From contig NEEC01000008.1 of NCBI GenBank assembly GCA_002189035.1, positions 310,001 to 374,000 on the forward strand: 64,000 nt of DNA, written 5' to 3'. The notes below the pieces were generated by a model. It searched no databases and was not told where the DNA came from. It saw only the letters and a program-made list of their open reading frames with translations. The position numbers and the translations under genes were made by a program. This document shows positions 1 through 64,000 of the stretch, one piece after another. Source of the stretch: Utricularia gibba. Taxonomy: Eukaryota; Plantae; Magnoliophyta. Position 1 is the first letter of the stretch, and each line of letters starts with the position of its first letter.

Positions 1-4
1 GTGA

Positions 5-295
5 CATTTTAGTCACTATATCTCTTTCATTGCGATGTGTGGCTATGAAATTATGTGAAGTTTATTTTATCGTGAAATTTTAGTCATTGTAATGCCTTCA
101 TTGCAGTGTGTGGCTATTAAATTATACAACGCTTATTTTATTATGAAATTTGAGTCACTAAAATGCTTTCATTGCAGTGTGTGGCTATGAAATTTTAGTC
201 ACTGTAATGCTTTCATTGCGGTGTGTAGCTATAAAATTATACGAAATTTATTTTATTATGAAATTTTAGTCACTGAAATGCTTTCATTACAGTTT
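5..295. repeat. Degenerate tandem repeat (5 units, 44-71 bp apart), each carrying a TCACTGT-N12-GCRGTGT spaced palindrome
   Basis: Left arms start at 13, 84, 155, 199 and 270. Each is followed by a 12-nt spacer (e.g. aatgctttcatt) and a GCAGTGT/GCGGTGT-like right arm. Confidence 0.85.
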
Positions 296-335
296 ATGAA
301 TTTGAAAGTATCCATTTTCATTGTTATTTATGCAG

Positions 336-1842
336 ACATAAACACATCAAAAAAGTTGAGGCTTCGATTCAATATTCCTACAGAATATCAATTGTGGGAT
401 AAGGAAGAGGATGAAGAGATCGTTGGTGATATTCCAGAACGTGTTGGTCCTAGGGGTTTTGCTATCAGTACTGAGCACCTTAGATGTGACTTGTGTGTGC
501 CAGTGGTACCATTTATGTTGCAAGTTTTGACATGCCTTCAAATTCCATTTTCACATTTGACTCCTAAGTCAGTGGCATATATATTGGCATGTGTTTACAT
601 TGCTTGTGAGGAAAGCATTCCCCTAGAATCGTCTATTTTTTTGCTGTGAGCATGTGTAGTAGAATAAAGGATTCACCAAATTATGTGATAAAGGGTAAGT
701 CTACAATTAAATTAGTGAAAGGTCTACGAAGTGGCTATGATAGTTGGTGGAAAGTTTTGTATGGGTTTCTCTCTTGAAGATTTACCAAATGATTTCCCAC
801 GCACACTTCCAAATTCTCATCTTATTGGAAAACCACAAGGTATTTTATGTGTTAAACAATTTTTTATACTATGTTCTTTTATGAGAATTGTTCTGATTTT
901 ATTGATCTAATTTACTTATGCTTACTATTAGGTGTTGAGATGTTACCAAGGGATGTCGTTGATGAATTCATTGCTTTCTTTAAAGGACAGACTAGGTCAT
1001 TGACTACAATCTTACCTTCCATCTTTAGAATACGGGGCACAGCCAAGTTTTGGTGTGGGAAAAAAAGAATTACAAAGAAGGATGATGATGTGGATGATCA
1101 AAGTGGAAATGATGCTGATAATTTACATGAAGATGTGGCGGTTGACAATGAAACAAATGATTTGGCAGCTGAAAATGAGGCGTTGAAGCAGCAACTAAAG
1201 TGATATCAATCCAGATGGCCTTCTTTCTATGAATCAAGTAGTCATATTCCAACGGTGCGGAAATTAGTAGTATTCGACGTCAATGGGATTTTTGCTGATA
1301 TTATTTTTCATTCATCATCAACCATCAAAGGGCATCCAGATAAGCGGATTTATGGGCGAGCAGGTATGGTATTTATTTAGTATTTCACACATTTGCAACA
1401 TATAGTTAGTTGCTAATTTATTGACTTGACTTTATTGCATATGTTATATTTTCAGTGTTTTTAAGACCAAATGCTAGGGAGTTTATGGAATGGTGTATGC
1501 AACATTTTGATGTTGCACTATGGTCCTCATGTGGAGGGTAATATACAAAATATTATATTATCTTTTTTATATATATGTTTTACATGTTATTCTTTTTGTA
1601 ACAGTGCACAACTAAACCAAGTCGAATATTGGATGTTTGGCGAGAAGATGTCAAATTTGGCATTCATATGGGATGGAACGAAATGCATCACCACAAACCT
1701 TCGAGTCCTCAAGAAGCCAACAAGTATAGTTTTGCTGAAAGAGTTGCGAAAAATATGGGAGGATGATGTTTTTCATGGCCGATATACACATGGTAACACC
1801 TTGTTTGTAGATGATTCATCATACAAGTCTACAACAAATCCA
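336..1842 (+). pseudogene. Transposase_28-like/FCP1(NIF)-HAD fusion gene, copy 1 (premature stops, last exon missing)
   Basis: Translated segments KLRLRFNIP..HLRCDLCVP..SHLTPKSVAYIL, an acidic/coiled-coil linker, KLVVFDVNGIFADI, VFLRPNAREF..WCMQHFDVALWSS and LAFIWDGTKC..LKELRKIW..NTLFVDDSSYKSTTNP. In-frame TGA at about 647 and 1201; GT-AG introns at positions matching the other copies. Confidence 0.75.
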
Positions 1843-1904
1843 ATAATAATTTTAGTTAAAAATTTCATAAGTTAAATTTTATTTTTTTAGTTTAAATTAT
1901 ACTC

Positions 1905-2530
1905 TGAGAATTGTAATTGATGATTACAATGATCAGTAGAAATAGTTCATCATCGTTTTGCTTAATAAAGTATTATAAACATTTTCTCTAGTAACTGTAA
2001 TTGATGATTACGGTGATCCGTAGAAACAGGTTATCATTTCCCTATATTACTTTCAATTCTGGTAATTGTAATCTGTAATTACGGTGGCCGTAAAATTTAG
2101 AGATACAAACTATTACTCGAGTAATTTTTATTTTCTCTTTTATGCTTTTTCGGAACACTTTTGCTTAATAGACTACTATCACCATGTTTTCTAATCACTG
2201 TAATTGATGAATTATAGTGATCGACAGAAATAAACGATTATGGTTTTTCTTATATTACTTTTATTTGTGGTAACTATCATTGATGATTACAGTGATCGTT
2301 AGAAATAGGAAATTATTATTTTTTTATATTAATTTTCTTTTTTATAACTGTAATTGATGAATTGCAGTGATTGAAAGAAATATGTAATTATTGTTTTCTT
2401 TATATTAATTTCATTTCTAATAACTGTAATTGATGAATTGTAGTGATCGACAGAAATATGTAATTATTTTTTTCTTTATATATATTTTTTTATTTCAGAT
2501 AACTGTAATTAATGAATTACAGTGATCAAC
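1905..2530. repeat. AT-rich tandem repeat (~70 bp unit) with core TAACTGT-aattgatga(a)tt-RCAGTGA
   Basis: Repeated taactgtaattgatga(a)ttRcRgtgatc units; 12-nt spacer versions at 2195-2220 and 2345-2370, 11-nt versions elsewhere. Confidence 0.85.
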
Positions 2531-2879
2531 ATAAATAAAAAATATTAACATGAAAAAGTTAAATGAAACGATATTTATGATTTTTAATTTCATTTATTAT
2601 TTATAAAAGAATATATAATATAATTTGATTTTTCATTTTGTTTAAGTTATTTATTTTTCTATTGTTTAATTGTATATATTTTTGAATATATAATAATTAA
2701 ATAAAATATACATTATGAAAAATTTAATTTGATTTTTTTATTTAATATAATTTTTGAATTCTAAAAAATATATTTTAATAATATTTATTACAATATTTGT
2801 AAAAAGAATGTAATATATTTTTATTTTTTTGTAAAAAAGATAATAGTATTAAAATATGTTGTCAAAAAGAAATTCAAAA

Positions 2880-3001
2880 ATGAAAAAGAAAATCTGTAGT
2901 ATGGGTGGTTTTGACATGCAGTAGAGGTGAGATGCACACAGTGGATGGTTTTGGAACTGGGTTTTTTTGGAGTTGATGTATTTGGTAAAAACTCAGTAGT
3001 G
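2880..3001. mobile_element. Possible CACTA (En/Spm) right terminus
   Basis: Ends ...aaaactcagtagtg at 3001 (reverse complement CACTACTGAG), preceded by repeated gtggRtggtttt motifs. The partner end and TSD would lie outside the window. Confidence 0.3.
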
Positions 3002-3804
3002 TGCTACGTGCAAATTACAATGATTGATTTTCAAGCTTGATGGTAAACTAATGCTGCTAGCATATATAGTGGATGAAGCTTGTTGCATTATAAGAATATT
3101 TTGTAGCTAGCAAGAAAAGAAAAATGGCTCATTAAATTATCTTGTAGTGGCTCATTTGTAGAACAAAATTCACTATATAGAGTTTCATTAATGAGTACGG
3201 AAATCTGAATTTTATGTCAAAATTTATATATATCATATACATATTGGATGAAACTTCATTACCTACATTATTTAAACTAAGTATCTTCTACTCATTGAGT
3301 CAAATATTTTACAAAAATCAGTCTATATGTCTTCTAAAATAATAAATTATTTTTTATGTTACAAGAATATCATTACTTATGTTTTTACCTTTCAAGAAAT
3401 CATTGTGAATAAAAATGATCAACATTATGAAGACTTATTATGATATATTCGCTAATGCTTTTCTTAAAATTTTATGCATTAATGATATAAAAAAAAGGCA
3501 TAATCAAAAAGAGTTATTGTATTATAGAATTTAGGAATCAGTATAATAAAATTCATATTAATTCTTTTAACATCTTGAAGTTCATCTCTAAAAAATACAA
3601 TATTGTTAGAAATAAATTACTTTGTACACTCATACAACCCATAATGAAAAAGTTCTTTTTCTTTTACAGATTTAATTCAAGAATGCATTCATCATTTCTA
3701 GTTTCTGCTTACAAGAAGATATGAGATACCAACATTCATTGCTAGGTAGTTTGTTCATCAGATACCCAAACTACCAAAATGCCAGGAAATGAACTTGAGG
3801 ACTA

Positions 3805-4075
3805 TGTTAAAGCCTTGGACTTAGAGCAGGTTATTGGACCTAGTTTGAAGACAAAAAGAAGTATGACATGATCAGAGTAGAGTTCAACACCGGTGGGCAC
3901 ACATGGAGAACAAAAGCAAGGGAAAATAGGAGATGGCAACCTCCAGGTACTGCTCTTCCAACCTCTAGGCTTTAGTCCAAGTTTAAGCTCTAACCTTTGA
4001 TTGGTGGTAGGGCAGGCACTCTTAACGTCTAGTAGTTGGGTTGGGCTTGCTCTTCTTATTATAGATGATGGGCAC
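3805..4075 (-). repeat. Diverged LTR (3' LTR of older copy B), terminal CA lost
   Basis: Alignable to the LTRs at 12932 and 17385 (tgttaaagcc..ggacctagtttg..agttcaacacc..aacaaaag..gaaaatagga..gcaacctccaggt..ttgggcttgctcttcttatt). Confidence 0.7.
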
Positions 4076-4515
4076 TTAGGTAACTTGGTTTTATGGGTTT
4101 AACGGGTGTAAATCGTGTTTTGTTGATGGATTTACATAATTTGGGTTTAAATGAATACACGTTTGGTACGTGGGTATAAAATTGGGTTTATGGATAATTT
4201 TCATGGGAATTTACCAATACAGCCTTCCTCAACAATAAACTATTCGTCTTTATTACCATTTGTTTTCCCCTTCGTCCACCGACTTTCACACCCGATTGTC
4301 GCGGTGCTGCCGTTCGACGAGATCTCCCGATTTCACAAGTAATTGAGAGTGAAGAGCCATGGGTTAAGTCCAGATTGTATACTCCCTTTGTTGCACAGAG
4401 TTTCTCGTTTAAAATCCGTTGAATTTTGAGTCAATTTTACCGTTTACTTGTTGTAAGTGCTCGGTGTAGGTACTTTGTTCTTGCTGTTTTCTTTACTCCA
4501 GCACAGATTGCAGGT

Positions 4516-4659
4516 ATGCACAGCCCAATCGTGGTGGAAGACTCTCAGAAAAAAACGAAATGCGCCTGGAAGCCAGATGAGGAGAAAGACTTATTGCACA
4601 CTTTGAAGCAGATAGTGAAAGAAGGCTGGAAAATTGAGAATGGTTTTAGGGGTGGGTAT
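4516..4659 (+). pseudogene. Harbinger ORF1 Myb/SANT-like DNA-binding domain, truncated
   Basis: KCAWKPDEEKDLLHTLKQIVKEGWKIENGFRGGY matches the W..EE..LL..L......GW...NGF+.GY pattern of Myb_DNA-bind_3 proteins; no continuation found after the inverted repeat at 4681. Confidence 0.75.
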
Positions 4660-4680
4660 ATGTATTTTTTAAACACTTAT

Positions 4681-5378
4681 GTTTCTGATCGAACACTGAT
4701 CGCGGTGGCACCGCGTGTTGTAACATCTGGTGCCATCACTGGATTTGAAACCTTGTGTCTAAACGTGGTGCTTCGTAATATGCAACACCAATGCGGTGCT
4801 AGTTCATGACTACTCAATAGCAGCGCATTGAATGTGGCGGTAGTTGTAGCACCGCGTTTGCGAAAGAGTGCTCAACAACGAAGCACCGCACTTGTTCATA
4901 CGCGGTGCTTCCACCAACGGCGTCAGAACACTGTCTACCTTACACCGCATATATTTGCTAGATATATGCGGGTGTGCGCAGATAGTAGTTTGGCCTTATG
5001 TTGGACTCATGGGTTAGATGTATTTCACCTTCTAAGCATCCTTCAAGCAAATACCCTGTATTCCACATGAAAATGTAGGCGTAGGACGATTGTAGGTAAC
5101 TGGTATGAGCACCGTGCAGGGTAGACAGTGTTCTGACGCCGTTGGTGGAAGCACCGTGTATGAACAAGCGCGGTGCTTCGTTGTTGAGCACTCTTCCGCA
5201 AACGAGGTGCTACAACTACCGCCACATTCAATGCGCTGCTATCGAGTAGTCATGAACTAGCACCGAATTGGTGTTGCATATTACGAAGCACCACGTTTAG
5301 ACACAAGGTTTCAAATCCAGTGATGGCACCAGATGTTACAACACGCGGTGCCACCACGATCAGTGTTCGATCAGAAAC
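4681..5378. repeat. Long inverted repeat: 259-bp arms (4681-4939 / 5120-5378), 180-bp spacer
   Basis: Manual comparison of the arms gives about 7 mismatches; rich in GCACCGC/GCGGTGC motifs; no flanking TSD seen. Confidence 0.92.
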
Positions 5379-5440
5379 TTACAAAGTCAGCATACCATAG
5401 TTCACGCAAGATCCATGCAATTGCAAAGGTACATCATCCA

Positions 5441-7268
5441 TTACACAATAGCCTTGTAATGCTTCCACAATGGGTGTTCCTCGTCTATCGGACGTTCACT
5501 ACCCGTCGGCGATTGACGTGTGTGGGTACATCCATTACGTCAATGAGAGCTTCCAGGAACCACCTAATATCTCCCCCTCGAACCAGGGAACAATCATTGA
5601 CCGCGGTGTACTTGAAGGTGGTTGGGAATATGGCATTTTCGGGCTGTCCAATGTAAGCAAACAATCATTGGGTGCAAGATGGTGGAGAATGAGGGCGACC
5701 AGAAACTCACCGGGTTGTGTAGTGACTTGTATGGCGCATCATCGATGAGTAGCATATTAAGACGGTGATATTTTCCCTTGAACTTGGTGTTGGCGCCCCA
5801 TACATGATTCAAAACCTTAAGCTTAACCGTGTTGTTCCTGTTGTCGTGCACCGGATAACCTATGTCCACTGTCCTGGATCCATCCCATTGGAAGACGAGC
5901 TTGCTGGCTGCTGCAAGCCCTAGTAACCACTAGACCACATCGTGCAATTGTTCACTGAAACATGTTGTCAAAAAAAGGAAAGGTCAGCACCGTGCAGATA
6001 CCATTACCTGCTAATTGGTCGATCTTACCATCCTCTGGAAGACCAAATGGCGACGTCAAAGTGTTCCATGCAAAACTGTATCAACTCACATGCACCTGGT
6101 CGAAGATACACTACAACCACAACAAATAGTTCTGACACATGCACCAGATATTAAATGCATATGAAATACACCGTATTACCATTTCGCCCGTATATAACGG
6201 CATCCGGCTTCAATGCTCCCCACCTGACTTCACGATGATACACAATGTCCGCAAGTACACCATTGACGTCAAATATTAACAACTTACATGGTGGGGCTGC
6301 GTTATCACTCGACACTCCAACATATGGCCACCTTTGTTCATAACATGCAAGCCGACCACAGAGTTTAAGATTCTCTGCGTACAGTCTCTCCACTTCGATA
6401 TACTTTGCAGTGGCAACATCACACCCATCATCGTGTGTCGAGATCGTTTTTGGCCCATCCATGTTGCCCCTAATTTCTGGCTGCACATCTCCATCCTCTT
6501 CATGGGTCACCTCCTTAGGATCTTCATTCCTAATCTCACGTTGTCTACGGTGTCGAGGGGTTCCACACCACAAATGCTGTGTCCTAGGAGCATTGACAAA
6601 GGGGGGCAAAACGTCCTCTAGTGACTTTGTTATGCAAGAGAACAAATTCACAAACCTCCTTGCTGCACGTTTTGGCAATACCTCGATGCCTACAACGACT
6701 ACAACAACAAAGTCCATGAGTATTGTTGCAGACGACGTTAGAATATTCGAAGTAATTGTTTGTGATTACCTGATGAGTGTCCAACATTCTCTGACACTAT
6801 CAACGTTGTTGGCCATTCTGGAGTGGTGGGTGGGCATACCCATACAAAACTAGTCCACTAATCATCATATGCGCTTCTGATGTTTGTAACCAAAACCACA
6901 CCAGGTTTTCCATGAAGCGAGTAGTGCGGACTCCCCTTACATTGCACAGAAACAGAAACCGCAAAGAAGACACGCATTTCCGGGGGTATATCCCCCTCTT
7001 CACATATCTATAGAAATGCGAGTACGTGCGCCACATAATGTGGTGTAAGGTGGGAGAGTGGGATCTAGAGTGCAGCAAGTATCTGCACCAAGAAAGGGGG
7101 TGGGGGCAGTCGCAATCCACACCGAAAGTGCTTGGTGCTGACGGTGAAACTCGATGCTCCGACTCTGGACGGGGGTTCGGTGTCGAACGTTTCGCCTGGT
7201 TGTTTATCCCACATCACGTAACCGTCAGGAATTGAGAAGCAGGCATGTAGTTTCTCACACGTCAACAT
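5441..7268 (-). pseudogene. Transposase_28-like/FCP1(NIF)-HAD fusion gene, copy 2 (all exons present, frameshifts and stop)
   Basis: KLHACFSIP..KHFRCGLRLPPPPFLVQIL; PPCKLLIFDVNGVLADIV; VFLRPGACELIQFCMEHFDVAIWSS; KLVFQWDGS..LLIDDAPYKSLHNP; PENAIFP..GGDIRWFLEAL..HPLWKHYKAIV*. Confidence 0.8.
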
Positions 7269-8060
7269 CTACGAAAAACAACAGACGTAACTCATCTGTT
7301 TTGAAACGCTGAAGGCAAAGGTTCCTACCATCGCAACACTGTTGTGAAGAGGTTGTCAACCCATCTGTTTTCGCGGTGCTACTGTGCGTTTGCCGAAAGG
7401 ATGGAGGTGTAAGTGTGGAATTAATGAAGGTGTTTTGGAAAGTGTTCAATGTCAGGTGCCTTTAGTGTGCACAGGGGGGGTATTAATAGCGCTGGACAGT
7501 TGTCAACTGCGGCATTTTTTGCCAATTTTTTTTTGAAATTCGGAGCACCGGATAAGGCGGCACGTGGTGCTGCAATGTGCGTGGCGTAGCGTAGGCGTTT
7601 AGAAGCACCGCATATTACAGATCACGGTGTTTGGTGACTTTCAAGATTATTGTACTACCAATACCCTCGCTAATATGCACCAACTTGACACTCGTCTACA
7701 TCTTAAATGTTGACAGCACTGGATACGATGAAACACGCGGTACTACTAACAACTTTGGTATCATACTAGCCTCCGTAGCACCTCGTCTGAAGATCGCGGT
7801 ACTGGCTCCAATGCTCCACCATGTGGTACCATGTTACCCCATGGTAACACATGACACTATGGTACAATCCCCACACCATTTGCAGCAACAACCAAATACA
7901 ATGCAAACAAGTGTTCACGACGGAGTGTCAACTCGAGCTGAACTTGTTAAGGAGCAAAGCAAACAATTGTACTTAACAAATTCAATACAAACGACACGAT
8001 AGGTTCCGAACGAGAATCTAGGAAAACTACTAGCATCACAATGTCTAAAACAGTGCTACA

Positions 8061-9377
8061 TTAGCGGCGTCTGCGGGATGCCAGCCACTCGGTGTACATC
8101 CCCTCAGCTTGCTCGTCACGCCACCTACTCCATGCCTGATTTGAACCGAAAGATGTCGTGACGTCTTTTGCATCACTCATGTCCCCAGCTTCATCCTGGA
8201 AGTCCAATGGGACCTCATCCTCCAGGGGATCGACCACCATCTCCTTTCGAATAAGGTTATGGAGCAAAGCACATGCCAATACAATGCGATTCTGTGTGTC
8301 TACCGAATAGTGTGTATACCCAAGCTCGTTCGATCACATTTCTGGCTGATGCATGCCGCATGTTGAATAGCTCCTTCGCATTCTGAGGTACTCCATTTCC
8401 CTGGCCCCACTCCTTCAAGTGATAATAGACTCTATGGTATGGTGCCAAACAAGTGAAATATGTTCCATTATCACATATCCATTATCACATAGGTAATATG
8501 TTCTTGTGTCATCACGTATACATGGTACATGAAATCACTGGAATCACATGCGCAAGGGCTAAACAAGTGAAATACCTGGGCGTAAAAGACGAAAGACGTC
8601 GGATCGTGAGAGTGCATCGTTTAGCACCCGACTATTTGCAGCAGACCCCTCCCACCCAGCAATCACATATATAAATTTCATTTGTTCATCACATACACCC
8701 AACACGTTGATGGATATGACACCCTTTCGATTTCTGTACCTTGCAGCATCACATTTGTTAACTCGTATACTGATATATGTACCATCTATGGACCCAACAC
8801 AACCTTGCAAATACATAATCAATGTTAGATACATTCTTAAAAAGAAGCACGAAAGATGTGTCAATCTGAAGTGTTTGAACTTTCCTTCGGATGCACGTTC
8901 TCCAGCAACTACTGGAGTCTCTAAGAGCACCTCATGGAGGCAAAGCACCGCATGCAACACCTTTTGAAAGCACCGGGACACAGTCTCGGTGCTCCTCCCG
9001 TAGACATGTTTCTGCACCCGCATTTTATTATGATGATCTAATATTCCTAAAAACATGCAAACCATCTCCGGAACCATTACATATTTTCCAGCCTTTAAAC
9101 TAGAACGATTTTTTAATAGGCTACATAAAATAACCAAGGCATCTCGGCTGATTCTCAAGTTCTCAATGGATGCACTGTTGACATCACTCACCAACCTACT
9201 AATATACTCAACTTGTCTAGGAATCTTGTGTGTAAGTGAATACCTGCGTCTCCCCCTATATCCCCTATGGTATTTTTTCCAATGTAAGTATACTAACACA
9301 TTCATCTGCACCAAATATTTGGTCAAAAATGCTGCTGCCGCACTCAAGATGACATGACCCTCCATGAAAAAATCCAT
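8061..9377 (-). pseudogene. PIF/Harbinger DDE transposase (DDE_Tnp_4 type), degenerate
   Basis: GCVGSIDGTYI..YRNRKG..NVLGVCD..MKFIYVIAGWEGSAANSRVL, YHLKEW..KELFNMRHASARNVIER and CALLHNLIR; frameshifts present. Confidence 0.9.
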
Positions 9378-9845
9378 GTCCCCTCAATAGTCGAAAAAAT
9401 CGAGCAAAATAAATCCACACACACAACAACACGGATTCTGAAATTGGAAAGTCACAGATAAAAACCCACTATGTGATACTGCCATGGTTGGACAAGCGCG
9501 GTGCTACCGTGGACCAACCCACCAAGGACAGAAAGCACACTTACCGAAAGACCTAGTTTATTTGCTCCCAAAGAAGACGCGACGCCACCGGCAAATCACG
9601 AACAAAGTCTGGGTTGTAGATCTGCGTTCAAATGTGGTTCACGCAAGGGCAAAAGTGGAAGCGCCGAGCTAAGTTTAGCTAACCCCCCCCCTAGGTTTAG
9701 CTAAACCCTTTTCCACGGGTTCCCACCTGGTTTATGGACAACACGTGGGTTTATTTTTACCCACCTGAAACCCACAAACCAAACATGGGTTTATGTCTAA
9801 ACCCACGTCGCAACCAACCTAAACCCAACAACCAAACGCGCCCTA

Positions 9846-12800
9846 TGTGTAGAGCAATAGCTTCTACAAAAGAGGGGAAATGATTAAGAAATACTATGAA
9901 GCGTTTCCAAGTTACCCTTCTAGACGAGATATCCTCTGCACTACATCAATAGCATGACTTGAGATCCTTGACAACATGCATCAACAATAGCCTCTCAGCA
10001 ATACACAACTGGTGGGACTATCACGGTCGAGTTTTCAGGGGGTGTACCCAGAAATCTTTTCAGCAAAGATACATGGAAAACATGATGAATGTGGCTACAT
10101 GATGGTAACTTGAGGCAATGAGCAGCACTACCAATACACTTCTCCACTTAAAAAGGGCCATGGTAGCGAGGTCCTAGTTTGGAGATAGCTTGTTCTCTGA
10201 TAGAAACATAGTGCAAGTTTCAAAGTTAGAGCCAAACCCAATCACCTGGCATGTGATGGCAATCATGGTAGGATTTCATACATTCTTGAGCTGCTCTAAT
10301 GTGATCCCTCAAAGTGGCTAAAATGTCAAGTCCTCTTGCACAACAATAGATCCAAATCAATAGCATTGGTCTCTTGCAAATGATATTGACAAATGGTCGA
10401 AGGCACCCTATCATAAACAGCTTCAAATGATGTCATACTGATAGAGGAATGACAATTAGAGTTATAGGCATATCCTGCCCAAGATAACTAGAATGACCCG
10501 TGATGAGGATGTCAAGCATAGAAAGCCCGAAGATAGGATTCCAGAATGCGGTTTGTTACTTCTATTTGGCCATCCGTTTCTGGGTGATAGGCAAAGCTAA
10601 AGAAAAGTTGAGTGCCATTAAGCCTCAAAAGTTCTTGCCAAAACTAGCTTGTGAAAACTGGGTCATGATCCATAATAATATCTTGAGAAAGGCCATGTAA
10701 CTTGAAAATATTATCAAAGAAACTTTGGTAACATTCGTAGTAGTAAAAGCTCATTTCAAAGAGATAAAATGAGCATGCTAGAGCAATAAGTTCTTTCTCA
10801 TAAGCTAGAAAACTTTTATGAGATTCAGACAAAATCAATTGAAGTAAGAGATAGGATGTTCGTCTTGCATCAACACAGCACCGATCCCAACATTGGATGC
10901 ATCACATTCAATAACAAAAATGCGATTAAAACTAGGCAATGCCAGCACCAAAGTAGATGCCGACTATTCCTTCAACCAAGAGAAAGCTTGGTAGCCTCAA
11001 GATTCCTAATAAATTTATTCTGATGCAATAGTGTAGTAAGTAGTGCAGTCGCTGATCCATAATCTTTAATGAAACGGTGGTAGTAGCTAACTAAACCCAA
11101 AAAGGATTTTAGTATGGAAGAGTCTTGAGGAAGGAGCCATGTAGTGACAACTTCCAATTTAGAAGGATCAGTTTCCACTCCCTTAGCAAATATGATGTGT
11201 CCTACCTAACCTCATATTTCAAGAAAACACATTTGATTCCCTTCAAATATAATTGGCTCTCTTGCAGCTGCTGAAAAACCTTTCCCAAGTTAATCATATG
11301 CTCTGAGAGGGTTGAGCTGTAGACGAAGATATCATCAAAATAAACTAAGGAATGTGGGAGTTCATTTGCGGTAGGTTTTCAAAACAAATTTCCTCATCAT
11401 ATAAAAAAAAGCCTCATTCATTAACCATTAGAAGGTGGAGGGTGCATTGATCAGACATTAGGGCATCACCAGATACTCAAAGTGGCCTGCATGAGTACAT
11501 ATGGCCTATCGAATCAATAGCCATGCGAACTTGATTGAACCCTATATGAAGATCAAGCTTAGAGAAATATTTAATCCCCCAAGTTCCTCTAAGAGTTCTT
11601 CAATGATGGGGATGGGAAACTTGATAGGCGCGGTGATTTTATTCATTCGACAATAATCTCCACAAAGTCTTTAGGTACCTTCTATTTTGGGTACTAGTAA
11701 CGGGTGAGGCAAAGGGTGAAGATGAGGGCCTGATAATTCCTTTCACTAGCATTTCTTGATATTGTTTCTTGATCTCTAACTTCATATGATAGGTAGTTTA
11801 GTAGGGTCGTAGAGCTACTGGAGAGGATCCAGGTTCAAGAAGAATTTGATGATGACAAGCACAAGAAGGAGGTTATGACCTCGGTTCTTGGAAAATATCA
11901 TCGTATCTCTATGCTAGCTCGAAGATAAGAGTCATAGAGAAACATGTGGATTTTTTAGGGGATTGTTGTATACCAACCAAAGTATACATTTTTCCATTGT
12001 GTTCAAATGACATTTGCTTCAATCAAAAATTCAAGATCACGTCACCTAGTTTCATCAACCATTTCACGCCAAGAATAACATCATAGTGAAGCTTATCAAT
12101 AATGGTGAAATTGAAACACTCTTGAAATTCCCCCAACTACACAAGAACACCATCGGCACCTTCAGAGACAATGACTTTGGCTTCATTAGTAGCTAGCCGA
12201 ATAGCGTGTCTTGTGTGAGGTAGAATATTAAGACCTAGAGCAACGGTCATCTCTTGTTTGATGAAATTGTGAATACTATCAGTGTCAACCAGGACATATA
12301 CTATGTGACTTGTGATCTTGACTTCAAAGACCAACTACTCAGGTTCTTGAGTCCCCTTTGGGGGCCAATTAATGCATTCATAGATAGGAGATTCTCTACC
12401 TCAACAACCTCATTCTCAACAGTAGAATCCTCTAGTGGATCATCGCATATAACGATGTAAAAGAGTTGTTTACACTAATGACCCGTGTGATATTGTTTGT
12501 CACAATGAAAGCATAAATTGAGTCTTTGATGTTCTACAACTTCCTTACTTGTCATTTTCTTCTTAGTGGTAATTTAGAGGTGGTAGCCGGCCGAGCCAGT
12601 ACCATCGATTCCTCACTGAACTTCTCAATAGATTGTGTCCCAATTTTCAACATAAAGGCTTCAATAGGCCATGTATGTAGATCTGCAGTAGATCAAGTTC
12701 ATTCATTGAATTCATCATGGATGCTATTTTCCTTAAGGCGTGTGATTATAGGTGTTTAGATCTGTAGAGGTGTTCTAAATTTGCAAAAGATTTCGGAGCT

Positions 12801-12931
12801 TAGATGAAGTGGTTGTGTCCAAATACCATTGTGTACAAGCATTTCTTTAATCTGTCCATGGGATAGTTGGGTTGTGGCACAGGAGCATTAAATACGAGGC
12901 TTGGGTCCTTCCTAACAGATGGCAAGGAATG
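9846..12931 (-). pseudogene. Degenerate gag-pol of chromovirus copy B (5' gag and PBS missing)
   Basis: Paralogous to 13227-16980: DPSKLEVVTTWLLP..LKSFLGLVSYYHRFIKDY (RT/RH), VLVDTDSIHNFI (protease), integrase remnants; gag stops abruptly at the middle LTR. Confidence 0.85.
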
Positions 12932-13226
12932 TGATAAGGCTTTAAATCGAGAACGAGTTAAAGGACCCAGTTTGCACAAAACGAAGAACATAGTAGCAGA
13001 AAAAAGTTCAGCACAAGGTGCTCATTAAATGAGTAGCAACAAAAGAAAGAAAATAGGGAAGAGAGCAGCCTCCAAGCGGCACTCCGGTAGCCTCTACGCT
13101 CTGAGAACTCGTTCAATTCCAGCCTCTCCCCAACGATAGAGTATGCGACTTAAGATTCTACATTTGGGTTGCATTTGGAGTTGGACATGTTCTTCTTCTT
13201 GTAAGTTGTGGGCTCGGTCCACATCA
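12932..13226 (-). repeat. LTR (middle), 295 bp, TG...CA
   Basis: tgataaggctttaaatc...ggtccacatca, clearly similar along its length to 17385-17689. Confidence 0.9.
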
Positions 13227-16200
13227 ACTCCTCGGCACTTCAAGTGTAGAGCGGCAGCTTCGACAAAAGAGGGGAAACGGTTGAGAAATACCGAGAAGCG
13301 TTCCCAAGTTGCTTCCTGGATGGGGTACCCTCTCCACTACACCAATAGTGTGACTTAAGATCCTTGACGACGTGCATCAAGGACAACTTCAGGACAGTAC
13401 ACATCAGATGGATCCATCATGGTAGAGTAGTCAGGGGGAGGACCCGAGAATTTCTTCAGCAAAGATACATGGAAAACAGGATGAATGCGGCTGGATGCCG
13501 GCAACTTGAGACGGTAGGCAGCGGCGCCAATACACTTCTCCACCTGGAGCGGGCCATAATACTGAGGTCCCAATTTTGAGGGGGCTTGTTCTCTAATAGA
13601 AACTTGGCGCAATTGTCGAAGCCTAAGCCAAACCCAGACCCCTAGTCTAAAGGTGACTTCATGGTGATGACAATCGTGGTAAGACTTCATACGTTCTTGA
13701 GTTGCTTTGATGTGACCCCTTAAAATGGCTAACATGCCAGTCCTCTTGCACAATAGCAGGTCCAAATCAATAGCAATTGATTCCTGTGGGTGATATTGTC
13801 GGAGGGTTGGAGGGGTTCTGCCATAAACAACTTCGAATGGTGTCATCTGGATAGCAATATGATAACTGGTGTTATAGGCATATTTCGCCCAAGATAACCA
13901 AGAGGACCAATCAGTGGGTGGCAACCAGAGAAGGCTCGTAGATATGATTCCAAAACACGGTTTGTGACTTCTGTCTAGCCATCCGCCTACGGGTGATAAG
14001 CCGAGCTGAAGAAAAGTTGGGTGCCACTGAGCCTGAAGAGTTCTTGCCAAAATCGACTAGTGAAGACCGGATTGCGATCACTAATGACATCTTGAGGTAG
14101 TCCATGTAACTTCAAAATATTATTAAAGAAAACCTTAGCAACTTTCTTCGCCGTAAAAGCTCGTTTCAAAGGGATGAAATGAGCATACTTCGATAGCCTG
14201 TCAATTACTATCATTATCATGGAGAAGCCTTGAGATTCAGATAGCGAAACGATGAAGTCTAGGGACAAACTAGCCCAAATCGCCGACACGACAATTAGAG
14301 GTTGAAGAAGTCCTGCAGGCTGCAGGGTCTCTACCTTATTTTGCTGACAATTTCGACACATTTTCAAAACTTCAATGACATCTTTCTTCATCCCATTCCA
14401 ATAATAATCCTGCTTAAGCCTTTGGAATGTTTTACCAACACCCTCATAGAATAGATTGTGTGATTGAGTCACTAGTGTAGAGATCAACTTAGATTGGCAA
14501 GGCAGGGCAATCCAACGCTTGAAATACAATACCCCGTTAGTTAGCTCCCAATGAGGATGGCCTTGGAAATGGGCAACAAAATCGGGATATTTGAGCTGCT
14601 CCTCCTGTGCAACCCACAAGGCGTCTGGAAGGACAAGGGAGAGGGCTGCAAGGGAAGATCCGGGTGTTTCATATTTCCAGGATAGCACATCAGCAGCTCG
14701 ATTAGTTCTTCTGGTCTTATATTCCACGGTGAAAGAGTATGCCAAGAGTTTGGCAACCCAATGTTGTTGGGGCAGCATGTGTAGCTGTTGATCAAGGAGG
14801 TATTTCAATGGACAATGATCAGTTCTCACCACAGAAGATCGACTGAAATAGGAGATCGGATGATTGTCTTGCATCAACACAGCACCTATTCCAACATTGG
14901 ATGCATCACACTCAATAATAAAGGGGCGGTGGAAATCAGGTAAGGCCAAGATCGGCGTGGATGTGAGGGAGTTCCTTCAATCGAGCGAAAGCTCAGATAG
15001 CTTTGGGACTCCAAAGAAAATTAGTCCGGCGTAGTAGCGCAGTAAGTGGGGCTGTCACAGACCCATAATCTTTGATGAACCGACGGTAGTAGCTCGCTAG
15101 ACCCAGAAAAGATTTCAGTTGAGAAGGATCCCGTGGGAGAGGCCATGCAGCAATAGTCTCTAATTTGGCAGGATCAATTTCCACTCCGTTAGCAGAGACA
15201 ACTTGACCTAGGTATTTAATCTCAGACTTCAAGGTGCATTTAGATCCTTTCAATTATAATTGGCTGTCTTGCAATCTCTGGAAAACCTTACCCAAGTGGA
15301 TCATGTGCTCTAAGAGTGTCGGGCTGTAGACAAGAATATCATCGAAATAAACTAAAACAAACTTCCTCATCATATCATAAAAAACTTCATTCATTAACCG
15401 TTGGAAGTTGGAGGGTGCATTAATCAGTCCGTAGGGCATCACCAGGTACTCAAAATGGCTAGCATGAGTGCATATCGCTGTTTTCTCAATCGAATCAGTA
15501 GCCATGTGAACCTAATTAAACCCCGTACGAAGATCAAGCTTGGAAAAATATTTAGTCCCCTCAAATTCCTCTAAGAGTTCTTCAATGATGGGGATGAGGA
15601 TGGGGAACTTGACAAGAATGGTGATTTTATTCAGACAACGATAGTCTTCACATAGTCTCCAGGTACCTTCCGCCTTAGCAACAAGAGTGATGGGTGATGC
15701 AAAAGGCGAAGATGAAGGCCTAATGATCCCCTTTGATAGCATATCTTGACATTGCTTCTCAATCTCTAACTTCATATAATAGGCGGACCGATAGGGTCGT
15801 AGGGCCATCGGGCAGATCTTGGCTCAAGAAGAATACAATGGTCACAAGAACGAGACGAGGGACTTTGGCTCCTGAAAAATATCCTCATATCACTGCACTA
15901 GCTCAGAGATGAGGGTCATAGAGAAACACGAAGCCTTGGGAGGGGATTGTTGCATGCCAACCAAAAGGTATCTCCTTCCTCTATGTTCAAACAACATATG
16001 TTTCGATCGAAAATTTAAGATCACGTCACCCAATTTCATCAACCACTTCACTCCAAGAATGACATCATAGTGTAGCTTATCAATAATGGTGAAAGAAAAG
16101 CGCTCTTGGAATTCCCCTAGCTGCACCATAACATCATCCGCTCCTTCAGAAACTGTGACTTTGGCTTCATCGGTAGCCAGCCACACAACACGTCTTGCAT

Positions 16201-17342
16201 GGGGTTGTATGTCGAGTCTGAGAGCCATGGCGGTCTCTCATTTAATAAAGTTGTGGGTGCTGCCCGTGTCCGCCAGAACATATACTAGGTGATCAGAAAT
16301 TTTCCCCTTGAAGACTAACTAGTCAGGTTCCTTGGGTCCTTTCTGGGGGCCAATCACTGCGTTCATAGATAGGAGATGCTCTCCCTCTACCTCCTCATTT
16401 TCGATAGTGGAATCCTCATGCACATTATCATAGACAACAACATCAAAGAGCTGCTTACATTGATGACCTAGCCAGTACTATTCGTCACAATGAAAACATA
16501 AGTTGAGCCTGCGACGCTCGACGACCCCCTTGCTAGTCATTTTCCTCTTAGCAGGTAGTTCAGGTATGAGAGCTAGTCGTGCCATTGTTATTGTTAATTT
16601 CTCACTGAACTTCTCAACAGGCCTTGTCTGGAGCCGGATCCCTCGGGCTATCGCCATCACCTCATTGAGAGAGGTGGGTTTGAGGTGACCCACTTCCCGA
16701 CACAAGGGTTCTAATAGACCATGTATATAAATATGCACAAGATCAAGTTAATTCATAGAATTCATCATGGACACGATTTTCTCGAAGAATTGATTATATG
16801 CATTCAAGTTGCCAAACGAGTTCTGAATTTGTAACAAGTCCCTCAAACTCGAGTGAAGCCGTCGCGTCTAAATAACGTTGTACACAGGCATTTCGAAAAT
16901 CTGTCCAAGTAATGGCTGGATTGTGGCGTAGAAGCATTAAAAACCAGGCTTGTGTCTTTCCTAACAGGTGACAAGGAATGTAGGCCATTTTGCGGTGCTC
17001 TGGAATCCCATGGAGTTGGAAAACAAATTCACAGCGACTAAGCCAAGATATCGGGTCGGATGTTCCGTCGAAATCAGGGAGTTCCATCTTGTCTAGGATG
17101 ACTGGGATGACAGAATTGGTTGGGGGAAAGGTGCTTCCAGCAGGGGCATTAGCAAAGGAGGGAGGTTCAGGCGACGTTTGTTGCGATTGCTACATTAAAA
17201 GAATCTCAATCTTTGCAGATACATTTGCCATCATAGCACGCATAGCAAAGGAGCTTGCTTCCAGGTTGTCCAGTCAACCGCCAAAACGTCCGATGGCCAT
17301 CTCCTCATTGGGAATGTCATCACCTTCAGAAACATTGGGCAT
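13227..17342 (-). pseudogene. gag-pol of chromovirus copy A (gag, protease, RT, RNase H, integrase, chromodomain), frameshifted
   Basis: MELPDFDGTSDPISWLSRCE (gag); SPFASPITLVAKAEGTWRLCEDYR and LVYFDDILVYS (RT); [24 protein letters not shown] (RH); IDRLSKYAHFIP..VISDRNPVFTSRFW (INT); VLVHWSGYPIQEATWE (chromodomain). Confidence 0.92.
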
Positions 17343-17363
17343 GGTGTGATTTCCGGATGAGGG

Positions 17364-17380
17364 CCTTTCCTCTAGCGCCA
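17364..17380 (-). other. Primer-binding site TGGCGCTAGA(GGAAAGG)
   Basis: Lies 4 nt inside the 5' LTR, starts with TGG, and is not the tRNA-iMet PBS TGGTATCAGAGC. From recall it fits the plant tRNA-Asn 3' end (..CTAGCGCCA). Confidence 0.6.
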
Positions 17381-17384
17381 AAGA

Positions 17385-17689
17385 TGATAAGACTTTAAAT
17401 CAAGAACGGATTAAAGTACCCAGTTTGCACAAAACAAAGAACATCAGAACAAAGTTCAGCACAAGGTGCTCATTAAATGAGTAGCAACAAAAGAGAGAAA
17501 ATAGGAAAGAGAGCAACCTCCAGGTGGCACTTCAGTAGCCTTCAGGCTCTGAGTACTCGTTCAATTCCAACCTCTCCCCAACGATAGGGATATGCAACTT
17601 AAGATTCTACATTTGGGTTGCATTTGAAGTTGGACTTGTTATTCTTATTGTAAGTAGTGGACTCGATCCATGAAGTGAGGTCTACATCA
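17385..17689 (-). repeat. LTR (5' LTR), 305 bp, TG...CA
   Basis: tgataagactttaaatc...tctacatca, followed by GACTA. Confidence 0.9.
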
Positions 17690-17770
17690 GACTATCAGAA
17701 AAAAAAATTGAAAACATATGAATACAAAAGATGATTAAGGTGTTGTATTTCACAGCCGAGCAGCCATCCA

Positions 17771-19359
17771 TCATCTGTTCCATTCCAACTCTGCAGCATT
17801 TGTAGGATTAGCACTGCCAACATGACCAGACTCATCAGGCCTTACAGCGTTTGCGAAAGTATTCCACCCCAATAGGTGCGGCACTATGAACTGCTTCCAC
17901 ACAAGGTTATCAGCAGAAAGGCCAGAGATTCATTCTTGCGTTTCAAGGAAAAGAAACAAAGTATTACTTTAAAAGATGATACAAGAACAGCTAACTCTGC
18001 CTTGGTGATGGGGATGTATATGCTCTCATCCACATTTGTCAACTTGTTTTGAACACCTTCACAGCAGAGAGGAACCAATTGAGCCGGAAAGAAATTGATC
18101 ATTTTCATTTATGCTAACCAGAAAACAATATTTGTAAGAGGAAAAGAGGGGTACTCAGATTGAAGAAGTGGCCAGAACGATCAGGCAAAGGCTCCACCTT
18201 TAAAACTTTCCTTACTCTACCCTCATCACTGCAACAGTAAAGGGCAAAAGGAACCACAAATGAAAAGACATGCAAGACAACATTGGAGTGATCATGTGTT
18301 GGTTCAAGGGAAACTGCTATTGCACTTCCGATGAACCATCACCAAAGCGAATATGTCTCATGAATTCAGTATTGTTGTTACTGTAAAATATACAAGGATC
18401 CCTTTGCCATCTTACCTTTTCCCTTTAAATGGATCGTGAAAGAACTCAAAAGAATCCCTTGCCCCTAAGCTTATGATGGTTCCAATCTCAGTCACCGACA
18501 AGGAGAATACCTGGGGATAGCCAAAGGAAAATACAAAAATTCACAGAAGGATGTTAACATGGGAATGCGCAAGTTCTGCCAGAAGTGTGATGGTTGTTGA
18601 TATCTGTTCATTCAAACAGTAAAAATCAAGGTAGCCCACATTTTGGGAAATATTACATTACTGAAACGTTCTTACAGGTTTCATGAACACAAGGATGTCT
18701 TAAACATTAACAAATGTAAGGACAATGCAAGAAAATTCAATTACCTGTTTCCTACTCCAGTCATATTGACGAGTACCGACACCAGGAGCAAACTGAAGCA
18801 AAACGAAGCCCTCCCTCGATATCTTAAATGCCCCAGACTGCTCAGGTACAGTTATGAAGCAATTTAGACGAAAAAGAAACGCAGAACACACGGACAGGAT
18901 GAAGAAGAGCATCGAGTAACTTACACCCAAAGGAGAGAACTCTGGAGGCCTTGGTTCCACCGTAAGAGCAGCTTTCCCTTTATACACCGAGAACCCCACA
19001 TAAACCCTGGATGGCATTTGCCCTATTCAAGAAACATAGAAAAACGGCATGAAATCCCAGGACGCACACAAGACCGGAAGACGAGTAAAAAGGAATACAT
19101 TTATCAACTCACCAGGCTGTGCGGGCAAAGAAGATTCATAATTTGAAAACCCCTGTTGATGTTGATTTTGTTCTTTAGGTGTCAAACACTGAGCATTCAC
19201 GACGAACTGGCGTTTTCCATGCGGGGTGATAGCACACGCTTCTCCTTTTCTTCCAGGGAGGAATATAACAGACGGAGCAGCCGGGATGTTGGAGGATAAC
19301 CCACTGTTCAGGAACCAAGCTCTCCCTGTTGGGTTCGCAGAGAGGCTGGGAGTCAACAT
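17771..19359 (-). CDS. WHY1: WHIRLY ssDNA-binding protein, plastid type (7 exons)
   Basis: [73 protein letters not shown]-terminal ..ELEWNR*; N-terminus resembles a transit peptide; GT-AG introns. Confidence 0.93.
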
Positions 19360-19609
19360 TCTTTTTGAAAGAACTCGGACAAATCCGAAGGGGGTGTCCA
19401 AGGCTAAACGGAGCGGTTTTAGAGCGCATCCGATACATTTTATTGCACCAAAATCAGATGCTTTTTTGTACCATGTCAGTACTTAGCAACCTTGTACGAC
19501 CTAAGCTAGCACTTACCGGTGTCATGCCCAAGTGTCGAACATGCGGGGTTGGATACAATACATGATCTGTGGTGAAGAAACAGTTTGATTTTGATTTTCC
19601 ATTGCAACG

Positions 19610-21208
19610 ATGTTGGGATTGCCAGCTTCCTTTAAATGCCCACCAATTTTCCTTCATCCTCGGTCGTCATCCTCCGTCGTTTTTCTCCCGGTTCTACAGA
19701 AGGGTTTCTCGTCTCTTAAGACCACCTGCTCTAGGAATCTGATTTCTGGTGGACATAAATCGAGAACCCTTTGTTCTTCCGCCTCCGTCGATTTCCATGG
19801 CCGCCGTGCCCCAGCTAAAGATTCTCATGCCCAGGTTTTTTCTGTTGTTAAGGAATCTCTGGTTTTTCCTGCAGTATCCGTCTAAAGATCCCCCTTTTAA
19901 AACCTTAGGGAGGGGAACCATTCCTTCGAAGCGTCTTGGCAGCCATGGAGGTGGTTTATTTGAATAGGAATCCAACAGCAAAGTCTATTTTGGAGCTTGT
20001 TCGCTCGCTCGATGATGATCGTATATGCTACGATCATTTTGCTTTTCGGACATTCGGTGTAATGCTTGCTGTTCCTCATTTTGTGTTGGAATGATTTTTC
20101 AAGAATATTGAAAACGGGATCTTGTGGTGTCTCAGGTGAATGGCCACGGAATCAATTCCATGGCCAATTTTTTTCTAGATCTCGGTTATGTACAAAGAGA
20201 AGAGCTGAGGTTCCCAGCAAAGAATTTGAAAGCATTGTGGTTTTCACCCCCGAATTCGAGCTCAGATGCCGGAGAAGGTGTGGATGGTCCCCTGCCCCGG
20301 ATATTTATTTCAGAGCTTCTTGTTGATCAAATGAGCCCAGAGGCGCAGGTCTGTACTTGTGGCCTATTCATCCCTGCTCCTGATGTTTTCATGAATAAAG
20401 GGTTAGTTCCATTGTTTCTGAGTGTAGAAAATAATTCAGAAGTACACCCATTCATCAGGAAACAGAAGTATTTATGCAGCTTTGGCTAGTTCTGTTGGAA
20501 GTTTAACTTGGGAAAAGCCATCATACTCAGAGTATCGTCAGTTAGCTAGGTATGTAATGTATGAATGGACGTCCATTTTCCATGTTCTGTGAGTTTCCTT
20601 TTCGGGTGTTTCCTGTTGAAACTGGTGTGCTTTGCCCAGGGAGAGTGAGTATGCGGCCTGGACTCTGGTCAATGGGTACACATTAAATCATGTTACGATA
20701 TCGACTCACCGACTGAAGTCGCATTTACAGTCCATCAGGAATCTCAATAAATTTGTTGAGGAGAATGGTTTCAGGTTGAACTCCGAAGGTGGAATACTGA
20801 GAGGTACGGGTTTTCTTCAGCCTTCCAGAATGGAGTTATGCATTGGGTGACATGTTTGTCTCCTTGTTTTTCACACCAGTAAGCCCAGATGGGCTGTTGT
20901 TGCAAAGCTCAACTGTGGCAGATTCGGGTTCCTTTGAATTTGCTGAAGGAATTACAGAATCCATCCCGCGATGTTACATCGAATTCGCTGAACGACTTGT
21001 CCTCCCAGAATTCAAGAGTCTACTCAAGGATGAGGTTTTTATTTTTTTCTTTTCCTTGCAATCCTACATTTTTCCTCTTCTTTCAAACACTCTTTCCTCT
21101 GTGACTTAGGTCCAAGAGATTCACAGAAGAGATGGCTTTGAGGTTGGAAATGCAGACAAGATATTCGAAAGCACATCCACAGGTCAGATTACTAGAAAGA
21201 ATGCCTGA
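19610..21208 (+). CDS. DUF1338 protein, 2-oxoadipate dioxygenase/decarboxylase (HGLS, rice FLO7-like), probably plastid-targeted
   Basis: YLNRNPTAKSIL..ICYDHFAFRTFG, LGYVQREELRFPAKNLKALWFSPP, SEYAAWTLVNGYTLNHVTIS, QSSTVAD..YIEFAERL, RRDGFEVGNADKIFEST. Confidence 0.88.
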
Positions 21209-21372
21209 GTCCCAGAACAGATGCTGTTGTTTATGTTAGTAATGCCATCAGTAGTGTATCAGGACTCAGAGCAGTAAGCAAAACTGAAATAACATGTAAA
21301 AGTGGCTCAATCCCTGTCTACGGATGGTTGTAATTGCCAGTTTTAATCTTGCATGATGCGTGTCGAAGTTTT

Positions 21373-23132
21373 CTACGGTTTTGAATTCTGATTCGGCTGC
21401 TGATGAAAGTGAGAAGAAGCATGAGCATTCCTTGGAAACTTCCGGGTGTTCCTTGAGAGTGATTCCTGATGCCTGAGGCGATTGTTCCAGTTCATGTTCC
21501 GGGTGCCCGGGAGGTAGTTACATGAGCTGGCCATGTCCTTGAGGTTTGACAAGGATTTCATGGCGTCGATGACTTCACTCATCAGTGGCCTCGCTTTGGC
21601 ATCCCGGTTCAGGCACCGACCAGCCAGGTAGGCAGCTTTACGGGCGCCGATGATCGAGAAATGACCCTCCAGCCGAGGATCTACCAGCCGATAGAAATGC
21701 CTTCTGTCACCGAGATACGGCCTCGCCCACTCCACAATGTTCTGCTCCCCGGTGGGCCGGCTTTTATCCATTGATCGTCTGCCTGTGATTATTTCAAGAA
21801 GCACCACCCCGAAGCTGTAAACATCGCTTTTCGTCGTGAGATGGCCTGCGGAGCACCAGAGAACACTTGATACACACACATGGGGTTCGCCATAGGTAAA
21901 AAGTAAGCTTGTTTTTTTGCCTGTCATGACGTATTCAGGGGCAGCATAGCCGTAGGTGCCCATCACACGAGTAGAAACATGCGTCTTGCCGTCGTCTGGA
22001 GCATCCTTAGCAAGCCCCAAGTCGGAAAGCTTCGCATTGTATTCCTGAGATAACGATGAACTCCACTGAGATCATGGATAGTGGTGAAGTTTTGATCGGC
22101 AAATGTGAGCTCACGGAGTCCAGAAGGATGTTGGACGTCTTGAAATCACGGTAGATGATTGGTCTCTCGGCTTCCTCGTGCAGAAAAGCCAGTGCCTTCG
22201 CAGCACCCACAACTATCTTCATTCTTATGGACCAGGGAAGAGGCAAAGATCCTGGAGGACATGAGAGAAAGAGTTCGTCAGACAAGTGAAGGGACGGAAT
22301 CAAGGGGCTAGTAGCAGCACACATACTTCGAAACAGATGGTTCTCTAAGCTCCCTCGCGGCATGAATTCGTAGACGAGCAGCCTTTGGTCGTCTTCGATA
22401 CAGTAGCCGACCAGCTTAACCAGATTAGGGTGCACGAGATCACCCAAAAACTTGACTTCCGCCTGCGAAACAGCGTATCAGAAATGCTACAAAATGCCGG
22501 AAACGATGAACACACATGAGAAGGGAGGGATCGGACCAGCCACTCCCTGTGGCCTTGAAGCCCGTCATGATTCAGAATCTTGACAGCAACAGTGAGACCT
22601 GTTCCTGGTTTTACTGGAGCAGTTCCATTTTGTTCAATCCACCCCTTGAAGACACAACCAAATCCCCCTCACCAAGAAGAGATTCCGGTCTGAAGTTTCG
22701 TGTAGCTAACTTAAGATCATTGAATGAAAATTTGCGCAGGCTCGAGGATATTTTGAGCTCCTCTTCAAGTTTGAAGCTAGAAGATGTACTTCCAGCATTA
22801 CTTGCAGAGGTCGATGCGACTGGCAGGAAAACTGCTTGGTCTCGGCTCCTATCGTTAGTTAACGACTTGCCTTCTGTTGGCATGATCAAAGAGAGGACAA
22901 ATAAGAAGAGAACTCCGGTTTCTGACTCACCAAAAATGGCATCAAGACGAACAGATAAAGATGAAGACAGGCCGTTCCCAGAGAATGAAACAGTACCACG
23001 AGTGCTGATGCCACTGATAGAGGTATCTACTTTAGATCTTGAACTGAAGCAGCAGGCGAAAAAACTCATGCGAGTGCATTCAATCTCCTGTATATCTTTT
23101 TTCATCACATTCTTGGGATTTTTGGCTTCCAT
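21373..23132 (-). CDS. Receptor-like cytoplasmic kinase, RLCK-VII (PBL34/35/36-like); one apparent 1-nt frameshift in the Gly-rich loop
   Basis: [93 protein letters not shown]. Confidence 0.92.
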
Positions 23133-24889
23133 GCTCCAGACTCATCAAAATTCCAAGAAGTCAATCAGAAGCCTAACAACAAGTGGAAACCAACGCCATT
23201 TCAAAACCAAAACTACAAGATGGCGAGGACTCATCTACGTTCAAGAAGAGATTTTGCTGAACATCCCTACAAAATCAGACGACCCCAGAAGAAGAATATA
23301 ACATGAACCCGGTTCCACAAAATGTGCATACCATACCAACTAATCGCGTTCCGAGTCTTAACCTACGAAACAGGGAACTTTGAAGGTGAAGCTGCCATCA
23401 AATCCTGAGATGTGAAATTGTTGGGAGTCACCATCATTTGGAGGAAAAAAGGTGCATCATCTCCGACCCCACGATTCCAAATTCCATTCCCATGCCGCAA
23501 CTGCATCAAAACAACTTGAGAGGATGCAGACAAGGCCACTTTAAGTGAAAAATGAAAACCGCATGCTCCCAGGTATATCAATAACCAACAAAAGCAAAAC
23601 CTTTTGAGACATATTATTGCGTTGTTTGATATCTTGTCACAGCCCCATAGGTTGCTCTCGTCTCCTCCCTACATCCACCTCTCCAAATTAAAACCTTTTT
23701 TGGAAAATAAAACTTTACTACAACCAAAACCGGTGTTGTCTTAACAGAGCGCATGTGAGCAATGAATGAATTGCCAATATAATCAGGAACCATTGGACGG
23801 ATACATTTCCGCTCCAACAACATTCATGTTCAACGTAAAGGCAAAGTCTTTATTTATGATTTAATTCAAAAAAGGTTTCCAGCACATCACATGCGGCTGT
23901 GGGCACAATCATTGAATCCCCCGAGTGACCCTGAGATACCAATGAGATGCACTCGATCCATCATCTACCCATCCAAATCAAAACCCGGTTGCATTGGCAT
24001 CCTAATCTATACTGAACCCGGTTCTTTATCTGCTCGTGTTTTCAAAATCTGCAGTCCTCCTGCCCTACCAAAACAAACAACTTCGCTCGCTTGTTGACTT
24101 CCGGGGTCTGGTTCCTGAAATTGGGCCAAAGTTAACTTCGTGGGCCTCAGCCCATTATCCCAGATATATTAATTATTCACAGGCCTTTAGTTTCCAGGCC
24201 CGCCCTTTTGGAGTACGGGCTGGAAAGACCAGCTTCCGCGTCGGACGCGGCATCATTAATGAGAAAATGGACATCGGACAACAGCAGATGACCGGAATTG
24301 ACTGGGCCAGTTTTTGTTGAGCTCTTGTCCTCTCATCATGGCTTTGGGGCATCTTGCTTCCAATCGCTGAAGAGGAATGACGCCGGCCAAACGGTAATAA
24401 CAACCTCCGACGACCAGAGGAAAGACTCCCGTCCACTCACGACGTCTGACAGAAGAACTCCACGGAACCACGAGATGAGGAGCCCGAATCGATCAGCATT
24501 CAGCCCCCACACAATCACTTCTTTAAAGACACGTGACTGAGTTTTGACGATGCTGAAGTGCACCCGCATATGCATTATGCACGTGGTGCCACTTCCTGGC
24601 TCCTCCTAAAAATTCCAATCAAGACGATAATCATTGCTAAACTGCACAAACTGCTCATTCCGTACACTTTCTGGGAGCTTTCCCACTTTTACCAATAAGA
24701 GTTGGTGAAATTTTGTCATCCAGCATATAGCTTTTAGTTCTTTAAAGTTTGAGTTTGTAAAAATGATTTGAAGAAGACAATAAAAATTTGTTGGGTTGGG
24801 AGTTGGGTGGTGTGCGGTGTGTATAAATAAAGAGTACAGGACCCAACACAACGTAGCGGTTCATATTTGAGTGGGGGAGAGGATTGGGG

Positions 24890-27126
24890 ATGATGGAGAT
24901 TGCACGTGCCACCAAACAGGACACGAACTCTTCCTCCTCCAAGTTGCGATGCTCACTCGCCAAGATATTCCGTCGCCGGTCGCCGGAAAATGATGGATCC
25001 CAGGGAGGAGCCGCGCAGAAGAGGGAGGAGGAGCACGGTGGCTGGAAGGCCATGCCCTTCATCTTGGGTACCCATCTTTTTCTTTTTGTTATTTTTCCGA
25101 TCACTTTCATCTTGTTTGTTGTTGCCTCGTCCTTCTCAGGCGAGTACGACATGAATGCACAGACCCATCATGACACCAAGGGTCCATCGTTGGTTGAGTC
25201 ATATTGACCTGACAACTAATTAATTATTGCATTTTCCAGAAAAAAAACAAATGATTTTATTTGTATTTCATAAATTAATCGATTTTAAAAACATTATTTC
25301 TTTTTCATCACATAGCACTAACTCCAGATTCAATCTCCTCAATAAGTAATTATAAAATACATTAATATTATTATTATTATTATTATTTTGTTGTGTTTGG
25401 CAGGAAATGAGACACTAGAGAGGCTGGCTTCCATTGGACTAGTAGCAAATTTCATGGTGTTCTTGTTGACACAGTTTCATCTGGACCAAGTGGTGGCTTC
25501 AAATGTGATCAACATTTGGTCTGGAGTGACCAATTTCGGGCCTTTGATCGGTGCCTACATTTCGGATTCTTACTTGGGCAGATTCAGAACCATCGCCATT
25601 GCTACTGTAGCTGCTTTCATGGTGAGGTCTAGATTTGGCCACCGCCCCCTTGCCGTGGAACTTCACTGGAGTTGCTTATGCGTTTGATTCTTGACGAGCA
25701 GGGCATGGTGACATTGACTTTGATTCCTTGGATACCTCACCTCCATCCTCCTCCATGCTCGGTGTCTCAATCAAGCCATTGCATTGGACCCAGTGTGTCG
25801 CAGTTCATTGTCTTGGCAGTGGCTCTGGGGTTGCTCTCCCTTGGCTCCGCTGGAATCCGGCCCTGCAGTATTCCCTTCGGAGTCGATCAGTTCGACTCGT
25901 CGACGGAGGCAGGAAGGAGAGGAATCAATAGCTTCTTCAACTGGTACTACGCTACCTTCACACTGGTTCTCATCCTCGCTGTCACCTTGGTGGTCTACAT
26001 TCAAGATTCTGTGAGTTGGGTTCTGGGATTTGGGATTCCGACTCTGCTCATGATCTTCTCCATCGCGTTGTTCTTCCTGGGAACTCGATATTACATCTAT
26101 GTTGCTCCCCAAGGGAGCGTATTCTCCGGCATCGCGCAGGTGATCGTCGCTTCATACAAAAAACGAAAGGTTCAGTTTCGTGACGGAGACAAGGATACAG
26201 AGTATTATGACCCACCGTCCAAGACGAGTGGGGCGAGGAAGTATACTTTAACCAGTAAGTTCAGTTTCCTGAACAGAGCAGCAGTTATATTGGAGAGTGA
26301 TGTTTCACCGGATGGCACCAATGCAAATCCATGGAGAATGTGCTCCGTTCAGTCTGTAGAAGAAACCAAATGCTTACTCAACATCATTCCCATTTGGGCT
26401 GCTGGAATCATAGCTTTCGTAGCCATGGCTCAACAGGGCACATTCACTCTCTCACAGGCTCTAAAAATGGACCGCCATCTGGGACCGCACTTCAAGGTCC
26501 CTGCTGGATCCCTGTCTGTTATATCCATGATCACCATCGGAATCTTTCTCCCAGTTTATGACAGGATAGTTGTTCCCTACACAAGAAGGTTCACTAGGGT
26601 AGAAGGTGGCATCACCCTTCTCCAAAGAATGGGGATCGGGCTATGTTTCTCAATCCTATCCATGATCGTTGCCGGTTTCGTGGAACGAAGAAGACGTGCT
26701 TCAGCTCTAACGCATCCCAACCCCGAAGGAATCGCTCCAATTTCCGTCTTCTGGCTATCGCCACAACTGATCCTACTGGGATTAGGAGAAGCATTCAACA
26801 TCATTGGGCAGATCGAGTTCTACAACAAGGAGTTCCCTGGGAACATGAGCAGTTTAGCAAACTCCCTACTCTCTTGCACTATGGCTGGAGCCAATTACCT
26901 GAGTGCTCTTCTAGTGAATGTGGTGCATAACACCACCGGACGCCATGGCCATCCTGATTGGCTTACGAAAGACATCAACCAAGGAAGAGTCGAGAATCTA
27001 TACTTCATGATTTCCGGGCTGGGTGTGTTGAACCTGGGATACTTCATCTGGGTGGCGCGCAGCTACATCTACAAAAGCAGATACCTTGTGGATGAAGACG
27101 AAGACAGCAGTATTATAGGGGTATGA
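24890..27126 (+). CDS. NRT1/PTR family transporter, NPF2 clade (NPF2.13-like), 3 exons
   Basis: GGWKAMPFILGNETLERLA (ExxER motif), SDSYLGRFRT, IRPCSIPFGVDQFD, SFFNWYY, GQIEFYNKEFP; multiple transmembrane segments. Confidence 0.93.
25366..25387. repeat. (TTA)n microsatellite in NPF intron 1
   Basis: Run of attattattatt directly visible. Confidence 0.85.
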
Positions 27127-27586
27127 TCCTCAAGTCTCAAGTTTAAGAAGACCAAACTCGAGTCCATGCCTCCTATGTCCAACCTCGGGTTGGATACGAA
27201 TCACACTCGCCCATTCTATGTATGCTGGATGATTCTATAAATGGTTGTGGTAATTTCGGGGTCCTGTGAACACTTACTTCATCCCTCTTGGGTGACAATG
27301 AATAGGGCTGAAGAAAAACTGAAAAAATTGCCATGTCAACGTTCATGAAGTATATTCATTGCTTATACCTTGTAAAAAAAACCCCCATTTCCACCCCTAC
27401 CAATAACGAACAAAAATGGGCACTGTGATGAAGGTACCAGTCACCATGTGGAATAGTCAGTACACTATGAACAATCAGTATCCGTCAAGACAAGGCACAG
27501 AAACAATATTACCAGGACCCCCCAACCATTGGCTGCTTCCCATGAATCCTGAGAGAAAAAGAATCAAGACTACACGCGTTTCAACT

Positions 27587-29809
27587 TCAGCGACTGTTAA
27601 CAAGGAGCTTCTCAACTGCTTCATCACAAAGCAGCAATGTAGAATCCATGTTGCCTTCATTGAATGCCATATCTGCAAAGATGCTGTATAGGTCTTTGTC
27701 TATTGGGATTTCTTTGTTTCGCATCTCCTCGAAAAATTCTCTTGCCTCTTTATATTTCTTCCTCCTAAGAAAACCCTTGACCAATGCATTGTAGGTCTCA
27801 ACACTGGGATCAAAACCTTTGTCAACCATGCCTCGGTATAGAAACCATGCTTCCTTCATATTCCTTGCTTTGGTATGACCTCGGATTAGGATATTGAAAG
27901 TATTCTTATCAGGTTCCACGCCAAGATGGTGCATAGCTTGATGCAGTGCAATGGCCGCCGGCATATCATTTCTAATACAATGTTGTCTAATGAGAGAGTT
28001 ATAAGTCGCTGCACTAGGCTGTATACCCTTCGACAGCATCAGGTGGAGGAGTTTCTTAGCATCTCCGAGCATCCCTAGGTTGCAAAATCCCGTCATCAGA
28101 ACATTGAAAGAAACGACCGTAGGCATAATTCCCCTCTGTAGCATTTCGTTAAAAAGCCTATATGCAGTATCTATTTCACCAGTTTTGCAATATGCATCCA
28201 TAAGCGTGGTGTAAGTGAAAGCATCAGGCATTATCCCATCAGCCTCCATACTCTTCATTAAGCTTACTGCTTTCTCTAAATTACCAGACTTGCAAAAGTA
28301 ATTGAGGAGTACATTGCACGTAAAGATATTGGGAACAAGGCCTTGGCTGGTCATTTCTTGAAGAAGTTCATTGGATGTTCCAATGTCTCCTTGTTTGCAG
28401 AGGCCATCGACCAGGGCAGTATATGTTACAACATTTGGTAGAAGACCAACACGAATCATCTCATTGTGAAGTGAAAACGCCTTCTGTAGCATACCAGCCT
28501 TGCAACAACCATCAATAAGTGCTGCGTAGGTGAATTCATCTGCCTTCATCCCAAACGACAGCATTTCATGGACGAGATGCTCAGCTTCTTTAACCTTTCC
28601 AATTTTACAGAAACAACATAACAAAGAAGTGTATGTGATAGAATCAGGTAAAATCTTTTGATTCCGCATTTCTTCATACATCCTGTTTGCTGAAGCAACA
28701 TTACCAATTTTGCTGAAGCCATCAATAAGAGTCGTGTACACCACAGTATCAGGAAAAATTCTCTGAGAAACCATATCCCTCAAAACCTTCTCAGCTTTGA
28801 CCAACTTACCAGCTTTGCAAAGCGAAAAAATCATACTATTAAAAGTATATGCATTTGGCTTCAACCCTAATTGCTGCATGTTTTCAACAACTCTCAGCAT
28901 TACAGTATGATCTCCTTGATTGCAATATCCATCTACAATTGTACTGTGACTTACAGAATCTGGAATGCAACCTCTCTGATCCATCAAGAAAAGTATACGA
29001 TGAGCTTCTTTTATTTTCCTTGCTTGACATAGGGAGTGCATGACTATATTATAAGACATTGTATTCCACTGAATACCCCCTTCAGAAAATTCATGGAAAA
29101 CTTGCAAGGAAAAATTGTGACCGTCAATATCTTTTGCAAGTTTGGAAAGAAGAAAGTTACAGGACTTGACAGAGATAACCACTCCATAATTCAAAATCTT
29201 GTGAAAAAGATCTCTTGCATGATCATTCTGCCCATTTTCAATCAGAGTCTGGAAAAATAGGTCAAAAACATACGGATCTGAACCCCAATCCTTGTAAGTG
29301 TATATGAGCTTATCGAGAATCTCAGAGAATGTAGTGTTCTTTTGAATACTTGGTTTTGTCCAGAAATCATGAAAAAGTCTTTTTGCAAAGGCTATATCCT
29401 TTGCAGCAACCGCAATTTGAATCAAGATGCACTGAGACTCAATTGATGGATCCCTTTGAATGCATGACCAGTCAAATAAATTAGCAGCCAAAGAATAATT
29501 ATCCCTGATCTCCATGAGAACCCAAATGAGATGATCAGACCTGAAATTTGACTCGAATGTCTTCAAAATCAGATGCAGGGGCTCATATTGGCGCTGCTTG
29601 ATGGCTTTTGTCATTCGGCAGACGAATTCAGAGTCTTTTATGGAGGGTTTTCTTGGCGAATAATCAGGAAAAGGCCTCACGCCGGACAACCCAAAAGAAG
29701 AGCTTGAAAAGCATGAGAATGAAGGAGGTATTTTGGCTGATCTCCGGTGTAAACAACGTCGAATTAATATATGAGAGAAAGCAAAAAGCATGACAGGACG
29801 ACTCTTCAT
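27587..29809 (-). CDS. P-class pentatricopeptide repeat protein, single exon (At1g05670-like, probably mitochondrial)
   Basis: 740-aa ORF with tandem 35-aa repeats (P+..TY..LIDG.CK.G); N-terminal RPFPDYSP..K..EFV..HLIWVL signature. Confidence 0.92.
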   Translation of the reverse strand: MKSRPVMLFAFSHILIRRCLHRRSAKIPPSFSCFSSSSFGLSGVRPFPDYSPRKPSIKDSEFVCRMTKAIKQRQYEPLHLILKTFESNFRSDHLIWVLMEIRDNYSLAANLFDWSCIQRDPSIESQCILIQIAVAAKDIAFAKRLFHDFWTKPSIQKNTTFSEILDKLIYTYKDWGSDPYVFDLFFQTLIENGQNDHARDLFHKILNYGVVISVKSCNFLLSKLAKDIDGHNFSLQVFHEFSEGGIQWNTMSYNIVMHSLCQARKIKEAHRILFLMDQRGCIPDSVSHSTIVDGYCNQGDHTVMLRVVENMQQLGLKPNAYTFNSMIFSLCKAGKLVKAEKVLRDMVSQRIFPDTVVYTTLIDGFSKIGNVASANRMYEEMRNQKILPDSITYTSLLCCFCKIGKVKEAEHLVHEMLSFGMKADEFTYAALIDGCCKAGMLQKAFSLHNEMIRVGLLPNVVTYTALVDGLCKQGDIGTSNELLQEMTSQGLVPNIFTCNVLLNYFCKSGNLEKAVSLMKSMEADGIMPDAFTYTTLMDAYCKTGEIDTAYRLFNEMLQRGIMPTVVSFNVLMTGFCNLGMLGDAKKLLHLMLSKGIQPSAATYNSLIRQHCIRNDMPAAIALHQAMHHLGVEPDKNTFNILIRGHTKARNMKEAWFLYRGMVDKGFDPSVETYNALVKGFLRRKKYKEAREFFEEMRNKEIPIDKDLYSIFADMAFNEGNMDSTLLLCDEAVEKLLVNSR

Positions 29810-31359
29810 GTCTGAGGAAGAAATCCATCACGACACTTGCACCAATTGCATATCTCATTTGCATCAACTCGTTTTCAAGTTTCCAAGTAGCTGCATATTG
29901 CACAATATCGAATGTTACTCCTACATATCTAAACACCCAGAATGAGAGATGATTCATTAGCACCAAAACGAGCAAAGGGGGAAACAAACTTCGAATGCAG
30001 AAAGCACTCAAACCTTTATTCCCAGCAATGTTTCACCACCAGTGGCCAAGATGCAGACATTTCCCAAAAGTGAACCTGCTACTCCCAGGATTATGCAAGG
30101 TCAACTGCACTACTCCGAAAATCCCAGTCTAAAATCAACCAATCGCAGGCGGGTAAATCGAGTCGTCTTCCAGGAAATTTCATCGAGTAAGGAAGCAGAA
30201 GTTGAAGATGGAGAATCAAAACGCAGCCCCCAAACAGTAGAGAAGCGCTGTGCGTTGTTTAGAGAAATCTGCGTTCTCAATTCCGCTATCGCGCTCCCTC
30301 CTCGCCGGCGGGGTCTCAAACCCCAGTAGACGGACAAGAGGCGGTGAACAAGACTATTTTTATTGGGCCGACCCAAATGACATGGGTCGGAAATCAAGTA
30401 GCACGGGCCGGGGGGACACTAAAAAGGGCCTTATCTCTGGGGGAGCCGGAGGTGGGGTAGTATAGACGCGGTGTTAGGTGGACCAGCGCATGGCCCACCA
30501 CTGGAGGGATGCGATTCACATCCAGCCTCCAATTATCGGGTGCAATCAATGGCTGCCCCCACCCAACACCCAACACCCAACACACCCTTAGCTGTACACA
30601 CAAAACAAATTACAAAGTACAAAACAGTATTATTGTCCGTCCATTTTTTGGAGCAATCCAGGATTAAGTAACTCCCCTAATCACGCCATTCACTAGAGCC
30701 CCCCAATGAAATGACACAAAAACCCCGGGGTGAAGACTGAATTTACAGCATTCATCAGCTCTTTACAGTTTAGTTAGGGCAACCCCACTCACATCACATC
30801 AGATGCGAGAGTAATCCCAATGCCGCGTCCCGTCCCGTGAAAGCACGCGTTGTTACCAGAATCAGTTCTCACTTTCATCCGAACACCTTCTTCGTCTTCT
30901 GAAAAATGTAGACACCGATGGGGATGCGCTTCCACTTTGACTCGGATATGATGAGTCCGAGTGCTGACGCGGGAGAAGAGGGATGGGGATGAGGGTTCCT
31001 GGAGAAAGGTGCTGGTGGGCAGGGTGCTTTCGTCCCACAGCCCCTTGTGCTCAACTGGATTCGACATCTGTTGTAGGGCGTTGATGGAGGAATCTAGCCC
31101 CGGCCGGCGGCGGCCCGGCTTTCCACTCATCGCCGAGTTAGGCACCCAATCCACCCAATGCTACGCTTGACCGCAACCTTTAACTAACATCTTTGGGCCC
31201 ATCCCATCCCATCCCCTCCTCTTTTCTTTCTTTCTTGTTAAAAATAAAAAAACACAATCTTGTAGTTGTGGGGCGAGTTATACGTTCTTCTCCCTATGCG
31301 CAGCAGAGGAACGCGAGAAGAGGGCGTGAGCTGAGCCCATGCTGCAATTATTGATTGAA

Positions 31360-31379
31360 TGACGACGTCGATGACGACG
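31360..31379 (+). promoter_or_regulatory. as-1/ocs-like element (TGACG-N7-TGACG) upstream of the bHLH gene
   Basis: TGACG at 31360 and 31372, the 12-bp spacing of the canonical TGA-factor site; function untested. Confidence 0.4.
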
Positions 31380-32067
31380 TCCTTCATTCGTTGTAGATTA
31401 AACATGCGTACGCGCGCTGTTAGGGGGTACTATTAGGGTAAATACAAGGGAGAAATGGAGTTAAAAAGGGTGGTTGGTACGGTCGGTGACGGCACCGACA
31501 ATCGCACATTAAGTCCCGCCGGCGGCAGCCCTGGATGCACCGCCATAACACGTCACTGTCAGTCATCACGGAGGCTAATCTAAAACTAATCACCTTCCGT
31601 TAAAGTCATTAATCACTGACAGGCCCCTAACCTCGGCCCCTCCTAATCACTGTCCGTTCCGTGTCGTCCCCATGACGTTGACCCGCCCCGACTCAGTACG
31701 CCGTACGCACTCGACACGTATACACCCACACTTGCGATGCCGCTACTTAAAATAATAAATATATTAAAATAAAGATATTGGAAATGAAAATATGTGTTGT
31801 TTAAGGTGAAATGCGATATTCATATGGAATCTCTCTTTTAAATCCTTGCCTTGCACTGGAGGGGAGGCTCACCTCATCACACCTTCCAGCTTCCAGGGAG
31901 AAGATCAACGTTGCCGCTGGGAGCCATTGCCGTCTCACCTTCAAGAGCCTGTAGTCTTCGGAACCAAAGAGAAACTGGGCTTCCGCGCACGCATACGCTT
32001 CGCTGTTTGTCTCCAGAACGTTGCGATGAGCGTTCGTTCGCTTTGATTCTGTTACCGGAGTTGGAAG

Positions 32068-33418
32068 ATGGATCCGCAGGGGGCCGCGATGAACGACGCC
32101 GGAATGTATAACTTCTCCGAGATCTGGCAGGTGTTTCAGGTGGGTGCTTCATCAACGCCGTATGCCTACGGCATGGAACAAATGGGGGCGGAACAACAGA
32201 GATTTAATCACAATCAAAATACTTTCGGGATTGACAAATCGAGGAAACGGCGTGACGGAGATGAATCCGCGAAAGCGGGAGCTTCGACTAGTATTGCCGG
32301 TCCCGCGAACAACAATAATGCTATGGTGATTGGATCATTGAATACGATCATGAGATTGGTTCAATTCTCTTGATTAAAACCTGCTGAGTATCAATTTCAG
32401 TTTCCGGATTCGAGTTTGTTTGTAGGCTTGGATGAAATGGGCCCTCTTTCTACTAGTTTCTGGTTCCTTCTGTAATCCCTGCTTTTGATGATGCAGAGTG
32501 AATGTGATGCTAAGAGGCTGAAGCCTTCGGAATCATCGCGTGAAAATTGTGACAATGAAGAGCAACCATCCGAAGCACCAAAGCAAGACTACATCCACGT
32601 TCGAGCAAGAAGGGGGCAAGCTACAGACAGTCACAGTTTGGCTGAAAGGGTAATAATTCCAGAGCCCCCGCTAATTCTCCCATGAAAGCATTCAAAGATC
32701 AAGATTTTCGCTGACTATTTGCCGTCTATGAACGTAGTAGTCACATATTTAGCTGGTTTTGCTTGTTTCATTCTTTGATTTTCAGGCTAGGAGAGAAAAG
32801 ATCAGCGAGAGGATGAGAATTCTCCAGGATCTAGTACCTGGTTGTAACAAAGTGAGTGAGTATACAGAAGGCTTCAATACCTGGATATATCTCCTTATTT
32901 AGTCCATCTTTGAATTGTGGGCGCCTCGGTTGATAGATGTTTTTTCTACTTGCTCTTCGGGAATCTCAGAAAGTTATAGATGGATCTCTCTGTTTTCAGG
33001 TGATTGGCAAAGCCTTAGTGCTTGACGAGATCATTAACTATATTCAATCATTGCAACGCCAAGTTGAGGTGGGATTTTCCTATTGTTCTGTCTTTGGTGA
33101 CTGCCTTATTCACAATCAACAAAGTATTTCTCTTTCTCTAGTTCCTATCAATGAAGCTTGAGGCAGTGAACGCAAGAGTAAGCCTCGAAGGTTATCCCTC
33201 GAAAGATGTAGGTGATGATCCAAGCACTTGCAGTGCTGTTCATTATTGAGGCCCTCAATCGTTACCAAACACTCTGACAAACCGTTTTCCACGTTGTTCA
33301 GCATTTTTCTCAGCAAAGTTTTGATGCTTCTAACATTGCGTTCGGTTCGCAAAGCAGTCGAGGTTATGGGAGGGGATCAGAGTGGTTACATATGCAGATT
33401 GGTGGAGGATGTGAATGA
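32068..33418 (+). CDS. bHLH transcription factor, BIGPETAL/bHLH31-like (subfamily XII), 6 exons
   Basis: YNFSEIW N-terminal motif; [76 protein letters not shown]; C-terminal [10 protein letters not shown]. Confidence 0.9.
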
Positions 33419-33792
33419 AGCAGGAAGAAGATCTATAGTTGTTTCTTCTCCCCGCGTTTCAGCCATGTAGGTGCGTGCTGCTGAAAGATACCCGCTGTGT
33501 TTTCTTCTGTCAGGTGTGCGGGCTTTGTTCTCGGTGAAGATGATATATAGACGTCATGTGAAACAAATGAGAGATGATAGTGCAAGGAGTAATCCTGAAA
33601 TGGCTCTGCTTTGTATGTGCAAGTTCATGTGTGTGGGATTTGGGTCTAGTTGCTGTGTTGATGCTTCCCCTGTGTAATCCATTGGGTCAACCCGGATCCA
33701 TTTAAGTCGTAGTGCGATCCGACCGACAAAATATAACGAAATTTTTAGAAAATTTATTTATTTAAATTAAAAAAATAAATATATTTGTGTAA

Positions 33793-33830
33793 TGGGCCTT
33801 GAAGGCCCAAGCAAGCCGTGTCGCCACGTG
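33793..33830 (+). promoter_or_regulatory. Site II motifs (TGGGCC/GGCCCA) and G-box upstream of PP2A
   Basis: TGGGCC 33793, GGCCCA 33804, CACGTG 33825; motif match only. Confidence 0.35.
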
Positions 33831-34330
33831 TCTTATGGAATTCGGCTTTGACCCGACACCCACACGACACCGCCCACCGGGGCGAGAAAATTCCTCTCTG
33901 GAAAATATTTATTAAAGGGAGAGAAAATGATGTGCGGTGTTGCATTTCCGTGCCATTTGGATTTCATTTGGGGCTCATTTGTGATCCCACCACTAGTTCT
34001 CGCCCTTTCCCACACAAAAATCCATGCGTACACACACAGATCTATGTTCTCTGCATTTTCGCCTCTAAGGTTATGATCAACGAGTCTGTTGGCGATCATC
34101 TTTTGGATATAGGGTTTCATCAAAATGGAAACCAAGCACAAAATCAGCAAATCATGAGATATGAATATGCCCCTCTTTCCCCTCTCTGCTGATAATTCTA
34201 GATCTCCCAGTGGTAAGGCGGTCGATAGTTTCGTATTTGGTACTATTTTATTTTGGATCTCGAATCGGATATCTGGGCCGACGTCCTGAGAGAGCCGAAA
34301 GGTAGGGGAGCTTGATTTTCGATACAGAAA

Positions 34331-36174
<1,844 letters not shown>

Positions 36175-36184
36175 GTTGGGAGGG

Positions 36185-36212
36185 GCCAGGGCCAGAGCCA
36201 GAGCCAGAGCCA
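36185..36212. repeat. (GCCAGR)n hexanucleotide microsatellite just after the PP2A stop
   Basis: ggccagggccagagccagagccagagcc visible. Confidence 0.8.
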
Positions 36213-37249
36213 TCCTTTGGATCAGCACGCAGCAAGATGTTTGCCGTTGTTTGTGTTTGGGTAGGTGCCATGTTAGAGAACCAAATGTTGTTTCAGGGTA
36301 ACTGCTGGACCGTCATCATTCTTTAGTGCGGGGGTTGTCTCATTTAGTGTTGGGCCTGCGATGGGGCTATTTATATACACGTATTTGCATTATCCGCATC
36401 TCCAGCCCAAGGGAATTGCGTATCCACGGAAAATTACATATCCTATTTTATGTAGTTACTTATTAAATAGTCTTATTATATAAAATTATATTTTATATAA
36501 TAAAAATAATTAATTATATTTATAAGATAATATATATAATTAAAAGTACAAATTTAAATGTATATATTTAAATTTAATTAAAATATCAATGAAATGTACG
36601 CACGTGTAAATCATTTGATGTTATAGAATTAAAAAAATAAAATTAAATCATGTGCTAAAAGCTGAATTTTAATAAATCTCTACTAAAAAATGATTTTACA
36701 TAAATAACATTTCTATATATTGAATTTTTTAAATATACAAATATATTTTATGATTAAATGATACTCGTATATATTTTGAAAAAATATTTTTGATACAAAT
36801 ATAGTTTAAATAGAATCAATGTACATATAAAAATATATACATGTCATTTATGCACAACCCTTGTGCATATATAATATATATACATTGAATAAATATAGTT
36901 TAAATATATGTACAACTTTTATATTTAAAAGACACTCATACATTGAATAAAAAATCCTCTTAGTAATAATTGGAAAAGAAACATTGTAGTTTCATAATCT
37001 TATACTTAATGATAATATTTATTTTTAAAAACTTTTATTGAATAAGCTTCTTATTCTAATTTCAATGTATGAGAATGAGTTGGATTTGATTTGGTATTGA
37101 ATGCCATATGATGAAGATCTCTTTATAAACGTTATGTAGTAGAATGATTGTTTAAGGTTTATTTTGAATATCTTCATTAAATTTGACATTGGAAGAGGTC
37201 TCGATACATTTAAGGAATATTGTATATTTTAGGCATCTTCTAGCTCTTT

Positions 37250-37600
37250 CTCCCCTAGATCCCATGCATAATCATACAAGATTTAGAGTTTGAGCCGATA
37301 TTCTATGGTGTAATGAATCAACTCCTCAATTCATTTGTTCGTACACTTAAGTTGTCGCATCTCATCCAACATGATAATATTTACCTAATCTACTCACATC
37401 CTGTGATAACAAGAAAAGAATATCATTCCACATGGCTTCATTTAGATGGAGGTTAAGGTTGTTTAACATAACAATAAGTATCCTCATTGAATACAATTGA
37501 TCAATAACCTTATGTGGATTATATTGAGGTTGTGGCATGCTTGTATGATGATGGCCATTAGACATTGAATTAAAGATGATTTTGTAACATAAGTGCATGA
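37250..37600 (-). pseudogene. Possible Ty1/copia gag (UBN2-like) remnant
   Basis: KVIDQLYSMRILIVMLNNLNLHLNEAMWNDILFLL loosely fits the copia gag pattern V.DH...M..L...L......L.E...D.IL; no LTR or pol found. Confidence 0.25.
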
Positions 37601-39057
37601 CAAGGTATATAGATACAAGTTACATCTATTAGGTTAATCAATAATGAACGACAAGTTAACTCATCATGGATTGAACCACGACTTAATTGTATGAGTTATT
37701 TATATTTTGAGTTGATCTATTTTAGTGTAGGTGAATTCATTCAAATATTATATTTTTATTTTTATAGAAAAAATAAAAAAAAAAGTTGAAAAGTTGAAAT
37801 AATAAATCATTGCATTCTAAAAGATTTTAATTATTAAAAAAAATTCATGAAAAATAATTTTTTATTATTCTCCTTTGAAAATCAATTAAAACTATATATT
37901 GAAATTTTATACCTCTTAATTTTTTTCACATGTGGGACTAATTTTGATAATGCATATGAAGTTAATAACTTTTTTTAAGAAAAAGAACTTTTGAAAAAAT
38001 TTTAACAAAACATAAAGAAAGAATATTAGTACTATTCCGAATCTTACTATTCACCAATTGTTGTGTGTCGTTTTCTCAACAAATTTTAAATATTTAAAAC
38101 GTAAAACACAAAAGAGTATAGTACGAGTATCGATCTCAAGGAGTTGTTTTTCGTGAAAAGTGTTTTATAAGAAACTTCTACAAAATGTCACGGTTATGTA
38201 AAAAAGGGTTTGTTAAATGCAGAAATAAAAGGTACAACCTAAGTGCTGAACCTTGATTATAGAATCAATGAATAGCCTACTCTCTTTTACACTTTGATTA
38301 GAGGTGGGTTCGGTTCCGAACTGCACGGTTTCGGTTCAGAACCGAATGGTTCCAAAACCGCGGTTCACTGTAGGCAACGGTTCCGGTTTCGGTTCGGAAT
38401 CGTATCCCGAGACCTTGAACCGAATCGAAACCGGAACCGAGATTCGCGAATCGAACCATAACCGGAACTGATCGATTACTATTTGTAGGTGTTTTCCAGT
38501 TATCCATATGAATCATTGTGTTTGACTGATAGTGAAATTTTTAATAATAATTATTATTTTAATATTTTAATATTATCAAACAATATATTTAACAATATTA
38601 ATTTTTGTATTTAACTAGATATATTATGTAATATACTATATTAATTTATAAAAAACTTTAACTTAAATTACTTGATAAACTACCTCAATAAAGTATAATT
38701 AAAATCAATATAATTTGTGACTTAAATAAATGAAATAAAAATTAAATTATTAGCCTTTGAATATATATTTGATAAAATTAAATTTTTTTAAAACAAATAC
38801 AACAACATTACAAATCATATAAAATGAATAGAGTTATTATTTATATATTTATTTTTTTTAAAATGAAAATGTTTATATAGTTGTTTTATATAATCTCTTG
38901 TATGCATTGTGTATTTTTTAAATTAAAATAAAAACATCATCTATTTTATAAAGTTTTTCCAAACTTCATATATTTTGAAAACAAAAAATAAGAAGGATTA
39001 AATAGATTATATTTTCAAAATTAACATAACATATTTCATATATCTTAATAATCGTTA

Positions 39058-39270
39058 AGGGTGTCTAGGCTCCATAGAAGATCTCAAGTACCTTCAATAA
39101 TGGATCAGAGTGCTTGAACAACCTCTAACCACAACCCTAATTCTAAAGTACACAATGCCTTCCTTAAAGGTGTCCAGACTCCAGAGAAATCCCAGACACC
39201 CTCAATAATGGATCAGAGTGCCTAGACGACCTCGAACGACAACCCTAATTCTGAGGCTCACGCTGCCAAG
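39058..39270. repeat. Two ~108-bp direct repeats, each with a CAC-N12-type spaced palindrome
   Basis: GTACCTT-caataatggatc-AGAGTGC at 39088-39113 and ACACCCT-caataatggatc-AGAGTGC at 39196-39221. Confidence 0.8.
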
Positions 39271-39494
39271 GCATTAGAGTCACCCTTAAAAATCATTATA
39301 TGTGCCTCCAAAATGAATTTAAATGATCACTATTCACTAGAGCATATTTCACACGATGCATATGTGGATTTAACGAATTTAACACTAACAACAACATAAT
39401 TCTCTACTAGAAAAAAAAGTCATCAACAAAAATATTGCAACTACAACATAAGTGTTCAAAAGAACTAATATTAGAGGCTCCTTCTAACAATCTT

Positions 39495-41480
39495 GTAGGC
39501 ATGCATAATACTCCCATAAGGACTTGGAAAAACATAGTGATGCATCATCCCTATTAGTATGCGAATAGGGACTTGGAAAAACAGCATTATTTTCCTGAAA
39601 AATTAAGGGTTAGTTTTGATGTATAACCAAGTGTATACTAGAGTAGAATAGCAAAAATGACTTATTGGATTTTTCATTGACTTGTGAGGCGAATCATCAA
39701 TCAATAAGGTGCTGTGACGGTCATATCTTGTGTTTAATCCATTGTTGACAGCCCATACATGACTCAACTCCTTCATGTAGACCGTGTTGCTCGGTTTCTG
39801 TGAACACGTACACTCGTGTCCGTAGTCATCGTTTGATCCCACACAAAAATGAGTTTATCAAATAAAGAAGGTAGAAAGACCCATATAGTGATTGCTTGTA
39901 GCTGCTCCCTACAAAATAAATCAATTGCAAGAATTGGCACCATTCTAAATACCAACCAAAAAAAAAGCAACACACATACCCGCCACGGGATGATCATAAC
40001 GCTACATCAAAATTATCCAAACACCACCTAATAAAGTCATGGACATATGGATGTAGAAAGACTGCATAAATTACATCAAAAATCTCCTATGATATCTCAC
40101 AAATCTTGAATGCATATAACGCACAAAAATAAGTGTTGGTTTAGTACCTGATTGGCCATATATAATTTTATCTGGAGGGATTCGTGACCTTGACGGTCCA
40201 GCCCTATACACGATGTCTGTGAGCACAACATTGACATCCAAGATTATCAGCTTTCGTTGAGGCTCAGAGGCACTCAAAGAGGGTCCGGTATATGCCCAAC
40301 CGCTCTCATACCAATCCAACTTGTAGCGAAGCTCTTCATTCTTCTTTGTTATAAATTCAAATCTCTCATCCACATCATTGAGACCATGTGTGAGCTCGTC
40401 CCGTTCAACATCATTACTCTCTTGTGTCCTTTCATTCCTAGACAAGTCTTCATTCTTTTGGGATACTTTAGGATTCTTCAACACACCACACCACTAACGT
40501 TTTGTCACCGGTGCATCCACAAATGGTGGTAAAATGTCAATAAAACTCCTTTACATACTTGAGAAAAGGAGTATAAGATCTTTTACATTACTCTTGTGCA
40601 AGGTATCAAATCCTACAATAAAAAAAGATTTATTATCAATAGATTCAACAAAAATATTCAATAAAAATGTTAAATATGAGTAATTTCGACAAGTCTAAAG
40701 TTGACAGTAATAAAGTGAATACACATATTCAAAAAAGGTATTGAAAAAAATATTCAATAACACTAAACTTTATAAATATATACTCAATAAGAATGGATTA
40801 AAAAATATTCAATAAAAATATTCAATAATGATAGTTTGAATAAAAATAGATAGAAAAGTATCCAATAAGAATAGATTGAATAAAAATACATTGAAAAAAA
40901 ATATCTTTCAAAAATATTGAATAAGAATAGAATCAAAAATTAATTAACAAACAAATTTAATTAGATTCGATTAAATAAAAGTAGAGTCCGAAAAATATTC
41001 AATAAAAACTAGATTTAATAAGATCAACTTCACTAAAAATATTCAATAAAACTATTCAATAACAATAGATTTAATAAGAGTAGATTAAAAAAACGTTCAA
41101 TCATAATACATTCAATGAAGATATTCAATACAAATATTCAATAAAAATATTATATATTTTTATTCATATTTCTTATAGCAATATAATGAAAGATTTACCT
41201 TTTGCCTTGCCTACTTCACTTGAATTAGGATGCATTTGAGGAAATTTTGTTTCCATTGGAGGACGTATCCAAACAAAACTTGTCCACCATTCCTCAAATC
41301 CTCTTCTCACATACTTCACTAGCACCATTCATTTTTTCCCCTTTAGGGTGTAGTGGTTCTTGTTTGAAGTCCTAGAGCATACACTCATAGCAAAAAAATA
41401 CAAAGTTCCACCTCAAGAGATAACTCACAAATACTCTCAAAAGCCAACACATATGAGATAGATCTTGGAGTCAAATGAGA
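39495..41480 (-). pseudogene. Transposase_28-like/FCP1(NIF)-HAD fusion gene, copy 3 (N-terminus truncated, last exon internally deleted)
   Basis: SHLTPRSISYVLAF..ICEL, EELRYKLDWYESGW..PQRKLIILDVNVVLTDIVY, VYMKELSHVW..STLLIDDSPHKSMKNP, NAVFPSPY. Confidence 0.78.
40640..41110. repeat. AT-rich short tandem repeat (aaaatattcaataa-like) inside an intron of cassette copy 3; homologous tract at ~56970-57500 in copy 5
   Basis: Many copies of aatattcaataa/aatagattgaat. Confidence 0.75.
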
Positions 41481-41531
41481 TAATGGAATCTCTAAACATT
41501 CTAATATTTCTTCTAAAAAGGGCAACAATGG

Positions 41532-42838
41532 TGTTAAGTGTCATTCTCTTGTTATTATTTAGGTATTATTATGTATTAATTAAGTGCTAAGTCGCCCAAT
41601 TAGGAGTCTTATTATTAAGTATTTGATTTTTACTAGAAAATTCCTATTTTCCCATTTTGTGTATATTTTATGCATTTTTTCTCACACTTTGACCGAGGCA
41701 TGTCAGGAGACTGTCAGGAGTGTTGCAGGAGGATTGCAGGTGGTCAGACTCTGAGTTTTCGTGCCTTGTACGCGAGTTGGAATGATTGTGGGCGGAAGAC
41801 TGACATTGGTCAAGGCCCATGACTTACGGCATGTCAGAGTCTGCAGCAATTATTGGGCGCAAACTTACACGCAAAGAAAGTCTGTTGGCGCATGCAAGAC
41901 AGAAGGAATGGTGGGAAGGAGACCCAAAGGAGTTAATGCACGTGAGAAATCATATAAAAACCACTTGGAGCACTTAGTTTCGGTCTTTTGAACATTTTCC
42001 CTTGTACTTAGAACTTTTGAGTTCTTTCTCCCCTTAAGGAGGAAGAACACTTAGTTTCCTTTCGTTTCTGTTTTCCATGGCCCTTTCGGGCTAAAACCTT
42101 TAGTTTCTGGGAAGTAGATGAAGTTTCCTTCCAAGTCCTGAGCAATACACTCGGTTCTTCATTGAATTCCATTCGGATTCCGCATACTTCCACGCGTCTT
42201 GTTACAGTCTTTCTGTAACGACTCTTAGTCAAGGTCCATGAGTAGCAGGCCACTTCTCGCGGATTTTGGTGAAGATCAAGGTGAAGAGCACCAACTCCAA
42301 CCCTGCTGGTTCGAGGGAAGTAGCAGATTGTTTGTGGCCTAGGTACCGCGACAGTGGACAGGTTATGACGTCGGACCTACCACTGGCCATTGGCAACAGC
42401 TGGGCACACGCGCACAATTCGGTTTTGAAGGCAATCGAAGGCAATCCTCTTGTCTTCCTAATCGTCCAAGGGGGAATCACATGAGGCTATTCCCGTGCCT
42501 CATTGTCAATCAGAGTGTAAGGGAGAGTAGGCTATTCCTTGCTCCTATAACCAGCTATTCGGAAGAAATCAGTGAAAACCGAGGCAAGGACGGACAAAGG
42601 AAGGAGATGGAGTCTTATTCCCAAGAACTGCGTCCCGTAGTCAAGGCCCATTACTTAGGTTGTATCTTTCATTTCTGCATCTTAAAAACCCCCTTTTACA
42701 AAACCGTGACATTTTGTAGAAGTTGCTTGCAAACACTTTTCACGAAAAACAACTCCCTGAGATCGATACTCGTACTACGCTTTCTAGTGTTTTACGCTTT
42801 AAAATATTTAAAATTTTTTGAGGAAACGACACGCAACA
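41532..42838. mobile_element. Solo LTR (1307 bp; Athila/Tat-like Ty3 by appearance) with perfect 5-bp TSD AATGG
   Basis: TGTT...AACA termini; AATGG at 41527-41531 and 42839-42843; the flanks rejoin to match the uninterrupted paralogue at ~57860-57900. Confidence 0.9.
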
Positions 42839-43280
42839 AATGGTAAGAGCAAACTACAACGAAAATGCTCCGTGCTTAAGACAAATCCCATTGGACCCAC
42901 ACGGTTTGGAATTTCACTCTCAATCAATTCATTCGGTTCTTTGTCTCAAATCTCATATTCATCTCGTATCAAGAATCTAGTTCTCAATTTTTCAGAAGTG
43001 TAAATCTACAAAACACCCATAGGTATTGAATACAAGAAAATATTCAAATGCTTGTGCTGTTCATCGCGCATTTAGGAGCCGAATTCTGAATTTTCGAAGG
43101 CTGTTGGACAACAATTGGAGCTGAATCCATAAAACCCATGTGCTTTGTTGGAGACCTTTTAAAAGGTATGTGTGCGACTATCTAAGGAAAAATGGAATCG
43201 TGTGTATCTACGGCTGATAGTTATGTATGTAAGGTTTGAAAGTGATTTGTTTCGCTTGATTGTGTTTCAGGTAACCAAAT

Positions 43281-44295
43281 ATGGAAGAATCACATCAAAG
43301 TGTGACACCTTCACACGAGCAACATCTCGAGTGTGATATTGAGGTGTCGGTCAATAGGGAAGATGTCTCCTTCACCTCAAAAAAAACGAGATGCTTCATG
43401 CATCAATTGGCATGAACATTTCAATAACGACAAGGAGGCCAAAAAGGTATGTTGTAAGTATTGTGGAATCATGTATGACCATGGTACAGGTGGTTCAACT
43501 TCTAATTTTATTCGCCACATTAGAAATAAGCATATAGACAATGCATGTATTTCATTGAGACAACCTACTTTAAATTTTATGCATGGCCATGTTTCGAGCT
43601 TTTCATTTGATCTTGATGCTGCCCAAATTGATTATGTGCTTACATTGATTGCTAGTGAAAAGACTTTTGTATAAACAGAAAATCCATTTTTTAGATATTT
43701 TTATCAATCTAGATCGCAACCTAGATTTGCTCCCATGTCTAGGAGAAAAGTTGTTAAAATTGTATTAAAACAATTTGAAGAAAAAAAATCACATTTGATC
43801 TCTAATTTTCAATCTATGAAATGCAAATTGGGTTTAACTTGTGATGGTTGGCATAGTATCAATGGTAAGAATTATTTAGTTGTAACTGCTTATTGGATTG
43901 ATTGCAAATGGTTTATACAAAAGAAAATCCTTGGGTTTAGACCTTTGGATTCTCCACACACGGGGGCACAAATTGCTGAATTTGTTATTTCTATATGTAT
44001 TGAGTATTCAATTATTGATCTTGTATTTAATATAAATCTTGATAATGCCTCCCATAACACTACTATGACATCCATGTTGAAATCATCTATGAATCATATT
44101 TTAGGTGGGTGTTTCTTTAGGTCAAGATGCATTTGTCATATTTTGAATTTATGTGTACAAGATGTACTAAATGAAAATGATATTGAGGCTGCTTTGTCTA
44201 GTGTGCGTAGGATAGTTTATCATGTGAAGATGTTTAGTACAAAAAGGGCGCCTTTTAAGCATCTATGTGAGTTAAAAGGTCTAGAAGACATTAGC
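43281..44295 (+). pseudogene. hAT transposase (family B), BED zinc finger and N-terminal catalytic part, 3'-truncated
   Basis: VCCKYCG..STSNFIRHIRNKH (BED), LGLTCDGWHS..YLVVTAYWID..W..QKKIL.F..PHTG, LDNASHN, RCICHILNLCVQD. Confidence 0.88.
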
Positions 44296-44452
44296 TTCAA
44301 TGTTCTCCAAGCACCACAAACACACCATTGCGGTGCTTGGAAGACACTGGCTTCAATGTTCTCCAGGCACCGCAAACATGCCATTGCGGTGCCTGGACAT
44401 CAAGAGGCCTCAATGTTCTCCAGGCACCACAAATATCGTGTTGCAGTGCCTG
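44296..44452. repeat. Three 56-57-bp tandem units with CCAGGCACCGC-N12-GCGGTGCCTGG-type palindromes
   Basis: Left arms at 44311, 44367 and 44424, all with 12-nt spacers. Confidence 0.92.
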
Positions 44453-44638
44453 AACCAGATAGTCTCTCTCAATGATCATGAGCATTATAAATGTAATGAG
44501 ACGGAATTGCATTACGAATGTTCTGCAAAGCGAAATCAATGTTTCAATAAAAAATGCGGCACAAATATGGTCTTGAAATTTAGAAACAAGTTGCGGTTGA
44601 CGTCCCTTCTCTCAACAAATGCTATGTTTCATAGCATA

Positions 44639-46420
44639 TCAAGCAAGTGCCTTATAGTAATCCCATAATGGATGGTGAGAATCCAATGGAGCCTGTCCTA
44701 TACGATACTCATTCACGAAAGCTGACACACTGGAGGCCACCAGTGGTCCCTCCAAAAAGTCTTGTATTTCATCTCCTTTAGCCAAGGCAATGTACTCAAT
44801 ATTCTTATGGGTGTACGCCATAGGGAAGATGGTATTATCATGTTGTTGAAAATTTCAAGATACAAGAGTGTAACATATAATATTAAGAGAATTACAATCA
44901 CTTACTGGATTCCTAATTGACTTAAATGGCGAGTCATCAATAAGAAGTATGTTGTTACTATGATACTTTCCTTCAAATCCTGCATCTGGATGCCATAAGT
45001 TCTCAAACTCTTTTAGCATCACATTCTTCGCACGATTGTCATGAGTATGCACATCTGTTTCACTCGTTTTTGAGGCATCCCATACAAAAGCCAATCTATT
45101 GGCCTCTTAGAGCCAAAGACCTACTTCACTATCCCATCAAGTTTTGCCCTATAACAGAGTTTCAACATAAGTCATGTATATCAAACAACACAAATACGCA
45201 AAAAAGTTTATGATGTCAATATTATGTGCCCCGTGATGACTATATCCTCACGTCAAAGTGCTCCATACACCACTCAATGAACTGCCGGGCATGAGGTCGT
45301 AGGAAAACTATAAAAACCAAAAAACACAAAGCATTGCATTAGAGTCGTATAACGTACAAACACTGAATATATTACCTTCACCTTACCATATTTATCATAG
45401 ATGACTATGTCAGGCTTTCGTGGTGGTCTTTGAGACCGACCTCGAAACACAATATCGGCCAACACACCATTCACATCTAACACAATCAACTTTGTTGGAG
45501 GTTTCACATCAATAGTTGAGGGCCACCATTTATCCATCAACTCTCATACCACTTCAATTTTTCACGAAATGATCTGTTTTCTTCCAGTAGATGATTAACA
45601 TCTATTTACTGACTCTCTTGATGTACTCGAGTGTTGTTACTGGACTCTCCTACAACATCATCATCAACTTCTTCAACATGCACTTATGGACATTTACGAG
45701 ACACCCTAGTTTGACCACACCAAAAGTGAGTCCCTATGGCATTGACATATGGTGGCAATATATCATTCAAAGGTCTACTCTTGTTACCAAAAATATCAAA
45801 GAGCGCATCTACTCCTTCTCGGGGTATCCTCTCAAAACCCTACAATGAATGTATTAAGTGAGTAAAATAAATTTGGGATGAGTGTTTTACTTGTAATACG
45901 GAAAAAATGCTATACCCTTTGCCTTTCCAACATTGGATGAAGACTCAAGTCATGTGGGAAAATCTAATTCTTCCGAATGAGACACACACACAAAACTAGT
46001 TCACCAATCATTATACCCACTATGTACATTTGCTACCAATGTTATACCCGGCTTACCTTTCAGTGAGAAATTATTGGTTCTCCAATTCTTCTTACATATG
46101 CTAACTACGAAAAACACTGAAAGAGCAGGTACAAGGTGTTCTTTGGGACACACGCTCATGAATGATAAAATATATGCGACCAAACGAGGAATTAAATGAG
46201 ATAACAAAACTTCTAGGCAATTCAATAATTCAACTAAAAATGGCTCTGTGGGTAATGTTAGTCCACATCGAAAGTGTACTAACCGCAAACCCCAACGGTC
46301 CAACCCGTAATATAAGGTCACCATCAATGGTCTCCTCATCCTCCTTGTCCCATAGGAAGAAGCTGTCGAGTATTATGAACCGCAGCCTCAATTTATCCAA
46401 TGTGCGCATTGTCTCCGGAG
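44639..46420 (-). pseudogene. Transposase_28-like/FCP1(NIF)-HAD fusion gene, copy 4 (all exons present, frameshifts)
   Basis: DKLRLRF..LWDKEDEE..RVGP.GFA, HFRCGLTLPTEPFL..LSHLIP, KPPTKLIVLDVNGVLADIVF, AFVWDAS..LLIDDSPFKSIRNP, RIGQAPLDSHHPLWDYYKALA*. Confidence 0.8.
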
Positions 46421-46669
46421 TGTGTACTGCTACTTCAAAATCTCAAAAACCACCTCACAAAAATTTTCTCCAACTCTTTGCCAACTTGCACCTTTTACCT
46501 TTCCAGGCAATTATCACGATGATTTACACTCTACGAAAATGCATTTGTAGTATGTCGAGCGGCGGGTTGCAGTGTATGTTATCGTGGGTGAAAAGTGTGT
46601 TTTCATTAGGGTGGTGAGGCTTTCAATGAATATATCTAATATTATTAAATTCTAAAAAAAAAAAAACTA

Positions 46670-46807
46670 CCAACCCATGTCAACCCGTGACACGAGACAG
46701 GTCAGCCTGTCTAACCCGTCAACCCGTATTCGCCAAGTCAAACATCTCATTCTTTACCCCGCGGGTTCGATCCGTGACCCATCGAGTCGGACCTGTGCCC
46801 AACTCTA
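46670..46807. mobile_element. hAT-type right terminus (family B)
   Basis: Ends GTGCCCAACTCTA (reverse complement TAGAGTTGGGCAC), with AACCCG subterminal motifs distinct from the AACCG motifs of family A. Confidence 0.65.
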
Positions 46808-47380
46808 GTGTAATATATATTTTTTACATAAAATACTTAAATATAATGTGTTTAATTTTATTTGTATTTGTTTATTTTAAAAATATGAAAATATAATATA
46901 TACTTTGTATTATTAATTTTAAATAAAGTAAATTATGGCATATCATTCATGAATATTCCGTGATCAACTTCTGCTTACTTAGAACCAAATTCATATTTCA
47001 AAATCTATTATATGCATAATCTTCACCTAAAACGAAGGTCAAATTGAAAGTGCAAGGACCCGCAAGCCTTGATGAGAAGGCAGTAGTAGTATGTTGCCAT
47101 TGCTCACGGGAAGGGTATCAAGAGGATCAGTTCCACGGAGAGTCCCGTCGTGAGTTTTCCTTCCTTGGATCAAGAAGCGTAAAACGCAGTAGCTCTTCTA
47201 TACAGTCCTAAAATATAAATAAAATTAATTAAAAGAATTAATAAAGATACTATCTGATAAATGATTTTTAAACATATAATATTCAATTAATTAGTTTTTT
47301 TGTAGGGTAAAGTGGGTTAACCCATCTGAATTGACGCGACAATACCATTTCATTCATCAACAAACTTCCGGTGGTGGAAA

Positions 47381-49304
47381 ATGGAGTGCGCCGGAACAAG
47401 AAGCGGTAACCGGTGTGGCGTCCCGGCTTCGAGGCGGTGTCCCCGCTGCCGTGCGGTGGGATACTGTTCGCTCGCTCACCAGGTTCTATTAATCACTTGG
47501 AGTTTCCTTCGAGGACCATCGTTTTTGGCAGTTTGAAGTTATTCGCCTGCCTCGTCTGAATCTATTCTTTTCACCAAGGTGTCACACTGGAGTGTGCATA
47601 AAAGTGAGTGTAATCGGCTGATGGAGCAAATGAAGCGCGCAGATGTTTTGAATGATTTCCCATTCACATTCTCCGAAGAAGCTTCTTTGGTCAGGGATGC
47701 TGCAGATCGATCATTTTTGGGTGTTCAAATTTATAGCGTAATTTTGTATCGTCATCGCCTATTGCAGGAGACAAGATGCTCAATTTTAGAAAGTCAAGGA
47801 GTTCACCGTCTGGGAATGTGGGGTTGTGAATGCATTTGCGGATATTCCTCCATCTGTTTCGACACCGGACGGTAATCACATGTCCTGACGAAGCTTGCTC
47901 TTTGAGATTTTCATCTTTCAGAACTTGGGTTTTAAGGAGGTTCTGTTGGTATGCAGGCTGATTGATAGCTTTAGCCTTCCAAGCCACCTTTGTCCTTGTG
48001 AAGGTACACGCCATTGTGGCTTTGATTCAACAGCATCCTTTACGTGGTTTGGGTGGACATTTTCTAATTTGATCAACAGCTGAATGCAGAACCTTCTTGT
48101 TCGTTACTGGAGCTTGTGACTTGTTGGAAGAAGTACTATGAATGGAGGTGTCTCCCACTTTGTTCGCCTGCGGCTATACTTCTTCACTGGGTATACGGTC
48201 TTTGCCTTTCAAAAGAGCACGCGTTCCTTGTTCCATTTAGAGCAATTCTTACTTTCCGTTCCAGCCACTCACTGTATATTGGGCAATTCAACTTGCAACC
48301 CAGCAAGGTTTGTTGCCACAGATCAGAAATAAACTGCGGATACATTACCTTGGTACCTGCATGATTTTGAACTACAAGCTGCCCATTTATCAGCATTGCA
48401 GCTAAAGTCTTTTGTTTCTTGAAGGGGCAGAGAAAGAGCTTCTTCAGCTTGCTGTCTTTGGGGAGCTCCGAGCACTCTTCCCTGGGGTGCTGCTGCAGCT
48501 TGATGTTGTTGGACCTGCAATTCCAGATCACAGGTAGATGACCGCGGTTGCTCCTATAAAGCATCTCCAGTGTTGATATATGCATTTAATCCAGGAATCA
48601 TGAACAAATTTGGCTTCATTCCTACGCTCAATGCAATGACATATCTTGTGGCTGTAAATCTTCGGCTGAGGATTGTAGCCAAAGCACAACCAGTTCCAAA
48701 CCAGCCGCGATTAGAGTACGTCTTCACTCAGGTTATTATCATGACTGCTACGGAGAACTGATAAAGGTAGTCAGGCTTGGAGTCGCAATGAATCAATTCC
48801 CATATTTTCTGTCTCGACTGAGTTGTTTGAATGCAGGATTCAATGCCCGATATAATCGTATCTGCGAATGCGGGTGTTGCTGCCTACACAAGCTGGTTAC
48901 CATCTGTTGTGAGTTGATGGCTTGCTCTTCTTTCCCGTGTGCAGCATAACCAGTGAATGGATGCCACATGTGCTGTGCATTCTACTTCGGCCTGTGCTCA
49001 AGTAATTGATGCTCTTCCTTAAATGCATCGCAGGAACTGATCAAGAGAATCAACGTGCCCGCAGTATTTTCCGACTACTGCGAGGAGGCTTGTCATCTTG
49101 CGGCCCATTGCATGAGCTCCGTATTGGGAATTTCTCTGAACATCCAAGTACGTTATCCTCTCTTAAAAATTTAAGGCCTCTCTCCATCTGCATCGCCTTC
49201 TTGTGTTGCAGATACAGATGAATCCATTCAGACAGCCACTCCGCGTCGATGAAAAGGCTCTTAATCTCCCTTGCTATTCAAATGGCTTCATCTTTGGAAT
49301 ATGA
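47381..49304 (+). CDS. MYND zinc-finger protein (At1g70150/ZMYND15-MSS51-like), multi-exon; one apparent 1-nt frameshift
   Basis: [90 protein letters not shown]. Confidence 0.88.
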
Positions 49305-49899
49305 ATACGAGCTACCTGCGTAAATTTGAGAAATTTTTATCTGTCTGGGTGAGCGGACTCTCTCTTTCTCTCACTTCTAACTCATACGTCCAAGGTCTAT
49401 TTAAATGACCATCTCTCTTTTTGGAAATTTGAGAGATGACATCCTGTAAAACCTCTTTGAAAAATGATCATCTTGAAAATGATCAATTAAAAGAAAATCA
49501 ATATTCACCTAAATACACTGACATGTCAAAGGAAAAAAGATGGATTTTGAATACAAAATGAGACAAGATAAAGAGAGAAAAAAAGAGAGATCTTTCCATT
49601 GAAGAACAAGCCACACACTAGAATAGAGGAGATCTGAAGAAAAACCATGAAGAACAATAAAGAAGAAATTCTAGGAACGAAGCTCATGTCTGAAGATTCT
49701 ATTTTGTTTTCGAAAAATATTACTCTCAATTGAAAGTAGTCTATGATAGTTTTAGTTTTCTGTTAGTTTTTTTAAATTCTATGCTTGTTTGTTTTTTGTT
49801 ATCGAACTTTGATATGAGTCCTCTAGGTTCACTCCGCCAACCCCACCTCTTCGGGCTCATCATCTTACAGTCCTTTGGCTCTTATTCGTACGTTCCAAC

Positions 49900-50505
49900 T
49901 CATGATTCCTCTTACCTTTGTGTGGCTTCTTGCCCTCCTGTCAAATCGTGACCTTCTTCTTCCGTATCTTAGCATGGTGGCGCTCCTTCTCTGATTTCCA
50001 ACCTCCCAACCCATCACCATGCCAAACCCTTATATACTATCCTTGATTGTTGAGCTTCTGAGCCCTTTCCTCTTCCAACACTTTACCTTACGGGCTCAGT
50101 ATATGAAATCAGCCCTCTTACCCTTTTTAGGCCTTTGGGCCCTTCTCCAACATCTCATTGGGCCAATCCTTACCAAACATGTTTCATCCAACACTTGGGC
50201 TCGCGACCACACTTCGCCTAGCATCCAATGCGTCAATCACCATCCCTTGGGAACGCATGCTTGCTCGATCATACAGAGTCCCGTCAGCTCAAGCAGGTCT
50301 CTCCGGTGAGCACTCTTGGGGTTCGCCCAAGAGCCCGGTACACCTTTGTCAAGAGTTGCACACCGTGTTCGGATCCGATCGATTTCTTGCACACGAACAG
50401 TCAAGTAGAGGGGTTCCTCATAACTACTCCATGCTCGTCCCCTTAGCTTCTCTGTACGTTGTATCACCATCAAATTTACACACACTCCTTACTGGGGTTA
50501 TGACA
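49900..50505 (-). repeat. 3' LTR (part) of a Tekay/Del-like element; left boundary uncertain
   Basis: On the minus strand a poly-G PPT (50508-50523) is followed by TGTCATAACCCC at 50505. Confidence 0.55.
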
Positions 50506-53500
50506 TTCCCCCCCCCCCCCCCCTTAAGAAGGTTTCATCTTGAAACCTTACCTGCATACAATTCAGGGTGTTGCAGTCTCATTTGGACTTCTATCTCCCA
50601 TGTTGCATCTTCAAGGCCAAGGTTTGCATAGTGAATCTTCAACCACATAATCAGGCTTCCTCTCAAAGTAGTCATCTTTCTGCCTAAAATATGTAATGGG
50701 TGTATTCAATAGGTGAGGTTGTTTGCAATCCCGAACTCATCCCCTCGTATCTCCCGCTCTGCATCTAGTATATGCTTCCTTAGCTGCGATATATGAAAAA
50801 TATCATGCATTCCTGACAACCCTTTCGATAAAGCCAACCTATATGCCAGCTCCCCAATGCATTCTGTTATCGCATGTGATCCAATGAATCGGGATCCTAT
50901 CTTTCCAAACTTCGTGCTCCTAGTGAGTTCTCACTGAGGTGATAGTTGCAGATAGACCCTATCTCCCACTTCAAAGTCCATCAGCCTACGGTTGATGTCT
51001 GCCCAACTTTTTTGTCTATCCTGTCCAACCTTAAGTATCTCCTTGATCACCCTTCCCTTCTGTTCTGCATCTTGGACCAACTCAAGTCCCAATAGTGCTC
51101 GTTCCCCCACCTTGTCCTAGTGTAGAGGGGTCTTACATTTCCTCCCATACAAGGCTTTGTACGGAGACATCCCCAAGCTTGATTGATATCCATTATTGTA
51201 CACAAACTCCACCAACTAGATGCACTTGTCCCAATCTCCTTGGAACTCCAAGGCGCAAGCCCGCAATAGATCCTCTACTGTTTGGATCGTTCATTCAGAC
51301 TGCCCATCCGTCTGGGGGTGCATCGCGGTGCTCATGTGAAGCTTGCTGCCCAATGCTTCTTGGACTGCCTGCCACAACCTAGAGGTGAACCTGATATCAT
51401 GATCAGAAACAATGCTCATTGGTAACCCATGCAATCGTACTATCTTTGCCATGTACTCTCGAGCGAGACGGATGATGCTCCACTTGGAATGAATTGGCAG
51501 AAAGTGAACACTCTTTGTGAGGCGATCTACCACCACCTAGATCGCATCCTTCCCCGTGCGGGTCCGAGGCAACCCTGTCACAAAATCCATGATGACCATC
51601 TCTCACTTCCACTCAGGAATACTCAGGGGTTGTATCAGCCCGCCTAGACATTTGGTGTTCTATCTTGGTACGTTGGCAGACCTAACACTTTCCAACAAAT
51701 GAGGCAATACTCCGCTTCATCCTTGGCTACCAGAAGCTCCTCTTCAAGTCATGATTCATCTTGGTGTTCCCGGGGTGCATAGTATATCCCGATTCATGCA
51801 CCTCCCTCAGAATACGCTCCCACAACGTCTCTAAATCAAGTACCCATACTCTCCCATGCGCCGTGATTGCCCCATATGTTCTTATAGCGAAGGGAGCACA
51901 CTATCCTCACCTTGGGCCATCTTGATCTCAGCTAGTAGGTTAGGCGTCGCATGGACGATCATGGTCAGCATCCCCTCTGATACAACCTCTATCCCCATTC
52001 GTTCCATATCTGAGCACAATTCCTGAATTGGAACACTTCGGATTAGGCCATCTGCCACAACATTTGCCTTCCCAAGATGATAATTTACCATCAAGTCATA
52101 GTCCTTAATCACCTCGAGCCACCTATGTTGCCGAAGATTGAGTTTCCGCTGAGTAAAGATGTACTTCAAATTGTGGTGATCCATATAGAGCTCGCACTGC
52201 ACGCCTAAAGGTAGTGTTGCCATGCCTTCAAAGCAAATATAATTGCAGCCAACTCCAAGTCGTGCACTGGGTAATTCCTCTCGTGATCCTTTAATTGCCT
52301 AGAGGCATAAGCGATGACCCTGTCGCCCTGTATCAATACCTCCCCAAGGCTTTTACCACTAACATCCATATAGACCACATAACCCTTCCCTTTCTAAGGT
52401 AGCGCTAGGATAGGGGCTGTGGTGAGCTCCTTCTTCAACCCTGTGAAGCTCTCCCGGCATTGATCCGTCCATGTGAACATCTTCTGTTTTTGTAATAGCT
52501 TCGTCAGTGGCTGGGTTTTCTGAGAAAAAGATTTGATAAATCGTCTGTAGTAGCCAACAAGGCCCAACAAACTCCATACATCCCCAACTTTCTTAGGTGT
52601 CGGCCACGCCACCACCACCTCCACCTTTTTTGGATCCACCTTGACCCCCTTGCCACTGATAATACGTCAAAGGAAGCTAATACTCAACAAATAAAACTCA
52701 CATTTTCTCACTTTAGCATATAGTGTCTTCTTGCGGAGCTGCTCAAGCACAACCCACAGGTGTTCGTCATGGGTGTCTTCGTCCAGAGAGTACACTAGTA
52801 TGTCGTCTATGAAGACAATCACAAAGCTATCGAGATAAGGTTGGAATACCCTGTTTATCAAGTCTATAAAGGCTATAGGGGCGTTGATGAGGCCAAAAGG
52901 TAGCAGCACCACGAACTCAAAGTGCTCATATCATGTCCGAAACACCGTCTTAGGAATGTTGACCTCTCGTATCTTCAACTAGTGGTAGCCCGACTGTAAG
53001 TCAATCTTGGAGAATACCATCGCCCCCGTCAATTGGTCAAAGAGATCGTCAATCCGCAGTAGTGCATACCTATTCTTGATTGTCACTTTGTTGATCTCCC
53101 GATAGTCTACACATAATCTTAAAGTCCCCTCCTTCTTCATGACAAATAGCACCGGGACACCCCATGGAGATGTGCTAGAGTGTATAAATCTCTTAGCCTG
53201 AAGATCCTCCAGTTGTGCCTTAAGTTCCTTCATCTCTATTGAGGCCATACGAAAGGGTGCTTGTCAGATTGGTGCGGCCCTTGGAAGTAGTTCTATTTTG
53301 AACTCAATCTCCCTATCTGGCATTTGACCAGGAAACTCCTCCAGAAAGATGTCATTGTACTCCTGGATGAGGGCTCGAGCCCTCTCTGCTGGTGCACCTT
53401 CACTGTCTGGTTGGGGGACGTAGGCCAGCAAATCACAACCTATCTCGCTCATCTGCCTTGTCACTTCATGAGACCCACTGTCTAGGTGATACTCCCATTT

Positions 53501-54520
53501 CCGCCCCATGCTATCTTCTAGTTCTACCACCCTCACTGCACAACCAATCCGTGCCTTATGTTTTTGTAACCCATCCAATCCCAGAATGACATCCATTTCC
53601 CTAATATCCAGCCCCTATCAGCATTGCTACGGCCTCCATCTCGCCCCAATTGAATGGTGACTCCCTGATACCGCTTCTTACCCAACAGCACCCCACCACC
53701 TAGGGTTCTAGCTCTGAATTCTATTCGCAATTCCTCCCCAACCAAGCTCAACCATTCCGCACATTGCTCCGATATAAACGAGTGTGTAGCTCCAAAATTA
53801 AATAAGGTGATAACTTCAGTATTAAAGAGTTTGATCGTAACTATGATGGCCTTGTCGTCGCACTCTGCCTCAGTGCGGTCAAGGTAGTAGACACGCTCAC
53901 TATTGTGGTTGCCCTGTTGCACTCCCTGTCCTGTCGCTTGTGTGGGGCAATTCCTTGCGAGATGTCCACCTTGCCGACATGAATAGCATACTCCTGCCCG
54001 ACACTCCCCTATATGCCTCCTTCCACACTAGGCACATTTCGGATTGGGGTTCCATCTGCCTTCCCTTCTTTCTTGATTCACCACTTCAACCTTCCTTTCG
54101 CCGGTGCTCATATACTTGTTTCGATCCTCATCCAATGGTGCCAACTCAGTTTCAACTAGCAAAGCTGACCTCAGTAATTCAACCATTGTCTCTGTTGCCA
54201 CTGAGATGAGTCTCTCATGAAGTCGAGTCATTAGAGCCTGTCGAAACTTCAGCACCATCAATTGCTCTCCGCCTTCCAATCCAAGCATCACGTGTGACAG
54301 ACACTGATAGTGAGTGTGGAAGTCGTATATTGTCTCGCCACTTTGCTTTGGAAGTATGCTGGTCCGATGATATATGAATATCGACTGGAGCCCCGTTGCC
54401 ATGCTCAAGTTTCTCGCCAATTTGGATGTGGCCATGTTATTCCATCCCTTCCAGATCGATATCCTGCAAAACATAAATTCACCAAAGACCCCTATAATAC
54501 TGATTGGACATTGAACCATG
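50506..54520 (-). mobile_element. Degenerate Ty3/gypsy chromovirus (Tekay/Del-like) gag-pol; 5' LTR not seen
   Basis: FGATHSFIS (protease), [23 protein letters not shown] and [13 protein letters not shown] (RT), DHHNLKYIFTQRKLNLRQHRWLE (RH), VDRLTKSVHFLP..HPQTDGQSE (INT), EDATWE (chromodomain). Confidence 0.9.
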
Positions 54521-55749
54521 TTGCACGTATAGTTTTATAGGCATCTAGGCACACTCACATTCTCTAATTGCATGAGATACTTATAGTGTCTGAGGCGGTG
54601 TACATGGCATTATATAGGCCGCATGCATTATTGTATATTGGAAGAAGAAGAAAGAAGGGTGATGGATATTAGAGGTGCGTCTGGTTCCGAACTGTATGGC
54701 TCCAATGAACCGTTGATTCCCAATCGTGGTTCGCCATGGGCAACAGTTCCGTTTCGGTTCAGAAACGCATACCCAAACCTTGAACTAAATTGAAACCGGA
54801 ACAAAGATTCACGAACCAAACTGTAACCAGAACCGATCAGTTACTATGGGAATACGTTTTCTAGGCACCCATATGAACCATTATGGGTGTTTGGCAGTGA
54901 AGTTTTTAACAATTATTAATTTTATATATTTTAATATTATCAAATGATATATGTAACAATATTAATTTTTGTATTTCATTAGATATATTATGTGATATAC
55001 TATGTTAATTTATAAAATACCTTAGTTTAGATTACTTGATAAAATAACCTAATAAAGTATAATTAAAATTAGTATAATTTGTGACTTAAATAAATGAAAT
55101 AAATTATTAAAATGATTAAATTATTAAAATTTGAATATACATATGATAAAATTAAATTTTTTTAAACAAATACAACAAGATTATAAATCATATAAAACCA
55201 ATAAAATTATTATTTATATATTTATTTTTTAAAATGAATATTTTTGTACAGTTGTTTTTTATAATCTCTTGTAAATATTGCGTATTTTTCAAATTAAAAT
55301 CAAAACGTCATCTATTTTATAAAGTGTTTCTAAATGTCATTTATTTTTAAAACAAAAAGTAAAAAGGATTGAATAGATTAAATTTAAAAATTTACATCAC
55401 ATATTTATCACAAAATTTACATCACAAAATTTACATCACATAGTAAAAAGGTGTCTGAAGAAGATTCTAGACACACTCAAGAACGTATCAGAGTGTCTGG
55501 AAATTCGACAACCATGACCCTGAAGGACACGCTGCCCAAGCACACTTAACAGAGCTTATACATGTTCATATGTGTTCATATTGATCTAGAGGATCGCTAT
55601 TCACTGGAGCATATTTCACACAATGAAAATAGGAATTCAATGAATTTAATCGTAACGACATAATTGTCTCATAGAAAAAAAGTTAATGAAAGTATTCCAA
55701 CTACAACATAATTGTCAACAAGAACTAATATTAGAGGTTTCCTCTATCA

Positions 55750-57830
55750 CATAGGCATGCATAATACTCCCATAATGCATGTCCTTCACGTATGTGGAGC
55801 TGTCCTATTCGGTTGACATTAATATAGCTTGAAACATCATGAGCATATCGTAACTCTTCAAGGAAAGTTCGCATCTCACCATCAACATTTAGTGATGCAT
55901 CATCTCTATTAATATGTGAATAGGTACTTGGAAAAACATGATTATTTTTCTAAAAAATGTAGGGTTAGTTTTGATATATAACCAAGTGTATGTTAGAGGA
56001 GAATAACAAAAATGGCTTACCAGATTTTTCATTGACTTGAGAGGTGAGTCATCAATCAATAAGGTATTGTGACGATCATATCTTGTGTTCAATCCATTAT
56101 TGACAGCCCATATACGACTCAACTCTTTGATGTAGACCGTGTTGCTAGGATTGTTGTGAACACGTGCATCTGTGTCCATAGTCATTGATTGGTCCCTCAA
56201 GAAAATGAGTTTATCGAATAACGAAGGTGTAAAGACTCATTTAGTAATTGCTTGCATCTGCATCCTACAAAAGAAATCTCTTACAAGTATTTGTGCAATT
56301 CTAAATACCAACAAAAAAAAAAAAGATGCAACACATGTATCCACTGTGGGATGACCACAAAGCTACATCAAAATTATCCAAACACCAACTAATAAACTCA
56401 TGGGCATATGAATATAGAAAGATTGCATATATTACACTAAAAACTACCTATGATATTTCACAAAATGTTACTGCATATAACACACAAAAATAAATGTTGT
56501 GTTAATGTACCTGATCGACCATATATGATTTTGTTTAGAGGGATTCGTGACCTTGACGGTCTAGCCCTATATACGATGTATGCAAGCACATCATTTACGT
56601 TCAAGATAATCAGCTTTCATTGAGGTTTAGACGCACTCAAAGAGGGTCCAATATACGCTCAACCGCTTTCATACCAATCCAACTTATAGCGAAGCTCTTC
56701 ATTCTCCTTTCCTATCATCCACATCATTGAAACCATGCATGTGCTCATCCCTTCAACATCATTGCCATCTTATGTCCTCTCATCCCTAGACATGTCTTTA
56801 TGATACTGTAGGATTCTTCAACACACCACACCAATATCGTTTTATCCTCAACGCATCCACAAATGTTGGTAAAATATCAATAAAATTCCTTAGCATACTT
56901 GATAAGAGTATAAGATCTTTTATATCTCTCTTATGTAAGATATCAAATCTTATAATAAAATAGAATTATTATGAATAAATTCAATAAAAATATTCAATAA
57001 AAGTATTGAATATATTCAATAGTACTATACTCGATAAATATACACTTAATAAGAATACATTAAAAAAAAATTTAATAAAAATATTAAATAATAATATATT
57101 GAATATGAATATATTTAAAAGATATTCAACAAGAATAGATTGAATAAAAATAGATTAAAAAAAATTCAATAAAAATATTGAATAAGAATAGACTGAATAA
57201 AAAAATTCAAAAAAAATTCAAAAAGAATACATTGAATAAAAATAGATTCAAAAAAAATATTCAATAAAAATATTGAATAAGAATAATTCTAAAATAAATG
57301 TAATAAGAATAGATTGAATAAAAATAGATTTAAAAAAAATATTTAATAAAAATATTGAATAAGAATATAATCAAAAAATATTCAATAAAAGTATTGAATA
57401 AAAATATTCAACAAGAATAAACTCAATAAGAATACATTTAATCATAATAGATTCAATAAAAACATTCAATATGAATATTCAATAAAAATATTAAATATTT
57501 TTATTCACATTTCTTATACCTATACAATGAAAGATTTACCCTTCACCTTGCCTACTTCACTTAAATTAGGATGCATTTGAGGAAACTTGGCTTCCATTGG
57601 ATGACATATCCAAACAAAATTTGTCCATCATTCTTCAAATTCTCTTCTCACATTCTTCATCAACACCAACTTTTTTTTTTCTATTTAGGGTATAGCGGTT
57701 CCTATTTAGAGTCCTAGAGTAAACACTCATAGGAAAGAAATAACAAGGATCCACCTCAAGAGACAACTCCTCACAAATACTCACAATGGCCAACACATAT
57801 AAAATAGATCTTAGAGTCAAATGGGACAAA
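55750..57830 (-). pseudogene. Transposase_28-like/FCP1(NIF)-HAD fusion gene, copy 5
   Basis: SHLTLRSILYVLAIVSICEE, KLIILNVNDVLAYIVY, VYIKELSRIW..NTLLIDDSPLKSMKN, HVFPSTY..DASLNVDGEMRTFLEEL..HALWEYY. Confidence 0.78.
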
Positions 57831-58399
57831 AAAAACCTCTAAACATTCTAATATTTCTTCTAAAAATGGCAATAATGGTAAGTGCAAACCACAATGAAAA
57901 TGCTCCATGCTTAAGGCAAACCCCATTCGACTCACAGGCAATAATGGTTCTCAATTTTTCAGAAGTTTGCATCTACAAAACATCCATAGGTATTGTATAC
58001 AAAATCAAACTGCAATAATTCGACAAGGTATTTCAATTTGGAATATAGATCAGTAACCTATGGTAAAAAATAAATCACTTACCTTGTTTGATTTAAACAA
58101 TACTCCAAGTAGACGGTGGGCGATTAGAGTTGTCTTAATTGACAACATAGGGAGTAGGTAAAGTGGGGACAGGGGTAGTGATGTGTAATGTGGTGTATAG
58201 GTGTATGGGGATTTGGTTTAATTAACCAAATCATAGGCTAATCACTCGGTGATAACCCATGTTTTCCCCACACCCTAATCTAACCCCTACACCTCACACC
58301 TCGCAGACAGATTAGACAAAATGTGCCTTATCAACGATGTCCGATTGGGCCCTTCTCCTTAGGTGCTTGAGGCCAACCTTTGATTCTCCCACACTCTTT

Positions 58400-59097
58400 T
58401 AGGGCTATATGGTACTAAAGATTATGCTGGTAAAGAAAACGTTGCAAAAAACAGAATCAGACCTCAAATTAAATGCTGAAAAACATAGTAAGACAGTCAC
58501 ACACGTAGGACTTGCGCAAGCAAGGCTTCACCGCAGATCCTCAGCCGCAAGTGCTCACACGCGCATGCTCGACTCTAAACAAAAAAAGTTGATGAAAAAC
58601 GAAAGGAAAGGAATCCAAAACATGGTAGACTCGACTCTAAACCCTATATTGACTTTCTAGTCGTCCACAATGACTCTATCCTTTTGATCTTCGCGTTTGG
58701 ATCTTTATATAATGGTAGGGACTTGTCGGGATTTCTTGATGGGCTCATATCAAATCTTTTATCCGGATCTTCTAAGATTTGATACAAATCTTCTAGGATA
58801 AGATCCAAATTTTTTAAGATAAGATGCGAATTTTATCTTATCCGAGAATCTTTGACTGAGTCTTCATCCAGATAAACTGAATCTTTGACTCCATCAAAGT
58901 AGCTCGAAAATCCCCCAAATTATGCCAAAATTATCCTGAAAAATCACAAAACAAACTTTCCTTCCAGAAAGATCAAAGTGGTATGAAATATATAAAATTC
59001 TTCAAAAAACATAAGGAAAGTGGGATAAAAAGAATGCAAAACCCATCTAAGTGAATCCTAAAAATCACAAATATATGTGACACAAAATCACTTATCA
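58400..59097 (-). mobile_element. Probable truncated Athila-like LTR fragment inside hAT A2
   Basis: The minus strand begins TGATAAGTGATTTTGTG at 59097; no matching TSD found, left boundary approximate. Confidence 0.3.
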
Positions 59098-59239
59098 AGA
59101 TACATTGTTTGAATCATACAATCTTAATTAAAAGCATGAATACAACATTTCATTATAAAGTAATAGTATTTCATAGAGCACACAATATTTCTAAATTAGG
59201 AGTTTTCAATTTCATCTTCACTTGAACTTAAGGACAACG

Positions 59240-60620
59240 TTTAATTTCATTTCATTGCCTCCAACTAATCCTTTAGACAAATGCATGCCTCCAAGGTCTC
59301 TGCATTCAATTTGGAGCGCTTGTGATTAAGAACTTGTCCCCTTGCGCTAAACGCACTTTCAGATACCACTGTAGATACTGAAGGTGTTATAAGATATTTG
59401 ACCATTCTAGCCAAGATGGGGTAAGTAATAGATATTGTTTACGCCAACTCAATATATCAAAGTTGTCATCATCAACACCCTCAACAATAGGAGTATTATT
59501 GTAAAGTGTAATTTGATCAATAAAATTTAATGAAGATGATGAAAGGGATGACACAAATGAGCTATGTTCCTACGAATAATGTCTATCGGATTGCAACTGC
59601 CAAACATCGTATTATTATATGTTTTAGGAATAGGAACATTAAGATCACTGTATTTAGAAGCATAAAAGAAATATTTCAAAAATTTATTTTTCATATTTTG
59701 CACTTCATTTCCCAAAAAATCACAATCACCTTGATGATCATAAAAAGTAAACGAAATTTTACAAACATATGATAATAGAAGTTGAAAAGTTGGATAATAA
59801 ATATCACTCAAAATTTTAGTACAAGAATAATAATCCTATTTCGCACTAAACCTCTTATTTTTTCAAAAATAGAATGAGTCAATAAATTATAACCTGTAAA
59901 AAATTCACAAAATTCAATAAAAATATTTTCATAAGGAATCAAAAATTGTAACATATTATATATAGAATTCTATTTAGTTAGACAATTATTTTTAAATTTA
60001 CAATAAGAGATATTTATTTCTTAACAAGTCATTTTAAAATCATCTCATCTATTAGATATAGTTCTAATTATATTAACTAAATCACAAATAGGAGTTAAAA
60101 AAATTTCACATTCTTTCAAATCACTTTGAACACACAAATTTAAGATATGATAAATGCACCTAGTGTGGAAAAAAAATGTTATTCAACATAGCATTCATGC
60201 TACTCTTCAAAATGTCAATAGCATTTGTATTTACACATGCATTATCCAAAGAAATAGAAAAAATCTTATCATATATTCCATAAAATGGTGTGACCTTTTC
60301 AGCAATTTTAGCAATAAAAAAACCATTATATGGTGATGTCAATTCTTAAAAAGCTATAATTCGTTTTCGCATACACCAAGAATTATCCATCCAAGAACAT
60401 GTAACAACAATATAACTCTCATTGTTACAACATTTCCAACCATCACAAATTAAACAAAAATTACATTAGAAAGATTTAAAAGTAGAAATTAAGGAGTCAC
60501 ACATGTTTTTAAAATCCTCAAGTGCAATATGACGCACGGTTTTCTTAGTAGTACCGCAATTGAGGTTGTTTCAACATATCATCAAAAGAAGCTTTTTCAA
60601 ATAATGAAGATCCAAAATTA
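59240..60620 (-). pseudogene. hAT transposase of family A (catalytic part, DUF4413-like region, dimerisation domain), degenerate
   Basis: ICDGWK..YIVVTCSWMD..W.MRKRIIAF, ISLDNACVN, MKNKFLKYF, YPILARM..VSTVVSESAFSA..LN.ETLEACICLKD. Confidence 0.88.
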
Positions 60621-61179
60621 TTAAAAAAATTTGAATTGTTTAATAATTTTCTATTGATGTTATATATTTTATATTTATTAATCTCACTATAATTTTATAA
60701 TTTATAATATTTTACTGAATATATTGTTGGATATACTATATTAATTTATAAAATGTCTTATTTTAGAGTACTTTGTAAAATACCTCAATAAAGTATAATT
60801 AAAATGAATATAATTTGTTACTTAAATAAATGAAATAAATAATTAAAATAATAAAGTTATTAGATGTTGAAAATTCATATGATAAAATTAAATTTTTTGA
60901 AATAAATACAATAAGATTACAAGTCATATAAAACCAATAAAATTATTTTTTATATTTATTTTACATTTTAATAGATAGATTTTATGTAATCTTTTGTAAA
61001 TATTGTGTATTTTTTAAATTAAAATAAAAATATCATCTATTTCATAAACTTTTCCTAAACTTCATCTATTTTGGAAACAAAAAATAAAAATAATTAAATA
61101 GATAAGATTTATAAAATTAAATCACAAAAAAATATAAATAACAAATTTTTGTCTTTCCAATTTGCTTACCTGGAGCGGG

Positions 61180-61395
61180 AACCATTTTCCAGACACCAAC
61201 ACAAGCCAATGTGGGTGTCTAAGAAGAGCATCTGAGACCATTCCCCAAGCACCCACATTTGCTTGCATAAGTGTCTCGATAGGGCAACTGAGACCATTTT
61301 CTAGGCACCCACAACTCTTGTGGGCGTGTCTGGGAAGAGGTGCTTGAAAAGATTTTCCAAGCATCCACTTCTCTCGTGTGGGTATCTGAGAAAAG
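61180..61395. repeat. Four tandem units with exact 56-bp period carrying (A/G)CACCCA-N11/12-TGGGTGT-type palindromes
   Basis: Left arms at 61193, 61249, 61305 and 61361; spacers 12, 12, 11 and 11 nt. Confidence 0.85.
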
Positions 61396-62399
61396 TGTCT
61401 AAAATCATATACATTTATTCAATATTTATAGTTTTTTTAATTTTTTAATCCGAACCGTACGGTTCACGGTTCGGAACTATGAACACTACGGTTCAACATG
61501 GGTCGGAACCATCGATTCCACGGTTCCAATTATGTCGAACCGAACCAAAACCGTACGGTTCTGGTTCCGAAAAATTGGAGCCGTAGAGACATTGATCTCC
61601 TGGAACTGAGCCGGAATTAGAATCGATGGTTTTGGTTCGAACCGAGCCCACCTCTATTGGATATCGAGGTGGAGATGCAGAGCCGATAGCTTATGCGGTA
61701 AAATGAACCATTATGTAAATATGAGTTAGATCATCTAAACTAATTTCTAATATCTTGTTTGTTTTAAAGTCGTACAATTAGACAGATTTGGTGCTAGGGA
61801 TCAAGAAGCAACGTGGGTGTATGAGGGCCTGAGCCAGTAGCTTAGATGGAGCCAATCGCTTGTCACGTAGCAGTCACCGCTACCTGGTGATGCTGCACAA
61901 GTCCACATGGACTAAACATACGAGGATTTCAATCCACAGATGTTTCAGTAGTATGTGGCACCAATGAGCATACCATCAATATGCAAGGCTCCTTCTTTCT
62001 AAGTACAACCACCACTCTTGGCTATCACTCCGTCATATCCTTGGCCACCTCCTTACCCCTAGTTCATGATACCCCATGTCGCATCGAGTCAGTCTAGTAC
62101 TGGGATGGGACATGCGTATTGGAGATTACCATTTCCACCATCATATAGTGGTCCACATGATGCGACATGTCCGTCATCATCACGACGATGCAGGCGTGGG
62201 TGGATGTATTTTGTCATAATAAACCATGATGTAAATCATTATCGAATAAGTTACTTTTATGAAAGTAGTTTGAAAAAAATCATATAGAAAATATCAAAGA
62301 TAAATAACTTTTAATAGCAATTAATCAAAGTTGTTCAAACCATAAAATATCGAATTTATCAAACTATTCTGTTGATGGTGAATTCACTCCCCAATCCAT

Positions 62400-64000
62400 C
62401 GCGTTGTGTATTCTTGTGGGATACTGTCTACCAACGATAGGATCATGGTATGGGGTCTAACCCAGGTAGGGGACATAGGTATCAGAATCAAGAGATTTGA
62501 AAACCTCTTTACTCAAGAGATTTGTCGTAAAGCATGCAATATATTAAGACTAATCATGAGATTGTTGGCACTTACCTTCACCTTTTCAGCACCAGCAATA
62601 GCATGAGAGCATGGAACACCATACTTAGTCCACTTTTCGGAACTACAAGTTTGATCACAAAGCATCACTTTGTATTAATAGCATCTCTCTTTCCTATGGG
62701 TGACGGCTTCAATCTAAAATGATATATATTCACAGTCTCGAATTGGTGCACCTGGTGTGTCTTGGCTCGTTCTTGTGCTCTGTCCCAAAAACATTTTTTC
62801 TCCTTTGAGAGAGTCCGCGTACATCGATAACAAATGTTATACACGAAGTAAAATAATAAAATATTAAAAACGCTCAATATTGTACCTGATGGTTTTCTGT
62901 CATTGAGGTGATCTCCTATTTATGCTCGTAGAGGATGGTAGCTAACTTGTACAACGTAGTCTCAACAATTGTATTTGAGGGAAACCGACGACAAACCTTG
63001 AAAACGATGTTCATGATCTCTATTGCATTAGAAGTTAGATTCATGTAGCGTCTGTCCAAATCATATGAGAGTGTACATCTCTCAAATGAATCATTTTCCG
63101 GCTCAAAGAACCATACATAAGCTATCGAATTTTTCTTTTGAATCCTTTCGAGGTATATCATCAACTTTCTTGGATCATAGGTTGCTTCATATTGTAAGCC
63201 ATTTGCTTAATTATTTTGCTTCCAAACTTCTTGTTGAAGTTGGAAACATAATGATGCAAACACCAAAGTGGGCTAGATGGCCTTCTTGAAATCTAACGTA
63301 ATTTCTCACAATTGCAGCATGCCTGCAACTCTGTCCTAGATTATGCTAGCCTAGCCTTGACAAAAAAAGTGCTCATATATAAACTAGAGATATGCATCTC
63401 TACAATCCTTATCGATGAATGCATAGGCTAGCGGTAGGATGTGATCACCTCAATCATTGGTAGTGGCCATGAGCAACTTGTGGTCATAACATACATATAA
63501 AAAGATGGCATCAACCATAACAACAGTCATGCAAAACTTGAATGCTCGAATAAATGGATCATAGGCCCAAAAAACATAATGTATGATTTTATGGTCCTCT
63601 CCTTCAATAGTGGGAAAACAGTCCCACGAGACCACTGTACCCAGATTGGCCTACATGATTGCCACAAATAATACAAGTACCTTTTGCACCAATGATTCCA
63701 ATGTTTCATAGACCAACTCAAAAGCAAGTTGAGTACCATATCATGTATGTTCATAAGTAATCTTCTTCTGATATTTTTCAAAAATACCTTTTCGAGCATC
63801 TGCAACCTTAATCTCTACAACAAAGAAAAATTATTAAAAATGTAAACTATGTAAAGAAATTTAAGTAAAATTTAAACTATACCAGCTTCTTTATGTACAG
63901 TATGTATAAGTTCATATCCAATGAATAAATCAGAAAAGTTGCAATGTTCCACTCCATCCATGTATACCATGCAAGTATGTGTAAAGTACAGATTGATACT
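62400..64000 (-). mobile_element. MULE/MuDR transposase remnant running off the window
   Basis: YVFWAYDPFIRAF..VVMVD..LY..KLLMA..D..HILPLAYA, CLHHYVSNF, CTLSYD..RRY..LTSNAIE..N..FK..RRFP; many stops. Confidence 0.78.

Follow-up and report, generated by a model that had tools for sequence, protein, structure and literature searches.

One gene is present in five decayed copies within a 64-kb stretch of plant DNA (the window, that is, the whole of the stretch that was analysed; Table 1), and this observation is confirmed. The evidence supports a location of the same gene inside at least two unrelated transposon superfamilies, hAT and PIF/Harbinger, and probably inside two different hAT families. 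In a very abundant PIF/Harbinger family, where it is a third gene, and in hAT family A, it lies within the element and is mobilised with it. With a probability of roughly 0.7, what is repeated is an accessory gene of transposons, and neither a mobile element in its own right nor a module of gene and repeat array.

Table 1. Positions of the cargo gene copies, their carriers and the associated repeats in the window.
Feature	Position	Strand	Remarks
Array 5′ of copy 1	1–328		71-bp tandem units, each containing an imperfect hairpin with ACTGTAAT-type core
Cargo copy 1	350–1842	+	E1 350–762, E2 931–1365, E3 1455–1535, E4 1606–1842
Array 3′ of copy 1	1900–2543		~76-bp tandem units, each with hairpin ACTGTAATTGATGAATTACAGT
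Candidate right terminus, copy 1 carrier	2992–3001	−	Ends CAGTAGTG at 3001; reverse complement CACTACTGAG
Decayed PIF/Harbinger element	4069–9843		Left end near 4069, alternative 4010
Harbinger Myb/SANT-like gene (ORF1), first part	4516–4660	+	Truncated by inverted duplication
Inverted duplication beside copy 2	4668–5391		Arms 4668–4945 and 5114–5391, 96% alike
Cargo copy 2	5488–7268	−	E2–E5 open
Harbinger DDE transposase remains	8040–9377	−	DDE_Tnp_4 ORF 8559–9377, Pfam E 2.3e-7, above cut-off
hAT-A copy A1	38299–43035		Left inverted end TAGAGGTGGG at 38299, collinear with A2 to 43035
Cargo copy 3	39474–42945	−	Six-frame blastp
Solo LTR, 1307 bp	41532–42838	−	TGTTG...CAACA in own orientation, 5-bp target duplication AATGG, in copy 3 exon 1
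hAT-B transposase, N-terminal half only	43282–44283	+	BED finger and start of catalytic core; stops at 44284
Copy 4 array	44284–44433		56-bp units, 2.7 copies, GCACC(G/A)C...GCGGTGC hairpins
Cargo copy 4	44642–46442	−	Six-frame blastp, Transposase_28 match
hAT-B right end	46660–46807		Terminus CCCAACTCTA, reverse complement TAGAGTTGGG; copy 4 lies 365 bp inside
hAT-A copy A2, complete	54670–61656		Ends TAGAGGTGCG (54670) and CCCACCTCTA (ending 61656)
Cargo copy 5	55734–58015	−	Six-frame blastp
hAT-A2 transposase remains	59268–60560	−	Similarity to hAT-B transposase at 60048–60465

The five copies were linked by six-frame blastp of the window against itself, with E-values to 1e-21. The gene comprises five exons, which encode a Transposase_28 (TRP28) domain, an acidic coiled-coil stretch and a NIF/FCP1-like HAD domain, and its four intron positions and its exon boundaries are identical in all five copies. 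Motifs conserved among the copies are KL[IV][IV]xDVNG[VI], VFLRPxAxEF..WC...FDV.[IL]WSS and LLIDDSP.KS..NP. Since the architecture and the intron positions are common to all lineages, the TRP28–NIF fusion would have arisen once. All five copies are dead relics in silenced transposons. Copy 1 has a frameshift in exon 1 near 609–631 and an in-frame TGA at 1201–1203, has lost the donor of intron 4 and is without exon 5, while exon 1 of copy 2 is frameshifted and its TRP28 domain has lost ~25 residues. Copy 3 has several frameshifts and its first coding exon is interrupted by the solo LTR, copy 4 has a frameshift in exon 1 and is missing the acidic coiled-coil portion of exon 2, and copy 5 contains numerous frameshifts and stops. 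No RNA runs were listed with copy 5 or with the Harbinger stretch. A 1.84-billion-protein library, searched with exon 2 of copy 2 only, returned zero relatives, and neither the window copies nor that search yielded an intact copy or a host ancestor. No published description of a TRP28–NIF gene was found in the literature.

The N-terminal domain of the cargo protein, judged by profile and Atlas matches, is probably a member of the Transposase_28/TRP28 family (PF04195), or very close to it. The Pfam matches of copy 4 (E 1.4e-5, 25.7 bits) and copy 1 (E 1.4e-4, 22.4 bits) fall just under the cut-off of 26.2 bits, and in the Atlas copy 4 matched Transposase_28 with a score of 0.97 and 191–199 shared features, 79 of 100 matches being PF04195. 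In scans run exon by exon, in which every match was under the Pfam cut-off of 21.8 bits, NIF (PF03031) was the sole Pfam family matched by exon 3 of copies 1 (E 0.0033, 17.6 bits), 2 (E 0.0041, 17.3 bits) and 4 (E 0.17, 12 bits), always at profile positions 37–62. One exon 4 also matched NIF (E 0.012), likewise below the cut-off, and exon 4 gave no match in a PDB profile search. NIF-type clusters were topmost in the Atlas search with copy 2 (score 0.74), which is a lead only. Motif IV of the HAD fold (hhhDD) is retained as LLIDDSP. In motif I, DxDx(T/V), the second aspartate is replaced by asparagine in an invariant column of all five copies (D-V-N-x in four, N-V-N-D in copy 5), so that the aspartate pair of this motif is lost. 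The second aspartate of motif I is the general acid/base in HAD enzymes, and given its replacement by asparagine the protein may have weak enzymatic activity or be a pseudo-phosphatase.

The carrier of copies 3 and 5 is a bona fide hAT family. Its complete copy A2 has inverted ends, an 8-bp target duplication (ATGGATAT / TTGGATAT, 7/8 identical) and a dimerisation domain, Dimer_Tnp_hAT, on the minus strand at 59268–59438 (E 1.6e-12, 47.5 bits vs a cut-off of 21.4). The left end of copy A1 sits inside an LTR fragment (38059–38298), and no right end was found for A1. An inverted repeat at 38053–38259 / 42638–42844 was considered as a pair of element ends and rejected, as it represents two LTR copies. 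A1 and A2 match at 38299–41531 and 54670–57878. The two copies are at separate sites, and their collinearity extends from the inverted end across the entire gene; the gene therefore moved along with hAT family A, to which copies 3 and 5 had already been assigned by the sequence-only reading.

Copy 2 lies, as had also been read from the sequence, inside a Harbinger element, flanked by its Myb ORF and its DDE transposase. ORF1 matched Myb_DNA-bind_3 clusters in the Atlas (score 0.93, 190 shared features), while Pfam alone gave no match. The element thus has the DDE_Tnp_4 transposase and the separate Myb/SANT-like gene by which PIF/Harbinger is recognised, the latter by the Atlas only. Its right end, ...AAACGCGCCC, is at 9843, 3 bp short of the start of an LTR retrotransposon at 9847. 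The two ends have GGGC... and GGGTTTA-type subterminal motifs in common, in a weak alignment with the left end at either 4069 or 4010, and with that left end uncertain no clean TWA pair (the 3-bp target duplication) was found in the flanks. Across 4010–9843, four public DNA runs from the same organism yielded 1220, 483, 2824 and 3810 contigs of at least 80% likeness. Contigs from other Harbinger copies begin to match near 4076, where they leave loose ends. Summed word depth in run X1 was 142–448 over the gene and 206–327 over the transposase, summed contig depth not being equivalent to copy number. Diverged contigs bridge 5017–5634 and 7044–7429, and no single contig joins the gene to the transposase. 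The family is highly repeated and the gene is as deep as the transposase, which supports carriage of the gene at the family level. In the inverted duplication beside copy 2, the right arm alone matches the Harbinger family and the left arm is private to this copy; contigs have loose ends at positions 4659 and 4990, and their depth drops over 4790–4984.

Family B of hAT probably carries the gene as well. Its truncated transposase matches Pfam zf-BED (E 1.7e-6) and shares 45% identity with the transposase remnant of A2, and the array of copy 4 begins exactly at the transposase cut. Ahead of the right terminus are subterminal repeats of the CAACCCGT type (three exact and one TAACCCGT variant). 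No left end was found, the candidate at 36345 not being significant, and because it is missing, copy 4 is placed in hAT-B by its position only, between a different hAT transposase and a different hAT end, as first proposed. A host zf-MYND gene starts at ~47300, beyond the hAT-B right end. The relative orientations also stand as originally described, with the gene on the same strand as the transposase in the Harbinger element and A2 and convergent with it in hAT-B. For copy 1, the right part of the carrier alone is inside the window, its left part and transposase being beyond the window edge; the possible CACTA terminus that had been noted downstream of copy 1 stands as a candidate right end, with CAGTAGTG ending there, and its carrier may be a CACTA or a MULE element. 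Nine of ten matches to ACTGTAAT in the window fall within 201–2523 (2.65 expected).

The arrays raise the question of what unit is repeated. A palindrome array and a gene could together form one mobile module found across transposon families, either hitch-hiking or as an unrecognised element nested by chance. Each lineage does have an array of short hairpin repeats no more than a few hundred bp from the gene, and the arrays of copies 2 and 4 share the core GCACCGC...GCGGTGC despite their different carriers; this motif is present 17 times across the window vs 0.83 expected, all but two in the Harbinger element or the copy 4 array. However, the best match between the copy 4 array and the Harbinger element is 16 nt at E 0.44, and the array cores are unrelated, being ACTGTAAT for copy 1, GCACCGC hairpins for copies 2 and 4 and an AT-rich 13-mer for copies 3 and 5. 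The arrays also vary in position relative to the gene, with sites on both flanks (copy 1), on the 3′ flank (copies 2 and 4) or in intron 1 and on the 3′ flank (copies 3 and 5). Their motifs recur elsewhere within the carriers: GCACCGCR occurs 12 times inside the Harbinger element, GCACCGC is found at 4300, 7372, 7605, 8945 and 9497, and GGTGTCT is present at the far end of A2. The 268-bp palindrome beside copy 2 was rejected as a module part, since the inverted duplication is private to that copy. DNA homology between lineages is confined to the gene body, as in the match of 44846–46404 with 343–1896, which does not reach flanks or arrays. Neither a TIR, TSD or Helitron boundary around the gene common to the lineages nor a majority of copies outside transposons was seen in the window, all five copies being in transposons. 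A mobile unit of array plus gene is accordingly not supported, and a module of any such kind is highly improbable. The sequence-only reading had proposed both this module, travelling between families, and retention of the gene for the benefit of its carrier; the same gene in unrelated superfamilies, kept by selection, is what survives of it. That the gene alone, and not gene plus repeats, is common to the lineages points to an undescribed transposon helper protein.

Protein identity is 36–45% between the four lineages and 70% between copies 3 and 5, in agreement with the earlier view that the copies have diverged except for this pair. At 36–45% identity, any transfer must be ancient. Synonymous sites are saturated between lineages, and on these comparisons there appears to be no sign that the gene has moved from family to family recently. 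The four lineages form a star-like tree in which hAT-A and hAT-B do not pair. This would also suit independent captures, whereby a host gene of the same architecture was copied separately by different superfamilies through Pack-type transduplication, with no passage from transposon to transposon. The retained introns are likewise what DNA-level capture predicts. However, no copy in the window is outside a transposon, and the representative protein library gave no relative to the copy 2 exon 2 query. Reports of TRP28 are confined to transposons (PMC11963269), and the presence of TRP28 in a host gene would therefore itself require explanation. Pack-type captures, moreover, tend to be fragments on which selection does not act, whereas ω is 0.34 for copies 3 and 5. 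Separate captures are therefore considered distinctly unlikely.

Copies 3 and 5 differ with a dN/dS (ω) of 0.34 (bootstrap 0.22–0.54), vs 0.78–0.98 in out-of-frame controls, and their differences by codon position number 23, 23 and 43. The gene was therefore once under selection, and purifying selection appears, from this one comparison, to have acted on it while hAT family A diversified. Their exons are 85% alike and their introns 78–87%; as these values are about equal, much of the divergence is neutral decay. Such decay would be the whole story if the copies were neutral debris, brought into transposons by rearrangement and nested insertion where such elements are dense, with no role for the carrier. 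All five copies are indeed broken, and the region is heavily rearranged, with a solo LTR in copy 3, a truncated transposase and two element ends missing. However, the selection signal comes with its frame controls, intron positions and HAD motifs are preserved across lineages with saturated synonymous sites, the depth of the gene in the Harbinger family is at family level, and the gene has the same internal position in both hAT-A copies. Debris alone is very unlikely.

A transposon accessory gene thus remains the preferred reading. It would entail an ancient passage of the gene between transposon lineages by DNA-level capture from element to element, for example through a nested insertion that was later excised aberrantly, or through a template switch in gap repair. 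The protein would aid its own carrier. Its TRP28 part would direct it to DNA or chromatin, its NIF-like part would have a phospho-serine target, for instance an RNA polymerase tail, to bind or to dephosphorylate, and the effect would fall on transcription or silencing of the carrier element.

Several known systems resemble parts of this arrangement. Pack-MULE and Pack-TYPE elements likewise hold host-derived, intron-containing sequence between transposon ends (PMC8903248). Their cargo usually consists of fragments in non-autonomous elements, varies by element and is rarely kept by selection (PMC8903248), whereas here a whole gene with ω below 1 recurs across families beside transposase genes. 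The plant mobile domain (PMD) proteins MAIN and MAIL1 act with the phosphatase PP7L in transposon silencing and gene control (PMC7156037). They too pair a transposon-derived domain of unknown biochemistry with a phosphatase-like protein, as TRP28 is paired with NIF, but they are host genes that are not transposon-borne, the phosphatase is of the PPP type, and there is no sequence relation. TRP28 (Transposase_28, PF04195) is known from antisense ORFs of Retand Ty3/gypsy retrotransposons, with no similarity reported outside transposons and no mention of DNA transposons (PMC11963269). In both settings it belongs to an accessory rather than catalytic protein, often beside tandem arrays (PMC11963269); here, in contrast, its setting is a spliced gene of five exons carried by DNA transposons, where it is fused to a phosphatase-like domain.

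VANC proteins are anti-silencing proteins of VANDAL elements (non-TIR MULEs) and act on short repeated noncoding motifs of their own family (summarised in PMC13317346). They are transposon accessory proteins, and each cargo lineage here is accompanied by its own short-motif arrays, but VANC has no sequence relation to the cargo gene and the likeness is one of analogy only. By that analogy, TRP28–NIF could conceivably be an ancient, undescribed class of plant transposon helpers, exchanged among hAT, Harbinger and MULE/CACTA elements and working like VANC, a tentative proposal that is rather unlikely to hold as a whole. If it did, TRP28 would recognise the lineage-specific hairpin arrays (ACTGTAAT, GCACCGC and the hAT-A arrays), and a DNA-targeting domain would be common to the helper and to Retand retrotransposons. 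The phosphatase-like part would act on the polymerase tail or a chromatin factor and protect the element from silencing, and the link between array and gene would reflect functional co-evolution, not co-mobility.

The closest precedent is provided by the ULP1 (Peptidase_C48) genes carried by MULEs (Kaonashi / KI-MULE) and CACTA elements, for which Benjak et al. noted a special 'affinity' of the ULP1 domain for transposons (PMC2528002; review PMC13317346). ULP1 is a cysteine protease, unlike the NIF/FCP1-like HAD fold fused to TRP28 here, and the present carriers are hAT and Harbinger elements, neither of which is reported as a ULP1 carrier in PMC2528002 or PMC13317346. In both cases, a host-type enzyme domain forms an extra gene in at least two superfamilies of cut-and-paste transposons, has been conserved for a long time and may face either way with respect to the transposase.

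The TRP28-NIF gene, present in the window as five decayed copies and named for its likeness to Transposase_28 (PF04195) and to NIF (PF03031), an FCP1-type HAD phosphatase-like domain, is best read as an accessory gene of transposons, old and formerly under selection, which is dead today at each of the five loci. An all-against-all blastp of the stop-free segments in the six reading frames of the window linked the five loci with E-values to 1e-21. The gene pieces were then concatenated with X at the breaks, for the purpose of this analysis only, and aligned. The alignment describes one gene of five exons, the four intron positions of which are identical in all five copies. Each copy carries frameshifts, in-frame stops or lost parts, and the longest stop-free stretch is at most 204 residues of a full-length protein of about 450–500. 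The proposal of the sequence-only reading that the same cargo gene sits in unrelated DNA-transposon superfamilies is upheld by copies 5 and 3 in hAT family A and copy 2 in a PIF/Harbinger element, joined by blastp and by the same intron positions.

Features of the window, with the exon products of the TRP28-NIF gene
Feature	Position	Strand	Content or basis
Gene copy 1	350-1842	+	six-frame blastp
Gene copy 2	5488-7268	-	six-frame blastp
Gene copy 3	39474-42945	-	six-frame blastp
Gene copy 4	44642-46442	-	six-frame blastp
Gene copy 5	55734-58015	-	six-frame blastp
Exon 1 product			LRLRF..P..Y.LWDK...VGP.GF.VS..HFRCGL.LP..PFL.E.L.CLE.P.SHLTP
Exon 2 product			G.E.LP......ILPPFVNA....WCG, followed by an acidic, coiled-coil stretch and KLIIxDVNGVLADIVY
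Exon 3 product			VFLRP.A.EFI.WC..HFDVA.WSS
Exon 4 product			terminates in LLIDDSP.KS..NP
Exon 5 product			N..FP..Y......L..G.E...FLE.L
hAT-A2 (carrier of copy 5)	54670-61656		ends TAGAGGTGCG and CCCACCTCTA
Harbinger element (carrier of copy 2)	about 4069-9843		ends with common GGGC... and GGGTTTA motifs; no clear target duplication
Ty3/gypsy element	9847-17670		integrase, RNase H and RT domains
Ty3/gypsy element	about 50700-54500
PPR gene (host)	27587-29809
Receptor-like kinase gene (host)	in window
NPF-type transporter gene (host)	in window
PP2A catalytic subunit gene (host)	end near 36171
zf-MYND gene (host)	from about 47300

Copy 5 lies well within hAT-A2, which has an 8-bp target duplication (ATGGATAT / TTGGATAT) and transposase remains that include Dimer_Tnp_hAT (E 1.6e-12). 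The second member of this family, hAT-A1, carries copy 3 and begins with TAGAGGTGGG at 38299; its right end is missing. The two elements are collinear from this end across the entire gene (38299-41531 = 54670-57878), and their match resumes past a solo LTR (42839-43035 = 57874-58002). Since A1 and A2 occupy different sites and hold the gene in the same place, the gene moved with hAT family A. The solo LTR, which interrupts the first coding exon of copy 3, is 1307 bp long (41532-42838, TGTTG...CAACA) and is flanked by a 5-bp duplication, AATGG. A1 is itself inserted into a 240-bp LTR fragment (38059-38298), which belongs to the family of the solo LTR and is oriented opposite to it, and no continuation of this interrupted LTR beyond A1 was found within the window. 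Insertions of this retrotransposon family thus took place before as well as after that of the hAT element. An inverted repeat, 38053-38259 / 42638-42844, was considered as a pair of element ends and rejected, as it is made up of the LTR fragment and the solo LTR, which belong to one family and are oppositely oriented. A2 contains two direct copies of an AT-rich, roughly 500-bp segment, one near each end (54898-55401 and 60632-61126), and A1 contains one (38533-39024); the copies are 77–82% alike.

The probable carrier of copy 4, hAT-B, belongs to a second hAT family. Its transposase starts on the + strand at 43282 with a BED finger, shows about 45% identity with the remnant in A2, and runs in frame directly into a 56-bp hairpin array at 44284 (44284-44433), where hAT similarity ends. 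Copy 4 follows the array, and a hAT end with CAACCCGT-type subterminal repeats lies at 46807 (CCCAACTCTA), 365 bp past the 5′-end of the gene, with host DNA beyond. No left end of hAT-B was found in the window. A candidate at 36345 was rejected because 24% of random windows score equally well, as was a single composite hAT from 38299 to 46807, the flanks of which (ACTTTGAT and GTGTAATA) mismatch. For copy 1, only the right part of the carrier, a candidate CACTA or MULE element, lies within the window, with a possible right border at 3001 (...CAGTAGTG).

It had further been proposed that a palindrome array and the gene form one hitch-hiking module that moves among transposon families. This part is not supported, as the arrays are unlike in sequence and in place, and the flanks do not align between lineages. 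In sensitive blastn comparisons between lineages the gene body alone aligns (44846-46404 with 343-1896 at 57%, and further pieces of copy 2 with each of copies 1, 3 and 4); as nothing beyond it does, no module with its own borders was found. The arrays of copy 1 flank the gene on either side, with units of 71 bp and about 76 bp that have a ACTGTAAT core; nine of the ten matches to this core in the window fall within them. Around copy 2, GCACCGC hairpins are dispersed over the non-coding stretches of the Harbinger element, and the 56-bp array beside copy 4 has GCACC(G/A)C...GCGGTGC hairpins. Copies 3 and 5 have an AT-rich 13-mer array within intron 1, together with GGTGTC...GACACC units that recur at the far end of A2. 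The hairpin core common to the arrays of copies 2 and 4 is notable: 17 occurrences were counted in the window where 0.83 would be expected (15 of the 17 in those two places), but this core is an 8-nt motif only, noticed post hoc and with an E-value of 0.44 as an alignment. The core of the copy 4 array (GCACCGC...GCGGTGC) is of the Harbinger type and not of the hAT-B type. Judged from this motif, a Harbinger-type donor may have supplied the array as filler DNA; that copy 4 and its array together might be a Harbinger-derived fragment is a lead, drawn from a post hoc comparison in which only the 8-nt hairpin core is common.

In the Harbinger element, copy 2 is flanked by a Myb_DNA-bind_3-like exon (4516-4660) and a DDE_Tnp_4 transposase (8040-9377). 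Logan contigs from four public DNA runs of the same organism were mapped to 4010-9843 at ≥80% likeness, and 1220, 483, 2824 and 3810 contigs were placed, mostly 80–95% alike; by their numbers and divergence, the Harbinger family is highly repeated. Summed word depth in two of these runs, X1 and X5, was 142–448 and 613–1939, respectively, over the gene (bins 5375-7324), 206–327 and 1422–2177 over the transposase (8105-9469), and 204–367 and 1089–2292 at the left end (4010-4594), although summed contig depth is not copy number. Diverged contigs join the 3′ flank to exon 5 (5017-5617, 5146-5634) and exon 1 to the upstream spacer (7044-7429); no single contig in the four runs links the gene with the transposase. 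Because of the depth over the gene and these bridging contigs, the gene is a regular component of the Harbinger family and no accident of the window copy, with depth again not to be equated with copy number. In contigs from other copies, likeness breaks off at 4659 and is regained at 4990, with a dip in depth at 4790-4984. What had been taken for a 268-bp palindrome is therefore private to the window copy in its left arm (4668-4945), an inverted duplication that replaces the rest of the Myb gene. Among the other Harbinger copies, C>T and G>A are the prevailing changes (about 250 each vs. about 50 for transversions in X1), as expected for methylated, silenced repeats. Many internal deletion joints were also seen in the family contigs, for example 4659>6055 and 7589>9395. 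The substitution bias and the deletion joints fit a family that is old, methylated and accompanied by deletion derivatives. Neither the Harbinger stretch nor copy 5 was listed as present in any RNA run.

The window is plant nuclear DNA in which transposons are interspersed among host genes. Its cargo-bearing transposons occur in adjacent pairs (1-9843 and 38299-46807): the carrier of copy 1 ends at about 3001 and is followed about 1 kb on by the Harbinger element, and hAT-A1 abuts hAT-B. The first Ty3/gypsy element starts 3 bp beyond the Harbinger end. It contains an internal duplication (9847-13221 vs. 13244-17670, 72–88% by blastn), which suggests two related copies, nested or tandem.

Domain tests were made with single exons, as no stop-free stretch spans more than one. 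Exon 1 scored 25.7 and 22.4 bits against Pfam Transposase_28, just below the cut-off of 26.2, and exon 1 of copy 4 scored 0.97 in the protein Atlas, where 79 of 100 neighbours were PF04195 clusters. For exon 3 of three lineages, NIF was the sole Pfam family matched, each time at profile positions 37–62 (E 0.0033, 0.0041 and 0.17), and one exon 4 also matched it (E 0.012), all of these scores being under the family cut-off. NIF-type clusters ranked top for exon 2 in the Atlas (score 0.74), a lead only. In all five copies the second aspartate of HAD motif I is replaced by asparagine and motif IV is retained, so the C-terminal domain is labelled NIF-like and possibly non-catalytic. This reading is based on the role of the motif I aspartates in HAD enzymes. 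The exon 4 alignment, used for a profile search of the PDB, returned noise only. Exon 2 of copy 2, the only query run by HMMER against a library of 1.84 billion proteins, returned one low-complexity match and no relatives.

Protein identity is 36–45% among copies 1, 2, 4 and the copy 3/copy 5 pair, and 70% between copies 3 and 5. The maximum likelihood tree is star-shaped, with support of 100/100 for copies 3 and 5 and branches of about 0.7–0.8 changes per site; the remainder is unresolved, and the tree does not place the two hAT families together. Synonymous sites are saturated between lineages, where dN/dS is uninformative. Between copies 3 and 5, dN/dS is 0.34 (bootstrap 0.22–0.54), against 0.78–0.98 when the same aligned blocks are read out of frame in four controls; a fifth control frame, which has its wobble positions in common with the true frame, gave 0.44. 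Differences at codon positions 1, 2 and 3 number 23, 23 and 43. The contrast with the controls indicates that part of the hAT-A divergence took place under purifying selection on the gene, in agreement with the earlier suggestion that the gene had been retained. Exons (85%) and introns (78–87%) are alike in identity, and much of the remaining divergence is thus neutral decay.

In plant DNA transposons, accessory genes are understood in few cases, chiefly MURB, VANC, the ULP1 genes and the Harbinger Myb protein. The TRP28-NIF gene is a new example within a known theme, that of accessory domains common to several DNA transposons. It was kept by selection, it is found in at least two unrelated cut-and-paste superfamilies, it combines an enigmatic domain, TRP28, with a phosphatase-like module, and it is carried by a very abundant Harbinger family. 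Taken together, the four features suggest that widely different transposons overcome one host barrier in a common way. The gene offers a concrete protein for testing effects on transcription or silencing, and a natural case for gene passage between transposon lineages. TRP28 has been described as an antisense accessory ORF of Retand gypsy elements with predicted DNA binding, in a paper that reports no similarity outside transposons and leaves DNA transposons unmentioned (PMC11963269); the domain would here gain its first context outside retrotransposons. In the literature, no paper was found that links FCP1, NIF or CTD-phosphatases to these transposons. The nearest precedent is the ULP1 domain, which occurs in both orientations in MULEs and five grapevine CACTA families (PMC2528002) and has been tied to VANC-type anti-silencing acting on short non-coding motifs of related elements (PMC13317346). 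A loose functional parallel to the union of TRP28 and NIF is seen in PMD proteins, which pair with the phosphatase PP7L (PMC7156037).

Follow-up and report, generated by a model that had tools for sequence, protein, structure and literature searches.

Each of the five copies of a TRP28-NIF gene cassette found in a 64-kb window of Utricularia gibba DNA (the whole stretch that was analysed, 64,000 nucleotides) is accompanied within its element by a spaced palindrome of the frame CAC-N18-GTG. From these sequence patterns, we propose that the palindromes may be reiterated binding sites for a dimeric protein encoded by the elements, with the cassette product as the candidate binder, and assign this reading a probability of roughly 0.4.

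The first-pass annotation had reported inverted arms separated by 12 nt at 19 positions. All 19 proved to be inverted repeats, nearly all of them in a single 24-bp frame of 6-nt arms and a 12-nt spacer; with outer extensions, the arms reach 7-13 nt, and three sites (13, 39088 and 61249) are weak, being either shifted or paired at 5-7 of 9 outer positions. Additional palindromes were found at 4709 and 5327, 9724, 43312, 54866, 56720 and 61305. The suggested spacer peak at N=12 also appeared within the window, single and sharp: the pattern suggested with it, CACYR-N-(d)-N-YRGTG, matched 12 times at d=12 against 0.68 expected, with a maximum of 3 matches in 200 block-wise dinucleotide shuffles, and every other d from 4 to 20 gave 0-3 matches. 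A looser pattern (CAC, 3 nt of which at least two are complementary, N12) gave 13 matches against 1.8 expected, and generic 7-nt palindromes had no spacer preference in the window, their distribution being flat.

In an unbiased scan of 64 trinucleotide cores combined with 21 spacers (1,344 classes, matches within 300 bp clustered), CAC with a 12-nt spacer (CAC/12) ranked first, with 11 clusters against 2.0 expected (z 4.8), and was the only class both not AT-rich and present in all five cassette elements. These elements occupy 37% of the window and contain all 11 clusters (binomial p 2e-5, or about 0.03 when corrected), and each of the five is represented, in agreement with the earlier claim that the motif accompanies every cassette copy. 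No CAC/12 site was found in the 40 kb outside cassette elements, host promoters included, nor in the LTR retrotransposons and host genes of the window. The objection that the motif could be equally frequent in transposable elements lacking the cassette is thus answered in part, for LTR retrotransposons; cassette-less DNA transposons are absent from the window. The palindromes occupy non-coding DNA. Every copy has them 3′ of its cassette; in addition, they lie near the promoter of the cassette in copies 1 and 2 and near that of the transposase in copy 5. The features of a dimeric site, namely a fixed half-site spacing, a conserved half-site and a free spacer, were all found (a single peak at N12, a CAC core that is kept, unrelated spacers), and the palindromes look like docking sites for a paired DNA-binding protein.

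The cassette, consisting of TRP28, a short coiled stretch and NIF (FCP1-like), is the only gene common to the hAT, Harbinger and copy-1 elements, which makes its product the first candidate for the binding protein. The copies in the window are dead relics of different cut-and-paste transposons, all five cassettes being broken, and the cassette proteins are 45-57% identical between lineages. The TRP28 region matches PF04195, the NIF match is weak at exon level (E 0.013), and the first motif of the NIF/FCP1-like region reads DVNG, not DxDxT. Structure prediction for TRP28 gave a pLDDT of 45 and no usable fold. TRP28 is a predicted DNA binder, and the TRP28 ORFs of Retand elements lie near family-specific tandem arrays (PMC11963269).

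Cassette copy 1 (356..1842, plus strand; a TRP28-like region, a short coiled stretch and an NIF/FCP1-like region) is frameshifted and decayed, and has tandem arrays on both sides. The upstream array (1..328, units of about 71 bp) lies 30-350 bp before the cassette start; its frames begin at 14 (weak), 85, 156, 200 and 271, and its arms read CACTGYAATG, a CpG-decayed form of CACCGCAATG. The downstream array (1874..2547, units of about 76 bp) contains near-perfect 24-bp palindromes (CACTGTAATTGA / TSAATTACAGTG) from 1993, 2196, 2272, 2346, 2422 and 2501. The earlier interpretation of the CACTGT form of copy 1 as a product of C-to-T decay fits both the mixture of GCGGTG and GCAGTG units in this copy and the strong excess of C>T and G>A in the genomic paralogues of the Harbinger element. 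The copy-1 element is probably Mutator-like, with its putative MULE backbone outside the window.

Copy 2 (5711..7268, minus strand, with in-frame stops) resides in a PIF/Harbinger element (4070..9846, minus strand) that has a PIF-type TIR GGGC... at both ends and an ORF with a DDE_Tnp_4 transposase domain match (9377..8559, minus strand). A single genomic contig, short on one side, joins 4073 to 9847 and would be the unoccupied-site form of this element. A foldback (4678..5381) lies 3′ of the cassette, with 268-bp arms that are 96% identical and a 168-bp loop, and each arm holds about seven AGCACCGC-type half-sites together with two N12 palindromes, those at 4709 and 4884 in one arm having their mirror images at 5327 and 5152 in the other. 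It is the only foldback with long arms and has a possible TTA duplication, off by one base; other copies of the family part from the window Harbinger at 4659 and lack the foldback there. At about 35 bp, single palindromes fall short of the size of MITE or foldback elements. A half-site cluster (7373..7803) with N12 palindromes at 7546 and 7606 separates the 3′ end of the transposase from the start of the cassette, and a CACCTG-N12-CACGTG palindrome in the subterminal region (9724..9747) may be a chance match.

Copies 3, 4 and 5 belong to two related hAT lineages with TAGAG-type TIRs. Copy 3 (42987..39666, minus strand, with a 1.3-kb insertion at 41533-42838) is carried by a hAT-1 element (38299..42987, minus strand; left TIR TAGAGGTGGGTTCGG at 38299), and about 300 bp 3′ of the cassette there is an array (39052..39252) of two 108-bp units with frames at 39089 (weak) and 39197. 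Copy 4 (46391..44906, minus strand) lies within 44906..46808, where the right end of the second hAT lineage (minus strand) ends at 46808 with the TIR TAGAGTTGGGCA in reverse complement. Its array (44284..44455), 450 bp 3′ of the cassette, consists of three 56-bp units, each CCAGGCACCGC-N12-GCGGTGCCTGG, with frames at 44312, 44368 and 44425, and begins at the break-off of a hAT transposase ORF (43333-44290, plus strand). Copy 5 (57935..56024, minus strand, 5′-truncated) is part of a complete hAT-1 element (54670..61656, minus strand) with TIRs TAGAGGTG... at both ends, an 8-bp TSD (ATGGATAT / TTGGATAT, 7/8 match) and the hAT-1 transposase at 60549..60024 and downstream (minus strand). This element contains a GGCACCCA-N8-TGGGTG(TT) palindrome 196 bp from its left end (54866..54889), whose orthologous place in the element of copy 3 is decayed, and a AGACACACT-N12-AGAGTGTCT palindrome about 500 bp 3′ of the cassette (55469..55498). 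It also holds an array of four palindrome units of ~55 bp (61190..61392; frames near 61194, 61252, 61305 and 61360). This array stands upstream of the transposase, separated from it by a 500-bp AT-rich repeat (60632-61126), and its distance from the right end of the element is 260-460 bp.

Each palindrome is an inverted pair of half-sites built round RCAC(C), with the CAC/GTG cores 18 nt apart. The half-site reads AAGCACCGC in Harbinger and YYARRCACC in both hAT lineages; in copy 1 it has the CpG-decayed form GTCACTGYAAT. Allowing at most one mismatch, AGCACCGC gave 54 matches against 18 expected, 29 of them within the 5.8-kb Harbinger element (about 5 per kb), and the density of YARRCACC reached 1.4-2.0 per kb in copies 4 and 5 (hAT), compared with a background of 0.1-0.2 per kb. 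Among the listed AGCACCGC-type matches, five plus/minus pairs have starts exactly 20 nt apart, three in Harbinger and two in copy 4. The core sequence, beyond mere complementarity, is kept between lineages whose cassette proteins have diverged to the extent given above, while spacers and linkers are unrelated. Half-site variants did not track TRP28 similarity among the four available lineages.

The sites are not all independent. The pairs 4883/5151 and 4709/5327 are mirror images inside one foldback, many other sites are tandem units, that is, recent duplicates, and the arrays in the three hAT copies (3, 4 and 5) can be aligned to one another together with their flanks and are homologous (the elements of copies 3 and 5 are ~80% identical). 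Consequently, the independent contexts number about three (hAT, PIF/Harbinger and copy 1) instead of five. The claim of arrays shared by five copies on different backbones thus stands as regards the backbones, PIF/Harbinger versus hAT, but has to be reduced to about three lineages. The objection that all arrays are a single duplicated sequence applies in part to the hAT arrays, which are homologous, but not to the different lineages, whose arrays have the arm core and the spacing in common.

The small number of lineages is in favour of another explanation, namely that the arrays are unrelated, family-specific structural repeats with no common factor, the CAC...GTG frame being a low-information coincidence sharpened by duplicates and by the reader's selection. 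The counts are indeed inflated by mirror and tandem copies, no k-mer was significantly common to all families, and the 10-mers that recur between arrays, CACCGCAATG (copies 1 and 4) and AAGCACCGCA (copies 2 and 4), are within chance (p about 0.15). Moreover, hairpin-prone tandem repeats are frequent in the non-coding regions of transposons, and family-specific tandem arrays without known function are usual in plant transposable elements (PMC11963269). Nevertheless, we find this explanation somewhat unlikely: after 300-bp clustering CAC/12 still ranks first and is confined to cassette elements, one spacer alone peaks, and the same frame occurs in Harbinger and hAT elements that are otherwise unrelated in sequence.

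An improbable alternative is that the palindromes are genuine protein sites for a binder other than the cassette product, either a host silencing or transcription factor, or a transposase or Myb-like protein of the element with convergent half-sites. CACC/GGTG cores are frequent among transcription-factor targets, the promoter-proximal and subterminal positions are those of transposase or accessory-protein sites, and a Myb-like fragment was recognised by eye in Harbinger at 4500-4660, for which Pfam returned no domain. However, hAT and PIF/Harbinger transposases are unrelated, and the absence of sites from the 40 kb outside the elements extends to host promoters. The elements also have separate terminal and subterminal motifs that differ from the palindromes (GGGTTTA-type in Harbinger, GGTTCGGAAC-type in hAT-1) and suit a transposase role better. 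Transposase-binding motifs of hAT elements, such as the AAACGG repeats of Ac, are reiterated within a few hundred bp of the ends; the GGTTCGGAAC-type repeats likewise lie beside the TIRs, whereas the palindromes are placed further inward and occur in Harbinger too.

A function of the palindromes as hairpins, in RNA or in single strands, is quite improbable; they would then serve as transcript ends, read-through blocks between neighbouring genes or small-RNA precursors. Most units do fold into 10-14-bp stems (-11 to -28 kcal/mol, z-scores -2.8 to -7.3), and of the arrays, which lie 3′ of the cassette in every copy, two are situated between the cassette and an opposite-strand gene fragment. On the other hand, arrays are found upstream of genes as well, some units (39197, 7606) fold poorly, and the conservation of the CAC core goes beyond pairing alone; in addition, Rfam gave no match at the gathering score, and four RNA runs of Utricularia gibba yielded no contigs of the Harbinger copy. 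We consider it very unlikely that the palindromes mark rearrangement or cassette exchange, as hot spots of recombination or breakage or as signals for mobilisation. Two junction cases suggest it (the copy-4 array beginning exactly where the hAT transposase ORF breaks off, and the copy-2 foldback at the point of departure from its family), but such a role leaves the conserved core, the exact spacing and the dispersed single half-sites of Harbinger unexplained.

Under the preferred reading of sites for a dimeric element-encoded protein, the palindromes would be cis-acting motifs reiterated within the transposons themselves, and their ligand would be a sequence-specific DNA-binding protein that the elements provide in trans and that binds as a dimer. 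Contact with the half-sites would be made by the TRP28 region of a protein that would pair with a second copy of itself, its likely role being to regulate the transcription or chromatin of the element that encodes it or to aid transposition, as TNPA does in CACTA and VANC in VANDAL elements. The dimeric-protein site with VANC logic proposed in the first-pass annotation on the ground of fixed spacing is strengthened by the fixed 24-bp frame, the specific core and the reiteration in non-coding patches, and weakened by the limited number of lineages and by the copy-2 support lying partly in the foldback. A bolder hypothesis, which we regard as rather unlikely, is that the TRP28-NIF gene and the palindromes form a portable module of trans factor and cis site that was passed among hAT, PIF/Harbinger and Mutator-like transposons. 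In such a module TRP28 would be a domain recognising specific DNA sequences and would bring an FCP1-like (possibly pseudo-) phosphatase to the promoter and 3′ region of its element, where it would act on RNA polymerase II or silencing; the module would thus be a counterpart of TNPA and VANC that is independent of superfamily.

Hosaka et al. reportedly found in 2017 that in VANDAL elements, which are MULEs, the accessory anti-silencing protein VANC goes with short cognate motifs that have accumulated in the non-coding DNA and the tandem repeats of the family encoding it. A VANC-type system is defined by loss of DNA methylation and by activation at the cognate clusters. A candidate accessory gene accompanied by motif clusters is found here too, but the motifs of VANC are short and single rather than spaced palindromes, the protein has no known relation to TRP28 or NIF, and its systems are each confined to a family instead of being common to several superfamilies. 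What we take to be the 12-bp motif of En-1 resembles the hAT-1 half-site CAGACACTCTGA at 10/12 positions. Like the window elements, CACTA (En/Spm) transposons repeat short element-specific motifs in both orientations, frequently as pairs able to form stem-loops, and crowd them near the ends and the promoter: their subterminal regions contain arrays of inverted, stem-loop-capable motifs recognised by TNPA (PMC2613891), and the TnpA of Arabidopsis binds dense motif clusters at the ends of Spm (bioRxiv 10.64898/2026.08.24.746577). In CACTA the binder is a non-transposase, element-encoded dimeric protein, TNPA / TnpA (PMC2613891; bioRxiv 10.64898/2026.08.24.746577), whereas the binder proposed here is a candidate. 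A short motif at high density, in both orientations and in non-coding DNA is what we observed, with the 29 AGCACCGC-type half-sites of Harbinger and the enrichment of YARRCACC in the hAT copies. Membership of the elements themselves in CACTA, a superfamily recognised by its CACTA TIR, 3-bp TSD and TnpD/TnpA genes, is ruled out by the TIRs TAGAGGTG (hAT, 8-bp TSD) and GGGC... (PIF) and by the DDE_Tnp_4 and BED-finger ORFs. The systems differ further in that the shared gene here is TRP28-NIF, in which Pfam gives no sign of TnpA, and in that one site type spans superfamilies. Retand elements (Ty3/gypsy) have the same domain, TRP28 (PF04195), in antisense ORFs beside family-specific tandem arrays of 8-100-bp units; they are, however, LTR retrotransposons without the NIF domain, and a palindrome or shared motif is not reported for them (PMC11963269).

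TNPA and VANC are element-encoded regulators with cognate motif clusters, each so far tied to one transposon superfamily, and the plant TRP28 domain is widespread. Should the link to the cassette fail genome-wide, the finding would reduce to ordinary family-specific repeat arrays. If it holds, a site type is common to transposons of the hAT, Harbinger and probably Mutator-like kinds whose one shared gene is the TRP28-NIF fusion; TRP28 would gain a target sequence that can be tested, and the sharing would point to an accessory system exchanged between superfamilies.

Spaced palindromes recur in all five elements bearing the cassette, a spliced gene that joins a TRP28 (Transposase_28) region to an NIF/FCP1-like region through a short coiled stretch. 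The first-pass annotation had placed such inverted repeats at 19 coordinates; they were present at all 19, and their common denominator is a 24-bp frame consisting of CAC, 18 nt and GTG. When the spacer of the pattern CACYR-N-(d)-N-YRGTG was varied within the window, the proposed peak was found at 12 nt, with 12 matches vs 0.68 expected, other spacers yielding 0-3 matches and the largest value in 200 shuffles being 3. A looser palindrome pattern gave 13 matches (1.8 expected), and generic palindromes in the window displayed no spacer preference. Since a guard against post-hoc choice was needed, an unbiased scan of 64 trinucleotide cores and 21 spacers (1,344 classes) was carried out, with matches within 300 bp merged. 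The class with a CAC core and a spacer of 12 (CAC/12) ranked first of the 1,344, with 11 clusters vs 2.0 expected (z 4.8). All 11 clusters fell inside the five cassette elements, which make up 37% of the window (binomial p 2e-5; about 0.03 after correction for 1,344 classes), and each element contained a cluster, in agreement with the earlier claim that the palindromes accompany every cassette copy. Besides CAC/12, no non-AT-rich class among the 1,344 occurred in all five elements.

Using the copy-1 exons as a tblastn query, five cassette copies were located in the window: copy 1 on the plus strand (356..1842), and copies 2 (7238..5711), 3 (42987..39666), 4 (46391..44906) and 5 (57935..56024, 5'-truncated) on the minus strand. 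All five carry stops or frameshifts, and protein identity is 45-57% between the lineages and about 70% between copies 3 and 5. The TRP28 region scored 26 bits in Pfam against a cut-off of 26.2, and the family was confirmed for the cassette ORF by the ESM Atlas (score 0.96); the AlphaFold model of the TRP28 ORF, obtained from a 5-sequence alignment, had a pLDDT of 45. The NIF region is weakly supported by Pfam matches in two of five exons (best exon-level E 0.013), and a PDB profile search gave no match for it. The first HAD/NIF motif is DVNG (or V for G) in all four copies keeping it (1255-1365, 6178-6285, 40146-40256 and 45385-45492), and the second Asp of DxDxT, the general acid/base, is thus replaced by Asn. 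Because of this replacement, the NIF region may, judging from its sequence, be a pseudo-phosphatase or an altered enzyme. The 1.3 kb inserted in copy 3 relative to copy 5 (41533-42838) ends, over its right 200 bp, in an inverted copy (86%) of 38053-38259, just beyond the left end of the element. Copies 3 and 5 contain long degenerate arrays that repeat every ~13 bp (ATTCAATAAAAAT; 40801-41151 and 56979-57497), probably in a cassette intron. With the 188-aa ORF of copy 2 as query, an all-protein HMMER search returned one weak match only, to a fungal-looking contig with a KDZ transposase, which was dismissed as irrelevant; a word-indexed search of proteins for the TRP28 ORF of copy 4 gave no match, and none of 172 pattern matches from a back-translated scan of metagenome contigs was confirmed. 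A literature search yielded no account of a TRP28-NIF gene in DNA transposons, nor of these palindromes.

The window is plant-like nuclear DNA, with host genes that include a PPR protein, a PTR2-family transporter and a kinase fragment, as well as LTR-retrotransposon pieces and several DNA transposons. Copy 2 is borne by a PIF/Harbinger element with a DDE_Tnp_4 ORF on the minus strand (9377..8559), a PIF-type terminus (GGGCGCGTTTGG, reverse complement) ending near 9843, and GGGTTTA-type subterminal repeats at both ends. A single genomic contig runs from 4073 to 9847, skipping the whole Harbinger (short side, 33 nt), and looks like an unoccupied site inside an LTR-retrotransposon relative. The region 9847-17670 comprises two partly overlapping Ty3/gypsy-type segments, 72-88% alike, with integrase, RNase H and SH3_Tf2-1 ORFs, one of which adjoins the Harbinger. 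The element around copy 5 is a complete hAT of 7 kb (54670-61656) with TIRs TAGAGGTG(C/G)G and a TSD, the flanking 8-mers ATGGATAT and TTGGATAT being equal at 7 of 8 positions; its transposase (60549..60024) is on the same strand as the cassette. An AT-rich segment of ~500 bp is directly repeated near both ends of this element (54898-55401 and 60632-61126), and palindromes adjoin each repeat. The copy-3 element has the same left end as that of copy 5 (at 38299), and its DNA is ~80% identical. A related TIR, TAGAGTTGGGCA (reverse complement, 46808), bounds copy 4 on one side, and a truncated, oppositely oriented BED-finger hAT transposase adjoins it on the other. Copy 1 has a backbone that extends beyond the window. 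The truncated hAT transposase frame opens with a palindrome CACACG-N12-AGTGTG (in 43282-43340), which may have arisen by chance; the frame is on the strand opposite to cassette copy 3, and the palindrome precedes that cassette by ~330 bp.

The Harbinger family is highly repeated: over 4000-9900, each of three DNA runs of the species gave 1,227-3,822 contig pieces at identities of at least 80% (80-99%). Searches of four RNA runs gave no contig of the Harbinger copy. In the DNA runs, coverage was lowest over the patch 7546-7742 and the interior of a foldback (4678-5381) with 268-bp arms of 96% identity, as expected for fast-evolving non-coding DNA. Several paralogous contigs continue with different sequence at 4659, hence the foldback, which holds four of the copy-2 sites, is particular to this copy or a subset. 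It sits in an apparent Myb-like (Harbinger ORF1-type) reading frame starting near 4500, shows a possible TTA duplication that is off by one base, and may be a separate insertion itself bearing half-sites, i.e. single arms of the palindrome. Among the Harbinger paralogues, C>T and G>A changes are in strong excess and dominate the differences, a mark of methylation-driven decay. A C-to-T decay had also been proposed for copy 1, and its arms, CACTGYAATG, are indeed the product expected from CpG deamination of CACCGCAATG; the copy-1 array still mixes GCGGTG and GCAGTG units.

With one mismatch at most, the half-site AGCACCGC occurs 54 times vs 18 expected. The Harbinger holds 29 of these, located near both ends (4301, 9498), in the foldback, in the gap between transposase and cassette (7373-7803) and in the transposase ORF (8926-8993). 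Among these matches, five plus/minus pairs (three in the Harbinger, two in copy 4) have starts separated by exactly 20 nt, corresponding to the 12-nt-spacer arrangement. YARRCACC is enriched 7- to 10-fold over background in the hAT copies. All five copies have arrays or patches immediately 3' of the cassette, and copies 1 and 2 also have them directly upstream of it. Palindromes of the complete hAT precede the transposase, at 260-460 bp from the right end, and two more sites are found towards the left end, at 196 and 802 bp from it. They differ from the TIR-adjacent motifs, which are of GGTTCGGAAC type in hAT-1, the family of copies 3 and 5, and of GGGTTTA type in the Harbinger; these motifs, rather than the palindromes, are more likely the transposase sites.

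The sites are less independent than the first-pass annotation suggests: all five elements do contain sites, but only about three independent contexts are left, namely hAT, Harbinger and copy 1. The sites at 4883 and 5151, together with 4709 and 5327, which the first-pass annotation did not list, are mirror pairs in the arms of one foldback. Copies 3 and 5 are one family, and the two hAT lineages have units that can be aligned with one another, left flank included (TTYTC-YARRCACC ... GGTGYCTRG), a shared descent as read from the alignment. Array units were duplicated recently as a whole, and conservation inside an array therefore carries no information. Between copies 3 and 5, changes affect 2 of 18 arm and 3 of 12 spacer positions, numbers too small to test, and at site 54866 the arms decayed in copy 3 and the spacer did not. 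Neither the shared 10-mers nor the longest words that arrays have in common exceed what chance gives at such sequence sizes (p about 0.15), and no k-mer common to all families was significant; consequently, the robust signal is the core with its exact spacing, not long identity. The explanation that the families carry unrelated structural repeats of their own, which merely coincide, appears somewhat unlikely.

A specific core, an exact distance, a free spacer, and promoter-proximal and 3' reiteration are together the hallmark of a site bound by a protein dimer. The weaker claim, that the palindromes are protein-binding cis elements of the transposons, seems reasonably probable. To the combined reading, in which they would be sites for a dimeric DNA-binding protein with the cassette product as the leading candidate, we assign a probability of 0.42. 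The cassette product is put forward because it is the only gene common to two unrelated superfamilies with the same site type, and because TRP28 is predicted to be DNA-binding and adjoins family-specific tandem arrays in Retand retrotransposons (PMC11963269); each step from site to binder is one that we infer. That the sites serve a protein other than the cassette product is unlikely. Function as RNA or single-strand hairpins agrees with the folding of most units at -11 to -28 kcal/mol, however the core sequence itself is kept and an Rfam search gave no match, and we regard it as improbable. Recombination hot spots are a still more doubtful explanation. Helitron 3' hairpins were ruled out, the sites being arrays with long loops inside TIR-bearing elements.

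VANC, encoded by VANDAL transposons, is a known system of the same design, a protein plus reiterated sites. The hAT-1 half-site CAGACACTCTGA (55469-55498, 39194-39223) equals, at 10 of 12 positions, what we take to be the maize En/Spm TNPA motif. TNPA of CACTA elements recognises subterminal repeats, which can themselves fold into arrays of stem-loops (PMC2613891), and high-density motif clusters are required by Arabidopsis TnpA (bioRxiv 10.64898/2026.08.24.746577). The palindromes would work like the site arrays of TNPA and VANC, yet they would be members of neither system; CACTA membership was ruled out by TIRs and a TSD that belong to other superfamilies. Within this one window the palindrome observation is solid, and the interesting claim is that of a portable module of factor plus site, behind which stand about three lineages.

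Follow-up and report, generated by a model that had tools for sequence, protein, structure and literature searches.

We found five related loci in the 64-kb window, which is the whole stretch of DNA analysed here. They probably all represent a single accessory gene of cut-and-paste DNA transposons, which is old, comprises several lineages and has decayed in every copy. The first ~210 codons of this gene are TRP28-like, the last ~200 codons encode a HAD domain of the NIF/FCP1 type, and a short acidic and helical linker lies between the two parts. No description of a TRP28 and NIF-like fusion was found in the literature searched, and the first-pass annotation of this DNA had likewise known of none. 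Non-transposase genes are rare in transposons, and two of them, VANC and ULP1, gave access to the ways in which elements counter silencing by the host. In the present case, the gene contains introns, has been under selection and occurs in at least two superfamilies of DNA transposons, and its product combines TRP28 with a CTD-phosphatase-like domain. The proposed capture event is dated and testable, with three shared introns, and protein phosphorylation becomes a possible target of transposon manipulation. Since the copies in the window are only fossils, it is the family that gives the finding its value, not the five loci.

Using ORF pieces as queries, tblastn detected exactly five loci in the window and none further, and three-frame reading together with a MAFFT alignment of the conceptual proteins, in which X was placed at every break, gave an identical block order in all five copies. 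These analyses confirmed the first-pass annotation in its claim of five loci with one exon order; all of its loci stood, but their ends were slightly off and are corrected in Table 1. For example, L3 reaches 43005 because a 1.3-kb insertion (41534-42834) splits its exon 1. The common architecture comprises five exons and ~460-510 codons. The N-terminal blocks are, in order, KLRLRF..W-DK, HFRCGL.LP..PFL, SHLTP..VAY, FF.VS and KGK, followed by a linker with an acidic stretch and EN..L...L.WYE, and the C-terminal blocks are KL..LDVNG.LADI, VFLRP..F..WC..FDVA.WSS, F.WD, LLIDDSPYKS..NP and AIFP..LW..Y. All five copies are pseudogenes with several stops or frameshifts each (Table 1). In L1, the ATG is now ATA, an in-frame stop is present at 1201-1203, and exon 1 carries two frameshifts; exon 1 of L5 has a deletion, and exon 5 of L3 has an internal one. 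Exon 2 of L2 is free of breaks, and its 171 codons reach from the end of the N-terminal block across the linker and through HAD motif I. Between lineages, HSPs were obtained with E 1e-10 to 1e-24. Alignment at the DNA level was possible only for L3 and L5 (~80% over 3.2 kb), and the amino-acid identity of all other pairs was 35-47%.

Table 1 Coordinates of the fusion gene copies and of the associated transposon features in the window.
Feature	Position	Strand	Stops or frameshifts	Details
Copy L1	338..1842	+	3	exons 338-838, 931-1365, 1455-1538, 1606-1842; exon 5 lost
Copy L2	5444..7268	-	7	exons 6771-7268, 6178-6690, 6028-6111, 5711-5953, 5444-5640
Copy L3	39487..43005	-	9	exon 1 as 42838-43005 and 41197-41516; other exons 40146-40613, 39979-40062, 39666-39901, 39487-39594
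Copy L4	44642..46409	-	8	exons 45916-46409, 45385-45839, 45228-45308, 44906-45147, 44642-44836
Copy L5	55734..57972	-	10	exons 57538-57972, 56509-56947, 56340-56423, 56021-56257, 55734-55949
Myb/SANT-like ORF, Harbinger ORF1 type	4423..4806	+		other side of L2; Atlas PF12776 0.94, 72/100 hits
Decayed PIF/Harbinger transposase	8064..9383	-		DDE_Tnp_4 E 2.3e-7 and continuation ORFs; upstream of L2, same strand
Left hAT terminal repeat, L3 carrier	38299..38321	+		17/18 positions identical to the right repeat at 61656
Second hAT transposase, N-terminal half	43333..44475	+		zf-BED E 1.7e-6
hAT element carrying L5 and a decayed transposase	54670..61656	-		6,987 bp; terminal inverted repeats, target-site duplication
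Decayed hAT transposase	59268..60500	-		ORF pieces; upstream of L5, same strand, same element

The resemblance of the N-terminal half to PF04195 (Transposase_28), noted in the first-pass annotation, was upheld. The profile matched three copies over its positions 6-62, namely L4 (E 1.1e-5, 26.0 bits), L1 (E 1.2e-4, 22.6 bits) and L3 (E 0.003, 18.2 bits), against a curated gathering score of 26.2 bits and with all matched sequences being fragments of broken genes. In the Atlas feature search, exon 1 of L1 obtained a PF04195 score of 0.97 (76/100 hits). As the profile scores lie just under the Pfam cut-off, we regard the block as a divergent relative of TRP28 and not as a curated member. [quoted passage not shown] The block described here is PF04195-like and clusters with PF04195 in feature space, and both are extra transposon-encoded proteins. 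Unlike Retand TRP28, however, it is found in DNA transposons (in a hAT element and beside a Harbinger transposase) and in a spliced five-exon gene with a NIF-like fusion. The Retand-type location, antisense and between pol and the 3' LTR, does not apply to L5, which lies within a hAT element, or to L2, which follows a Harbinger transposase; none of the gene copies that tblastn detected in the window falls within the Ty3 remnants at 9.8-17.7 kb. Because TRP28 has so far been reported only from Retand, the fusion links DNA transposons and Retand through a common module.

For the C-terminal half, PF03031 (NIF) matched the 28-residue exon 3 of two copies (L1, E 0.003; L2, E 0.004), and exon 4 of L1 obtained a NIF score of 0.92 in the Atlas feature search (97/100 hits). 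When a profile of exon 4 was searched against 5.8 billion sequences, an Acorus calamus protein named 'FCP1 homology domain-containing' was retrieved (E 8.9e-9), and the adjoining A. calamus gene with PF03031 (269 residues, L001:13716-15197) could be aligned by blastp with all five C-terminal halves (E 1e-26 to 2e-39; 35-38% identity), the homology covering ~190 residues and extending over the entire HAD domain. Three introns are common to the transposon gene and this A. calamus gene in the same position and phase, and two host introns are absent from all transposon copies. Motifs II-IV (W-S-S, the invariant K of L-K-E-L..W, and L-I-D-D-S-P) follow in canonical order in 5/5 copies. A canonical motif I, D-x-D-x-(T/V) with both aspartates, was found in none of them; the copies have D-V-N-(G/V), or N-V-N-D in L5, with the second catalytic Asp replaced by Asn. 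Host-type relatives, with D-(L/I/V)-N-G, likewise have Asn at this site, and the substitution is a trait inherited from the host subfamily. The assignment to the FCP1/NIF HAD family made in the first-pass annotation was supported, with the qualification that the second catalytic Asp is Asn. Compared with plant NIF genes that have a D-x-N-G motif I, such as the one of A. calamus, with which it shares the ~190-residue homology, motifs II-IV, the Asn and the three introns, the transposon gene has ~300 extra N-terminal residues (TRP28-like block and linker), lacks two introns and a short 'LPWSKG'-type insert, and occurs in multiple copies inside transposons. The canonical RNA polymerase II CTD phosphatases FCP1, SCP1 and CPL carry the motif D-x-D-x-T. 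The transposon gene belongs to the same Pfam family and has the same HAD core motifs, but it has D-V-N-G and contains neither BRCT nor any other CTD-phosphatase accessory domain.

All copies had initially been described as transposon-borne, which holds for L5 and, by the same hAT end, for L3. The element around L5 is bounded by terminal inverted repeats that start with TAGAGGTG at 54670 (+ strand) and 61656 (- strand), and it is flanked by an 8-bp target-site duplication with 7/8 identical positions (atggatat, 54662-54669; ttggatat, 61657-61664). Its transposase retains Dimer_Tnp_hAT at 59268-59438 (E 1.6e-12) and hAT-like_RNase-H (E 0.024) in Pfam, and the carrier of L5 has in this way the short terminal inverted repeats, the 8-bp duplication and the dimerisation domain that define hAT elements. 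The L3 and L5 elements are homologous from 38297 and 54668, respectively, exactly at the hAT repeat of L3, to 43035 and 58002. The second hAT transposase piece lies in the interval bounded by the L3 start and the L4 stop, is convergent with L4, and matches 60385-60492, in inverted orientation, at 73% of the nucleotides.

PIF/Harbinger elements are recognized by a DDE_Tnp_4 transposase and a Myb-like second gene, together with terminal repeats and a 3-bp TWA duplication. L2 is likely to be transposon-borne as well, since it lies between two Harbinger genes, of which the Myb/SANT-like ORF had zero Pfam matches and is assigned by its Atlas features. GCACCGCR motifs are enriched over 4300-9504, and a search around L2 for terminal repeats or a target-site duplication gave nothing convincing. 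For the carriers of L1 and L4, terminal repeats and a target-site duplication were sought within the window and none were found. Across the window as a whole, remnants of hAT, Harbinger, MULE and Ty3 elements form a mosaic.

The first-pass annotation had suggested a comparison of dN/dS among the copies and a tree against cellular FCP1-like genes. For L3 and L5, dN was 0.126 and dS 0.367 (dN/dS 0.34; nonsynonymous versus synonymous sites, p 1.5e-10; versus the 3' flank with a p-distance of 0.216, p 1.8e-9), where part of the L3/L5 divergence could postdate gene death, because one lesion, at a poly-A site, is common to both copies. The deep pairs gave pN 0.37-0.43 and pS 0.74-0.93, the latter being saturated. 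Neutral decay since capture was rejected, as nonsynonymous change is far below synonymous change in L3/L5 and in the deep pairs, and the substitution pattern indicates that the lineages diverged under purifying selection. In the tree, in which the host side was sampled with four host-type sequences, a branch with a support of 100/99 separates these from the transposon copies, which form one clade; the transposon lineages are about equidistant, and the inner branches are poorly resolved. The low dN/dS and the single clade point to one capture followed by long selection. We propose that genomic DNA with part of a host NIF-like gene may have been picked up on a single occasion and joined to a TRP28-type module, and that the fusion would have been retained as a working helper gene and passed among transposon superfamilies.

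It seems improbable that the copies are Pack-type transduplicates, that is, host NIF-like gene fragments which were picked up repeatedly as non-functional cargo and simply decayed. Such an origin would agree with the broken state of 5/5 copies, with the RNA comparison, in which no expression of the gene was found when four small contig runs were compared with the stretch, and with the three introns common to the host-type gene, which capture of genomic DNA predicts. However, nonsynonymous divergence is far below both synonymous and flanking divergence, exon structure and frame have been kept across lineages at 35-47% identity, and all members of the one clade have the TRP28 fusion in common and have lost the same two introns.

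We give even less credence to an ordinary host multigene family whose pseudogenes fell by chance in transposon-rich DNA, with the transposases as chance neighbours. The mosaic nature of the window and the failure to find boundaries around L1, L2 and L4 would fit this explanation, but it is contradicted by the N-terminal half, a domain reported from transposons only (PMC11963269), and by the matching terminal repeats and 7/8 target-site duplication that enclose L5 together with the hAT transposase. In addition, the unit of gene and hAT end recurs at a second site with L3, and L2 and L5 each closely follow a transposase that is encoded on their own strand. Convergence, in which hAT, Harbinger and MULE lineages would have combined a TRP28 module and a NIF-like gene independently of one another, is similarly very unlikely. 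Although the lineages are about equally distant with poorly resolved inner branches and have different superfamily associations, every copy has the identical fusion exon, the three retained introns, the two lost introns and a gap at the host 'LPWSKG' stretch, and the copies form one clade against the host-type genes.

Host-derived accessory genes are also carried by KAONASHI MULEs, which encode a ULP1-like protease, and by VANDAL elements, which encode VANC. The comparison with these genes that was drawn in the first-pass annotation gains support from the position of L5 inside element boundaries with a transposase and from purifying selection. Like ULP1 and VANC, the fusion is a non-transposase gene beside a transposase inside the element, selected and diversified with the element lineages. 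Unlike them, it combines TRP28-like and NIF-like content and occurs in at least two superfamilies in the window, and any anti-silencing role of it is hypothetical.

With regard to function, the nucleophile Asp, the Ser/Thr, the Lys and the DD motif of the HAD domain have been retained, and the general acid/base Asp is Asn. Because of this Asn, we tentatively suggest that the fusion protein would act as a slow or trapping phospho-protein binder rather than as a fast phosphatase. With similarly low confidence, the TRP28 part may tether the fusion protein to element DNA or chromatin, and the tethered protein might target a phosphorylated partner, for which the RNA polymerase II tail, a silencing factor and the transposase are candidates. 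An extended reading, which we consider doubtful, would make TRP28-NIF a helper across superfamilies (hAT, Harbinger and MULE) and kin of the Retand antisense ORF, with TRP28 tethering a slowed, CTD-phosphatase-like phospho-binding domain to element chromatin and thereby shifting the phosphorylation of polymerase or silencing factors in the element's favour. If the fusion were indeed such a cross-superfamily helper, it would hint for the first time at where the TRP28 ORF of Retand came from and what it does.

We found that five copies of one five-exon gene (L1 to L5) are present in the window, and all of them are pseudogenes. When ORF pieces of two loci were used as tblastn queries, five places and no more were matched, with inter-lineage E-values of 1e-10 to 1e-24, and a search with all five conceptual proteins detected no sixth copy in the window. 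The conceptual proteins, obtained by three-frame reading with X put at every break, were aligned on one plan with five exons and a length of about 460-510 codons. The five loci, their strands and the common exon order described in the first-pass annotation were thereby confirmed, but the spans needed small corrections (e.g. that of L3). A conserved N-terminal block is encoded by exon 1 plus the initial 45 codons of exon 2, the remainder of exon 2 contains, in order, an acidic stretch, a conserved EN..L...L.WYE motif and HAD motif I, and the HAD domain is completed by exons 3 to 5, plus a conserved tail. DNA-level alignment was obtained only for L3 and L5 (~80%, 38297-41532 against 54668-57879), and the amino-acid identity of all other pairs was 35-47%.

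Coordinates of the gene copies and other features of the window
Feature	Coordinates	Strand	Description
L1	338-1842	+	exon 5 missing; ATG lost; 3 stops or frameshifts
L2	5444-7268	-	7 stops or frameshifts
L3	39487-43005	-	exon 1 split by insertion; 9 stops or frameshifts
L4	44642-46409	-	8 stops or frameshifts
L5	55734-57972	-	10 stops or frameshifts
hAT element containing L5	54670-61656
Insertion in L3 exon 1	41534-42834		1.3 kb
Inverted arm near L3	38053-38259		just outside hAT left end
Minisatellite in intron 1 of L3	40614-41151
Minisatellite in intron 1 of L5	56945-57497
Repeated module	38533-39024; 54898-55401; 60632-61126		~500 bp; direct orientation; 77-84% identity
Inverted duplication	4678-4945; 5114-5381		268 nt; 96% complementary; 168 nt apart
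Palindromic array	44296-44452		56-bp; three GCACCGCR copies at 44329-44392
Tandem arrays	2-314; 1874-2547		periods ~71-150 bp
Ty3-type segments	9847-13221; 13244-17670		tandem; 72-88% identity
Integrase ORFs	13355-14949	-
MULE-type remnants	62516-63650	-	SWIM zinc finger, E 0.004
Host-like ORF regions	21373-29809; 35941-36171; 47330-47872		named by eye only
NPF/POT-type transporter exon	25672-27126	+	named by eye
PPR gene	27587-29809	-	intact; 740 residues; named by eye

The N-terminal half resembles TRP28 (Transposase_28, PF04195), a domain otherwise known from the antisense ORF of Retand LTR retrotransposons, as had been suggested from the sequence. In Pfam, PF04195 matched the exon-1 pieces of three copies (E 1.1e-5, 26.0 bits; E 1.2e-4, 22.6 bits; E 3e-3, 18.2 bits), all below the cut-off of 26.2 bits, and in a protein-language-model search against domain clusters the L1 piece sat among PF04195 clusters at 0.97 (76/100 hits). 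A profile search of the protein library with the exon-1 alignment gave no match at E <= 0.01, which is uninformative for a short exon piece, and the AlphaFold model of the TRP28-like piece (mean pLDDT 55.6) was unusable.

The C-terminal half belongs to the NIF/FCP1-like HAD family (PF03031), in agreement with the earlier assignment. The 28-residue exon 3 alone gave NIF matches at identical profile positions for two of the copies (Pfam, E 0.003-0.004), and exon 4 sat among NIF clusters at 0.92 (97/100 hits) in the protein-language-model search. Using an exon-4 profile against 5.8 billion sequences, an Acorus calamus 'FCP1 homology domain-containing' protein was retrieved (E 8.9e-9), and a called 269-residue PF03031 gene at the Acorus locus L001, the structure of which was read by homology guidance, matched all five C-terminal halves over ~190 residues (35-38% identity, blastp E 1e-26 to 2e-39). 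Three introns of the transposon gene recur in the Acorus gene, equal in position and phase: one after ..YG..G and before VF.RP (phase 1), one after WSSxxx (phase 2) and one after ..NP (phase 0). Two extra Acorus introns, between FIW and D and after DDSLG, are absent from all transposon copies. Motif I of the transposon copies is D-V-N-G, in which Asn replaces the second aspartate, and motifs II (WSS), III (Lys) and IV (LIDDSP) are retained. Since D-(L/I/V)-N-G is also found in the Acorus genes, which are ordinary plant (host-type) genes, and in two other host-type genes from metagenome contigs, the Asn substitution characterises the host subfamily and is no transposon invention. The Acorus locus holds two tandem, convergent host-type NIF-like genes with motif I D-L-N-G (L001:9339-12369 and L001:13716-15197), which adjoin a DEAD-box helicase gene and both lack the TRP28-like part. 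The best PDB match of the single-exon profiles was UBLCP1 alone (E 0.71), and whole-library searches with the 188-residue L2 exon-2 ORF found no homologous proteins and one low-complexity match (E 3.8e-4), which is uninformative for short exon pieces.

Exon 2 of L2 is a 171-codon frame without a break from the N-terminal block through to motif I, and the exon 1-2 junctions of L1 and L2 have GT-AG sites and are in frame, which indicates that the TRP28-like/NIF-like fusion is part of the gene structure itself. When the HAD halves were placed in a maximum-likelihood tree, the five transposon copies formed one side of a 100/99 branch against four host-type sequences, and the transposon group was star-like except for L3 + L5. 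A single capture with later dispersal among element lineages is favoured by this branch, from a tree with only four host-type sequences, and by the fusion exon, the two intron losses and the gap that the copies share.

All copies had been placed in transposon DNA, and this stands for L5 and L3, which lie in hAT elements, and probably for L2, but no boundaries were found for L4. The L3 and L5 regions become homologous abruptly at TAGAGGTGGGTTCGGTTC (38299 and 54670), and this sequence is found once more in the window, inverted and ending at 61656, with 17/18 positions matching the L3 end. The eight bases outside the ends of the L5 element are atggatat and ttggatat. Its inverted terminal repeats and its target-site duplication (7/8) identify it as a hAT element, and it carries a decayed hAT transposase ~1.3 kb upstream of L5 on the same strand (Dimer_Tnp_hAT, E 1.6e-12). 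L3 belongs to a second, truncated member of this family, which retains the gene and the left end and whose homology to the L5 element breaks off 30 bp before the start codon. One copy of the ~500-bp module lies downstream of L3, another downstream of L5, and the third precedes the hAT transposase, which puts two of the three within the L5 element. An AT-rich minisatellite built of AATAAGAATAGATTGAATAAAAATA-like units fills the first intron in L3 as well as in L5. The insertion in L3 exon 1 has a ~10-11 bp duplication, GCAACAA(A)TGGT, at its flanks, compatible with the target-site duplication of a MULE-like element. At its right end, 207 bp repeat the arm near L3 in inverted orientation (86%), and the two arms bound no simple element.

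The carrier of L2 is probably a Harbinger element. A decayed Harbinger transposase (DDE_Tnp_4, E 2.3e-7; continuation ORFs to 8064) precedes L2 by ~0.8 kb on the same strand, and on the other side of L2 is a Myb/SANT-like ORF, which scored 0.94 to PF12776 in the protein-language-model search and gave no Pfam match. GCACCGCR, a candidate protein-binding site, has 17 copies in the window (0.83 expected), and 12 of these copies are between 4300 and 9504, which fits a single element across that range. Terminal-repeat searches around L2 gave chance-level matches only, with no convincing terminal repeats or target-site duplication, and an inverted similarity of 28/36 between 4142 and 9804 has no TWA duplication. 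The inverted duplication just downstream of L2 copies part of the Myb-like ORF. Next to L4 and convergent with it lies another hAT transposase, truncated to its N-terminal half (zf-BED, E 1.7e-6), and terminal-repeat matches in the search around L4 were at chance level; a 13-bp inverted pair at 43299 and 47576 was rejected as element ends, being inside a conserved exon and without duplication. The palindromic array abuts both this truncated transposase and the 3' end of L4. L1 is located at the window edge and is bordered on both sides by tandem arrays, the second of which begins at the expected place of exon 5. In the Retand study, TRP28 showed no similarity outside transposons, and the lack of similarity with other known transposons was counted against a nested-insertion origin of the Retand ORF (PMC11963269); a TRP28-like module in hAT and, probably, Harbinger elements bears on this question.

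Neutral decay since capture, which would have counted against the proposed accessory gene, is rejected. For L3 compared with L5, dN is 0.126, dS 0.367 and dN/dS 0.34. Nonsynonymous sites have diverged less than synonymous sites (Fisher p 1.5e-10), less than the element's own 3' flank (p-distance 0.216, p 1.8e-9) and less than the introns (0.173, p 0.02), and therefore the frame was under purifying selection during much of the divergence. All deep pairs are saturated at synonymous sites (pS 0.74-0.93, pN 0.37-0.43). One poly-A-site lesion is at the identical alignment column in L3 and L5, and it could be shared or recurrent. No listed RNA run contained 200-7330, and the region 1340-7330 had no match at 80% likeness in contigs of four small RNA runs, which is not evidence of silence.

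The history of capture and selection comes from these results; the mechanism proposed here is inferred. In HAD phosphatases, the Asp two residues past the nucleophile is the general acid/base. With Asn at this position turnover should be slow, so that phospho-protein binding or trapping would be preferred over efficient phosphatase activity for the NIF-like half; the RNA polymerase II tail, silencing factors and the transposase are candidate targets. As TRP28 is a predicted DNA binder (PMC11963269), the protein may be anchored to the element through its N-terminal part. The observation of five fusion-gene loci is real, and their reading as accessory genes is supported. Full-text literature searches found no published description of a transposon gene with a NIF/FCP1 domain or of this fusion, as the first-pass annotation had supposed. 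L1 to L5 are fossils, and their family is an undescribed variant among the transposon accessory genes already known to be under selection.

Elsewhere in the window, two diverged Ty3-type retrotransposon segments are arranged in tandem, and remnants of a MULE-type transposase are found at the right edge. Between the transposon blocks, the host-like ORFs named by eye include, in addition to the transporter exon and the PPR gene, a receptor-like cytoplasmic kinase (-), a PP2A-like catalytic-subunit C-terminal exon and a zf-MYND-like exon.
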